Position numbers and translations under genes: made by a program. Positions 1 to 64,000 of a stretch of DNA of 64,000 nucleotides are shown piece after piece. The DNA is taken from contig NIVC01000239.1 in NCBI GenBank assembly GCA_002269645.1, positions 1 to 64,000 on the forward strand. The letters are read 5' to 3'. The notes beneath the pieces were generated by a model. That model saw only the letters and a list, made by a program, of their open reading frames with translations, was not told where the DNA came from and searched no databases. Within the stretch, counting starts at the first letter, position 1. Every line of letters begins with the position of its first letter. This DNA is from Macrostomum lignano. Its lineage: Eukaryota.

Positions 1-130
1 AGGTCAGATCTGTAGACAGGAGGCAGAGACCCGTCAGTCGGAGCCTTGTAGTTCTGCTGGACAGAGTACGCAGACAAGGCCTCGGTGTTGATATTGGATT
101 TGATCGTGAACAGCACTTGCTTGTTGCCAT
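1..130 (-). CDS. Left copy, domain exon 7 (class B), truncated by the window edge
   Basis: Acceptor ttgcag|AT GGC AAC AAG CAA GTG; encodes DGNKQVLFTIKSNINTEALSAYSVQQNYKAPTDGSLPPVYRSDL. Confidence 0.85.
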   Translation of the reverse strand, partial: MATSKCCSRSNPISTPRPCLRTLSSRTTRLRLTGLCLLSTDLT

Positions 131-3100
131 CTGCAATTATTAGATATTTAAAAATTCGCCATCAACGTTGGTTACATTGATGTTTGTTTTTTTCTGAAGC
201 TCCAAAGTTGAGACGTTTACAGGTAGAATCCTAAAATTAGTGATCTGTTTTTTACCAGTACTCTCCTATGCGTCATTAAGAAGTAACTTCGTTAGCACTT
301 TATTAAGTATTCGTAAAGTAACTGATTGTGCGAATGGTAAGCCTTCTCTGTTTTTCTGTTTAATTTTGGATTGTTTTATTTTAAGTTCATTTATTTGGAT
401 CCGAGTAGCTGAAGCTATTGCAGTTTGTGTAAGGCCTACGAGTAAGCTGACTTTTTCTTGGCGTCAAAAATGTAACTGTTTAGTTTGTGCAAACACTTTC
501 GGGACTAGCGTAGAGTAAAATTTAACGCCGTAAAAATAATCAGTCAGTGATATTTAAGGACTGTTTTACGATATTTAAGGGGGTGTTTCACGAACTGCTT
601 CTTAAGACTGAGTCCTAAGTTCCAACTTAGGCTCGAACTTAGGACTGAGCCGTAAATGCGTTTTACAAACACTTAGGAGTCACTTCTAACCTCGATCTTA
701 GCTAAGGTCGAGCTTTGGTTTTGGACGAGAAAGTTTAAGATAGGGTTGACCGTAGACTAATTCCGCGTGGCGAGAAACTTTAGCCGTTTTATGTTATTTC
801 CTTATGTTAGCCAGCAGAGACACGGTCACAGCTTATAGTACTTCTTGGTCATTGATTTTATTTTGCATTGTCCAGAAGACACAGCCTGGCGTAATGACAA
901 ACTCAACTGGCCATTATTCCAGCTACTTCTCGTCAGCTCAAGCCTATCATCAGCTTATTCATTTATAGTCTATGGCCCAACAGCTTTTTTATTTATAGTC
1001 TATGGCCCAACCACCGCCCTCTTTACGCAGTCGCACGCACGCAGACTCTTACCCTGAAATAATGACCGCTTCCGGCACGCTAAAATAATGGCCAGGCTGT
1101 GTCTTATAGACAATGACGTTGCGTAGTAGGTAAGGGGCTGAAATAATGGCCATAGACACTCGTGCGCTACGCGAGCTACGCGCACTCGTGTTTGGCCATT
1201 ATTTCAGCCCCTTACCTACTACGCAATCTACCATTGTAATTATACTTTTACCCAGACGCAATGAAAAAATATTTTGGCCATTATTCCACAGTTTTGATGT
1301 GTACCATAGACATTTGGATTGAAAAAATCCATCGCTCAGTATTTTTGTTAATAAATACAGAACAACAAGAGGTAAATGAACAAAAAGGAAAAATCATTAA
1401 AACTAAAGTACCAGCTACACGAAAAGAGTTAATAATAAATGTCACAGCTAGTGCAGTTTATCAGTTTGTAGTCGAAATTTGACAATGTAAAAATCAATTT
1501 GTCACCCAAAGTGAAACATGCACAGTTCTCAAAGCCGCAGTTTCCAAAGATGCTCGACACTTTAGCCTGATGATTTGGCACTGCAAAAGGAGTTGGTCTA
1601 TGTTGAATGTTTTCTATGAAAGAGAAATACAGGTGCTCAAGTATAGTTGCCGAACTTACCATTTGAAAGATGCACGTCTTGGTTAAGTTGGCATGCGACT
1701 GATGAGCTTCGTCTGATGAGCTTCTTTGGTACCGCAGTATCCAAGCTGGGATTCTTTGGGACTGTCGGCTGCTCGACTGAATCGATTGGCCGCTTTCAGG
1801 CATCGTTTATAGCCGTCGAGGCGTTGAAGACTGCATGGTCGCGTTTTCTTCCTAGGTAGCGCCGCACGGTTCGTTCAGTCGTCGACAGGAAGATTTTTTT
1901 CAATTAATAAGCGCGGCTGTTTGACGAGATGCACTATAGCCATAGTTGTTTGACAAGACAAATAGCTTTTTCTCCACTACTCGCTTTCCTGATTTCTTGC
2001 AAGACGCAAGCAAAATCAGCACTCATCACAGTGTTGTCTATGGTCAAACTAAGCCACACAACTCAGTCGTCTATGGGTAAAACAACTCTTAAAACAGCCA
2101 ATTGAAGCATGATAAAAAGTGTGGAATAATGACAGCGACAAAAGTGTGGAATAATGGCCGCAAAAGTGTGGAATAATGACTGGGCGCTGAGTGAAAGTAT
2201 AAATACAATGCACTTGTATAGTATGCAACTTCGTTGAATAATGGCCATAGACACTCGTGCGCTACGCGCACTCGAGTTTTGGCCATTATTCAACTCAGTT
2301 GCATACTATACAATCTACCATTGCAAATCACATTCCTTTGTCTCTCGGTCGCACGACGAGCAATTAAAACGGCAAACATTTTATTTCAAAAGATCGGCTC
2401 TTGCTTTTCAGATAGCGACTTGAAACTTAGGACAACTCTAGATGTGTCCTAAAGTTAAGACCGACCATGACAGTTTTGGTCATAGACAGTCTCTCTTGAT
2501 AAAACGCACCAATCTTATCTTCCCTTAGGTCAGACCTAAGTTGGATCCCAGCTAAGATCGACTTTTATCTTCATAGAACACGTCTATCCTAAACTCAATC
2601 CTAAGTTTGATGTTAGGATTGAATTTTGGTTCGTAAAACACCCCCAGCTGTCCATTGCATGCGGGCACTTAAGTCCTTATATTTCTAACTCCTTTATTGT
2701 GTTCTCTTTCTTCCTTGCAGCACATTATCCCCGAGCTTAATTGCTTTGTCGTAAGGGCCTGTCCAGTGAATCGAAGTTACTAAGATACGTAAAACCTAAA
2801 GCAAGTATGATTTCTTAAACTGACCCTTTTTAAAAGGCACTATCTTCGAGGAGAAGGCTTTCAGAAGTCAATAGCCAATAAAAATAACAAAATTCTTACT
2901 AAACTGTTTGGCGTCAAGACCAATTTTACGAACTACGTATCAGATTGCGAGACACTTGTTGCAACTTAAATCTGAATCCTATTGGTCATGTGCCAGCTCG
3001 CATCGACAGATCTACATGCCGGCTTTACATTCAACTACAATCAACTACAAAATAAACCATCAGGCCCCAGTCGACTAATTTAGCGCGTGAGTTGTTCAGA

Positions 3101-6100
3101 CGAGTGACACGAGAACTACCGAAGACAATTTCAATTCCGAAACAGCAAGGAAACAAGGAACCCTACAAAGGCGTCCCCTGACTCTCAGATGTTCTAAGAT
3201 AAAGTCGGTAATATGCTATTTTTTCAAAACAATCAGCTTTCGCCATACTGTCGAACGCTCATAAGTCAATGGGTTCAAAATTAAAAGAGCTATCATATCT
3301 AGAGATAGTAGAATTGTAAAATTTGTAGTTATCCTTCATATTCTCATACAATCGTAAAGGTAGCTCCAAGATAAGACGGTTAATGGCTTAATATTTAAAA
3401 TTCACAAACCTCGCAGAATTGGCTACGCTTCAAGCTTACGAGCTCGTAAGATAATTAACAAAGTTTCTATTCAGTAAGAGTCGAGGTAGGGTAAACCGTT
3501 TTAGGAATTTTAGGAAATGAATGCAAAACGAGCATTCGCATGCTTTTCTTTTTTATTTTTCTCCAATCAAATTGCGTTTTTAATCATGTTCATATCCAAC
3601 TCCGTGGTAGAGGGGCGAGTGTACATTTAAGGCTGTTTTGACCAGTGCTTGCCTCTCTAACTTAATATCTATTTTTTTGCCCATACCTGCTTTGTTGCAT
3701 CATGTTGACTTAATTAAAATGATTTTACCATCTTTCTGTGTAATTGCCTTTGATTCCGATGGTTCGGCAAAAAATGTCACACAAACATAAATAAAATGAA
3801 AATTTGATTGAAGAAAAAAAGAAGAAGGAAACAGTGTGAATGTTCGTTTTAGCATTCCTTTTCCTAAAATTCTATTCAGTAAAAACTGACTTAGAAGAAT
3901 AAATAAAGAGATTTGTCTGAACTAATGATACATACATGCTTCAACTATTAGCTTACCGATAATGAGTGGCTTCTTGAACTCGGCCCTGAGGTCCGGAACT
4001 TCCTTCGCAAGGTAAATCAGTAGCCTGTCAGCGTATCCTGCGCTCTCTTCGAACGGCTTTCCAGGTAGTCGACTGTAAATCAAGGTCGGAGCAGATCCCC
4101 TCCAGCCTCGAGTCACGTAGTCGCAGTGACCGCGCGCGTCCGACACAAGAATGAAGCTCGTCTCTCGGTGGCATCCGTGGTGCCAGTTGTTGATGTAGAA
4201 GCGTCGCTTCGAGCTTCTCTCGCCTTCCAGAGAAAAGTAGTTAAACTCTTTCCGATCGACCGAGTACGGATAAGACGACTCAAGTCTCAGCTCCGAGAAC
4301 CAGTTCTCTTTGTCGAGCTTCTCTGTGTCGGTGGAAACATCGAACACCACTTGGGAGACGACTTGATTGTCGTCTTTGCGCATCTCGACGACCATCTTGG
4401 TCATTCCCGACTGCCTCACAGCTCGAGGAAGCTCGTCGATGAGATCGGATCTGTAGACCGGAGGCAGAGATCCGTTGGCGGGCATTTTGTAGTTTTGTTG
4501 ATGCTCAAATGTCTCCAGAGCCTCCAAGTGCACGTTCGGGATAATGGTGAACAACAGCTGCTTGTCTTTTTCTGCAACAGAAGAACATGACAAATAATCA
4601 TTACAAAGATCTTGCCCGACGTTGTAATTTGATTTTTGTCTCTGCCTCCTAACCACCCTTATCATTGCATATTTAACCGCAATTTTCAGTTACAATTGTG
4701 ATATAAATTCTACGTTAATGCATTTAATGCGCATGACTGATACGGTCTGACCTCAATTTTCCATGTGAATATCTACTTTGTAAACGCCTTGAAATTTTGT
4801 CTAGATACTAAAAGAGATATAGAGCTCGAAAAAACGGGATTTCCGTCTATAAAGTGTTACGAGATACGAGCTAGTTTGAGATCTCGTACCAAACATGACC
4901 GTCCGATTGAACTCCTCTCGCAGTTCCGTCACCGAGTCCGTCAGGTAGATTGTGAACCGATCAGCATAGTCCACTCCGCTCCTTAAGGTGGCAGTTCGGT
5001 ATCTGTTGTACGCCAGCACTGGAGCCGAGCCCTTCCAGCCTTCGTTGGCCCAGGTGCACCCATCGCGTTTGTCGGACACCATCCAGAAACCTCGATCATT
5101 GACACAACTACCGTAAGAAAATGAGGCCAAAAAGCGACGTTTCAAAGGGGCGTCCCCGTTAATACTAAAGTAGTTCACGCTTTGTTTCGGATCGATATTG
5201 AATGGATACGACGAGACGAGTCGAGAGCGCGAGAACCAGTTCATCAGTGTGATCTCGTCGGTCTTCTCTGACAAGTCAAACACCATCCGAGCGCCCACGC
5301 GATCGTCCTTCTCCATCTCAGCGACAATCTTTGTCTTTCCTGATTGCTTCACAGTGAGGGCGAGTTGATCGAGCAGGTCAGATCTGTAGACAGGAGGCAG
5401 AGACCCGTCAGTCGGAACCTTGTAGTTCTGCTGGACAGAGTACGCAGACAAGGCCTCGGTGTTGATATTGGATTTGATCGTGAACAGCACTTGCTTGTTG
5501 CCATCTGCAATTATTAGATATTTAAAAATTCGCCATCAACGTTGGTTACATTGATGTTTGTGTTTTTCTGAAGCTCCAAAGTTGAGACGTTTACAGGTAG
5601 AATCCTAAAATTAGTGATCTGTTTTTTACCAGTACTCTCCTATGCGTCATAAAGAAGTAACTCAACTTAACTTAACTCAGCGGGTGAATTCAATTACGAC
5701 TAACCATACACTGCTTTTGATCACATGCACTGGATTTACGAGCATTTAGAGCAAAATATTGGCATAAAGTATATCGTACCAACAATGAGCGGCTTCTTAA
5801 ACTCGGCCCGTGGATCCAGTACCTCTTTCGCAAGATAAATTATTAGCCTGTCCGCGTAGCCCACGCTTTCGTGGAACGATCGACCCTGCTCTCGGTTGTA
5901 GGCCAGACTCGGAGGAGAGCCTCGCCAGCCTCGAGTTACCCAGTCGCAGCTGCCGCGCGAGTCAGACACCATGATGAAGCCTGAATCTCTGGTGCAACCT
6001 CCATAGTGGTTGCTGATGTAGAATTTTCGGCTAGCATCCCCTTCCAAAGAAAAGTAGTTGAACTCTTTCCGACTAATTGGATAAGGGTAAGATGAGTACA

Positions 6101-9100
6101 GTCTTAACAGCGAGAACCAGTTCTCTTTGTCGAGCTTGTCAGTGTCGGTGGAAACATCGAATGCCACTTGAGAGACGACTTTATTGTCTTTGCGCATCTC
6201 GACGACCATCTTGGTCATTCCCGACTGCCTCACAGCTCGAGGAAGCTCGTCGATGAGATCGGATCTGTAGACCGGAGGCAGAGATCCATCGGCAGGCATT
6301 TTGTAGTTTTGTTGATGTTTGAATGTCTCCAGAGCCTTCAACTGCACGTTCGGAACAATAGTGAACAACAACTGCTTGCTTTTTTCTAAAATGTTTATAT
6401 TTAAGTTTTTGTTATTGTATATCTTAGTGCTAAGCAGCCAATGGCTTTTTTTGTTTGATTGGGTATTTCACTACTAAATTTTTCCATAAATTCTTTCGAT
6501 CAAATAAAATGTCTTACCAAACAGCACCGCTTTTGTGAACTCTGGGCGCAGTTCGTCCACGTGGTTTGTCAAGTAGACCACGAAGCGGTCCGCATAGTCC
6601 ACCCCGGTGCGAAATGGCGCCGTTCTGAATCTGTTGTATAGCAGCACTGGCGCGGCTCCCTTCCAGCCCTGTGATCCCCAGTTGCAAGGATCCTTCCTGT
6701 CTGTGACAATCCAGAATCCTAAATCGTTGTCACATCCCTTTCCCGTGTCCGTTACAGAGAATCCTCGCTTTAAGGATGTGTCACCATCCACGCTAAAGTA
6801 GTTCAGATGAATTTTCTTGGAAATCTGATAAGGGTACGCTGCGACGAGTCTATCTCTTGAGAACCAATTGAGTAAGGTAAGCGAATCCGTGTCAGTTGCA
6901 ACGTCAAATACAAGTCTCGCTACTACTGCGTTGTTTTTGCGCATCTCTGCAACCATCTTGCTACGACCTGAACGCCTCACGGTTTTATCCATCTGGTCCA
7001 GCAGGTCCGACCGGTAAATTGGGGGCAGGGAGCGATCGGATGGAATCGGGTAGTCCTGCTGATGCTTGAATGTGTCCACGGCTTCTTTCCCAATGTTAGG
7101 CGTGATTGTGTACAGGATTTGCTTGTCTCCGTCTGAAAGCCAATAGAAAGAGATTAAATGGTTCGTGCCAAAAAGTTGCTAACACAATCAAAGATGCTGT
7201 ATAACTCTGGCGTTCGTTTTCTCAATACATGAACCTCTAGCTTCTTAAAGGCCGGTTCACATTATCACTAATAGCTCTGCACGTCAAAGATGGCTTAAAT
7301 CAATGTACAGCTGGTTCAGATCCATTTTTAAACTTACTTCAGTATTTGAATGATATCTAACCTTTGGAACTTCTTGCGGCAATTTGAACCGGTCTTTGAC
7401 TATGACTCGCAGCTATTAGGGCATTAGAATTAAGATTTCTTATTTACTGCTTCGTTTAACTTCCCTAAGTATAGTGCCCAAAGTAATATACTTGCACAAT
7501 GCTTTTGCAAAAATGTTCGCACGCACCAACAATGAACGGTTGCCTGAACTTCCATCGTCTGTCCTCGACCTCGTGCGTGAGGTACACAAGCATCCGGTCG
7601 GCCGTGTCGACGCCAGCATGGAACGGCTTGTTCTGCAGCCGGTTGTACAGCAGCAACGGCGGGGAGCCGCGCCAGTTGCGGTTGGCCCAGTTGCAACTGT
7701 CTCTGGCATCTGAGATAGCGATGAACCCGGCGTCAACATGACAGCCTCCATAGTTGTAGCTGATGTAAAACCGCCGCTGCTCGCCCACATCTCCATCCAA
7801 GGAGAAGTAGTTGAACTTGGTCTTGTCCACCAGGTAGGGATAGGAGGACTCCAGCCGTTCTAGCGAGAACCAGTTGTCTAAGGTCAGACTGTCGACATCC
7901 TTAGTCACATTGAAAACCAACTGAGCCACCACTGAGTGGTCCTTGACGAGCTCCATCACCATCTGGGTCATGCCCGAGTCTTTCACGGTCCGTGACAGAT
8001 CGTCCAGCAGGTCGGACCGGTACAAAATCGGCAAATTATCGTCGATTGGCGCGCGATAGTTTTGTTGCTGCCTGAACGTTTCCAGCGCGCTCTTGTGGAT
8101 GTTGGCCTTGATCGTGTACAGAAGCTGTTTTCTTTCCGCTGTAGCAGATCAGGGTGACTTTCAACTATAATTGCCTTAGTTATTCGATAATGTTAATAGT
8201 TTCAGTAAAGTGCTCACCGTGGAAGAAGGGCTTCCTGAACTCGGCTCGAAACTCATCCACAGTGTCGGTGAGGTACACCAGAAACTGGTCGGCATACGCG
8301 GCGCCCTGTTGCAGCGTGCGGTCCTTAAATCTATTGTAGATCAGCGCCGGTGCGAGGCCCTTCCAGCCATTGCGGCCCCAGCCACAGGGATCTCTGGCGC
8401 CGGACACGAGCCAGAAGCCGCGGTCACCATTGCAGCCGTCGAAGCTCGTTGCTATGAAGAACCTGCGCTCCTTGTTTGCGTCACCCTCGATGGAGAAGGC
8501 GCTAAACTTGGCCACGTCGTCAAGGCGGTAGGGCCAGGCGCCGATCAGGCGGGACGGCGAGAACCAGTTGAACTGGTCTATGCTGTCCGGGTAGTCGCCG
8601 ACATCAAAGACGACGCGCATCACGACGGCCCTGTCGACGCGCATCTCGGCGACCATGTAGGTCTTGTCTAGACGGCGGACAGTGTCGGGCAGCTCGTCGA
8701 GCAGGTCGGACCGGTAGACGGCCGGCAGCGGCTCATTGGGCGACGGGGCTGGCCGGTTGCCGTTGCCCCGGGTGACGAACGCCTTCTGCGGCTCCTCGCC
8801 GATGTTGCTCCGAATAGTGAACAGCAGCGTCTTGCCGTCCTCTGCGATTTTCAAACGATTGTTTTAGTGCAAGCTCGAAGTTTTACAGCAGTTTCAGTTG
8901 GGGCAAAATCGCCACCTGGTATCCTACCGACCCATTCTCAGACCCTTACTAGAACTGCGTAACCATATTTTTAGCTACAAATGAGACTGATACCTCGTAC
9001 TGACTTGCCTGAGAAATTGATTATGTCATAACTGCTTCATGTGACTTACTCTAATCGACTTGGTGTGAGTGTTAAATTATAGGTGCTACTATTTATTTAT

Positions 9101-10360
9101 TAAATTCGATGAGAGATAGCTGTATGTGAACAGACTAAACTGCTAGTGCGGCGACCTGGGTTCAAAGCTGAGTGTAAATCTTTTTTATTCAAAAGTAGAA
9201 TTAAGAAGGTGGGCGCTATCATTTTTTATGCGACATGTTTCGCCTCGCGTCAGGTATCGTCAGGCTCTTAAAATTAGTAGCGATTTAATTGTTCATTAAT
9301 ACTTAACAATTAAGACTAAAAACGGGTCGATAAAAGTCAGAAATGTATATAAATTAACAGTAGATTGTACAGTCCGACGGAGCGCTCACAGAGTTGCAAT
9401 GAGGGGAGAGAGGGAGAGAGAGAGAGAGATAGAGAGAGAGAGAAAGAGAGACTATAGCCGATTCTTAGACATTTTGAACAGCACTCATCCCAACATAAAA
9501 TTCACTGCTGAAGGAGGTGGGAAATCTATACCTTTTCTAGACATTCAGATTAATGTTGAAAACGATTGTGTGTCCACCAAAGTTTATCGTAAACCCACCT
9601 ACACTGGTCTTCTGCTAAACTTCAATGCTCTCTGCCCAACCCAGTGGAAAGTGGGCCTGCTGCGTGGTATGCTCCACCGGGCTTTCGAAATCTGTAGCAC
9701 CTGGACTAGTTTCCACGAAGAAATTTGCTTGATTAGCACCTATTTTTCCGAAAACAACTACCCGAAACGGTTCCTCGATTACCACATTAGAAAATTCATT
9801 GATGGTAAAGTCTCAAATCCTAACAATAGACAGAATAAGGAAGAACAGAAAGATCTGAGGATTGATTGCACCCATATCTCCATTCCTTTCTATGGGCCAG
9901 ATTCATTTTAAAAATAAACTCATCAGAGCGTTTAATAAGTATTTAAATGTAAAGCTCATGGTCACTTTCCGTTGCGAGAAAATCGGTCGTTTTGTTAAGA
10001 ATTTGAAATGCCGCGTTTCCAGCTCCTTACGGGCAGGTGTCGTTTACCAATTTCAATGCTCTGGCGACCAGAGTATCACCTACATAGGTGAAACTACCCG
10101 ACACCTGTACGTGAGAAGTAGAGAACATAGGCAAAAGATGTCGGCCGTACACGACCACCTGATGATATGCAAAGAATGCTGTGACAGCCAAATAGATAAA
10201 AACTTTTCCACCATCCATACGTGCTCAAATGAGTACAGACTAAAAGTGCTTGAAGCCCTGTATATAAAATCGCGTAAACCAATCCTAAATAAGCAACTTG
10301 CCAATCACGGTGCCAGTGCCCTCCTTAGAGTATTCTAGGTGTACACTTGTGCTCATCTCA

Positions 10361-10427
<67 letters not shown>

Positions 10428-12215
10428 TCTCTCTCCCTCTCTCCCTCTCTCCCCTCATTGCAACTCTGTGAGCGCTCCGTCGGACTGTACAATGTACTGT
10501 TAATTTATATACATTTCTGACTTTTATCGACCGTTTTTAGTCTTAATTGTTAAGTATTAATGAACAAATAAATCGTTACTAATTTTAAGAGCCTGACGAT
10601 ACCTGACGCGAGGCGAAACATGTCGCATAAAAAATGATAGCGCTCACCTTCTTAATTCTACTTTTTCTCAGACGCGCAACTTTACCACAGTACTATTTTT
10701 TATTCAAGTTTTGAAAGGATTTATTACAGAAATGGTTATATATGCGAAAGGGATTATTGCCCGAGCTTAAGAGGGATTATTGCACTAGCTTAAAAAAGGG
10801 ATTATTTCACTTGATGAGTAAAGAATTATTGTACTACACGAGAAAAGGAAATTTTGCACTTGATGAGTAAAGGATTATCGCGCTAGATGGGAAAGGGAAT
10901 ATTGCACTGGCTGAGACATGGATTATTGCACTAGATGAGTAGAGGATTATAGCACTTAATGAGTAAAGGATTATTGCACTTAATGAGTAAAGGAATGAGT
11001 AATGCAAACCCGCACACACCCGCCCCAGCCAAGCGAGCCACCTCACCCCGCAGTTTAAACACCCTTACCACCAACACAGTGGCAAGGGTAACAGAAACTG
11101 ATTTTTACAATGATGAGTTAAGAATTATTGCACTAGATGAGTAAAGGATTACTGCATTAGCTAAAAAAGAAATTGTTGCAATAGCTACTTGCTTTCTGAT
11201 GGATGCTTGCTATCTGTGGGATGCTTGCTGTTTAGGGATGCTTGCTATCTGAGGGATGCTTGCTATCTGTGGGATTCTTGCTATCTGGAGGATGCTTGCT
11301 ATCTGGAGGATGCTTGCTAACTGGGTGATGCTTGGCTTTTGTTACTTTTAAAAAAAGGATTCAAAGCAAACATCCTCGTCCGTGAAAATTTTGCTGTGAT
11401 TTCAGTTTTTATGTGATTTATAAAACTGAAGAAGGAATTGGTTCTCTAGAAAATGCGCTTTTTGAATAGATTTGCATAAATAATATTTTTTCCTTGCTTA
11501 TTGGCCGCCCGAAGGTGGGCACTATAGTTTGCTAGATGATCTTTAAAAATTATTAAAACTAACTGATTTGGCTGTACTGTCGAACGTAACCGATGCTTTG
11601 AGGCTTTGACCTCGCGTTCGGCCTTTTGTGATCTTACACCATTTGTTTTCAGTGTCACTTAGTTCAAAGCCAGACCTTGCCAGATAAGATGGAATTCGAT
11701 ATTCAACAAAATTTATGACTCATTGCAGAGAAAAATCGATGCCAATGACCAAATGACCTGACCCAGCCAGAAGAAATGATCGAGACCTAAAGATAACGTT
11801 TTGGGGAGGGGGTGTAATGGTCTAACGTGACGCTCTGACCCACACAAGAATGACCCACACAATAATGACCAATCAAGAATTACCCAAAACAAGAATAACC
11901 CACACAATAATGACCCACACAATAATGATACACAAAAATGACCCACACAAGAAAGACCCACACAATAATGACCCACACAATAATGACCTAGACAAGAATT
12001 TCCCAAGCATGCCCTAACTGTCTCAAGCATAATACGTCAATGGCCATGACGCAAGCAACTCAAGCTAAAGATCTGAAGCAACTTAAGATTCGAAGCAGAG
12101 GGGCAGAAGGCTTACCAAATGCAAAGCCATTGGGCGAGGCCACATCGGCAGCTTCAACAGATGCGATGGTCCACAACAATGCGAGCAGCCAGTCGCGAAG
12201 GTGCCGCCAAGCCAT
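1..12215 (-). CDS. Paralogous left copy of the same multi-domain gene, incomplete (continues past position 1)
   Basis: Exons 12116-12215 (signal peptide), 8218-8841, 7527-8138, 6518-7132, 5780-6385, 4890-5504, 3957-4571 and a partial exon at 1-130. Domain order and phase-1 GT/AG boundaries match the first seven domains of the right copy. Confidence 0.85.
1119..1226. repeat. Perfect 34-bp inverted repeat with 40-nt spacer
   Basis: ttgcgtagtaggtaaggggctgaaataatggcca (1119-1152) and its exact reverse complement (1193-1226). Confidence 0.95.
2214..2313. repeat. Second 34-bp inverted repeat (32/34 paired) sharing the spacer core with 1119-1226
   Basis: Arms 2214-2247 and 2280-2313; spacer tagacactcgtgcgctacgcgcactcg; same 3' flank tctaccattg. 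Confidence 0.9.
3957..4571 (-). CDS. Left copy, domain exon 6 (class A)
   Basis: 615 nt; acceptor ttgcag|, donor G|gtaagc; about 99% identical by eye to 29882-30496. Confidence 0.85.
4890..5504 (-). CDS. Left copy, domain exon 5 (class B, variant central loops)
   Basis: 615 nt; acceptor ttgcag|, donor G|gtacga. Confidence 0.85.
5780..6385 (-). CDS. Left copy, domain exon 4 (class A, C subtype)
   Basis: 606 nt; acceptor tttag|, donor G|gtacga. Confidence 0.85.
6518..7132 (-). CDS. Left copy, domain exon 3 (class B, D subtype)
   Basis: 615 nt; acceptor tttcag|, donor G|gtaaga. Confidence 0.85.
7527..8138 (-). CDS. Left copy, domain exon 2 (class A, E subtype)
   Basis: 612 nt; acceptor ctacag|, donor G|gtgcgt. 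Confidence 0.8.
8218..8841 (-). CDS. Left copy, domain exon 1 (class B, F subtype)
   Basis: 624 nt; acceptor tcgcag| (tcgtag in the paralog), donor G|gtgagc. Confidence 0.8.
9191..10665 (+). mobile_element. 5'-truncated Penelope-like retroelement (RT thumb plus GIY-YIG endonuclease) with inverted terminal pLTR copies
   Basis: RT C-terminal motifs (LNS.HPNIKFT.E, IPFLD, VYRKPT.TG) at 9451-9911. A frameshift near 9900 leads to the GIY-YIG domain (GVVYQFQC..YIGET.R.L..R..EH..LEALYI...P.LNKQ) ending 10338. 9191-9450 is the reverse complement of about 10360-10665, including a GA/TC microsatellite. Confidence 0.9.
10593..10624 (+). ncRNA. Minimal hammerhead-ribozyme-like motif in the Penelope pLTR (inverted copy at 9232-9263, minus strand)
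   Basis: CTGACGA-ta-CCT-gacgcg-AGG-c-GAAACATGTC: CUGANGA core, short stem II, GAAA, palindromic stem III (ACATGT) ending in a GUC cleavage triplet. Stem I pairing is weak. Confidence 0.55.
10745..11150. repeat. Degenerate ~25-bp tandem repeat (aaggattattgcactagatgagta-like)
   Basis: Recurrent gattattgcact motif. Confidence 0.75.
11200..11335. repeat. ~18-bp tandem repeat (ggatgcttgctatctg..)
   Basis: About 7 copies visible. Confidence 0.85.
11833..11995. repeat. 15-bp minisatellite (gacccacacaataat), intron 1 of the left copy
   Basis: Direct tandem units; a related array lies at the paralogous position 41858-42190. Confidence 0.85.
12116..12215 (-). CDS. Left copy, signal-peptide exon
   Basis: Encodes MAWRHLRDWLLALLWTIASVEA-ADVASPNGFAF then G|gtaagc (phase 1). 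It has a basic n-region, a hydrophobic core and an AxA-type cleavage site, and is conserved in the paralog at 42331-42430. Confidence 0.75.
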
Positions 12216-12679
12216 GGTACTTGGAGATGCTGTGCTTCGGCTGTCGGTTCTTCCTAAAGTGCGCGGTAAGTTGCCTAATTGCTGAGTAATTTTTCCGTAA
12301 GAACGATTGAGTTAGGCACTAAAAATGAGTGCCTAAAATACCTTTAATTACCTTTCAGGGTCAGGGAGTGAAGCAAAGAGTGCTCTGGAAATCGAAAACA
12401 CAAAATTGATTTCATAAACTTCTAAGGCGCGTCTCGGGTTGAGCATTAATACGAGCGTATACCTTTTCAAGTGCTCGTTATCGCAAAAGGAGATATAAAT
12501 GATTCAAGAGTTGTTACTGCAATAGCTATGAAAAATGGATGATTTCGATAAGATAATTTTTTGTTTGATTTTGATAGGTACGAAGAGCAGTAGACTAATT
12601 TTTTTTCTCTAAAATCGGTGAAAAATTTTTAAGTCTGTCAGCCAGCAAGCCATTTAAATTTTTTTGAAACCGCTGCGCG

Positions 12680-13435
12680 ATGACACAAACTCAGTGCAAT
12701 GACACACAAACTCAGTGCTATGAAGCCCAAACTCAATGCAATGACACCCAAACTCAATGCAATGACACCCAAACTCAGAGCAATGACATCTAAACTCAGA
12801 GAAATGATACCCAAACTCAGTGCAATGACACCCAAACTCAGTGCAATGACACCCAAACTCAGTGCAATGACACCCAAACTCAGTACAATGACACCCAAAC
12901 TCAGTACAATGACACCCAAACTCAGTACAATGACACCCAAACTCAGTACAATGACACCCAAACTCAGTACAATGACACCCAAACTCAGTACAATGACACC
13001 CAAACTCAGTACAATGACACCCAAACTCAGTACAATGACACCCAAACTCAGTGCAATGACACACAAACTCAGTACAATGACACCTAAACTCAGTGCAATG
13101 GCACCTAAACTCAATGCAATGACACCCGAAATCAGTGCAATGACATCCAAACTCTGTGCAATTACATCTAAACTCAGTGCAATTACACCCAAACTCAGTG
13201 CAATTACACCCGAAATCAGTGCAATGACATCCAAACTCAGTGCAATGACACCCGAAATCAGTGCAATGACATCCAAACTCAGTGCAATGACACACAAACT
13301 CAGTGCAATGACATCCAAACTCAGTGCAATGACACACAAACTCAGTGCAATGACATCCAAACTCAGTGCAATGACACACAAACTCAGTGCAATGACACCC
13401 AAACTCAGTGCAATGACACACAAACTCAGTGCAAT
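12680..13435. repeat. 21-bp minisatellite (cagtgcaatgacacccaaact) upstream of the left copy
   Basis: About 36 units; source of the spurious MTPKLSA / CHCTEFG ORFs. Confidence 0.95.
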
Positions 13436-13956
13436 GGAACTCAAGCGATCGGTCTCCTCTCTGTTTTATCAACTGAAAATTCGTAGGTTTATGCAATTTA
13501 AGAGACCATTAAAACCGTCGCTTGGAAACCACAGGGGTTGAGCTGATAACACTTGGCCCTCACAGTTGGATCAGTTTGCTCATCAAAATGCGGTCTGTGA
13601 CACCCGAATTCTTTTTAGGCTTCCAACCCTGAGATAGCGCATGTCTGGAGCGACATTGAGTTCGAACTTTTCTTCGCAAAAAAATTGGCGATTGCTTTCT
13701 GAAAATGATAAAACCAATTGAGAAAAGTTTTAGAGTTTAACCTTCGACTAATCAGGTCTTATGATTTTGAGCCTGTTGATAAGGACAGCAAGTGAATGAA
13801 GCATGGCATCGACTTTTCGGTAGACCTCTGCTACTTTTTTTACAATTTAGTTAATTTCTTTTTAAGAAGAGTCAAAACCCTGATAATCAGATCTTTCAGA
13901 TAAGAATGCATTTTAATGCTACTTTACGGGGTTGGCTCTTTGACCCGGAGACGGCA

Positions 13957-15318
13957 TGACCCAGACAAGATTGACCCAGACACGATTGATCCAGACACGA
14001 CTGATCCAGACATGATTGACCCAGACACGATTGACCCAGACACGACTGATCCAGGTACGATTGATTCAGACAATATTGATGCAGGCACGGTTGATCCAGA
14101 CAATATTGATGCAGGCACGGTTGATCCAGACAATATTGATGCAGGCACGGTTGATCCAGACAATACTGATGCAGGCACGGTTGACCCAGACACGACTGAT
14201 CCAGGTACGATTGATCCAGACAATATTGATGCAGGCACGGTTGATCCAGACAATACTGATGCAGGCACGGTTGATCCAGACAATATTGATGCAGGCACGG
14301 TTGATCCAGACAATACTGATGCAGGCACGGTTGATCCAGACAATATTGATGCAGGCACGGTTGATCCAGACAATACTGATGCAGGCACGGTTGATCCAGA
14401 CAATACTGATGCAGGCACGGTTGACCCAGACACGACTGATCCAGGTACGATTGATCCAGACAATATTGATGCAGGCACGGTTGATCCAGACAATATTGAT
14501 GCAGGCACGGTTGATCCAGACAATATTGATGCAGGCACGGTTGATCCAGACAATACTGATGCAGGCACGGTTGATCCAGACAATATTGATGCAGGCACGG
14601 TTGATCCAGACAATACTGATGCAGGCACGGTTGATCCAGACAATATTGATGCAGGCACGGTTGATCCAGACAATACTGATGCAGGCACGGTTGATCCAGA
14701 CAATATTGATGCAGGCACGGTTGATCCAGACAATATTGATGCAGGCACGGTTGATCCAGACAATATTGATGCAGGCACGGTTGATCCAGACAATATTGAT
14801 GCAGGCACGGTTGATCCAGACAATATTGATGCAGGCACGGTTGATCCAGACAATATTGATGCAGGCACGGTTGATCCAGACAATATTGATGCAGGCACGG
14901 TTGATCCAGACAATATTGATGCAGGCACGGTTGATCCAGACAATATTGATGCAGGCACGGTTGATCCAGACAATACTGATGCAGGCACGGTTGATCCAGA
15001 CAATATTGATGCAGGCACGGTTGATCCAGACAATATTGATGCAGGCACGGTTGATCCAGACAATATTGATGCAGGCACGGTTGATCCAGACAATATTGAT
15101 GCAGGCACGGTTGATCCAGACAATACTGATGCAGGCACGGTTGATCCAGACAATATTGATGCAGGCACGGTTGATCCAGACAATATTGATGCAGGCACGG
15201 TTGATCCAGACAATATTGATGCAGGCACGGTTGATCCAGACAATATTAATCCAGACACGATTGACCCAGACCGATTGACCCAGACACGATTGACCCAGGC
15301 ACGATTGACCCAGACACG
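13957..15318. repeat. 15/30-bp minisatellite (gatccagacaatatt-gatgcaggcacggtt), about 39 dimeric units flanked by gacccagacacgatt monomers
   Basis: Homogeneous 30-mer core about 14065-15245, with a variant block recurring at 240-bp spacing (14185, 14425). Confidence 0.95.
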
Positions 15319-16014
15319 ATCAACAAGTCAAAAAGTGATTTTCGCAAGATTGAATGCAATGTTGAACTTATGGAATTTTACGTCCAAGGACATGGCAAAT
15401 GCCTCATTGAGCTTAACAGGATGTCTAAAATCCTTAGACCAACTGTTTGTTTCAGTTGGTTGCATAAACTGGATACGAGCCAGCTGCTAGCTTGATTGTC
15501 AGCAAGTAACTTCTTAATGCTGAGACAAAATATTTCGCACTCGAGATTTTTCATACATTTAAAAATTTATCTCTGTGGCAAGTGTTGTGGCTTGGTTCTG
15601 GTCTGAGTTGCTGCGTAAAATTAAACTTGGCTCCTTGCGCCCTGAGCTCTGAGGCTCCACTTTTTATTTCTTTTATATCTCCAATTAACGCTATAGACAA
15701 TGAATGCTATTTATTAGCACGTATACAAGCGTAATTGTTCTGCTGTGCCCATGCCCACAGCAGCAAGCAATCTTGATCCACGTTATGGTAGATTTTTTGC
15801 GCCTTTTGCACCTAGCGATAACTTTCGTAACCTTGATCTTGCAGCCACAGCTTTTCTTAGCGCATCTGCAGCCCCTTTTCGATCTTCTCAATGCAACTTC
15901 TGCACCTCTCTTCCACTTCCGCTATCTCCAAGATACCATTCTTCTTGTAGCCTACACATTCGCCACACTTCCAGTCCTTCTTGTTTTCTTTCACTTTACT
16001 TTGACCAGCCCTTG

Positions 16015-16220
16015 TCAGGCCTGAGAAACTGCCGTGGACTTCTCATGCGCAAGCACTATACAGACGACCGGGTTTTGACCTCTGACGATGTTCTTGCCAC
16101 ACCTGGCGCACGTTCCCGGGTTTGGTTCCACGTCGCCATCCTTTACTAGCTTGACCGCTCTCCACCCTCTACTGTCCAAAAACGCACTGGTGACAGAATT
16201 CTCTGTAGACAGCTCCATCC
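16015..16220 (-). mobile_element. Degenerate N-terminal fragment of a non-LTR retrotransposon ORF (2A-like motif followed by a PHD-like Cys pair)
   Basis: AVKLVKDGDVEPNPG-T-CARCGKNIVRGQNPVVC. 2A-like plus PHD is a known arrangement in CR1/L2-type elements. Confidence 0.5.
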
Positions 16221-16624
16221 TCCTACTACCTCTCGTACTCCGAAAAATGGGGGTCCGGTTTACTCCAAGTGTTTGTATCCGATGGAGTATTAGTCGATAG
16301 TGTTAGACTAGTGCTAGAAGAGTAATAGTCGATGAAAAGCAGTGGTCTTTCTTCTAAAATATACCATTTGTCTAAGAGTAATAAAGATGCCCGAGATTCC
16401 CTGTCGATTTCCGGCCGGAGTTTTATACTTCTCGGGCTGGTCACGTGATATTTTGGGAGGCTTCCCTGTCACCTGGAGTTGTAAGGACTGAGGGTCAGTT
16501 ATGGCATTTAAGCGGTGGTAAAGAATTGGCGTCCCTATTCGTATTGATGAATATTCATAGTCTTGGGTTGAATTTTGAATGACTAAAGTGTATAGCGGGG
16601 AATCTTTAAATTGAAGGATGATTC

Positions 16625-17420
16625 TGTAATGAAGTCAAGTCGCTTATTCTGGAGTAAACTCAGTTGAGGCAAAACCCTCCACGCTCTGTATATTTTATAG
16701 GCCAAGGGGCACGGTGGCCCGCGCATGTACATTACCGTACGTACTGCTAACTAGGCTTACTAGACAAGCTCCACCCCTACCACGCGGCCCCCACCCCATA
16801 AGTCATCATACTTTTCCCCTCTCAAGAGAAGTCTGCTACCTATCAATCACAGCTCCCGAGTTTTGAGTAGGTCAGCTTCTCAGGTGGCCGTCACCGGCGT
16901 GCAGGCTGCTGTCGCTTGAACCACTGGCGTAGCCCACTCGCTGTAGGTCACCGGGCGGATGATGCCTTTGTTTAGCATGTCCTGGAGCTCGAGCTCCAAC
17001 TTGTCCCGCACTGCGAATGGCACGGGTCTGGCCTTGCAGAATCGAGGCTGTGCGTCACTTTTGAGTCTCAGTGCGACTGTCTGATCCTTCAACTACCCCA
17101 GGCTCTCGTCGAAAACATCAGCGAACTCCTCCAGAATCTGGTCGAGAGGCCCGCTGTTCTGCGCCGGCGCCTGGCTGATCTGGTTGGCAAACAACTGAGT
17201 CCAGTTGAGTCGCACTTTTCCCAGCCAATTGCATCCCATCAATGGGCAGGCTCCAGTCTGACTCGTGACCACCAGCGGCAGCTTACCATACTGTCCTCCG
17301 TCGTAGTTGACCCTGACCTCGGCTGTTCCCTTGACTTGTATTGGCTCGCCAGTCCTGGTCCGGAGTCGCAGGCGTGTTGGTGTCAGCGGAGGTCGGCCGA
17401 GTTGCTTCCACACCGCTTCC
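16625..17420 (-). mobile_element. Internally deleted Ty3/Gypsy remnant: protease C-terminus, RT N-terminus, PPT and 3' LTR
   Basis: WKQLGRPPL..LRTRTGEPIQVKG...LPLVV..LMGCNWL then, past an in-frame TAG at 17093, ALRLKSDAQPRFCKARPVPFA..GIIRPVTYSEWATPVV. A PPT (GAGAGGGGAAAAG, 16811-16823) precedes a TG..CA segment at 16625-16808 containing TATAAAATA. Confidence 0.75.
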
Positions 17421-19274
17421 GCTTCGAGTTGCTTCTGCTCCTTCTCCGGTTCCTTGGCTTGGGCAGTTAGAGTTGGGTAGCGAAATAAGCCTTGTTGCCT
17501 GCGGCACTATAGGAGTTGTGAGAAGACTCGCCCAGACTCGTTCCAATCTGGTAGCCTTTTCCGCTGACTCGGGGCCCTGGATGCCTTGTTACAGGTAAAG
17601 ACAATGCCCGGGGCATTTCCGGGGTCCCGCTCTCAGACCTGCTTTCCAAAATCTTTCCAAAATTTTTCTTTCCAATTCTCTTTTTGCGCGCACATTCGGG
17701 TTATGCCGTTGGGGTGGTGGCCTGGTGACGGTCTTAGAACTCGTCTCCCTGATTCCACTGGTTGGGTCCTCGGTGTTCTCGTTGTTCAATTTGCTCAATT
17801 TGTTGAGCCCTGAGCAATTGCTAGGGCAAGACTCCTATCTCTGATCCTTGGTGGCCCGGGTCTAGTACCCCTGGTGGACCCACCCTAAATATCTACGGCA
17901 GAGCTCTCTTCCGGGCTGATCCGCGCCAGGCTTAGCCTAGCATCCCCGTTTAACAACAAAGATCAGAATGCACATTGGGAATGGAGGGTCGGAATTTGCG
18001 TTGACTGTTAGAAATGGAAAGGCTTGGTCGGAGAGAACAAGGACGAGTGCTTTCTCGCGATTTGCTATATGGTGTCTGCGCTGTGAAGACGAGTCTATCG
18101 ACCATTGGAGGGGTGGCTGTTTTCGAAAATTTATTGCTTTAGGGTTAAATTCTGAATATGGTCAGAGTTGAATCAGGGTAATTCAGGGTGATTCCACATG
18201 CAAACTGTGCAACATCTTTAAATGAGCGTAGGGGCTGCGAGGGGAAGAGAATAAAGTGTAGATCAGCATCAGTCGTAATCACCATTCAAAGCGCGAAATT
18301 TATCATCCGCACTGTTAATAGAAGTATAAAAGTGTTGCTTTCGCGCAGTCTTGAGGGTTGAAGTTGGGATGACGCAACCACCCCATTGCTTGGTGTGAAG
18401 AGTTTTAGAGTGGTGATCAGTCACTCAAAAACTCTCACTTCCAGACCGTAAGTCTGGGGGCAGAATTTAGTGTTCACTTACGATAGCGGGCTCCTCTTCA
18501 ATTGTAGTTCGGGCTGTAGTCGCGCGCTGAGGGTTCTCCTTGTCGATTCTGAAGTCGGCCAAATACGAGAGCAACTTAAATAATCGTAAAAATTTAATTC
18601 GTAGACGTTAGTGTTCCTTGTGGTCAGTAATCAAAATCAGAGATGCGCCCTAATAATCAACTAATAAGCAAGGTCCTCCAGAAAAAGGGGCGTCTTCTTC
18701 TAGAAATAACGGAATCGGAGTCGTGTGCCCCTATCGGTTACTCAAGGGTACCTAATCAATCGAAATCAATGATCGTCTAAGAGTATAGGAATCGATCCAG
18801 TGGATCCTATCCAATCCCTTAGGAATAGGGAGGCCTTAAATTTCAAGTTAGTATCATGACCTTAAAATCCTGATAGTATCGTAATTCAAGCTTTTAAATT
18901 CTAGCAGTATTTGTGTTATTCTACTTACAGTAGCATTTTATGGACTGGACTCTCTACAGGGGGGATTGTACAGCTCGAGCCTCTGAAGCACACATTGTAA
19001 ACAAGTGTCTCGAGTAGGAAATTATTCAAATCTGCCTCTTAGAGAGAACTAGCAATCTACGCCCCCCGTTGGGGAGCCAAAGAAATGCAATACACGTTTT
19101 TTTAATAAGCTACATGTATCCTTGAAATCTTAAAAAATCTCCTGTCAAACCTTGTAAGCCTTGACATGTCAGTAATTCCCCCCCCCCACAAGCTTTAACA
19201 TATCAACTCCCCCCCTTGACATCTCAGCAATGCCCCCAATAAGCCTTGGAAATCTAAAAATATCTGTCAACCTT

Positions 19275-19360
19275 CTAACCCTAACCCTAGCCTAACCCTA
19301 AACCTAACCCTAACCCTAACCCTTACCCTATGCCTAACCCTAACCCTAACCTAACCCTAA
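19275..19360. repeat. Interstitial degenerate (CCCTAA)n telomere-like tract
   Basis: About 13 imperfect units embedded in other repetitive sequence. Confidence 0.8.
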
Positions 19361-20318
19361 AGCATTGAAATTTCAGTAATTCTCTCTAAGAGTCATTATA
19401 GCACTACTACAGCATTATAGCGATTCCCAGCAAGCCTCGACATCGTAGAGATTCCCAAATCCAAAGCATTCCAACCAGCATTCCAATATAGCTGGCGGGG
19501 ATGTACAATAGTAGATAATTTACATAGAGAAGTAGATTTTGAGAAGTAGATAGTGGTTAGGGGTTAGGCAAGTGACGAAGACCGAACGCAGAACGTGGGC
19601 ACAAAGCAGCGAGCAGGGGAGCAACCCCTGGCTGTTCGACGAGTTATTTATTTGAAAGGCTGCTCGATGAGCTACGAGAGTATTATTTGAAATTGGTATT
19701 TAAAAGACACTAAGAATCAAAGAATGCATTACTTCGTATTAAAAAAATTGAGCAGGTGTGCGACACCGTGAGCAGAGCACAAGTTGTGGGTTTAAAAGCT
19801 AGCCGCCCCGCGACAACCCCCCAACGCAGACGCCAACCCGCCACCCCTAACACACTTTGTACGCGGCCTACGGCCGCCCACAAAGCACACTTAATGTACA
19901 TATAGAAGTAGATATAGAAGTATGCAGTGAAAATTTATAAATTATCGTAGAGACAGATTGGGAGAAGTACGAGATTAATGTACATATATAGAAGTACGAA
20001 ATGTACATATATTATCACGCTTAGGATAGCGTTTCAACTTGCATATTTCTTGTCAGTAGTACGCTCGTATATGGATATTAGTATAACTTGCGTTTCTTGC
20101 GCCAGAATTCTGAAAATCAACACTTAAGAGCAAGGTTAGTAGTTGCAGGGCATGCTTTGAATCCAACTCAAGCCATAACTCTCCGCTCTCTCTTCACCAG
20201 CCTAAGCTAGGGCCTTGCAACGCAAATTGCACCACTTCCACCCACATTTGAGCAGGCATGGTGTGAATTCCATGGGGGTCACTTAATGAGGCCGAGATAT
20301 GAGAAAAGTAACACGTAG

Positions 20319-20759
20319 TACGGTTCCATGAAATTTCGTCAACCGGCATTTCGTCAACTGGTATTTTGTCAACCAGACACTAAGGAATACTCAGCAAATT
20401 GCAGCTGATTATTATAGCTGCACCGGTCAGAGAATGTAAGCAGTGGTAATTCGATACCAAATTTGTTTAAAACGAGTACACTTCTTGGAAGTAAATTTTG
20501 GTAGAAACGTTAGGTGCTCAATGGTGTCGCGCCTTGGGATTGCATCATGCAGCTGAACAATGCCTCGCGGGCGTCGGCGAGCTCCAAAATATCCTGTTTG
20601 CCGAAAGGGCGTCAATGATGGTGATGACGGACTGGACTGCGACAGCTGCGGGAATTGGCTTCACCGTGCCTGCTAAACTAATTACAATTGTACATCAACA
20701 AAGTACCAGTTGAAGAAATGCCGGTGGATGAAATGCCGGTTGACGAAATGTCACCCGTA
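20319..20759. mobile_element. ~440-bp foldback/MITE-like element with repeated subterminal motifs
   Basis: Left tacgg..atttcgtcaaccggcatttcgtcaactgg mirrors right ccagttgaagaaatgccgg..ccggttgacgaaatgtcacccgta. Confidence 0.65.
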
Positions 20760-22678
20760 GTCCTGGGCCCGCTTTAGGGGTGGGTTTCTTTAATTAACAT
20801 GTTTACTGAATGTATTTATTATAAAAATACCCTCAGCATTTCCCCATTTCTGCCCGAAAACTATGGATTAGCTATTGTTATAAAATAGTTTTTTGTTAGT
20901 TAAGTTGTTATTAGCTATTATACGTGTAAATTTTTCAGTAAGTAGGTTTAATCAGTGAAGGCTTCACAAACAACTGCTGTAGCGACGAGACCGGTAGGCT
21001 AAAGATATGGTGCATTCAGTTAAAGAATTAACTAGGAAAAGAAAACCCAGTTTTCTTTTAATAGAGGGCACAGAAATTCCTAAGGAGTCGTCTTCTGTCT
21101 TCATAAGAGCGTAAACTCTTCAACTGAACGCTTTTTTCTTAAATAGAAATTAGCAGTTTTATCGAAAACAGGCTAACAGCCCCTGCATGTGACATGTAGA
21201 TGTAGCCAATTCAATGAATTCAACTGAAATACTCTATGAATAAAATTCGTTATTTGAACAAATCTTTTCTTAATTATACCGCATGAAAAGCTATAATCTC
21301 TAATCCAAACTGTTTCATGTTAGATCTGTTGCAGCGCGTTCATTACAGTTCGCGTCCCGTCGCCGTCCCATTTTTCGAGCCTCTAATGGGAATGTTAACT
21401 TCTTCAGCATTGCAGATTTGAAATGGAAGGAGTAGCGCTGGTAATTTATTAGAATACGTTACAACACAGTTGTAAGACGAGCTACATGTAACTCGCTAAC
21501 AAGATAAATTGTTACACTCATGACCGTGGTTAGTCGTCTACGGAACAAGTTGTCCAATTTTTAGTGGGACGAATTATCGAAGAATGAACTAACTCTTGAG
21601 AGCGAGAGCGAGAGAAGAGATAAGAGAGAAGTGAGAGTGATGGTTAAATCGACGCGAGGCAGGTTATACGAGTTATTTAGAAATATTAAAACTGGACCTC
21701 CGTGCGCCACAAGAATCACAAATTAAAACGGCCCGATGGGGGGCCAACACACGCAAAAATACAGAGAAAATAGGAATTAATACGATTACTGGCAGTTTAT
21801 GTGCATACAAGAAAAAAACCAGTAAAATTTTAACCAGTTACTTTTGATTGGTTGATTCGGTGCAGGCCGAATGATGAAACACAGATGGGGTTCGAACTGA
21901 AAATTATGGGTCAGGCATGATTGGTTGGTTGTTAAAAATAATATTTTATGACTTTACCTTCTTATGATTGGTTGGCAAAAATAAACATGTGATTCAGTTT
22001 ATTTTTATACATAATACTTACTATACTACTGAATAAAGTAAAAGTAGTATGTTAACAATTTTTATGATTTTTGTGGGAAGTAGAACACTACACCAGATAT
22101 GCTTACTCATTTTTATATATAATGCCTAACTAGTATTTTTAGATTGTTTAGCTGCATTTGCGAAATTGATTGAAGACTAACAAAAAACTTCATTGGATAT
22201 TAACTACGAGTTAATTTCCAATAAATCCTCACCTACAGCGTTTAAAATAGATTATGGATAGCTAGCTCTCTTCAAACTTCATCTACAAAAAACTAGAAAA
22301 CGCGGAACACAAAACTAATCTTCGATAGAAGCAACAATTAGAAACAACATTTAATTTTGAAATTTTCATTCCTTGTCAAGTTTATTTTCGAAGACTAAAA
22401 ACTAAATTTTTATCCACTTGAAAGTATAAAAAATTGTTTTGTCATCACGATCAAAAATCAACACTGTTTTAAAAATCAAAGTTCATTGAATCGGCAGTCA
22501 AATATACTCGCAAAAATATTGCGTTTACAGTATTTATGATAGAAGCTATATCCTAAAGTTGCAATATTAAAATCGTGAAGTCCTACATGGTTTGTTATCA
22601 AAGTCTATTGAAAAAGTATTAAGATATTCTACACACAGATAGACTACGGGATGTTGAGGCGGGCTTAATAATTATTAA

Positions 22679-22684
22679 TTTATT
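22679..22684 (-). terminator. Polyadenylation signal AATAAA of the right copy
   Basis: tttatt on the plus strand, about 33 nt after the stop codon in the minus direction. Confidence 0.5.
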
Positions 22685-22716
22685 TGTACTAAAACATTGA
22701 AAAGAATTAATTCCTG

Positions 22717-23282
22717 CTACATAAGGTAGATTACCAGCCGATCAGCGTAGCCGCTGCCCACTCTGCTAGGAGCATCCTGGATGTAGTTGTAAACCAGAAC
22801 TGGCAGAGATCCCTTGAAGCCCTCGCTAATCCAGGGACAGGAGTCTTCCTTGTCCGAAATGACAAAGAAGCTGCGCTCGGTGTCACAGCCCCCGCCCGTA
22901 CTGCTGATTGAGAAATGCCGCTTTCTGGATGAGTCGCCATTCAGCGAAAACTGGCTGAATTCAGTCCGGCCGATCCAAAATGGGTACGACGACTCGATCC
23001 GCTCCTTCGAGAACCAGTTTTCGCGAGTCAACTTGTCCGTATCCTTGGCAACGTTGAAAATCACCTGCGACACGATGCTCTTGCCTTCGCGCATCTCAAC
23101 AACTATCCTTGACTTGCCCGACTGCTTCACAGTCAAGGCCAGCTGGTCCAAGAGATCGGAGCGGTACACTGGTGGCAGCGAACCGTCTGTCGGCATTTTG
23201 AAGTCCTGCCTATGCGAAAACACGTGAAGCGCCTCTCGGCCGACATTTGCCTTGATTGTGAACAGAAGCTGCTTGTATTCTT
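22717..23282 (-). CDS. Right copy, terminal domain exon 13 (class B-like, G subtype)
   Basis: Acceptor tttacag|; ends YADRLVIYLM-TAG with no linker and no donor site. Confidence 0.8.
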
Positions 23283-26200
23283 CTGTAAATAGAGAGAAAT
23301 TAAAGAGTGCTACATGAAATAAAGCTTTCATTAGCTTTATTAATAAACTATGTCAGTAGTAGCTTTAAAGGGTCCGGCAAACCCGTTTAATATAAAGCAA
23401 ATACGACTCACCAAAAATAATAAATCTTTTGTATTCGGCACGTGGGTCAAGGAACTCGTTTGACAGATAAATGATCAATCTGTCCGCGTACCCAACGCTT
23501 TCGTGGAACGATCGACCCTGCTGTCGGTTGTAGGCCAGACTCGGAGGAGAGCCTCGCCAGCCTCGAGTTACCCAGTCGCAGCTGCCGCGCGAGTCAGACA
23601 CCATGATGAAGCCTGAATCTCTGGTGCAACCTCCATAGTGGTTGCTGATGTAGAATTTTCGGCTAGCATCCCCTTCTAAAGAAAAGTAGTTGAACTCTTT
23701 CCGACTAATTGGATAAGGGTAAGATGAGTACAGTCTTAGCAGCGAGAACCAGTTCTCTTTGTCGAGCTTGTCAGTGTCGGTGGAAACATCGAATGCCACT
23801 TGAGAGACGACTTTATTGTCTTTGCGCATCTCGACGACCATCTTGGTCATTCCCGACTGCCTCACAGCTCGAGGAAGCTCGTCGATGAGATCGGATCTGT
23901 AGACCGGAGGCAGAGACCCATCGGCAGGCATTTTGTAGTTTTGTTGATGTTTGAATGTCTCCAGAGCCTCCAAGTGCACGTTCGGAACAATGGTGTAAAG
24001 CAGCTGCTTGCTCTTTTCTAAGATGTTTAAAATGGTAAACAGCTTTCATTTGATAATCAGATGAGATAATAATATGAAGACTCTGACTTCAAACCTACCA
24101 AACATGACCTTCCGTTTGAACTCCTCTCGCAGTTCCGTCACCGAGTCCGTCAGGTAGATCGTGAACCGATCAGCATAGTCCACTCCGCTTCTAAAGGTGG
24201 CAGTTCGGTATCTGTTGTACACCAGCACTGGAGCCGAGCCCTTCCAGCCTTCGTTGCCCCAAGTGCACGGATCGCGTTTGTCGGACACCATCCAGAAGCC
24301 TCGATCATTGTCACATCCACCACCAGAGAACGAAACGAAAAAGCGTCTGTTTTGACCAGCGTCTCCGTCAATACTAAAGTAGTTCGTGCTTTGCTTCGGA
24401 TCGATCTTGAACGGATAGGACGAGACGAGTCGAGAGCGCGAGAACCAGTTCATCAGTGTGATCTCGTCGGTCTTCTCTGACAAGTCAAAAACCATTCGAG
24501 CAACCACGTGATCATCTTTTTCCATCTCAGCGACAATCTTTGTCTTTCCTGATTGCTTCACAGTGAGGGCGAGTTGATCGAGCAGGTCAGATCTGTAGAC
24601 AGGAGGCAGAGACCCGTCAGTCGGAGCCTTGTAGTTCTGCTGGACAGAGTAGGCGTGCTTGGCCTCGGTGTTGATGTTGGATTTGATCGTGAACAGCACC
24701 TGCTTGCTGCCATCTGCGTCAATAGAGTTGAATAAAAAATTAATTTTTTCTAGGGCATTCTACGAGGTACTATTGCATATATAGGTAGCTGTCTTGTCCT
24801 TGTAGGCTGGCGACTTTTAAACTAGCCAGTGGACTTACTCAGCGTGTACAGTTTTGCATCAACCTATCTCTCTTTGTCAGTTAGTGACCGTGTACGCTCA
24901 GCCCTAGCGAGGTATACCAACTCCCTGCATTCTTTGTTCTTGAGCTTTTCGTCGGTATCGATCCGCGAACACATGGCCTTGTCTCTATGAATAAAGTCAT
25001 GGTTAACCCAGGGTTTTCAATTGACTTTTTTAAACATTAATATAATGGCACTTTTTCATAAAATGTTAGCTTTTTTCAGCCAATTCTTGGGCACTGTAAT
25101 CCAAGATATGCTCGTATGTTGTCCAAAATAATGCAGCTTTTGTCTGTGGTAGCAAGGCTGCCTGACAGAATATATCATGGAGTTCTATAGAACTCCTTGG
25201 ATTAAATCTTATCCGTGTCAGCTCAAATGGGGCTGCAAAAAGCTATAAAAAAGTTCCAACAGTCAACAAGTAATCGTAATTTTGTTTCTTCAGCAAAATC
25301 TTTGAGATTTTTAAAGCTTTTATATACCAATCTGTGAAGAAATCAGCCAACAGATAAAACGCAGTACTCGTAAATCCTGTGATCCCAATCAATAAACTTA
25401 ACAGCATAACGTACCGATCATGAGTGGCTTCTTGAACTCGGCCCTGAGGTCCGGAAGTTCCTTCGCAAGGTAAATTAGTAGCCTGTCAGCGTATCCTGCG
25501 CTCTCTTCGAACGGCTTTCCAGGTAGTCGACTGTAAATCAAGGTCGGAGCAGATCCCCTCCAGCCTCGAGTCACGTAGTCGCAGTGACCGCGCGCGTCCG
25601 ACACAACAATGAAGCCCGTCTCTCGGTGGCATCCGTGGTGCCAGTTGTTGATGTAGAAGCGTCGCTTCGAGCTTCTCTCGCCTTCCAGAGAAAAGTAGTT
25701 AAACTCTTTTCGATCGACCGAGTACGGATAAGACGACTCAAGTCTCAGCTCCGAGAACCAGTTCTCTTTGTCGAGCTTTTCTGTGTCGGTGGAAACATCG
25801 AACACCACTTGAGAGACGACTTGATTGTCTTTGCGCATCTCGACGACCATCTTGGTCATTCCCGACTGTCTCACAGCTCGAGGAAGCTCGTCGATGAGAT
25901 CGGATCTGTAGACCGGAGGCAGAGATCCATCGGCAGGTATTTTGTAGTTTTGTTGATGCTCAAATGTCTCCAGAGCCTCCAAGTGCACGTTCGGAACAAT
26001 GGTGAACAACAGCTGTTTGTCGTTTTCTAAATTGGAAAGTGATGCAGGTTGGAGTATTTTTTACAGTGCTTATTTCTGGTGAATAAGTTTTGTCGACCTT
26101 AATTAGTCTTATTCGAGCATTTAATGGTTTTAAATGCACGGATCATTTTATTCGTAACGTCTCACAAACTTATACATCCGAGTATAGTAGAAAATTAGTT

Positions 26201-29200
26201 AAATACGGTAAAATCCGATACAACTCACACAAAGCAGCCAGTTAGCATTGGAAGGTCAAACAACCAGGAGACCCAGTGGGTGGTCAATAACAACAACAAT
26301 GACAGCAGCAAGAGCAGCTTGAGTGATGAGGACGTAGTGTTAAGTTTCCTTCGGTCAGCCCGCCCAGAGCAGGGACAATTTAATTGTCGTTTATAAAGGA
26401 CGCGACACGCAGGATTCGTGTAAATGTTTTTGGAGGCTGAATTTCCCTTAGCGTATACTTAAGTAGTCCGTGGCCTAGAGTAGCTCTGACAGGGGGGAAA
26501 TCGTTCCCGACGACACTCACACAGCAGCAGCAGCAGCAGCAGCGGCCCATCGTATCAACAGGTATGGACAGCCACAGTATTAACAACGATGTAGCTGTGG
26601 TCATAGGCATCACCTCTCCGAGGCGACTCGGATGGTCGGGGGCCTGCCGTACTACGATGCCTGCTACCAGGCAACCACCTCTCCTGGTGCGCACACACTA
26701 CATGATTATTTCCCTGAGCTCCAGCTCGTCCGACGCCCCAAGTTTTGACGCTTCTTCTTTTGCCTCTGCTTGCAATCCAAGCCCTAATGACTGCAACTGC
26801 TTCTGTTTTTCGCGCACTCCCGAGGACTTGTCTGCTGGGGGGTAGCCTGGGTAAACTCGGTCCTAGCACCGAAATTCCACTTTTTGGGTTGGCGGTGTCT
26901 TGTACCATAGGTTTGGGTTAGTAGCCCCAAAATTCCCCCTGGCCTAGACGTCGGGGCCCAATCAGGAAGGGATCTCGGGCTTAGGCCCCTGGAAGTGCCA
27001 CTCAGCGGCAGAGCCCCCCCCCAGGGCTGATCCGCGGGAAGCTAGCTCTTTCCCCCCGTTTAACAACAATGACTGCAACCGCTCAGAAGAGATCTCAGAA
27101 GAGATCTCCTATTCATACAGCGCCAAAGCACACTTTGCGAAGTACTTGTTACAATGCAGCGGAATTGTGACATGTGAAAATTGAATGCAGCGGAGTCCGA
27201 CGCTATCAACGGCATCAGATACAAACGTAAAGCGCCGATCACAATTTTGATCCTGATGACCGACACCCCGAGACTCAGCACCCCCGCCTCCGCTTTGCAA
27301 TCGGTCCAGGCCCTGTGCCTCTCCTGCGACGCCAGAATTCACAACGGGACCATCCCGCTCAAATACGCCGATCAAAACTGCAACTCGTTTTGCAATCGCA
27401 CGACAGCCTGCAGAGGAATCACCAGGTACAAGGGGTGGATTTGTTTGAGCGATGTCCGGCGACACCGGACCCGGTCAGTTCGATAGCCAGCCGTTGCGCT
27501 GGTGCGCCCTGAACTAAAACTTCTGCGACCCAGGATCTGAACCCGGCCTGTTGCAGGGGCTGAACCCACAAATTCCGCGCCGCCATCCGCCGATTGCCAC
27601 AAAGTGTGCCCCGACCTTAACAGAACCATTGCAAAGCAGACTGCCTTAAGCAGCCCACATTGCATCACCTCGTGCCACCCGGAGGTGACCCTGGAGCACG
27701 CCGACCGCCCCGCCTGCTGCCGCACCATTAAGCGCAAGGAATCAGTTCTGTTTCTCCAAGGAAACGCCCATGTTACCCTCAAGATTGCCGAACTTCAAAA
27801 CCTTATCGAACAACAAAAACAAGCAATCAACAAAAAAAACAAATAACTTTGCTTTCAATAAATCACTTACCTAACATGACCTTCCGATTGAACTCCTCTC
27901 GCAGTTCCGTCACCGAGTCCGTCAGGTAGATCGTGAATCGATCAGCATAGTCCACTCCGCTTCTAAAGGTGGCAGTTCGGTATCTGTTGTACACCAGCAC
28001 TGGAGCCGAGCCCTTCCAGCCTTCGTTGCCCCAAGTGCACGGATCGCGTTTGTCGGACACCATCCAGAAGCCTCGATCATTGTCACATCCACCACCAGAG
28101 AACGAAACGAAAAAGCGTCTGTTTTGACCAGCGTCTCCGTCAATACTAAAGTAGTTCGTGCTTTGCTTCGGATCGATCTTGAACGGATAGGACGAGACGA
28201 GTCGAGAGCGCGAGAACCAGTTCATCAGTGTGATCTCGTCGGTCTTCTCTGACAAGTCAAAAACCATTCGAGCAACCACGTGATCATCTTTTTCCATCTC
28301 AGCGACAATCTTTGTCTTTCCTGATTGCTTCACAGTGAGGGCGAGTTGATCGAGCAGGTCAGATCTGTAGACAGGAGGCAGAGACCCGTCAGTCGGAGCC
28401 TTGTAGTTCTGCTGGACAGAGTATGCGTGCTTGGCCTCGGTGTTGATGTTGGATTTGATCGTGAACAGCACCTGCTTGCTGCCATCTGCAATTAGTAGAT
28501 TTTTAAACGTTCGGCATCAATAATGGTTAGATTTATTTTTCATATTTTCTGAAACTCCAAATTGAGATGTTTCGAAATTAGTGATTTGTGTGACTCTCCT
28601 AGGTTCTCTCCTTAGGTGTCATTAAGAAGTAACTCCAGAGGAAGTTTATTCAGTATTTGTAAAGTAACTGATTAGGCGTTCTCTGTTTAATTTTTTATAG
28701 TTTTTTATTACCAGTTCATTCCATGAATCTAAGAAGCTGCAGCCTTTGCTGTTTACTTAGTTATTGCAAACTCTTTTGAGACTGGCGTAGTTTAAATGTT
28801 AATTCGGAAAGAATAGGTCTGCCAGTGATAATTAATACCTGCCCATTGCATACAGGCTGTCAAATCATATGCGAGCGTATTACTTGGCTAGGTGGCTTAT
28901 TGTTGTTTTGATTTTGTCCTCATTCTTTCTTGGAGTACATAGTCCCGTGCTTTATAGCCAGAAGACCCTGTCCAGTTAATCGAAGTTGCTGTAATACGTA
29001 AATCTACAGCAAGCTTGATTACTTAAAGCAACCCTTTCTCACTATCTTCGAGGAGAAGGCTTTTAGAAGTCAACGGCCAATACTAGCAAACTTACTAAAT
29101 ATTAAATTTTTCGTGACAAGACCTATTCTAATTATTCGCTTGCGATATATTTGTTACAACTGACACCCGAATATTACTGGTTCTCTGCTATCGACACAAG

Positions 29201-32200
29201 GTACCAGTATTTACAAGTACAAACCGGCTTTGCACTCTGCTAAAAATATATAAGGCGTCATCCGCGGGCCCCAAAAGCTAATTCAGCGCCTCAGAAGTTC
29301 AGAGGAGTCATACTAGTACTACGGAAGACAGTATCAATTCCGAAAACACTAAGAAAAGAATCTTTGTTTAATTGGACTATCGAAGTTACTGGGTTGCCGG
29401 CATTAGCTGGAGGGATCAATAGTTCCTTGATATCAGAAGGTTGGATAAGGGACATCAAACGATAAGTTTTGCCATTTCTGAGCCATTTAAAGCAAAGCAT
29501 CAGAACCCTTCAAAAGTGTCTCCCTGCCCCGCAGATGTTTCTAAGATGAATCAGAAATATTATATTCAATATTTTTGGTGAAGGAGTGCGTTTCCACCTC
29601 ACTGTTAAATACTCCTAAGGCAACCGATGTATCATTTAAAAAAGTTATCAATAATAGAAGTTGATAAATAGTAAAATTTGTCATTTCCCTTCAAGTACAA
29701 GTTATAAAGATATAAAAAACCTAATGGCAAAAAAGCAAAACTTCACTAACCTCGAATTTGGGCTACGTTTCACTCATAATCAAATTAAAAAAAATTCTAT
29801 TGAGTTAACACTGACTTAGTAAAATAAATAAAGAGATTTTTCTGACCTAGTGGTGGATCCATGCTTCAACTATTAGCTTACCGATAATGAGTGGCTTCTT
29901 GAACTCGGCCCTGAGGTCCGGAAGTTCCTTCGCAAGGTAAATCAGTAGCCTGTCAGCGTATCCTGCGCTCTCTTCGAACGGCTTTCCAGGTAGTCGACTG
30001 TAAATCAAGGTCGGAGCAGATCCCCTCCAGCCTCGAGTCACGTAGTCGCAGTGACCGCGCGCGTCCGACACAAGAATGAAGCTCGTCTCTCGGTGGCATC
30101 CGTGGTGCCAGTTGTTGATGTAGAAGCGTCGCTTCGAGCTTCTCTCGCCTTCCAGAGAAAAGTAGTTAAACTCTTTCCGATCGACCGAGTACGGATAAGA
30201 CGACTCAAGTCTAAGCTCCGAGAACCAGTTCTCTTTGTCGAGCTTCTCTGTGTCGGTGGAAACATCGAACACCACTTGGGAGACGACTTGATTGTCGTCT
30301 TTGCGCATCTCGACGACCATCTTGGTCATTCCCGACTGCCTCACAGCTCGAGGAAGCTCGTCGATGAGATCGGATCTATAGACCGGAGGCAGAGATCCGT
30401 TGGCGGGCATTTTGTAGTTTTGTTGATGCTCGAATGTCTCCAGAGCCTCTAAGTGCACGTTCGGGATGATGGTGAACAACAGCTGCTTGTCTTTTTCTGC
30501 AACAGAAGAACATGACAAATAATCATTACAAAGATCTTGCCCGACGTTGTAATTCGATTTTTGCTTCTGCCTCCTAACCACCCTTATCATTGCATATTTA
30601 ACCGCAATTTTCAGTTACAATTGTGATATAAATTCTACGTTAATGCATTTAATGCGCATGACTGATACGGTCTGACCTCAATTTTCTATGTGAATATCTA
30701 CTTTGTAAACGCCTTGAAATTTTGTCTGGATTCTAAAAGAGATATTCTCTATTTTTACTTTTGTGTAATAATGAAATAGCTTTCACTTTTCTTATCAAGA
30801 AAAGCGCAAAAAGCGACGAAATTTCCATGAAAAAAGTGTTAATTTGACATTTCTTACCAAACATGATCTTCCGATTGAACTCCTCTCGCAGTTCCGTCAC
30901 CGAGTCCGTCAGGTAGATCGTGAACCGATCAGCATAGTCCACTCCGCTTCTAAAGGTGGCAGTTCGGTATCTGTTGTACGCCAGCACTGGAGCCGAGCCC
31001 TTCCAGCCTTCGTTGCCCCAAGTGCACGGATCGCGTTTGTCGGACACCATCCAGAAGCCTCGATCATTGTCACATCCACCACCAGAGAACGAAACGAAAA
31101 AGCGTCTGTTTTGACCAGCGTCTCCGTCAATACTAAAGTAGTTCGTGCTTTGCTTCGGATCGATCTTGAACGGATAGGACGAGACGAGTCGAGAGCGCGA
31201 GAACCAGTTCATCAGTGTGATCTCGTCGGTCTTCTCTGACAAGTCAAAAACCATTCGAGCAACCACGTGATCATCTTTTTCCATCTCAGCGACAATCTTT
31301 GTCTTTCCTGATTGCTTCACAGTGAGGGCGAGTTGATCGAGCAGGTCAGATCTGTAGACAGGAGGCAGAGACCCGTCAGTCGGAGCCTTGTAGTTCTGCT
31401 GGACAGAGTATGCGTGCTTGGCCTCGGTGTTGATGTTGGATTTGATCGTGAACAGCACCTGCTTGCTGCCATCTGCAATTAGTAGATTTTTAAACGTTCG
31501 GCATCAATAATGGTTAGATTTATTTTTCATATTTTCTGAAACTCCAAATTGAGATGTTTCGAAATTAGTGATTTGTGTGACTCTCCTAGGTTCTCTCCTT
31601 AGGTGTCATTAAGAAGTAACTCCAGAGGAAGTTTATTCAGTATTTGTAAAGTAACTGATTAGGCGTTCTCTGTTTAATTTTTTATAGTTTTTTATTACCA
31701 GTTCATTCCATGAATCTAAGAAGCTGCAGCCTTTGCTGTTTACTTAGTTATTGCAAACTCTTTTGAGACTGGCGTAGTTTAAATGTTAATTCGGAAAGAA
31801 TAGGTCTGCCAGTGATAATTAATACCTGCCCATTGCATACAGGCTGTCAAATCATATGCGAGCGTATTACTTGGCTAGGTGGCTTATTGTTGTTTTGATT
31901 TTGTCCTCATTCTTTCTTGGAGTACATAGTCCCGTGCTTTATAGCCAGAAGACCCTGTCCAGTTAATCGAAGTTGCTGTAATACGTAAATCTACAGCAAG
32001 CTTGATTACTTAAAGCAACCCTTTCTCACTATCTTCGAGGAGAAGGCTTTTAGAAGTCAACGGCCAATACTAGCAAACTTACTAAATATTAAATTTTTCG
32101 TGACAAGACCTATTCTAATTATTCGCTTGCGATATATTTGTTACAACTGACACCCGAATATTACTGGTTCTCTGCTATCGACACAAGGTACCAGTATTTA

Positions 32201-35200
32201 CAAGTACAAACCGGCTTTGCACTCTGCTAAAAATATATAAGGCGTCATCCGCGGGCCCCAAAAGCTAATTCAGCGCCTCAGAAGTTCAGAGGAGTCATAC
32301 TAGTACTACGGAAGACAGTATCAATTCCGAAAACACTAAGAAAAGAATCTTTGTTTAATTGGACTATCGAAGTTACTGGGTTGCCGGCATTAGCTGGAGG
32401 GATCAATAGTTCCTTGATATCAGAAGGTTGGATAAGGGACATCAAACGATAAGTTTTGCCATTTCTGAGCCATTTAAAGCAAAGCATCAGAACCCTTCAA
32501 AAGTGTCTCCCTGCCCCGCAGATGTTTCTAAGATGAATCAGAAATATTATATTCAATATTTTTGGTGAAGGAGTGCGTTTCCACCTCACTGTTAAATACT
32601 CCTAAGGCAACCGATGTATCATTTAAAAAAGTTATCAATAATAGAAGTTGATAAATAGTAAAATTTGTCATTTCCCTTCAAGTACAAGTTATAAAGATAT
32701 AAAAAACCTAATGGCAAAAAAGCAAAACTTCACTAACCTCGAATTTGGGCTACGTTTCACTCATAATCAAATTAAAAAAAATTCTATTGAGTTAACACTG
32801 ACTTAGTAAAATAAATAAAGAGATTTTTCTGACCTAGTGGTGGATCCATGCTTCAACTATTAGCTTACCGATAATGAGTGGCTTCTTGAACTCGGCCCTG
32901 AGGTCCGGAAGTTCCTTCGCAAGGTAAATCAGTAGCCTGTCAGCGTATCCTGCGCTCTCTTCGAACGGCTTTCCAGGTAGTCGACTGTAAATCAAGGTCG
33001 GAGCAGATCCCCTCCAGCCTCGAGTCACGTAGTCGCAGTGACCGCGCGCGTCCGACACAAGAATGAAGCTCGTCTCTCGGTGGCATCCGTGGTGCCAGTT
33101 GTTGATGTAGAAGCGTCGCTTCGAGCTTCTCTCGCCTTCCAGAGAAAAGTAGTTAAACTCTTTCCGATCGACCGAGTACGGATAAGACGACTCAAGTCTA
33201 AGCTCCGAGAACCAGTTCTCTTTGTCGAGCTTCTCTGTGTCGGTGGAAACATCGAACACCACTTGGGAGACGACTTGATTGTCGTCTTTGCGCATCTCGA
33301 CGACCATCTTGGTCATTCCCGACTGCCTCACAGCTCGAGGAAGCTCGTCGATGAGATCGGATCTATAGACCGGAGGCAGAGATCCGTTGGCGGGCATTTT
33401 GTAGTTTTGTTGATGCTCGAATGTCTCCAGAGCCTCTAAGTGCACGTTCGGGATGATGGTGAACAACAGCTGCTTGTCTTTTTCTGCAACAGAAGAACAT
33501 GACAAATAATCATTACAAAGATCTTGCCCGACGTTGTAATTCGATTTTTGCTTCTGCCTCCTAACCACCCTTATCATTGCATATTTAACCGCAATTTTCA
33601 GTTACAATTGTGATATAAATTCTACGTTAATGCATTTAATGCGCATGACTGATACGGTCTGACCTCAATTTTCTATGTGAATATCTACTTTGTAAACGCC
33701 TTGAAATTTTGTCTGGATTCTAAAAGAGATATTCTCTATTTTTACTTTTGTGTAATAATGAAATAGCTTTCACTTTTCTTATCAAGAAAAGCGCAAAAAG
33801 CGACGAAATTTCCATGAAAAAAGTGTTAATTTGACATTTCTTACCAAACATGATCTTCCGATTGAACTCCTCTCGCAGTTCCGTCACCGAGTCCGTCAGG
33901 TAGATCGTGAACCGATCAGCATAGTCCACTCCGCTTCTAAAGGTGGCAGTTCGGTATCTGTTGTACGCCAGCACTGGAGCCGAGCCCTTCCAGCCTTCGT
34001 TGCCCCAAGTGCACGGATCGCGTTTGTCGGACACCATCCAGAAGCCTCGATCATTGTCACATCCACCACCAGAGAACGAAACGAAAAAGCGTCTGTTTTG
34101 ACCAGCGTCTCCGTCAATACTAAAGTAGTTCGTGCTTTGCTTCGGATCGATCTTGAACGGATAGGACGAGACGAGTCGAGAGCGCGAGAACCAGTTCATC
34201 AGTGTGATCTCGTCGGTCTTCTCTGACAAGTCAAAAACCATTCGAGCAACCACGTGATCATCTTTTTCCATCTCAGCGACAATCTTTGTCTTTCCTGATT
34301 GCTTCACAGTGAGGGCGAGTTGATCGAGCAGGTCAGATCTGTAGACAGGAGGCAGAGACCCGTCAGTCGGAGCCTTGTAGTTCTGCTGGACAGAGTACGC
34401 AGACAAGGCCTCGGTGTTGATATTGGATTTGATCGTGAACAGCACCTGCTTGCTGCCATCTGCAATCAAAAGATACTCTTTTATTACCGAGGTGCAATTT
34501 CAGGATGTGGAACCCGATGCAGATTATTTATTTGCCCGTACTGAGATGATATAGATTTAAGGTTACTGTAGATTTATCTCTTGCTCAAGACAATATCAAA
34601 GCCTACTCAAGTAACATATATATAGGACGCTACACTCGAAATCCATGGTAAATGTTTTGAAGGCAACTTTTCGCCGAAAAATACACTATAGAGATGGGAG
34701 GTTTCAATTTTTTTCAGCACCAAAATTGTTTTTCCTTTTAATACTAGGCAGATCCAGTGTTCATCTTTTGATATGTTGTGCCTTTCTTATTGCTCTATCG
34801 ATATGCATAAAGCTTTTCGTTCCGAAATAGTTTTAAAGGCAGGTTTTACTGGAAAAATGCACCACGGAGACAGGAAATTGTTATTATTTCTTGTCATTAT
34901 TTTAAACGTTTTTTCAAGTCACAGACCAATTTAACATAAAAATTCTATTAATGCGTCGTTAGAGCAGCATGTGAAACACGAAATAGTGTGATTATAACTT
35001 TCTCTGACACTTCCAAGAGACCCAATCACTGTTTTAGTGTTGAAAATCGTGAAATTTCCTATCTCCGTAGTGTATTTTTCCGGTGAACGAAAAGCTTTAG
35101 TTTTTTAACGATCCTTACTGTACTGCAAATATATGGTTTTCGGTTTCCAATAGAAACTGGAGGAGTTTACCCATTGTGTAAACTAAATGTTTATTGAAGT

Positions 35201-38200
35201 TTTAGGTCGATCGCTGTAACTTTTCCGGTTGTTTTCATCGGTAATAAGTGAAATTCGTAAAATGGGTAATACGAGCGTAGTTGCTTGGCACAATGTTATA
35301 AAGATTCACCGTCCTAGAGCGTGGAGACCGGGTGAATTCAAATAACTACACTTCTCTTGTTCAGGTTCACTGGATGTACGTAGCTTCTTTACTCGTAAGA
35401 TTCAGATATTCAGATATTTAGATAGAGAAATCCTGATTGTACGTGAATTGTACGTTTTTTCTTCGGAGCTTGGGCGTTCGAGTCCCAACAAGTGTCTATC
35501 GAAACCGAATCGTCAATGAGCTGCATTGTTGCCCTTAGAGAATTCTGATGGCAATATTATCTTTTACAAATTTTAACCGAAGAAATAAATACTGGATTGA
35601 ATTTTCTTTAGTACTAACAGAAGACTTATTCCTTCTACTTAGTTTGCTGTTTTTTGGAAATTTAAAACTCTCACAAGATAAATTTTCGATTGGAAAAATT
35701 CGTTAAATTGGGTACGCTCGTAGTTGGAAGGCTAGAATCGTCTAGACTATGTTGCAGACAATATAGTTTCCAGCACATTTTACTGCAGTTGCTGAAGAGA
35801 ATTTCATTTTGGAGCAATACAAGTCCTAAAAGGCAAAAACTTTTGTAGAAACGTAGGACAAAGAACAAAGAAGGAACAAAAATTGACCTAAAGGTACGAG
35901 TATATCCTACCGATGATTAGCGGCTTCTTAAACTCGGCTCGAGGATCCAGTACCTCTTTTGTCAGGTAAATTACTAGTCTGTCCGCGTACCCAACGCTGT
36001 CGTGGAACGATCGACCCTGCTCTCGGTTGTAGGCCAGACTCGGAGGAGAGCCTCGCCAGCCTCGAGTTACCCAGTCGCAGTTGCCGCGTGAGTCAGACAC
36101 CATGATGAAGCCTGAATCTCGGTCACAGCCTCCATAGTGGTTGCTGATGTAGAATCTTCGCTTCTGGCCAGTATCCCCATCCAAAGAAAAGTAGTTGAAC
36201 TCTTTCCGACTAATTGGATAAGGGTAAGATGAGTACAGTCTTAACAGCGAGAACCAGTTCTCTTTGTCGAGCTTCTCTGTGTCGGTGGAAACATCGAATG
36301 CCACTTGAGAGACGACTTTATTGTCTTTGCGCATCTCGACGACCATCTTGGTCATTCCCGACTGTCTCACAGCTCGAGGAAGCTCGTCGATGAGATCGGA
36401 TCTGTAGACCGGAGGCAGAGATCCGTTGGCGGGCATTTTGTAGTTTTGTTGATGCTCAAATGTCTCTAGAGCCTCCAAGTGCACGTTCGGAACAATTGTG
36501 TAAAGCAGGTGCTTGCCTTTTTCTAAAAATTTTTACTTGAGTTTTTGTTATTGAATTTCCTATTGTTAAGCATCCAATTGAATTTTTCCATAAATTCTTT
36601 CGATCAAATAAAATGTCTTACCAAACAGGACCGCCTTTGTGAACTCTGGGCGCAATTCGTCCACGTGGTTTGTCAAGTAGACCACGAAGCGGTCCGCATA
36701 GTCCACCCCGGTGCGAAATGGCGCCGTTCGGAATCTGTTGTATAGCAGCACTGGCGCGGCTCCCTTCCAGCCCTGTGATCCCCAGTTGCAAGGATCCTTC
36801 CTGTCTGTGACAATCCAGAATCCTAAATCGTTGTCACATCCCTTTCCCGTGTCCGTTACAGAGAATCCTCGCTTTATGGATGTGTCACCATCCACGCTAA
36901 AGTAGTTCAGATGAATTTTCTTGGAAATCTGATAAGGGTACGCTGCGACGAGTCTATCTCTTGAGAACCAATTGAGTAAGGTAAGCGAATCCGTGTCAGT
37001 TGCAACGTCAAATACAAGTCTCGCTACTACTGCGTTGTTTTTGCGCATCTCTGCAACCATCTTGCTACGACCTGAACGCCTCACGGTTTTATCCATCTGG
37101 TCCAGCAGGTCCGACCGGTAAATTGGGGGCAGGGAGCGATCGGATGGAATCGGGTAGTCCTGCTGATGCTTGAATGTGTCCACGGCTTCTTTCCCAACGT
37201 TGGGCGTGATTGTGTACAGGATTTGCTTGTCTCCGTCTGAAAGCCAATAGAAATAGATTAAATGTTTCGTGCCGAAAAGTTGCTAACACAATCAAAGATG
37301 CTGTATAACTCTGGCGTTCGTTTCCTCAATACATGAACCTCTAGCTTCTTAAAAGCCCGTTCACATTACCACTAATAGCTCTGCACGTCAAAGATGGCTT
37401 AAATCAATGTACAGCTGGTTCAGATCCATTTTAAAAACTTATTTGAAAGATATCTAACCTTTGGAACTTTTTGCGGCAAAGTGAACCGGTGTTAGGATTT
37501 CTGTTCCCTGAAGTTAAGGATCTCCTGCACGGAGACCCAACACGAAAGATTACGCCATTTTACAATCGCCCGCACGGAAGGTTTCTATGCACAATAAAAA
37601 GCTAGAGATTATAATTTTCGACATATTAATTATGGGGGAGATCTGTAACTGGAGATCCTAAATCAAACCCTAGTTTTTGCACTCGTGAAGGAAATCGGCA
37701 AACGGTGCAGAATCTCCGAGGGGACAACGGAATCTGGTTTAAGATCTCCGGATAGGGAGACCTGACCATGCCTTGGAGATCCTACAACGGTTACGCATCT
37801 CCTATCGCGGAGATCCATAACCGTTTGTAGTCTCCGAAGGAGATCTTACACCCTGTAAAGTCTCCGGTTGGAGATCCCAGCCTGTTTGCAGTCTCCGGAT
37901 CGGCGACCCAAACTGGCCGGAGCCTCAGAGGCTCTAAACTGTAACACCGGTCTTTGATTATTACTCGTGATTATTATTAGGGCATTAAAATAAATATATC
38001 TTATTTTACTGCTTCGTTCAACTACCCTAAGTATAAGTGCCCAAAGTAATATACTTGCACAATGCTTTTGCAAAAATGTTCGCACGCACCAACAATGAAC
38101 GGTTGCCTGAACTTCCATCGTCTGTCCTCGACCTCGTGCGTGAGGTACACAAGCATCCGGTCGGCCGTGTCGACGCCAGCATGGAACGGCTTGTTCTGCA

Positions 38201-41200
38201 GCCGGTTGTACAGCAGCAACGGCGGGGAGCCGCGCCAGTTGCGGTTGGCCCAGTTGCAACTGTCTCTGGCATCTGAGATAGCGATGAACCCGGCGTCAAC
38301 ATGACAGCCTCCATAGTTGTAGCTGATGTAAAACCGCCGCTGCTCGCCCACGTCTCCATCCAAAGAGAAGTAGTTGAACTTGGTCTTGTCCACCAGGTAG
38401 GGATAGGAGGACTCCAGCCGTTCTAGCGAGAACCAGTTGTCTAAGGTCAGACTGTCGACATCCTTAGTCACATTGAAAACCAACTGAGCCACCACTGAGT
38501 GGTCCTTGACGAGCTCCATCACCATCTGGGTCATGCCCGAGTCTTTTACGGTCCGCGACAGATCGTCCAGCAGGTCAGACCGGTACAAAATCGGCAAATC
38601 GTCGTCGATTGGCGCGCGATAGTTTTGTTGCTGCCTGAACGTTTCCAGCGCGCTCTTGTGGATGTTGGCCTTGATCGTGTACAGAAGCTGTTTTCTTTCC
38701 GCTGTAGCAGATCAGGGTGACTTTCAACTATAATTGCCTTAGTTATTCGATAATGTTAATAGTTTCAGTAAAGTGCTCACCGTGGAAGAAGGGCTTCCTG
38801 AACTCGGCTCGAAACTCGTCCACAGTGTCGGTGAGGTACACCAGAAACTGGTCGGCATACGCGGCACCCTGTTGCAGCGTGCGGTCCTTAAATCTATTGT
38901 AGATCAGCGCCGGTGCGAGGCCCTTCCAGCCGTTGTGGCCCCAGCCACAGGGATCTCTGGCGCCGGACACGAGCCAGAAGCCGCGGTCACCATTGCAGCC
39001 GTCGAAGCTCGTTGCTATGAAGAACCTGCGCTCCTTGTTTGCGTCACCCTCGATGGAGAAGGCGCTAAACTTGGCCACGTCGTCAAGGCGGTAGGGCCAG
39101 GCGCCGATCAGGCGGGACGGCGAGAACCAGTTGAACTGGTCTAGGCTGTCCGGGTAGTCGCCGACATCGAAGACGACGCGCATCACGACGGCCCTGTCGA
39201 CGCGCATCTCGGCGACCATGTAGGTTTTGTCTAGACGGCGGACAGTGTCGGGCAGCTCGTCGAGCAGGTCGGACCGGTAGACGGCCGGCAGCGGCTCATT
39301 GGGCGATGGGGCTGGCCGGTTGCCGTTGCCCCGGGTGACGAACGCCTTCTGCGGGTCCTCGCCGATGTTGCTCCGAATAGTGAACAGCAGCGTCTTGCCG
39401 TCCTCTACGATTTTCAAACGATTGTTTCAGTGCAAGCTCGAAGTTTTACAGCAGTTTCAGTTTGGGAAATCGCCACCTGTATCGGCCATATGCTCGTACT
39501 CATTCTTTGACCCTCGACGAAACCGATCGTCTTTTCCAAATTTAAATTTTTTGCTAGTTAGACTAAATTTATAAGCACATTCTATATATTCTAATTTTTT
39601 CATGCATTATTGGTCATGCAATACCTGTAGCACTCTATACTGCGATGAATTTCATTTCGATGACACAACGTAAAACTTGAAAAGCATCAGCACCTTAGTT
39701 CATCGATTTTCTCAGTCTTTCTGTTCATCTACCTTGAAGTATACTTAGAAACTATCTTAAATGAATGGAAATACTATAGGCTCATAGCTTAAGTAGATTA
39801 AAATATTCTCTATTTTATCAGTTATTCAGAAAATCCGTCTCTCATCTCAAAGTTCAGGTAGATTTCTGGTGAAATTACGAGGGTTGTCAGAAAGGTTCTG
39901 TGTACAAAGTTCTGTTTGTCTGTGTATTCGAGAATAGCTCAGCTCTATGAATAGCTGAAGAGTTGGGGTTTTAGCCATAGATATATACATATATAAAGAG
40001 TCGCTAGCTTTAGTTTTAGAGCAATAGATAATTTCTAGCCTGTGTAGCAGTAGTTTTTCAACCACACCCATGTCGCATTCCGTCCCGCGAAAGAGTTTTT
40101 CTAAGCGCGACAATCGATATCATCAAATTTCATGTCCTTCAGGGGCGTTCAGCAACCGAGATTCTTGAAGAAATGCGGCAGACCATATAGGAGACTTTTG
40201 CCCATCTTATGAGACGTTGGGCTATTGCCATTCGCAACGGCAAAAAAGACCTCGACGACAAGCCACGCAGTGGACGACCAACGAGTGCTCGGACTGACAG
40301 CCTGGTGAGTCAGGTGGAGGCAGCCGTGCTGCAGGACCGGAGACTGACCACCAGGCAGCTGGCTGATGCCATAGGGGTGTCCCACGACTCAGTCCACAAG
40401 ATCCTGACCGAGGACCTTGGGATGCGCAAGGTCTGTGCCAAGTGGGTGCCGCATCTGCTCACTGACGATCAGCGGGCTCGGCGGGTCGCCATGTGCGCAT
40501 CCAACCTGCAGCGGTGTCGGCGGGAGGGCATGGCGTTCCTGCAAAGGATCGTTGCCTGCGACGAAACCTGGGCGCATTCTTGGGAGACGGAGTTGAAGCG
40601 GCAGAGTGCCACTTGGTGCAGGCCAGGTTCTCCGCGACCTCAAAAGGCCATCCGGAGCATCGGCCAGCTGAAGGTCATGCTTTCTTCGACCGGGAGGGTC
40701 TGTTGTTCGATCAGCCTGTGCCAGTGGGGCAGACGGTCAATGGTGATTTCTACCTGTCGGTTCTGGTGAAATTTCGGCGTGCCATTCGGGACAAAAGGCC
40801 TGCACTTCACGCGGCTGGCCCGATTCTGCTTCACGACAACGCAGCCCCGCACCGAAAGCAAAGCGTGCTGGCTACGATCGAGTCGTGGGGGTGGGAAATT
40901 CTTCCGCATCCGCCTTATTCCCCGTACTTAAGTCCATGCGACCTTTTCCTCTTCCTTCGCATCAAGGAGTCGATGCGGGGCCAGCGCTTCAGCGCAGAAG
41001 AAGACGTGAATCGGGCCTACAAGGCTGGCATTGCCGCCGTGACGAACAATGGCATGACTGCAGGCATTGACGGGCTGGTGCGGCGTTGGGAGAAGTGCAT
41101 TGAAGCTGAGGGCTCATACTTTGAGTGAATAAATGTTAAGGAAGACATTTGTAACTTTTCATGTTTCTATACTGCTTATCGTTCTCAAGTTATTACAATA

Positions 41201-42430
41201 TACACAGAACTTTTCTGATAACCTTCATAGAACTGCGTCGAGTTGAATTTATCGATCTATCTATAGACGGTTAATTAGAGGCCTATAGTTAGCTCGTAAT
41301 TATTTTGCCAACAACTATAGTTACCGCTGGAGCTGAACTGATAACGCATGGCTCACACAGTAAAAATGGAACTTAGCAGGTCACAGGTTTCCGCTCGTGT
41401 CTCTCTATTAGATTTTGCTTATTTTGTCAACACTGTTCGGCAATTGATCTCTGAAAATAATCAAAACTAATAGATAAGGCTGTTGCACTGTTCTACGTAG
41501 ACGATAAGAAATGAAAGGTGCGTTGACCTTGCATTCGGCCTTTAGTAATCTTTCACCATTTGTTTTTTTAATGACACCATACGAAAGCCAGACCCGGCCA
41601 GATAAGATCGAATTTAAAATTCAACAAGATTTATGGCTCGTTTGCGAGAAAGCTCGATGCTAATGACCGAATGAATGAACGCGAATCAGACAGAGAGAAT
41701 AATCGAGACCTGAATAATGTTCACACACAAAAGGCTCTAAAAATAAGGCAAATAACCATGACTTAAGCAACTTAAACAGGCGCATGTGCTGCGGCGGGGC
41801 CAGGGGCGCAAAATATATGGTGCCCCCGCAATAGCTTTGGCGTCCCTGATTCTAGTGATCCAGACACGATTGACCCAGACACGATTGACTCTGACACGAT
41901 TGACCCAGACAAGATTGACCCAGACACGATTGACCCAGACAAGATTGATCCAGACACGACTGATCCAGACACGATTGATCCAGACACTATTGATCCAGGT
42001 ACGGTTGATCCAGACAATATTGATCCAGACATGATTGATACAGACACAATGGATCCAGACACGATGGATCCAGACACGATTGACCCAGACACGATTGACC
42101 CAGACACGATGGATCCAGACACAATAGAATGACCGAGACACGATTGATCCACACAAGAATGACGCTGACACATGACTCAGAATGACCCAGGTACAAATGT
42201 TGCAGTCACATTTGTCTCGAGCATAAGACGTAAGCAACTCAAGCAGACTTATCGGCAAAACACTCACAGCAGACTGAGCAGAGGCAAGCAAGGGCATCCG
42301 AGATTCGAAGCAGAGGGGCAGAAGGCTTACCAAATGCAAAGCCATCGGGCGAGGCCACATCGGCAGCTTTAACAGATGCGGTGGCCCACAACAATGCGAG
42401 CAGCCAGCCGCGAAGATCCCGCCAAGCCAT
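22717..42430 (-). CDS. Uncharacterised secreted multi-domain protein, right (complete) copy: signal peptide plus 13 tandem ~200-aa domains, ~2678 aa
   Basis: Hand-built join (minus): 42331-42430, 38781-39404, 38090-38701, 36622-37236, 35911-36522, 33845-34459, 32869-33483, 30858-31472, 29882-30496, 27871-28485, 25415-26026, 24099-24713, 23412-24017, 22717-23282. All introns are GT..AG and phase 1. The total is 8037 nt with an open frame ending in TAG at 22717-22719. Shared domain motifs: KQLLFTI..N, LPPVYRSDL.D, NWFS..RL.SSYPY, NYFS..GD..RRF, GGC..D.GF, C.W...GW.G..P.L.YN, YADR..IYL. Confidence 0.85.
23412..24017 (-). CDS. Right copy, domain exon 12 (class A, C subtype)
   Basis: 606 nt; acceptor cttag|, donor G|gtgagt. 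Confidence 0.85.
24099..24713 (-). CDS. Right copy, domain exon 11 (class B)
   Basis: 615 nt; acceptor acgcag|, donor G|gtaggt. Confidence 0.85.
25415..26026 (-). CDS. Right copy, domain exon 10 (class A)
   Basis: 612 nt; acceptor tttag|, donor G|gtacgt. Confidence 0.85.
27150..27850 (+). mobile_element. Decayed 5' fragment of a non-LTR retrotransposon (PHD-like fingers and start of APE endonuclease) inside intron 10 of the right copy
   Basis: ALCLSCDARI..NCNSFC..AC.GI..GWIC and CPDLNRTIAK..HCITSCH are PHD-like. LFLQGNAH..KIAELQNLI resembles the APE N-terminal LQxNxxG..K..EL motif. Confidence 0.5.
27871..28485 (-). CDS. Right copy, domain exon 9 (class B)
   Basis: 615 nt; acceptor ttgcag|, donor G|gtaagt. 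Confidence 0.85.
29882..30496 (-). CDS. Right copy, domain exon 8 (class A)
   Basis: 615 nt; acceptor ttgcag|, donor G|gtaagc. Confidence 0.85.
30858..31472 (-). CDS. Right copy, domain exon 7 (class B)
   Basis: 615 nt; acceptor ttgcag|, donor G|gtaaga. Confidence 0.85.
32869..33483 (-). CDS. Right copy, domain exon 6 (class A)
   Basis: 615 nt; identical translation to exon 8, offset 2987 bp. Confidence 0.85.
33845..34459 (-). CDS. Right copy, domain exon 5 (class B)
   Basis: 615 nt; acceptor ttgcag|, donor G|gtaaga. Confidence 0.85.
35911..36522 (-). CDS. Right copy, domain exon 4 (class A, A/C mosaic)
   Basis: 612 nt; acceptor tttag|, donor G|gtagga. Confidence 0.85.
36622..37236 (-). 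CDS. Right copy, domain exon 3 (class B, D subtype)
   Basis: 615 nt; near-identical to 6518-7132. Confidence 0.85.
37490..37946. mobile_element. 457-bp solo LTR with 4-bp target-site duplication
   Basis: TGTTAG...GTAACA termini and CCGG on both sides (37486-37489, 37947-37950). The paralogous intron shows the empty site gaaccggtcttt at about 7386-7397. Confidence 0.85.
38090..38701 (-). CDS. Right copy, domain exon 2 (class A, E subtype)
   Basis: 612 nt; near-identical to 7527-8138. Confidence 0.8.
38781..39404 (-). CDS. Right copy, domain exon 1 (class B, F subtype)
   Basis: 624 nt; near-identical to 8218-8841. Confidence 0.8.
39878..41227 (+). mobile_element. Mariner (Tc1/mariner, DD34D) transposon, frameshifted and non-functional
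   Basis: TA flanks and ~29-bp imperfect TIRs (CGAGGGTTGTCAGAAAGGTTCTGTGTACA / reverse of TGAAGGTTATCAGAAAAGTTCTGTGTATA). Motifs: PRSGRP, KWVPHLL, IVACDETW, LHDNAAPH and PPYSPYLSPCD, with 34 residues between the 2nd and 3rd Asp. Frameshifts and a stop occur in the 5' half. Confidence 0.92.
41858..42190. repeat. 15-bp minisatellite (gacccagacacgatt), intron 1 of the right copy
   Basis: Same unit family as the flanks of 13957-15318. Confidence 0.9.
42331..42430 (-). CDS. Right copy, signal-peptide exon
   Basis: Encodes MAWRDLRGWLLALLWATASVKA-ADVASPDGFAF then G|gtaagc; 100 nt, phase-1 donor compatible with every domain exon. Confidence 0.75.
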
Positions 42431-42823
42431 GGTACTTGGAGATGCTGTGCTTCGGCTGTCGGTTCTTCCTAAAGTGCAAGTTGTATTGCATAACAGGTGA
42501 GTCATTTTTCGGTACAAATAAACGTTTTTTAAGCGTAGGCAGGCACGAAAAAGTAGCGCCTAAAATATGTTTAATTACCTGTGATAGTCACGGAGTGAAG
42601 CGGGAGTTCTCTGGCAAACGAAAATGCAAAGTTGCCTTATAGATTGTCTATGGTGTGTCTCAGGTGAAGCATTAATACGCTCGTATACCTTTTTCAGGAG
42701 TTCGTTATCGCCTGGGGCAAAAAGTAAAGATAAAAGATTCAAGAGTCTGTTAGTGCAGCAGTTTACAAGAGTGGAGAAAGAACACTGGAATCTTTCTCCA
42801 TGCCATAGTCAGTGCTGTAGACG

Positions 42824-43910
42824 CCAAACCCTGTGCAATGACACCCAAACTCATTCCAATGACACCCAAATTCAGTGCAATGACACCCAAACCCTGTGAA
42901 ATGACACCCAAACCCTGTGCAATGACACCCAAACTCATTCCAATGACACCCAAACTCAGTGCAATGACACCCAAACCCTGTGAAATGACACCCAAACTCA
43001 TTCCAATGACACCCAAATTCAGTGCAATGACACCCAAACCCTGTGAAATGACACCCAAACCCTGTGCAATGACACCCAAACCCTGTGCAATGACACCCAA
43101 ACTCATTCCAATGACACCCAAACTCAGTGCAATGACACCCAAACCCTGTGAAATGACACCCAAACCCTGTGCAATGACACCCAAACTCATTCCAATGACA
43201 CCCAAACTCAGTGCAATGACACCCAAACCCTGTGAAATGACACCCAAACCCTGTGCAATGACACCCAAACTCATTCCAATGACACCCAAACTCAGTGCAA
43301 TGACACCCAAACCCTGTGCAATGACACCCAAACTCATTCCAATGACACCCAAACTCAGTGCAATGAAACCAAAACTCATTCCAATGACACCCAAATTCAG
43401 TGCAATGACACCCAAACCCTGTGAAATGACACCCAAACCCTGTGCAATGACACCCAAACTCATTCCAATGACACCCAAACTCAGTGCAATGACACCCAAA
43501 CCCTGTGCAATGACACCCAAACTCATTCCAATGACACCCAAACTCAGTGCAATGACACCCAAACTCATTCCAATGACACCCAAATTCAGTGCAATGACAC
43601 CCAAACCCTGTGAAATGACACCCAAACTCTGTGCAATGACACCCAAACTCAGTGCAATTACACCCAAACTCAGTGCAATGACACCCAAACTCAGTGCAAT
43701 GACACACAAACTCAGTGCAATGACACCCAAACTCAGTGCAATGACACCCAAACTCAGTGCAATGACACACAAACTCAGTGCAATGACACCCAAACTCAGT
43801 GCAATGACACCCAAACTCAGTGCAATGACACCCAAACTCAGTGCAATGACATCCAAACTCAGTGCAATGACACCCAAACTCAGTGCAATGACACCCAAAC
43901 TCAGTGCAAT
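42824..43910. repeat. 21-bp minisatellite upstream of the right copy, with higher-order variant pattern
   Basis: Same unit as 12680-13435 plus variants (cattcc, ccctgtga, ccctgtgc) repeating in blocks. Confidence 0.95.
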
Positions 43911-44467
43911 GAATTTAAGCAGTCTGTCTCCTTTCTTTTTATTTTGTTATCACCAGAAAATTAGCTTTTCTCTGCTATTTAAAAGATACTATTATTTAAA
44001 ACCGTCGCTTGGAAACCACGGGGTTGAGCTGATAGCGCATGTCACTCACAGTCAGGGCAGTTGGCTCTTTAAAATGCGTCCTGAGACACCCAAATTCGTC
44101 GTAGGCTTCCAAGCCTGGGCTGGTGTGTCTGGGCCGACTTTAATTTGGAACTTTTCTGCCCAGAAAGTTTGGCAAGTGCTTTTGAAAATGATAAAAACCA
44201 ATTCAGAAAAATTTTAGAGCTGAACTTGTTTAACCGTTGACTAATCAGTTCTTGATTTTTTTGAGCCTGTTGATAAGGACAAGTGAATAAAGCATGGCTT
44301 CGACTTTTGATAGACCTTTGATCATTTTTTATCGATTAGTTAATTTCATTTTAAAGAGTCTAGGCCCTGATCATAAGAAATTGTCAGATAAAACTGAATT
44401 TTAAATGCTACTTTACGGGTTGGCTCGTTGACCCACACAATAATGATTGATACAGACACGATAGGCC

Positions 44468-45190
<723 letters not shown>

Positions 45191-45784
45191 TATCGTTATC
45201 ATCCCTAAAATATGCACTTTAAGTTTTGTGACCACCAAGGTCACTCTTTTTTATTATTCTCATCTTGCTGTATATACTATAACTTTGCTCAACCACTCGT
45301 TCGTAAAATAAATCGACCCTGAGATTGTCCGATTGTGGACGAGATGCATTGGCAATTAAATAATACCAGGCTCATTCAATTTGCTCATCTCTCTCATTTC
45401 TCGTATTTAGCTCCATTATGCGAGCTAAATCATCAGACAATTAGCAGACAATTAGCGAATAAAATAACAAATGTAATGTGTAGGCCTCAAAACGACAGTG
45501 GAGGAATTCCTCTAAAAATAAAAACACAATGCTTTTAAACACGAAGAACACAAACTTCTGCCAAGGCCTGCGCCTATTGGTTGGGGAAGCCTCAGCCGCG
45601 ACCAATGGGTTCCTTCCTTAATTCCCACTTTGGGTTCGCTATGTAGCCTGCACCTACGTAAACACTGAAAGAAATCGGTATTGAAAAAAGTAACCTTAGA
45701 TCCCATTCCCAGACCCCTGTGCAGCTCCCCAAACTCTCGCACAGATATCAATAGATATTGTCTTCCCAGATTTCACAGATCCCT

Positions 45785-47199
<1,415 letters not shown>

Positions 47200-47624
47200 C
47201 ATTGAATGGGCGAGGAGAATCTTTAGTTGACTGCTAAAAAAATGCCGACAGTGATGCCAAACTCAATGTCAATGTTCGCAATTAATACCTGTCGGTTTTG
47301 TTCATGTCGAATGCAACAAACATTTGAAACCATATCTTTTATGCTCATCGATAATTCTTGCAATTATAAGTCAAGGGTGTCAATCTTGTGTAGGGGTTGG
47401 CAAACTCTGAAGCCTCTATATCCGGCCCTCGGGTCCTTTGAAGCTTCATGAAGGCGATCCGGCCCGCTCAAGGTCTCTCTTCTCAGCTCTCTTGTGCCTT
47501 CTCTCCCTTCTTCTCTCGTTTCTTTTCTCTTATCTCTCATCTCTCATCTCCTCTTTCCTCTTCTTTCTCTTCACTATTCCCTCTCCTGAGCACGCACGGG
47601 GATATGCACGCAGGCAAAGCGCTC

Positions 47625-47725
47625 ACACAGGGTGAACAGCGGCCCTGACTTTCCAATCGTCAGGCATGTACACTCTCTGTGACCCTCATGGGTTGTGAAT
47701 CGCTCGGCAACCCCATTTCCCAATT
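47625..47725 (-). mobile_element. Truncated copy of the SINE-like repeat at 62695-62850
   Basis: Shares ctcacacagggtg.acagc.gccctgacttt.caatcgtcaggcatgtaca..ctctgtg..ccctcatgg..gaatcgc..caacccc. Confidence 0.6.
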
Positions 47726-48002
47726 TTCGTGCAGCTAGGAAGCCCAAATCACTGCGGCTTCACGCAGGATCCCTACTGCTCAGCCCGAAGGTTAAATATA
47801 GATAAATTTGCTTGAATTTATGGCAGCACTTCGTTTATTTCAGTTCGCTCGCTTTCATGGCAAATAAATCGGTCAATTGGAAAAATCTTAGCGTGTGGTG
47901 CCTCTTTTATGGGAATAAAAATATATACAGTGTCTAGTAAATTGAGTGTTGATATGCTTTGCCAATACAACCACGAGTAGCTGCAGGCTTGGTGATTTAT
48001 GG

Positions 48003-48768
48003 AGCACTCGGTCAACAAGAGTTTGAGCACTCGGTCAACAAGAATTTGAGCACTCAGTCAACAAGGGTTTGAGCACTCTGTCAAGAGTTTGAGCACTGTG
48101 TCAAGGGTTTGAGCACTGTGTCAAGGGTTTGAGCACTCGGTCAAGAGCTTGAGCACTCGGTCAAGAGTTTGAGCATTCGATCAAGAGCTTGAGCACTCGG
48201 ACAAGAGTTTGAGCATACGGTCAAGAGCTTGAGCACTCGGACAAGAGTTTGAGCATACGGTCAAGAGCTTGAGCACTCGGTCAAGAGCTTGAGCATTTGG
48301 TCAAGAGTTTGAGCACTCGGTCAAGAGTTTGAGCATTCGGTCAAGAGTTTGAGCAGTCGGACAAGAGTTTGAGCATTCGGTCAAGAGTTTGAGCACTCGG
48401 ACAAGAGTTTGAGCACTCGGACAAGAGTTTGAGCAGTCGGACAAGAGTTTGAGCACTCGGACAAGAGTTTGAGCACTCGGTCAAGAGTTTGAGGACTCGG
48501 TCAAGAGTTTGAGCACTCGGACAAGAGTTTGAGCATTCGGTCAAGAGTTTGAGCACTCGGACAAGAGTTTGAGCACTCGGACAAGAGTTTGAGCACTCGG
48601 ACAAGAGTTTGAGCACTCGGACAAGAGTTTGAGCATTCGGTCAAGAGTTTGAGCACTCGGACAAGAGTTTGAGCACTCGGACAAGAGTTTGAGCACTCGG
48701 ACAAGAGTTTGAGCACTCGGACAAGAGTTTGAGCACTCGGACAAGAGTTTGAGCACTCGGACAAGAGC
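48003..48768. repeat. 20-bp minisatellite (caagagtttgagcactcgga)
   Basis: About 38 units. Confidence 0.95.
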
Positions 48769-49329
48769 TATCAGGAATAAAAGCACTGTCGAGAAATTTA
48801 TACACCTATTATGCACTCAATCTTTTGCTCACAGAATGAAGTCATCATAACAGTTCTGCTCTTAAAAGATATAACTACGATTCAATATGGTGCAAAGTGC
48901 AGAGAAAAGTTACGTAGGCACAAGAGCCGAGTGTTGGATGGGTAAAATTGCAATTTTTTCAACAGTTATCAACTGTCTACTGCTGACTCTCTGATTGCCC
49001 AATTGCCAGCATTTACAATATCCGGTATTTAGACAGGTTATTACAGAGATGAGAGCAGCGGCTCTGGAATGGCGTGGAACACTGTCTAAACTCTATGAGT
49101 ACATTATGTCAACCACTCCATACATAGTGCACTGGCACCAAAGTCGGTTTCCGATGCCATAAAATTGTACCAAACTTTTCTGAACAGCAAAGTCCGATCA
49201 TAGTTGTCCAAAAAGTAAAAAAATATATTTTTATAGTTTGCCACCTCAGGTCTTAGAGACAAAAAGCTGTGGTCAGATGCCAATAATTATTTTGTGGCCT
49301 ATGGATAATACAGGCCTACGAGCAAGGCA

Positions 49330-49598
49330 GAAACTCTGACCACAGAATAACCACAAGGAATAACGCTGACCACAGAATAAACACAAGAATAACGCTGACC
49401 ACAGAATAAACACAAGAATAACGCTGACCACAGAATAAACACAAGAATAACTCTGAACACAGAATAACCACAAGAATAACGCTGTTTACAGAATAACCAC
49501 AAGAATAACTCTGAACACAGAATAACCACAAGAATAACTCTGAACACAGAATAACCACAAGAATAACGCTGACCACAGAATAACCACAAGAATAACTC
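49330..49598. repeat. ~29-bp minisatellite (ctctgaccacagaataaccacaagaataa)
   Basis: About 9 units. Confidence 0.9.
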
Positions 49599-51814
49599 TA
49601 TACTTAAAGTACGCTCTTATCCGTCCGATTCTTTCTATAGCTGGTCAATTTATCTATTATGCAACATGTAGTGTACGCTCGTAGCGTACAGCCCAATGGG
49701 TTAAAAATGACACCGATAGTCTATGGCCAATCCTGCTGACCGGGCAGACTGTGACGGTTTTTTGTTATTTTCTGTTTTTGGCGGTGAATGGTCCAAACCT
49801 GCACGATTGACATGTTCATAGTTTTGACTGATTTCAAAAGACATGTAGACATGAAGAGACTGGAGAGACTTTGACGGCCTGTTTAAATGTGTAAATTGCA
49901 TTGTGCAAAACTCCCCCTCCCAGTTGCCTTATGACGTACTTTGCGTTGACAGCCTTCGCATATGTCTAAATCACAGATGGCATGCAAAAATTTTGGGCCA
50001 TAGGGGCAGAGGGTTTAGCTGTCGCTGTGCATATAAGCACATAACAAACAATATGCACATAACAAACAAGCACATAACAAAATATGAAGAATAATTTAAT
50101 TTTTGAAAATATTGGAAAAAAGTTTGCAACATCTTGCAGAATTATTGAAAATCTATAAGAATCTTGGAAGATTTATTCAAGCTCGTTCTCTAGGGTTAGA
50201 GTATCTCAAGTTGAGTAGCTAGCTTTCGCGGAAGTTTGCTCTAGCACAAAATTGCACGGCCGCGCACTGTCTAAACAATAAAAGGCAGACAGGACGCTAC
50301 GACAAATCGAATGCTATAGCGTTTAGCATTGCGTTTGACACGTAGTGTATACAAATATAAGCTTATGGCTTCCTGTACGCGCGCACGCGGGCAGCTGCTC
50401 ACTGACTGTGGAAACAATAGAACAAATACCGGTAATAGAGACTGTTTGTATAGAGCTGATCGGCTGAAAGCAATAATCTCGCTGCAGTTTCCAGCAGTTG
50501 TAGTGGCTGCATAAATACCGCTCTTAAGCCGACAGAGCAGCGCTTCAGCGAGTATACAGTTAGTTGCTCCGGCACCACCGATCTTCCAATGCAACTACTC
50601 CGCCTCCAACTCTAGCCTGCCGGACGCACAAACACCACCAGGGCAATGGGGGGGACACAATGTGAGTAGTATTACGCACAATCAGCCATTCAGTGTAGTC
50701 CACAGCTTATAGAGAGGCGGCCAGGAGGAAGTCCACACTTCATTCGCACAGCAGTTTTGGAAATTCGTTGGCACTTCATTACGAGAATGGCTATAGAGGC
50801 GAGGAGAGTGCGAAAGAATGAGGGTGTGAAATGAGTTGCATTGGCAGGACCGCGCGCGCCATGCCAAGTAGATTGTTGTTCAATGACAGATACAGCGAGT
50901 TGAGTGCCTGAGTCCTTGGCGGCATTCCTTCAATTCAGGCTCATACAAGATCAGACGGTGTCAACTAGGCAGCTTAATACGGAGTTAGTGAGAGGCGAGT
51001 GGGCCCGCTTTTTCTCTCCCTTTGAATTGGCTCTTCACTTCCGCATACACATGTCTGCTGTCAGCCCTTCAGCTCCCAATTCCGCACCTGGGCTCTGTTA
51101 CACCGGCTTTATAAATCCCAGGGAGAAGGGGTTGGTGGCTACGGTTTGGGATCTCTTGATCCTATGAGTATGAAGTCCCCCCTCACAGAGGCAGCCGGTC
51201 TAGTGCCAGAGGGGAAACTCCTACAGACAGAGCGGCGCCCTGTCTCATAACTTTGCTGTCTGTCAGTACAACCGCATGGCATTGCTGCTATAGGGGAAGT
51301 GCAGAAAGACGCAATTATGAATTGCATTATTCTCTATTACGATTAACATATGCGGTTTATAGCTGTGCTGCGGTCAGCCCCGCTCGCTATAAATAAATAA
51401 TACGGCAAGCAAATGAATAATGGTGCCTGTGAATGCGCCATGTAGCTGGCTTTATGTTGCTTCCAAAGTCATTGAGAATGAGCCTCTCGTATAGTTCGAT
51501 TATTATTGCCTTCAATGTCAAAACATGCACGTAATTGCATGCATTTCAAAAAGGAAACAAGCAGCGGCAGACAGCAGCCAGATGTCGCGGTTTGATACGC
51601 TCAATGTGCTGGCTTCAAGGCATGAGTAGTTAGCTTACCAGGCAACTAACTGCACGAGTTCTGAGACGCCACACACTAAAATAGCTTCGATCTATAGCAA
51701 CTGTATCTTTAACAATGGGGAGCTCGCTTGTAACCATTGCGCAGCTAGTTTCTGAGTTATAGCTTTTATATTGGCCCCTATAAACTTAATCAATAATATT
51801 TTGCTATTTCAAGT

Positions 51815-53385
51815 TGCTTGTTTGGCATTTAAAGTTGCTGTTTTGGAATTTGAATTTGCTGTTTTGGGACTCGAGTTTGCTGTTTTATGAATTGAAGTTG
51901 CTGTTTTATGAATTGAAGTTGCTGTTTTATGAATTGAAGTTGCTGTTTTATGAATTGAAGTTGCTGTTTTATGAATTGAATTTGCTGTTTTATGAATTGA
52001 AGTTGCTGTTTTATGAATTGAATTTGCTGTTTTACGAACTGAAGTTGGTGTTTTATGAATTGAAGTTGCTGTTTTATGAATTGAAGTTGCTGTTTTATGA
52101 ATTGAATTTGCTGTTTTATGAACTGAAGTTGGTGTTTTATGAATTGAAGTTGCTGTCTTATGAATTGAATTTGCTGTTTTATGAATTGAAGTTGCTGTTT
52201 TATGAATTGAATTTGCTGTTTTATGAACTGAAGTTGCTGTTTTATGAATTGAAGTTGCTGTTTTATGAACTGAAGTTGCTGTTTTATGAATTGAATTTGC
52301 TGTTTTATGAATTGAATTTGCTGTTTTATGAATTGAAGTTGCTGTTTTATGAATTGAAGTTGCTGTTTTATGAATTGAAGTTGCTGTTTTATGAATTGAA
52401 GTTGCTGTTTTATGAATTGAAGTTGCTGTTTTATGAATTGAAGTTGCTGTTTTATGAATTGAATTTGCTGTTTTATGAATTGAAGTTGCTGTTTTATGAA
52501 TTGAAGTTGCTGTTTTATGAATTGAAGTTGCTGTTTTATGAATTGAAGTTGGTGTTTTGGGACTCGAATTTGCTGTTTTGGGATTTGAATTTGCTGTTTT
52601 GGGATTTGAATTTGCTGTTTTATGAATTGAAGTTGCTGTTTTATGAATTGAAGTTGCTGTTTTGGGACTCGAATTTGCTGTTTTGGGATTTGAATTTGCT
52701 GTTTTGGGATTTGAATTTGCTGTTTTATGAATTGAAGTTGCTGTTTTATGAATTAAATTTGCTGTTTCGGGACTCGAATTTGCTGTTTTGGGATTCGAAT
52801 TTGATGTTTTATGAATTAAATTTGCTGTTTTGGGATTCGAATTTGATGTTTTATGAATTAAATTTGCTGTCTGGGGACTCGAATTTGCTGTTTTGGGATT
52901 CGAATTTGCTGTTTTATGAATTAAATTTGCTGTCTGGGGACTCGAATTTGCTGTTTTGGGATTCGAATTTGCTGTTTTATGAATTAAATTTGCTGTTTTG
53001 GGATTCGAATTTGATGTTTTATGAATTGAATTTGCTGTTTTGGGACTCGAATTTGCTGTTTTGGGATTCGAATTTGCTGTTTTTGGACTCGAGTTTGCTG
53101 TTTTATGAATTGATTTTGCTGTTTTATGAACTGAAGTTGCTGTTTTGGGACTCGAGTTTGCTGTTTTATGAATTGATTTTGCTGTTTTGGGACTCGAATT
53201 TGCTGTTTTGGTATTTAAAGTTGCTGTTTTTGGACTCGAGTTTGCTGTTTTATGAATTGATTTTGCTGTTTTATGAACTGAAGTTGCTGTTTTGGGACTA
53301 GAGTTTGCTGTTTTATGAATTGATTTTGCTGTTTTGGGACTCGAATTTGCTGTTTTGGGATTCGAATTTACTGTTTTGGGAATTT
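51815..53385. repeat. 21-bp minisatellite (gaattgaagttgctgttttat and variants)
   Basis: About 75 units with a variant gradient along the array; source of the 553-aa and 495-aa spurious ORFs. Confidence 0.95.
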
Positions 53386-55029
53386 GCTGTAGGCCCAATT
53401 TAAATTTTCGCGTTGCTATAGAAACATAACTAGGGAAAGAATTTTTGTTTAAATGTAGCTTGCCCCCCACCCCAATTCTCCTATAAATACAAGCGAGTTT
53501 TGCGCCCAGAGAGGCTAACCGAAGTTTTACATCTTCTGGTTCCTAGGCGAATTGCCTATAAAATTGAAGAAGTGTTTCAAGCCTTCCTTCATTTGCTAGA
53601 AAACTAAGAGCGAATGCCCATTGGACGGAAGGTAGAAATTACCAAGAGAAAAAGACGAATAGTCTAAGCGCCAATTGCGTACCTGCAAAGAGCAGAGGCG
53701 TAGAGCCAATAGAAAAGGGAGATATATCCCATTAGTAATATTCGAATTGAACAACCAATGAGAAAGTCGTACCTGACAAGAGCAAATCCGTAAGAGGAAA
53801 TTGAAATTCACCGGGCAACCTCGATCCATTGGAGGACGCTGCTTTAGGACTTAGTCTTTCCCCCTCTCCCCCTAGCTGAACAGTGTCTTGCCGCTCGGGC
53901 ACTGCGCGCTACCAGGGCAATCCGTGCTTACGTGAAAGCCCATAGTCTTACCTCAGTTACGCCGTATTTTAGTAGCTCATAACGAATTTAACAAGCTAAT
54001 ATAATAAAATTCTAGAATTATAGCCAAACCCCCCCTACAACAACTAGGTGACATCGGTGGGATAGTTTATAATAGTTAATTACTCCTGCAACAATTTGGT
54101 GATTGCGGTGGGATTTAGAGAATAATAAAAGTGCCCTACGACAAATTGAAGTTGCTGTTTTGGGATTTCGAAGATGCTCTTAGAGATTTAGAGTTGCTCT
54201 TTGCATTTAATGTGGATGTATTGAAGATTTGGAACGGTGAAATATTTAGAGGAATACTAAAATACAGTCCAGTTTGAAGACAGCAATGGTGTACGGCTGC
54301 ATTAATTAAAAACACTAATTGCGTGACCTGACGCTGAAAAATAACAAATTCGAAAGGTGTTAAATAAATCTTTATTTAAACTACCAGCTAATGTAAACAA
54401 AAAACGTAAACAAACCGGGGATGAAATATAATTCAGTAAACACTGAACAGAACGACCAGAGCAATAAATAACTAGAAAGCGTGACAGTTATGGGCTGGTG
54501 GATAAATATTGTAGTGACCTAAACAGGCATTATTGCGGAAGAAAGGCAAGAGCACTTGCACCGATATAACAAGATTCTGTGTCCTGTGACATAATAAACG
54601 CATATTGAATTAAAAAACAAAAAATTCGTGAAATCTCGAAACCGACCAGCGCGACTCGATAGCACCATCGTTCTCATAGATTCGATTTCGGCGTTCGCTT
54701 TGGTGAATTATAAATTTCTGCCTATACGGAAATGTTTTTGTACTGACTACTTTCAGTAAGCTGCAATGTGTTGTTTAATTTCATAAAGCTTCGTAAAAGT
54801 ATTGTTTTTTTTACTTTTTGAACTGCTGAGATGTCAAGGAGCTACATGTAGTTTATTCAGAAATTTGTATTCCATTCTTTGTTGGCTCCACAACGGGGGG
54901 GGGAGGCGCTGATTGCAAGTGTTCATATAGGAGCAATCTCTCGCTGAGACTGTAAGATAGGCATTATAAAAATGTAAGGAAAAATGTTGAAAATGTGAAG
55001 CTGAAAGTGACCCTAGATATCAAGTGACT

Positions 55030-55440
55030 ATATACCACGTGACAAGAAATCACGTGACAAGAAATCACGTGACAAGAAATCACGTGACTAGAAATCACGT
55101 AACTAGAAGTCACGGGACTAGAAAGCACGTGACTAGAAATTTCGCCACTAGAAATCACGTGACAAGAAATCACGTGTCTAGAAATCACGTGACTAGAAAT
55201 CACGTGACTAGAAATCACGTGACTAGAAATCACGTGACTAGAAATCACGTGACTAGAAATTTCGCCACTAGAAATCACGTGACAAGAAATCACGTGTCTA
55301 GAAATCACGTGACTAGAAATCACGTGACTAGAAATCACGTGACTAGAAATCACGTGACTAGAAGTCACGGGACTAGAAATCACGTGACTAGAAATCTCGC
55401 CACTAGAAATCACGTGACTCAAAATCTCGCCACTAGAAAT
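55030..55440. repeat. 15-bp minisatellite (cacgtgactagaaat)
   Basis: About 27 units, most containing CACGTG. Confidence 0.95.
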
Positions 55441-55506
55441 TCAACAATTTCAAAAAACGAACTATGCTATTCAGGTAAACTCTATTAAACAATTGCCAGC
55501 CCCCAT

Positions 55507-58500
55507 TCACAGCTCCTCCCTAGAGTTTTCGCCAGTCAGGGTGAACCTCGGCTCGTACTGCGGCGCCCAGTAAGTGCCCGGCTCGCAGTCGTCCTCGACG
55601 CCTTTGCAGAACACACCGATACTTGACGAGCGAGCGAAGCCCAACAGCGAGCGCTCCTCGACCAGCCGGTAGGTGAAGGTGGACGCGCGGCTGCCAACAA
55701 AATGGCGCGCGTGCGAGCCGACAATCTGGTCAAGGATGGCCAGCTCGCCGTCTGTCAGCGACTCGGCCGCGGCGGAGTTGGCGAATCGAACAAGCCGGAT
55801 GTCGGCAGCCCCGGCCTTGAGCAACTGCTCAGTTAGCTGCGACTCCGCCTCGGGATCGTCCGTGGCTAGGAACACTGTGCTCAGGCCCAGCGACCGGGAC
55901 AGACGGATGAGCTGACTGGCCGCTGAGCCAATTGACGGTGTGGCATCCGGGTGGGCTCGCAGGAAGTCCAGCCGGCGCAGGTGGGCTGCGAGATAGGGAC
56001 CGCCTATGGCCGAGCCTTCCGCTGCCTGGACGGTGTTGCACAGCAGGTTGCGGTGTTCGCTCAGTGCATGCAGTGAGCAGTGGGCCAGTGCCAAAGGGAT
56101 ATGTCACACATTTTGTTCCATCGTGCCACAGGCTTATCCCATAACAACTCCCAACTAGCCACATCACACACCATCACGCACACACAGCCTAATTTCACAA
56201 CATCACCAACACAGCCTCATTCCCCATCCTCACCCAAAAACAGCCTCATCCCATACTATCATCCACACACAGCCTCATCCCACAGCATCACCGAAACACA
56301 GCCTCAACTCACACCATCACCGACACAGCCTCAACCCACACCATCACCCACACACAGCCTCAACCCACACCATCACCCACACACAGCCTCAACCCACACC
56401 ATCACCCACACACAGCCTCAACTCACACCATCACCGACACACAGCCTCATCCAACAACATCATCGACACACAGCCTCAACTCACACCATCACCGACACAC
56501 AGCCTCAACCCACACCATCACCCACACACAGCCTCAACTCACACCATCACCCACACACAGCCTCAACCCACACCATCACCGACACACAGCCTCATCCAAC
56601 AACATCATCGACACACAGCCTCAACTCACACCATCACCGACACACAGCCTCAACCCACACCATCACCCACACACAGCCTCAACTCACACCATCACCGACA
56701 CACAGCCTCATCAGCAAGTCTCACCCGCAGCCGCCGCCAGTCCGCAGGTCGCACAGTTCCATCAGCCACATCTGTCGAGTTCAAATATTGCTGGCGAAAT
56801 TCTGCAGCGAGCTTGCGCAACCGCTTTGAGAAGACCATGCTGCGTCGGGCCTAACGGCAGATTATAGAACCGTCAAATGTTATAATTTATAATTTAAATA
56901 TATACTCGTACATTGAGAACTTAGCTGCAAAAAGCAGTCACTCACGGTCCACCATTCGGGACTCCACTCGCTGTAGCTGCCGTGAATTACTGACTCGCCA
57001 CGGTCAAACATGACGCTTCTGTCAGATTGAATTCAACAGGGAGAATGCTTGGGTAATCAATGTTTCAGTTTGAGATGAATATGGGTAAGAAATTTTGTGG
57101 GATGAAGCTGTGCGCGGGGAATAGTATGGAATCATGCTGGGTGGAAGATGGTGTGGGATGAGGCTGGGTGACGATGGTGTGGGATGAGGCTGAGTTGAAA
57201 ATAGTGCGGGATGAGGCTGGGTGAAGATGGTGTGAGATGAGGATGGGTGGCAAATGGTGTGGGATGAGGCTATGTGTAGGTGATGGTGTGGGATGAAGCT
57301 GTGTGTCGGTGATGGTGTGGGATGAGGCTGTGTGTGGGTGATGGTGTGGGATGAGGCTGTGTGTGGGTGATGGTGTGGGAGGAGGCTGTGTGTGGGTGAT
57401 GGTGTGGGATGAGGCTGTGTGTGGGTGATGGTGTGGGAGGAGGCTGTGTGTGGGTGATGGTGTGGGAGGAGGCTGTGTATGGGTGATAGTATGGGATGAG
57501 GCTGGGTGGAAGATCGTATGGGATGAGGCTGTGTGGGTGATGGTATGGGATGAGGCTAGGTGGAAGATAGTGTGGGATTAGGCTTTCATGGTGTGGGACT
57601 GAAGTTAGATTCAGTAAATTAGTTGCTGATCAAGAGTGTCGAGTTAAAACATGACTAAAATAGAAGAAGTACAACTTTAGACTCACTCACCTGACGGGGC
57701 CCAGGCTGACCACGAAGTCAACCAGAGTTTTGGCCTCGGCCTGAACGCCCAGACAGGAGAACTCGCTGATTGGCTGGCGCTCGCCGTAGCCGTACATCCA
57801 GCCGAACCAGTGCTGGTGAGTCTTCAGTTGGTAGACGGGGTAGAAGAAACGCTATTTTAATCACTAAAATACTCGCTCTGTCATGGTATCAATGGTGGGC
57901 TAATGCCCCCCCGCCGAATGCCGGCAGTCTCTTGCTGCCGTTCCCTGTTCTTCTCCCTACATCCACAGAGCGACTCAGAGGCAAATTTACATAATTACAA
58001 TCAACTTAAAAGTCGTTTTAATAGGCCTAATTGATCCATTTTTTGTCTTTACAGAAATATTTTTTTACATTTAATTTAAAAAAGGAGACGTCCCAGTCCC
58101 GGCGTCAAAGTTTTCTAGTTTGAATGACTTTTGAATCAATTCAATTTAGCTATTATTTTTTATACACGCCACCGAACGACTCACAGACGAGTAGTAATAA
58201 GAGTGTCTTCCTTTGCAAGGCCGCGGTTCTACCCTCTCGAGCCATTTTCCATCAGTGAAAGGCAGGCTCTCCATGTAGTATACTTTGCTGATCGGGGACC
58301 TGTTGGTTTCTGGAAAAATGTTTTTGGGAATTCCTAAAATTTGAGCATTACTTTTGAGAATGTTTGAATTCTGTGTTATGTGCAAACAAACCGGCTTGGA
58401 ATTGGTCGAACTCCAGCACAGGCACGAATAGATTGAGGCTTGGTAAATCAAAGAAAGTTGACCAAGGCAGCTGGCCCAAGCTGCGATTGTTAAACCAGTG

Positions 58501-58750
58501 GTACAATTGTCCCCAGGGTGGAAGTACCAGAGTCCACTTAGTTTGAGATTGGTATAAGTTTAAAAATCTAAAATTAGTAATTAAGTCTCTAGATAATGTA
58601 GTTTTTATCAAAAGCACAGATGATAAAAATATAATTGACTATTAGCTCTTAGTAAGCTCATACCTGACCAGGTTGGCAAATCTAATATAGACATCACGTC
58701 GCAGGTTAAATCCTTCTCCATAGTTAACATCATATAGCAAATAGCTGGTT
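55507..58750 (-). CDS. POFUT2: GDP-fucose protein O-fucosyltransferase 2 (first, signal-peptide exon not identified)
   Basis: Phase-consistent exons 58664-58750 ([21 protein letters not shown]), 58392-58567 ([25 protein letters not shown]), 58185-58309, 57691-57821 (FGWMYGY..FSCLGVQ), 56946-57018 (SVMFDRGE), 56725-56850 ([16 protein letters not shown]) and 55507-56025 ([37 protein letters not shown]), ending in KDEL-like REEL. Confidence 0.95.
56160..56712. repeat. CA-rich minisatellite (cacagcctcaacccacaccatcaccca..) in a POFUT2 intron
   Basis: Tandem units; the reverse-complement array lies at 57135-57590. Confidence 0.9.
57135..57590. repeat. GT-rich minisatellite (ggtgatggtgtgggatgaggctgtgtgtg), inverted partner of 56160-56712
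   Basis: The unit is the reverse complement of the 56160-56712 unit. Confidence 0.9.
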
Positions 58751-61659
58751 CTAAAATAAGATTATATATTTATGCATTTGAGTATTTGTTATGAACAAAT
58801 GTGAATGCCTTCAAATATAGTAAAAAATCATTATTAAAAGCCTTTAATATAAAAAAAATCATTTTTTAAATAGCATATCTAAAAGTCTATCTAAAAATCT
58901 AAAAGAAATCAATTGACATTGTATTTCAAACAAGAAAATATAAATATTAGCAGCAACTTGTAATGATAAAATATTGATCCACAGTTTAGATATTTCTATT
59001 ATTAAAATTATAAGGATAAAAAACTAATTTTTTAGTCACAAACTATTTAAAAAAATCTTAAAAATGCCCTAACATAAAAGTATGTAGAAAAGGTAAAACT
59101 CTCAGCCAGATTTATAAATTCAAACCTTAATCCGTCGGCGCCCAGGATTTTAAGATTATTTAATAGCATTATTGAAAAACAGAAAGATATCCAGACTGAA
59201 TTCATCTTTAATCTTTACTCATACGTCTCACGAAGAACTAAAAATCAACAAAAGATACTCCGAATCTCCGACACTGATAAAAACAGATGAAGAGAAATAG
59301 AGCAAGCGATTTCCTGGAATCGATTGCGTTTCAAAAAGTTTCCTTTGAAATATCACACTAAGAAGTTAATGTAAATGTAACTTTCAATGCGCATTTTACT
59401 GAAAGCAATTGAGTACTTGCAATCAAATATGCTTTCCATCTATGGTTCATAGTTAATTTTGAAGCGCCAGTGGCTGCGCAAAGGAATAAAAAACTTCCTT
59501 TCCGTTTAATCCGATTTAGACTTTAATCCGTTTCCAATTTTTTTAAAAGAATAACTGAAAGCCAATAGTTTCTGCATTATAAAAATCTAAAATATAAACC
59601 AAGCTTGTTAATTAAACGCTTGCAAAAATAACGATAATTTACCACATAATTTGTTAGTCTAGCGGCAAAATGTGTTCGCGAAAAAATTCAAACGAAATAA
59701 AGAAATTTCGAAATTTATATAACTAATAGCTATTATTATTACTATTATTTTTGGTGAGTGAATTCTTTACTAACTACCGGGGGAAAGTTATAACTTTCAA
59801 CTCAAGCCTCAAGTAAAAAGAAAAATTAATACATCGAGAAATACTAAACGAGTCAATGTTTGAATAGAGCCTTGCTGAGGAGCTTATTTTTTATAGAAAA
59901 TGCCTTTTATTCAATGCTTTACTGCTTGATATTGTTATTTTTAGATGATTATGCATGCGAGTCCATAATCATAATCATTATCATTACGAGTCCATGACAA
60001 GCCTTAGGCTTAACTCTATTTTTACTATGACTATTAGAATTTATCCTTGAATGATTGAGTTTATGCCTAAATTATCCTCTAGCATAGAGGAGGCTATAGA
60101 AGAGATAGTTCTCTAGCATAAGAAATATACTGGGTTCATTTTTGCCATTAGGCATTAATATGGTTTATGACTAGGTGTATAAAGTTATATTTGCTTAGGG
60201 CTAGGCACAAAATGAATTTATTGGCATAAGTAAAAATTGTATTTTATGCCATTTAGCATAAAATTGGTGTTTTTTGGGGAGGGGTGAATAATTTTTTTTG
60301 GTGTCCTAGCATCTAGGTTAAAAACCATATATGATTTTGATTATGTGCACTATTTGGCAAGATTTTGCCTACAAGAATCCTAAAATAGTATAATATCAAA
60401 GAAAAAATAATGAAAAGTATTAACATAAATGCTAGGACTAAACCTAAAGAAAAGGTTTTGGCTAGAATAAAAACATTATAGACTAGTTTACTTGAAATAT
60501 ATGGGGAAATCCTTTTTAGTTAGATTCAAATCTAGAAAATTTTGAATTTGGTAGGGGCATAGAATATATTTTTAATTATTTATTTATTTAATAATGTTTT
60601 ATTAGCATAAAAATCAAATCTAAATTTTAGGGGCATGTGCCCTTTTCATCCCTTTAAATTGACTATTGAAATATATACAAAGCATAATATTGTAAGATAT
60701 GTTAAAAGCATTCTAATTCTCTATTTAATTTTTTCTTGGAAATTTACTTAAAGATTTGTCTTTATTAAATTATTTCTGAATATGAGCAATTATAACTGAT
60801 TAATATTCAAAACTATTATTTTTAAAAATGCTTTGCTTATATTATTTGGGCAAATCTATGTATCTAAATATTTATAAAAATTTTAATACTATCAAGTTAT
60901 AATATAAATGATTGCATAAATAAATTTATTTATTTTATTTTATTGTACTTAAATTTTGATATTCTATACCAAATATATTCTATATACTAAAAATATTGGT
61001 AGGTAGGTGGGTATCTATATGATTGATTAGAGAAAAAAGGCTTAACTGGTTTTGTTTGAACTTGCTCTGTTCAATTTAAAATTTTTCCATGACAGTACAT
61101 GCAATGTGGCTAATAAATTGCTTGATGCTAATTGTAGTCTAAATATATAATAGGAAATAAAAAGCCATTAAATTAATTCTTCTGAATATATATTTTACCA
61201 ATGCTATAAATAATAAAACTTATAGGTATTTAGAACTATCAACTTAGTGTTAGCACTTGCAAAATGTGATAATTTTTTTTGAGTATTGTTGGAATCATGA
61301 ATCTAAATTATTATCAGTCTGTACACTTTTCGTTTATAAAAAGACATACTGCAACATTAATACTTCACATTTACCTTGACTTTAGCATGAAAATAATATA
61401 ACATGATTGATCAGAGGATATATTTCTTTCTAAACTATTCAATAAATGAAAAAGCTGTAACAAATGGTTACTTAAAGGGTTTTTCAGTTTCATTCATGTA
61501 TTGTTTACTTCATTACAGTCCGTGGCTGCTTGGAGCTGCAGTACAAAGTCAGGCAATTCAGCACAGGGGCACCAGTCCACACAGCCAAGCTGCCGCAGCC
61601 CCATAGGATTATAGCGCTGCACTAGCTAAGTCACCAGTGCAGTTGGTTATCGATTAGCT

Positions 61660-62542
61660 ATGCAGACTAATGGTGAAGAGGCTGCCATTGTGAACGGCTC
61701 GAGCAGCAACGGCCCCACGCAACAGACGCCTGTTTGCAGTGTTGCCATCGACACTCCATCGACAGCGCCGTCGCTGCCGCCAGCAGAGTCCGAATCGGCA
61801 CCGGAGTCAACCGCGGCGACGGGCGATTTCGAACTGCACGAGAAGCCGGCCGCTTTGCCAGCTCAAAATTCTTTGCACCAGGCGGCCCCCGTCAGGCCAA
61901 ACAGCCTGCGAATGGCCGAACCACCGCCTCCGCAAGTGCCCCTTCAGCAGCCGCAGCATCTGTTGCCGCTGCCGCCTCATCTGCAGCCGTTGCAATCATT
62001 GCAGCCAGTTGGCGAGCACATTGTTATGGTCCACGTTGGCGCCGGCGAGACTTTCTGTGTCCGAGTTGGAGACCAAATCCAGCATGTCCGCGGCCCGGCC
62101 ACTGTCCGAATGGTGTCCAATAGCGGGCCGCCGCTGCCTATGCCTATGCAGGTGCCGCCAGGCCACCTAGTACAGCAGATTGTAGACGAGAATGGCATTT
62201 TAACTCACGTGATTCTGTCGCCGCAGCACGCGCCGTCGCATCACGCATCTCCCGGTCCAGCCTATTATCCGCCCGCCGGAGTGATGGCGGCCGGTCATCA
62301 CCTACTGCCGGGGCCCGCTGCGATGGCTCCGCCGCAGCCTAACCCGCCGCCGCAGCAGCCCCAGCAGCAGCAGCAGCAGCCCTACGTGGTGAGCTCGGCC
62401 CAGCAGGTCATGTGCAGCAGCGGAGTCGGCGGCGGCGGCGGCCTGTCTCCAATCCCGTGCAATTATGCGATTTCGCCGCAGGCGTCTCCAGCTAGCGCGA
62501 TTGGCACCGGACTTGGCGGCGCTGCCAGCAGTCTTGGAGGGC
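61660..62542 (+). CDS. FNDC3: First coding exon of a fibronectin type III domain-containing protein 3 homolog (FNDC3 / miles-to-go N-terminus)
   Basis: HIVMVHVGAGETFCVRVGDQIQHVRGPATVRMVSNSGPPLPMPMQVPPGHLVQQIVDENGILTHVILSP matches the conserved FNDC3 N-terminal block as I recall it. Pro/Gln-rich flanks; phase-1 donor C|gtgagt at 62543. The FN3 exons would lie beyond the window. Confidence 0.8.
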
Positions 62543-62694
62543 GTGAGTTGTTTTTCTCTTAGTTTAATAACTTCTCAATGATGTTTTGCTTTTTTTCGGA
62601 ATGGCTTTGAGTGGATAGCCGATTTGGATTGACAGCTGAAATTGTTGACTGTATTATTGACTTGCATCTTAATAGCATTACGAGATGCTGTACG

Positions 62695-62850
62695 CACTCT
62701 CACACAGGGTGTACAGCAGCCCTGACTTTCTAATCGTCAGGCATGTACAATCTCTGTGCCTTGGGGGTTGGCCCTCATGGCTTTTGAATCGCATGACAAC
62801 CCCAATTTGTTTCTGTACGGAATCGAACCCGGGGTCGCTTTCGTCTTGCT
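62695..62850 (-). mobile_element. tRNA-derived SINE-like repeat in the FNDC3 intron
   Basis: Pol III B box GGTTCGATTCC (62819-62829, minus strand) followed by a body also found at 47625-47725. No clear A box. Confidence 0.6.
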
Positions 62851-64000
62851 TGCCTGCAGGTTAAGCAGAACTGGAAGCGGTTAGTACATCGCAGTTGAAT
62901 AAGGCTGCTTGCGTCACCCCTGCATACTGCTTTGGGTATAATGTGCCTGTGCCAGTAGATCAGGGCCTGCGTCGTTAGTTAAGTTAAGCAAGCAAGTTAA
63001 GCAGAGTTGGCAGCGGTTAGGCTGCTTGCGTCGCCCCCTTCCCGTGCATTCGCAGTGAACGAGTGTTCGTCGTAGGAGTCCCAAGCGTATTTTATGTATA
63101 TTTTTATTTATAGAATAAATATAATAGAATAAGTATGAAATTAGTAACAAAACTTGATAGAAACTATAATAGTAGATTTCCTATAGCAGCATTTTGGGAC
63201 AGGTGGGAACAAGACGGTGAAGGAGCGTGGAGGCTGGGCGGGCTGGGCTGGTCCGCTCGCCCCCTCCGGTGTCTGGCAGACCTGGCCGAGCCAAATTTAG
63301 CTTTCTGGGGTTATGGGGCGGCTGGCTTCCCCGTCTCCCCCGCCCTCTGTTCCGCTGCTCGCCCTAAGGCCCCGGGGTCTCTCGCTTCCTCTTTCTCCAC
63401 TGCTCCCTTCCCTGTCCTTCTTTCTCTTCGCCCTCCCCCCCACAGCCAGCCAGCAACTTCTGCAGCCCGGCCGCCCATCTAGCAGCCCTGTTGGCAGGCC
63501 TATATTTGCTTCTCCATCGGCAGCTGGATGCCTGCCTCTTTTCTCTCTCTCTCACCCCGCTGCTCCTCTCGTATCAGCAGCCTGGGGGCCAAAGTCGGGG
63601 CCTGAGCGGTGGCCACCTTCTCCCTGCTGGCTGGGAAAATCGCATCGCCAAAGAGGACGGGGCGATATAGACGCGGATGCAGAGGCGGCGGCGCATTCTC
63701 GGGGCTTGACTTAGCCGCTTCTCTTCTTATATGCTTCTATTATATCACTATCGAGAAAGAGAGAAAGCGCCAGACGGAGCAATATGCTTAGCTTGTATAT
63801 CAATATGTGCTCTAAAAATAAGCTACTTACAGCAGTCTGCTCTTATATTACTTCTCTCTGATGCGGCTTGCTCTCTCTATCTCCGTTGCCGGACTACGCC
63901 TTAACATAGTGCTCAATGAATCTGTGATCAATAATAATAATGCTTCGGGTGTATCAACTGAATTGCGTGATGCTCATATTTGTTATTGAGATTGCTAGTG

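What the first reader, a model, noticed from the sequence alone, without database searches (positions are those of the whole stretch)
22717..42430. Unannotated giant secreted protein built one-domain-per-exon from an unnamed ~200-aa module
The sequence shows a signal-peptide exon and 13 exons of 566-624 nt, each encoding a whole domain. All are joined by phase-1 GT-AG introns into one 8037-nt frame (~2678 aa) with no transmembrane segment. Each domain keeps two Cys (GGC and C-x-W, probably one disulfide) and aromatic-rich motifs (NWFS, SSYPY, NYFS, GW.G, YN). Symmetric phase 1-1 exons are the established hallmark of shuffled extracellular modules. I cannot name the domain. From memory, the pattern YRS.L.D..NWFS..RL..S..NYFSI.G..RRF.I...YGGC..D.GW..C.W..P..Y..AD resembles an unnamed module in invertebrate secreted proteins, possibly a distant fibrinogen-like or lectin fold. 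The inference is a multivalent secreted binding protein (mucus, adhesion or immune recognition).
Basis: partly seen in the sequence, partly recalled or inferred. Interest (0 to 1): 0.9.

Follow-up and report, generated by a model that had tools for sequence, protein, structure and literature searches.

The report
Giant secreted protein of fibrinogen-like modules
This flatworm (Macrostomum lignano) locus encodes a real ~306 kDa secreted protein made of 13 copies, one per exon, of an unnamed ~200-residue module that is the "headless" body of a previously undescribed branch of the fibrinogen-related-domain superfamily, so it is probably a multivalent extracellular binding protein whose ligand is unknown.

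Summary
On the minus strand, a 100-nt signal-peptide exon and 13 module exons (566-624 nt) join through phase-1 GT-AG introns into one 8037-nt frame (2678 aa). There are two Cys per module and no transmembrane segment. dN/dS is 0.05-0.3, and AATAAA lies 32 nt after the stop.

The module has no Pfam, NCBIfam or PDB sequence match. An exhaustive profile search found 663 relatives: many M. lignano paralogues, corals, a sponge, a hemichordate, amphioxus, a snail and some bacteria. Complete members start with the 'YCDxxxxGGGW' head shared with fibrinogen-related domains (FReD). The window module begins exactly after that head.

A confident model of a complete unit (pLDDT 92.6) matches only FReD-superfamily structures (intelectins, ficolins, fibrinogen, angiopoietin-like; E down to 3.7e-7, TM 0.3-0.47). 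By sequence profile the body is not a Fibrinogen_C domain.

Partial, uncharacterised database models of that copy exist.

Function as a multivalent lectin-like binder is inferred, not shown. I rate it a new variant of a known kind, of moderate interest.

The parts
42431..42477 (-). Conserved 5' leader directly upstream of the ATG (minimum extent of the 5' UTR; the transcription start was not determined)
   Evidence: 100% identical to the equivalent stretch of the tandem paralogue, while sequence further upstream is 58-74% identical
42331..42430 (-). Exon 1: ATG plus signal peptide (MAWRDLRGWLLALLWATASVKA|ADV...). It holds 33 codons plus 1 base and has a phase-1 donor G|gtaagc
   Evidence: 90-96% identical to the paralogue's exon 12215-12116
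38781..39404 (-). Exon 2 = module 1 (624 nt, phase 1-1)
38090..38701 (-). Exon 3 = module 2 (612 nt)
36622..37236 (-). Exon 4 = module 3 (615 nt)
35911..36522 (-). Exon 5 = module 4 (612 nt)
33845..34459 (-). Exon 6 = module 5 (615 nt; type A of the alternating pair)
32869..33483 (-). Exon 7 = module 6 (615 nt; type B)
30858..31472 (-). Exon 8 = module 7 (615 nt; type A, 99% identical to module 5)
29882..30496 (-). Exon 9 = module 8 (615 nt; type B, 100% identical to module 6)
27871..28485 (-). Exon 10 = module 9 (615 nt; type A)
25415..26026 (-). Exon 11 = module 10 (612 nt; type B, 97% identical to module 6)
24099..24713 (-). Exon 12 = module 11 (615 nt; type A)
23412..24017 (-). Exon 13 = module 12 (606 nt; 89% identical to module 4)
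22717..23282 (-). Exon 14 = module 13 (566 nt including the TAG stop). It ends ...ADRLVIYLM*, the same point at which single-module relatives end
22679..22684 (-). AATAAA polyadenylation signal 32 nt after the stop codon
27866..33839 (-). Two tandem 2987-bp units, each with two exons and two introns. They differ at 4 positions only, and their introns are identical
3..12215 (-). Second, tandem paralogous gene with the same plan. Signal exon 12215-12116; module exons 8841-8218, 8138-7527, 7132-6518, 6385-5780, 5504-4890, 4571-3957; partial exon 128-3. It runs off the window start
   Evidence: Modules 1-3 and 6 are 99-100% identical in protein to those of the first gene. Database models P0001/P0002/P0005/P0006 match it at 95-100%

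Best explanation
The region is a genuine protein-coding gene of the flatworm Macrostomum lignano (or a near-identical strain). Its product enters the secretory pathway through a cleavable signal peptide and is released as a soluble ~306 kDa string of 13 compact globular modules joined by ~15-residue linkers.

Each module is the 'body' of an unnamed extracellular domain family. The complete form of that family starts with the YCDxxxxGGGW head that also opens fibrinogen-related domains (FReD), intelectins and fibrillar-collagen C-propeptides. In Macrostomum the head has been lost. What remains is a central beta-sheet region plus a family-specific C-terminal half stapled by one disulfide, and it is encoded by a single symmetric phase-1 exon.

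The gene most likely arose from a two-exon ancestor (signal exon + module exon, as still seen in the paralogue P0030) by repeated tandem duplication of the module exon. That process is still going on.

Inferred mechanism: like ficolins and intelectins, which must oligomerise to bind well, the protein binds a repetitive extracellular ligand (most likely a glycan or a polymer surface on microbes, mucus or matrix) with high avidity. Here the multivalency is built into one chain.

Shown: gene structure, coding constraint, secretory signal, family membership, and the remote FReD-superfamily relationship of the family. Inferred: that the headless module folds and binds on its own, the nature of the ligand, and the tissue of expression.
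For: Gene model:
- The exons, phases and single 8037-nt frame are established.
- dN/dS is 0.05-0.31.
- The signal exon and leader are conserved between the tandem copies.
- A poly(A) signal follows the stop.
- Independent database models use the same junctions.

Secretion:
- The N-terminal hydrophobic core is followed by V-K-A|A, and there is no other hydrophobic stretch.
- pI is 7.3, with no mucin-like or low-complexity region and one Cys pair per module.

Family:
- The profile search of 1.84 billion representatives gave 663 hits at E<=1e-3 and 155 at E<=1e-10.
- Named members come from M. lignano (at least 10 paralogue clusters), Branchiostoma, corals, Dendronephthya, Corticium, Ptychodera, Batillaria, Myxococcales and Rhodobacterales.
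- hhalign of window-type modules against complete units gives probability 99.5%, E 2.9e-23.
- The HMM places 'LLFTI' on 'MIFKA' directly after GGGW.

FReD link:
- The head is recognised by Pfam Fibrinogen_C (profile positions 2-60 only), by COLFI and by NCBIfam NF040941.
- hhalign of complete units against real FReDs gives probability 98.1%, E 1.1e-13 over the head.
- The AlphaFold model of a complete unit (pLDDT 92.6, pTM 0.90) gives 47 Foldseek hits at E<=1e-3. All are FReD superfamily, with ~130-150 residues superposed at ~4.4 A.
- The model of the window module alone (pLDDT 81.9, pTM 0.84) gives only weak hits, but nearly all are FReDs.

Extracellular use:
- Relatives combine the module with ZP, EGF, FN3, TSP1, Sushi, C-type lectin and Ig domains, and with a receptor tyrosine phosphatase ectodomain.

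Origin:
- The paralogue P0030 is a signal exon (phase 1) plus one module exon.
- The 2987-bp units differ at 4 nt only.
Against: - No transcript, proteomic or in situ evidence could be reached, so splicing of all 14 exons into one mRNA is not directly shown.
- The canonical ligand-binding P subdomain of FReDs is not recognisable in the body (hhalign probability 0.3%), so lectin activity cannot be transferred by homology.
- Foldseek TM-scores stay below 0.5 even for the complete unit, and the headless module alone gives no significant match.
- The number of modules may be inflated or deflated by assembly of near-identical 3-kb repeats.
- Only 4 N-glycosylation sequons and no obvious metal or sugar-binding motif were identified.
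Confidence: 0.6

Rival explanations
1. The protein is a structural secretion product rather than a recognition molecule. It would be a bulk component of a flatworm-specific secretion (rhabdites or epidermal mucus, cement-gland or eggshell material, or seminal fluid), where tandem globular modules simply provide mass, spacing or self-association.
For: - It is very large and repetitive, with actively duplicating modules.
- The gene itself is tandemly duplicated.
- The family is strongly expanded in M. lignano.
- No recognisable ligand-binding P subdomain is present.
Against: - There are no low-complexity, cross-linking (free Cys, Tyr/Gly-rich, Lys-rich) or mucin-type regions, and the composition is that of ordinary globular domains.
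- In other species the module is used singly, fused to coiled coils or set among recognition domains, which fits binding rather than bulk.
- The known M. lignano adhesive proteins have a completely different architecture (PMC6410801).
Confidence: 0.25
2. The array is partly an artefact or is not one gene. Near-identical 3-kb repeats may have been mis-assembled, or the exons may belong to several shorter transcripts, or some may be dead copies, so the 2678-aa protein does not exist as such.
For: - Two 2987-bp units differ at only 4 nt and have identical introns.
- Database models from this gene family differ in module number and order, and some read through introns.
- No transcript evidence was obtainable.
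Against: - All 13 exons keep open frames, matching phase-1 splice sites and both cysteines.
- dN/dS is well below 1, also for the divergent modules.
- Only the first exon has a start codon and signal peptide, and only the last has a stop followed by AATAAA.
- The tandem paralogue has the same plan.
Confidence: 0.1
3. The module is simply a divergent but ordinary fibrinogen-related domain (Pfam Fibrinogen_C), so the protein is a FREP-like lectin that binds acetylated sugars through the canonical P-subdomain pocket.
For: - Nearly all of the top Foldseek hits are FReDs.
- One M. lignano paralogue is auto-named 'Fibrinogen C-terminal domain-containing'.
- A disulfide-bounded C..D.G[FW]W...C loop recalls the FReD P-domain loop. 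This is my own reading of the sequence and is not supported by any alignment tool.
Against: - There is no Pfam hit at E<=1.
- The family profile finds no PDB sequence at E<=10.
- hhalign of the body against 28 real FReDs gives probability 0.3%.
- Pfam matches in complete relatives stop at profile position ~60 of 221.
- The head and its disulfide are absent from the window module.
Confidence: 0.05

Closest known systems
Fibrinogen-related domains (FReD; Pfam PF00147: fibrinogen beta/gamma C-termini, ficolins, angiopoietins, tenascins, FIBCD1, tachylectin-5, snail FREPs)
   Same: - Complete members of the module's family open with the same Cys...YCDxxxxGGGW head (Pfam/NCBIfam hits; hhalign 98.1%).
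- Their predicted fold superposes on the FReD A+B subdomains.
- Both are extracellular and of similar size (~200-225 aa).
- Both act in multivalent assemblies.
   Different: - The window module lacks the head and its disulfide.
- The body has no detectable sequence-profile similarity to the FReD B/P subdomains.
- TM-scores are only 0.3-0.47.
- Multivalency comes from 13 tandem copies in one chain rather than from collagen or coiled-coil oligomerisation.
Intelectins / X-type lectins (human intelectin-1, Xenopus XEEL, lamprey LSVL)
   Same: - These are the best Foldseek matches of the complete unit (E 3.7e-7 to 4.6e-6).
- Like this family, they keep a FReD-like N-terminal part followed by a lineage-specific remainder.
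   Different: - No sequence similarity was detected.
- TM is about 0.40 with rmsd 8.5-11 A over the long alignments.
- The intelectin Ca2+/exocyclic-diol site could not be assessed.
Bacterial 'fibrinogen-like YCDxxxxGGGW domain-containing proteins' (NCBIfam NF040941) and the uncharacterised coral, amphioxus, hemichordate and sponge proteins found here
   Same: - True family members. They share the NWF / N.FSI.G / R.FFIN..YGGC..D.GW...C.W / AD body at E down to 1e-30 and beyond.
- Myxococcales proteins carry 2-3 tandem complete units at the C-terminus.
   Different: - They mostly retain the head, or have a coiled coil in its place.
- They are single-module, or are mixed with other domains.
- None is characterised, and none has 13 headless copies.
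Fibrillar collagen C-propeptide (COLFI, Pfam PF01410)
   Same: Its N-terminal motif also matches the family head (COLFI profile positions ~20-97).
   Different: Only the head matches. No COLFI structure appeared among the fold matches.

Membership tests
Fibrinogen_C / FReD (Pfam PF00147) | Significant match to the family profile over the whole ~220-residue domain | tested here: not met
   No Pfam hit at E<=1 for six window modules. In complete relatives the match covers only profile positions ~2-60 of 221.
Fibrinogen_C / FReD (Pfam PF00147) | N-terminal A subdomain with the Cys...YCDxxxxGGGW motif and its disulfide | tested here: not met
   The window modules start at the residue equivalent to the one after GGGW and contain only the two C-terminal Cys. 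NF040941 hits relatives but not the window module.
Fibrinogen_C / FReD (Pfam PF00147) | Homology of the body to the B and P subdomains (profile-profile) | tested here: not met
   hhalign of a 143-sequence body alignment against 28 database FReDs gave probability 0.3%. Complete units align over the 46-column head only. The FReD seed was validated against the PDB at E~1e-100.
Fibrinogen_C / FReD (Pfam PF00147) | FReD three-dimensional fold | tested here: inconclusive
   Window module model: best E 0.085, TM 0.35, though nearly all top hits are FReDs. Complete-unit model: 47 hits at E<=1e-3, all FReD superfamily, core ~130-150 columns at ~4.4 A, but global TM 0.3-0.47.
Fibrinogen_C / FReD (Pfam PF00147) | P-subdomain Ca2+ site and acetyl/ligand-binding pocket | not testable with these tools
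   Model coordinates and residue-level structural alignments were not available, and no sequence alignment to the P subdomain exists.
Unnamed 'FReD-headed NWF/YGGC' family (corals, amphioxus, hemichordate, sponge, snail, flatworm, some bacteria) | Significant profile match over the body (NWF ... N.FSI.G ... R.FFIN..YGGC..D.GW ... C.W ... AD) | tested here: met
   663 hits at E<=1e-3 with a window/M. lignano module profile. hhalign against complete units gives probability 99.5%, E 2.9e-23 over 136 columns.
Unnamed 'FReD-headed NWF/YGGC' family | One conserved disulfide pair in the C-terminal half | tested here: met
   Both Cys are invariant in all window modules and invariant or nearly invariant across 73 relatives.
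Intelectin / X-type lectin | Intelectin-specific domain and Ca2+-dependent exocyclic-diol site | not tested
   Only a fold-level resemblance of the complete unit was seen (E 3.7e-7, TM 0.40). No sequence match to any PDB chain.
Exon-shuffled extracellular module (symmetric phase 1-1 exon) | The whole module lies in one exon flanked by phase-1 introns, in a secreted or extracellular context | tested here: met
   All 13 (+6) module exons are phase 1-1. The single-module paralogue P0030 has the same phase-1 intron between the signal exon and the module exon. Relatives combine the module with ZP, EGF, FN3, TSP1, Sushi and CLECT domains.

The most novel reading that the evidence does not exclude
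The 'body' is a new ligand-binding unit that replaces the canonical P subdomain. It would define a previously unrecognised, ancient lectin or adhesin family shared by marine invertebrates and a few bacterial lineages (possibly through horizontal transfer). Macrostomum would have converted it into single-chain 13-valent agglutinins by shedding the head and amplifying one phase-1 exon. That would be a new route to avidity in the fibrinogen-related superfamily, and a copy-number-variable recognition locus in a flatworm.
Probability: 0.3. Interest if true: 0.65.

Novelty: new variant of a known kind. Interest (0 to 1): 0.5.

Why it matters
- **New domain family.** It defines a domain family that current libraries do not model (no hit in Pfam 2025 or NCBIfam 2026, and no solved structure). 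It places that family as a distinct branch of the fibrinogen-related superfamily, alongside FReDs and intelectins. That is directly usable for annotating hundreds of 'uncharacterised' proteins in corals, amphioxus, hemichordates, sponges, molluscs, flatworms and some bacteria.
- **Clean example of module evolution.** The head/body boundary coincides with a phase-1 intron. A two-exon ancestor still exists, and exon-pair duplications only 4 nt apart show the array is still growing.
- **Candidate effector in a model flatworm.** M. lignano is a model for regeneration, adhesion and reproduction. A pair of tandem 300-kDa secreted multivalent proteins is a concrete candidate for mucus, immune or secretion biology that can be tested by in situ hybridisation and RNAi.

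Tried and rejected
- **Direct sequence matches.** Pfam on six modules gave nothing at E<=1. phmmer of module 1 against PDB sequences gave only noise. A 73-sequence family profile against PDB sequences gave nothing at E<=10. NCBIfam on the module gave nothing (one search failed because I passed out-of-frame exon coordinates).
- **Word-indexed protein search.** With half the protein as query it found only 4 close relatives. The broad family appeared only with the exhaustive profile search.
- **Genomic context for paralogues.** Look-ups by exact product for P0001, P0003 and P0004 had no record. Only P0030 was retrievable.
- **Literature.** Searches for Macrostomum + fibrinogen, GGGWT, the LOC identifiers of relatives, and Mlig/UniProt identifiers of paralogues found no description of the family or gene. 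The M. lignano adhesive proteins Mlig-ap1 and Mlig-ap2 have unrelated architectures.
- **Hidden N-terminal exon.** I looked in intron 1 for an exon resembling the ~200-residue N-terminal regions of paralogues P0003, P0012 and P0002. None was found.
- **Non-coding RNA.** An Rfam scan of the window found none.
- **Automatic database names of relatives.** Names such as 'Peptidase_S9', 'PKD_channel', 'MULTIHEME_CYTC' and 'Saccharopine dehydrogenase' were not reproduced by Pfam and were disregarded.
- **Rejected readings.** A mucin (no S/T/P-rich region), a membrane protein and a canonical FReD.
Full report
**1. What is in the sequence**

Stop-to-stop translation of the minus strand between 22.7 and 39.4 kb gives 13 open frames of 211-259 codons. 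All share the pattern ..LL[FY]TI..YRSDL..NWFS..FS..G..R.F..GC..C..AD..YL.

For every frame there is one phase-1 acceptor with a polypyrimidine tract and YAG just upstream of the LLFTI strand. There is also one phase-1 donor (G|gt[ag]ag-like) about 15 codons after the AD..YL strand.

Upstream, at 42430, an ATG opens MAWRDLRGWLLALLWATASVKAADVASPDGFAF and ends in G|gtaagc, which is again phase 1.

Joining the 14 exons gives exactly 8037 nt and 2678 codons with one terminal stop.
- Each module has two Cys.
- The only strongly hydrophobic stretch is the signal peptide.
- There are 4 N-glycosylation sequons.
- The mature chain is ~306 kDa with pI 7.3. It has no Ser/Thr/Pro-rich or low-complexity stretch and no dibasic processing sites.
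- AATAAA lies 32 nt after the stop.

**2. Is it a real gene?**

Four lines of evidence say yes.

(a) Matched exons evolve under purifying selection. dN/dS is 0.05-0.15 between near-identical copies and 0.20-0.35 between older copies.

(b) The window holds a second, tandem copy of the whole gene on the same strand.
- Its signal exon is 12215-12116 (MAWRHLRDWLLALLWTIASVEA...).
- Its module exons are 8841-8218, 8138-7527, 7132-6518, 6385-5780, 5504-4890 and 4571-3957.
- A partial exon at 128-3 is cut by the window edge.
- Between the two genes, the signal exon plus a 47-nt leader is 90-100% identical, while the surrounding promoter and intron sequence is only 45-74% identical.

(c) Public protein models of 551-2137 residues match the second gene's exons at 95-100% and join modules at the same junction residues. 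The tool masks their source names, as it does for proteins encoded by the window. So an independent annotation used the same splice sites.

(d) A single-module M. lignano paralogue (P0030, GenBank assembly GCA_002269645.1) consists of a signal-peptide exon ending in phase 1 (ACAG|gtaagt) and one exon holding the whole module (ccctag|AC...). That is the presumptive ancestral plan.

No transcript data could be reached, so the full-length mRNA remains to be demonstrated.

**3. Organism and local history**

The nearest named relatives are all Macrostomum lignano proteins, and the masked models are 95-100% identical to the window. The window is therefore M. lignano or a near-identical strain.

Modules 5-11 alternate between two types:
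- A: modules 5, 7, 9 and 11, at least 98% identical to each other.
- B: modules 6, 8 and 10, 97-100% identical to each other.

Two adjacent 2987-bp units (27866-30852 and 30853-33839), each with two exons and two introns, differ at only 4 nucleotides, and their introns are identical. Either unequal crossing-over is very recent or the assembler mis-counted the units. The module number should therefore be treated as provisional.

**4. What the module is**

Direct searches fail:
- No Pfam family at E<=1.
- No NCBIfam family.
- No PDB sequence match with a single module or with a 73-sequence profile at E<=10.

A word-indexed search found only four close relatives. An exhaustive HMM search of 1.84 billion representative proteins, using a 14-module profile, found 663 proteins at E<=1e-3 and 155 at E<=1e-10.

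Named members are:
- At least ten M. lignano paralogue clusters. These include single-module secreted proteins, 2-6-module proteins and a receptor-type tyrosine phosphatase ectodomain.
- Branchiostoma proteins, one of which also has EGF, FN3 and ZP domains.
- A snail 'secreted protein'.
- From a second search: many stony corals, an octocoral, a sponge, a hemichordate, Myxococcales and PEP-CTERM/VPLPA-CTERM proteins of Rhodobacterales.

All are uncharacterised. Other partners in the same proteins are TSP1, Sushi, EGF/C-type lectin, and TIG and FG-GAP repeats. This is an extracellular or surface repertoire.

**5. The link to fibrinogen-related domains**

In the complete form of the family, the body is preceded by C..(G.Y.I.P)...VYCDM..GGGWT.
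- Pfam Fibrinogen_C recognises this head, but only over profile positions ~2-60 of 221.
- COLFI recognises it over positions ~20-97.
- The 46-residue NCBIfam model 'fibrinogen-like YCDxxxxGGGW domain' (NF040941) recognises it at E 1e-12 to 1e-21.

The HMM alignment puts the first strand of the window module (LLFTI) on MIFKA, directly after GGGW. Profile-profile alignment of window-type modules with complete units gives 99.5% probability, E 2.9e-23.

Each Macrostomum exon therefore begins precisely at the head/body boundary, and the head with its disulfide is absent. Among 72 single-domain relatives retrieved with the headless profile, only 6 have the head. That count is biased by the query.

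**6. Fold**

An AlphaFold2 model of a window module from the 14-module alignment is confident (pLDDT 81.9, pTM 0.84). It gives no significant Foldseek match in the PDB (best E 0.085, TM 0.35), yet almost all of the top 50 are fibrinogen, ficolin, angiopoietin-like or tenascin domains.

A model of a complete coral unit from a 66-sequence alignment is very confident (pLDDT 92.6, pTM 0.90). It gives 47 matches at E<=1e-3, all from the FReD superfamily:
- intelectin-1 (3.7e-7)
- lamprey LSVL and Xenopus XEEL
- ANGPTL3 and FGL1
- fibrinogen gamma and tenascin-R
- ficolins, FIBCD1 and angiopoietin-2

The well-superposed core is ~130-150 columns at ~4.4 A, and global TM is 0.30-0.47. That core is longer than the ~50-residue head, so the similarity reaches into the central sheet, which is the N-terminal half of the window module.

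For a sequence-level test I did the following:
- I validated the seed against the PDB: FIBCD1, ficolin-2, angiopoietin-2, tenascin and fibrinogen gamma at E~1e-100 over their full length.
- I used it to retrieve real FReDs from sponges to mammals.
- I aligned 28 of those.

hhalign then gave two results:
- Complete units against FReDs: 98.1% probability, E 1.1e-13, but over the 46-column head only.
- Body against FReDs: 0.3% probability.

The conclusion is that the family is a distinct, unnamed branch of the FReD superfamily, comparable in status to intelectins. It has a shared head and central sheet and a family-specific C-terminal half. The window module is its headless body and is not a member of Pfam Fibrinogen_C.

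**7. How it most likely works**

Shown: the protein is a secreted, soluble chain of 13 independently encoded globular modules. Each has one disulfide, and the modules are joined by short linkers.

Inferred: FReD-superfamily proteins (ficolins, intelectins, tachylectins, FIBCD1, FREPs) typically recognise repetitive glycan or acetyl-group patterns with weak single-site affinity, and they depend on oligomerisation for avidity. This rests on established knowledge of those families.
- Amphioxus relatives fuse a headless body to a predicted coiled coil. This is my reading of the P0041 sequence.
- Bacterial relatives place 2-3 units at the tip of surface proteins.
- Macrostomum achieves the same multivalency by tandem repetition in one chain.

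I therefore favour a multivalent binder or agglutinin of a repetitive extracellular ligand (microbial surface, mucus or matrix polymer). My confidence is about 0.6 for 'secreted multivalent binding protein', and much lower for any particular ligand.

The main rival is a bulk structural secretion component (0.25). Its weakness is the absence of any cross-linking or low-complexity chemistry. An assembly or annotation artefact (0.1) and an ordinary FReD lectin (0.05) are less likely, for the reasons given in the rival explanations.

**8. Novelty and verdict**

Its functional inference is reasonable but untested. 'Unannotated' is too strong, because fragmentary uncharacterised models of the sister copy exist.

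No paper in the searchable library mentions the gene, its paralogues or the named relatives.

I class it as a new variant of a known kind:
- an unmodelled domain family within the fibrinogen-related superfamily;
- a clean exon-level head loss;
- an actively amplifying single-chain multivalent architecture.

Interest is 0.5. It is useful for annotation and is a tractable candidate in a model flatworm, but it is not a conceptual surprise.

Noticed in passing
window 3-12215 (minus strand): A second, tandem paralogue of the giant gene with its own signal exon (12215-12116) and at least 7 module exons. It is cut by the window start. Its upstream 21-bp minisatellite is duplicated with it.
   Followed up: yes
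window 39876-41229: A dead mariner/Tc1-like transposon inside intron 1. It has 29-nt terminal inverted repeats (39876-39904 / 41201-41229) and a frameshifted transposase (ORFs 40209-40769 and 40493-41128, with weak HTH_32, Transposase_1 and DDE_3 hits). It is absent from the paralogue's intron 1.
   Followed up: partly
window 27866-33839: Two tandem 2987-bp units (two exons and two introns each) differ at only 4 nt and have identical introns. This is either a very recent duplication or an assembly miscount.
   Followed up: partly
window 42677-43900 and 12667-13436; 44428-45244; 13916-15490 and 41772-42173; 51809-53470; 54964-55488: Long minisatellite arrays flank and separate the genes: a 21-bp unit upstream of both genes, an 8-bp unit, and other units of unmeasured period. 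They generate long spurious ORFs on both strands.
   Followed up: no
window 46714-47199 (+): An ORF containing ...[24 protein letters not shown]..., the signature of an Iroquois-type TALE homeobox exon. It is a neighbouring gene unrelated to the finding.
   Followed up: no
window 55507-56094 (-): An ORF (...[32 protein letters not shown]...) resembling the C-terminal part of a GDP-fucose protein O-fucosyltransferase-type enzyme. This is recalled from memory and was not tested.
   Followed up: no
window 27372-27782 and 37846-38259 (minus strand, inside introns): GC-rich ORFs of 136-137 codons lie inside two introns. One database model (P0005) reads through a similar intronic sequence, which suggests an intron-retention artefact in that model or a repeated element.
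   Followed up: no
L001 8001-9105 (GCA_002269645.1, NIVC01001493.1): The single-module paralogue P0030 is a signal exon plus one module exon separated by a phase-1 intron at the same position as in the giant gene. It is the likely ancestral gene plan.
   Followed up: yes
relatives P0029 and P0044 (bacterial-type giant proteins): Complete (head-bearing) units occur as 2-3 C-terminal tandem copies in proteins with TIG, FG-GAP and MopE-type repeats. Other members occur in Myxococcales and in Rhodobacterales PEP-CTERM proteins. The metazoan-bacterial distribution suggests horizontal transfer.
   Followed up: partly
relatives P0011, P0012, P0013, P0014, P0016, P0060 and others: Automatic database names of family members (Peptidase_S9, PKD_channel, MULTIHEME_CYTC, DUF4091, Sema, Jacalin-type lectin, Saccharopine dehydrogenase) were not reproduced by Pfam scans (P0011-P0014, P0060; the others were not scanned) and look unreliable.
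   Followed up: partly
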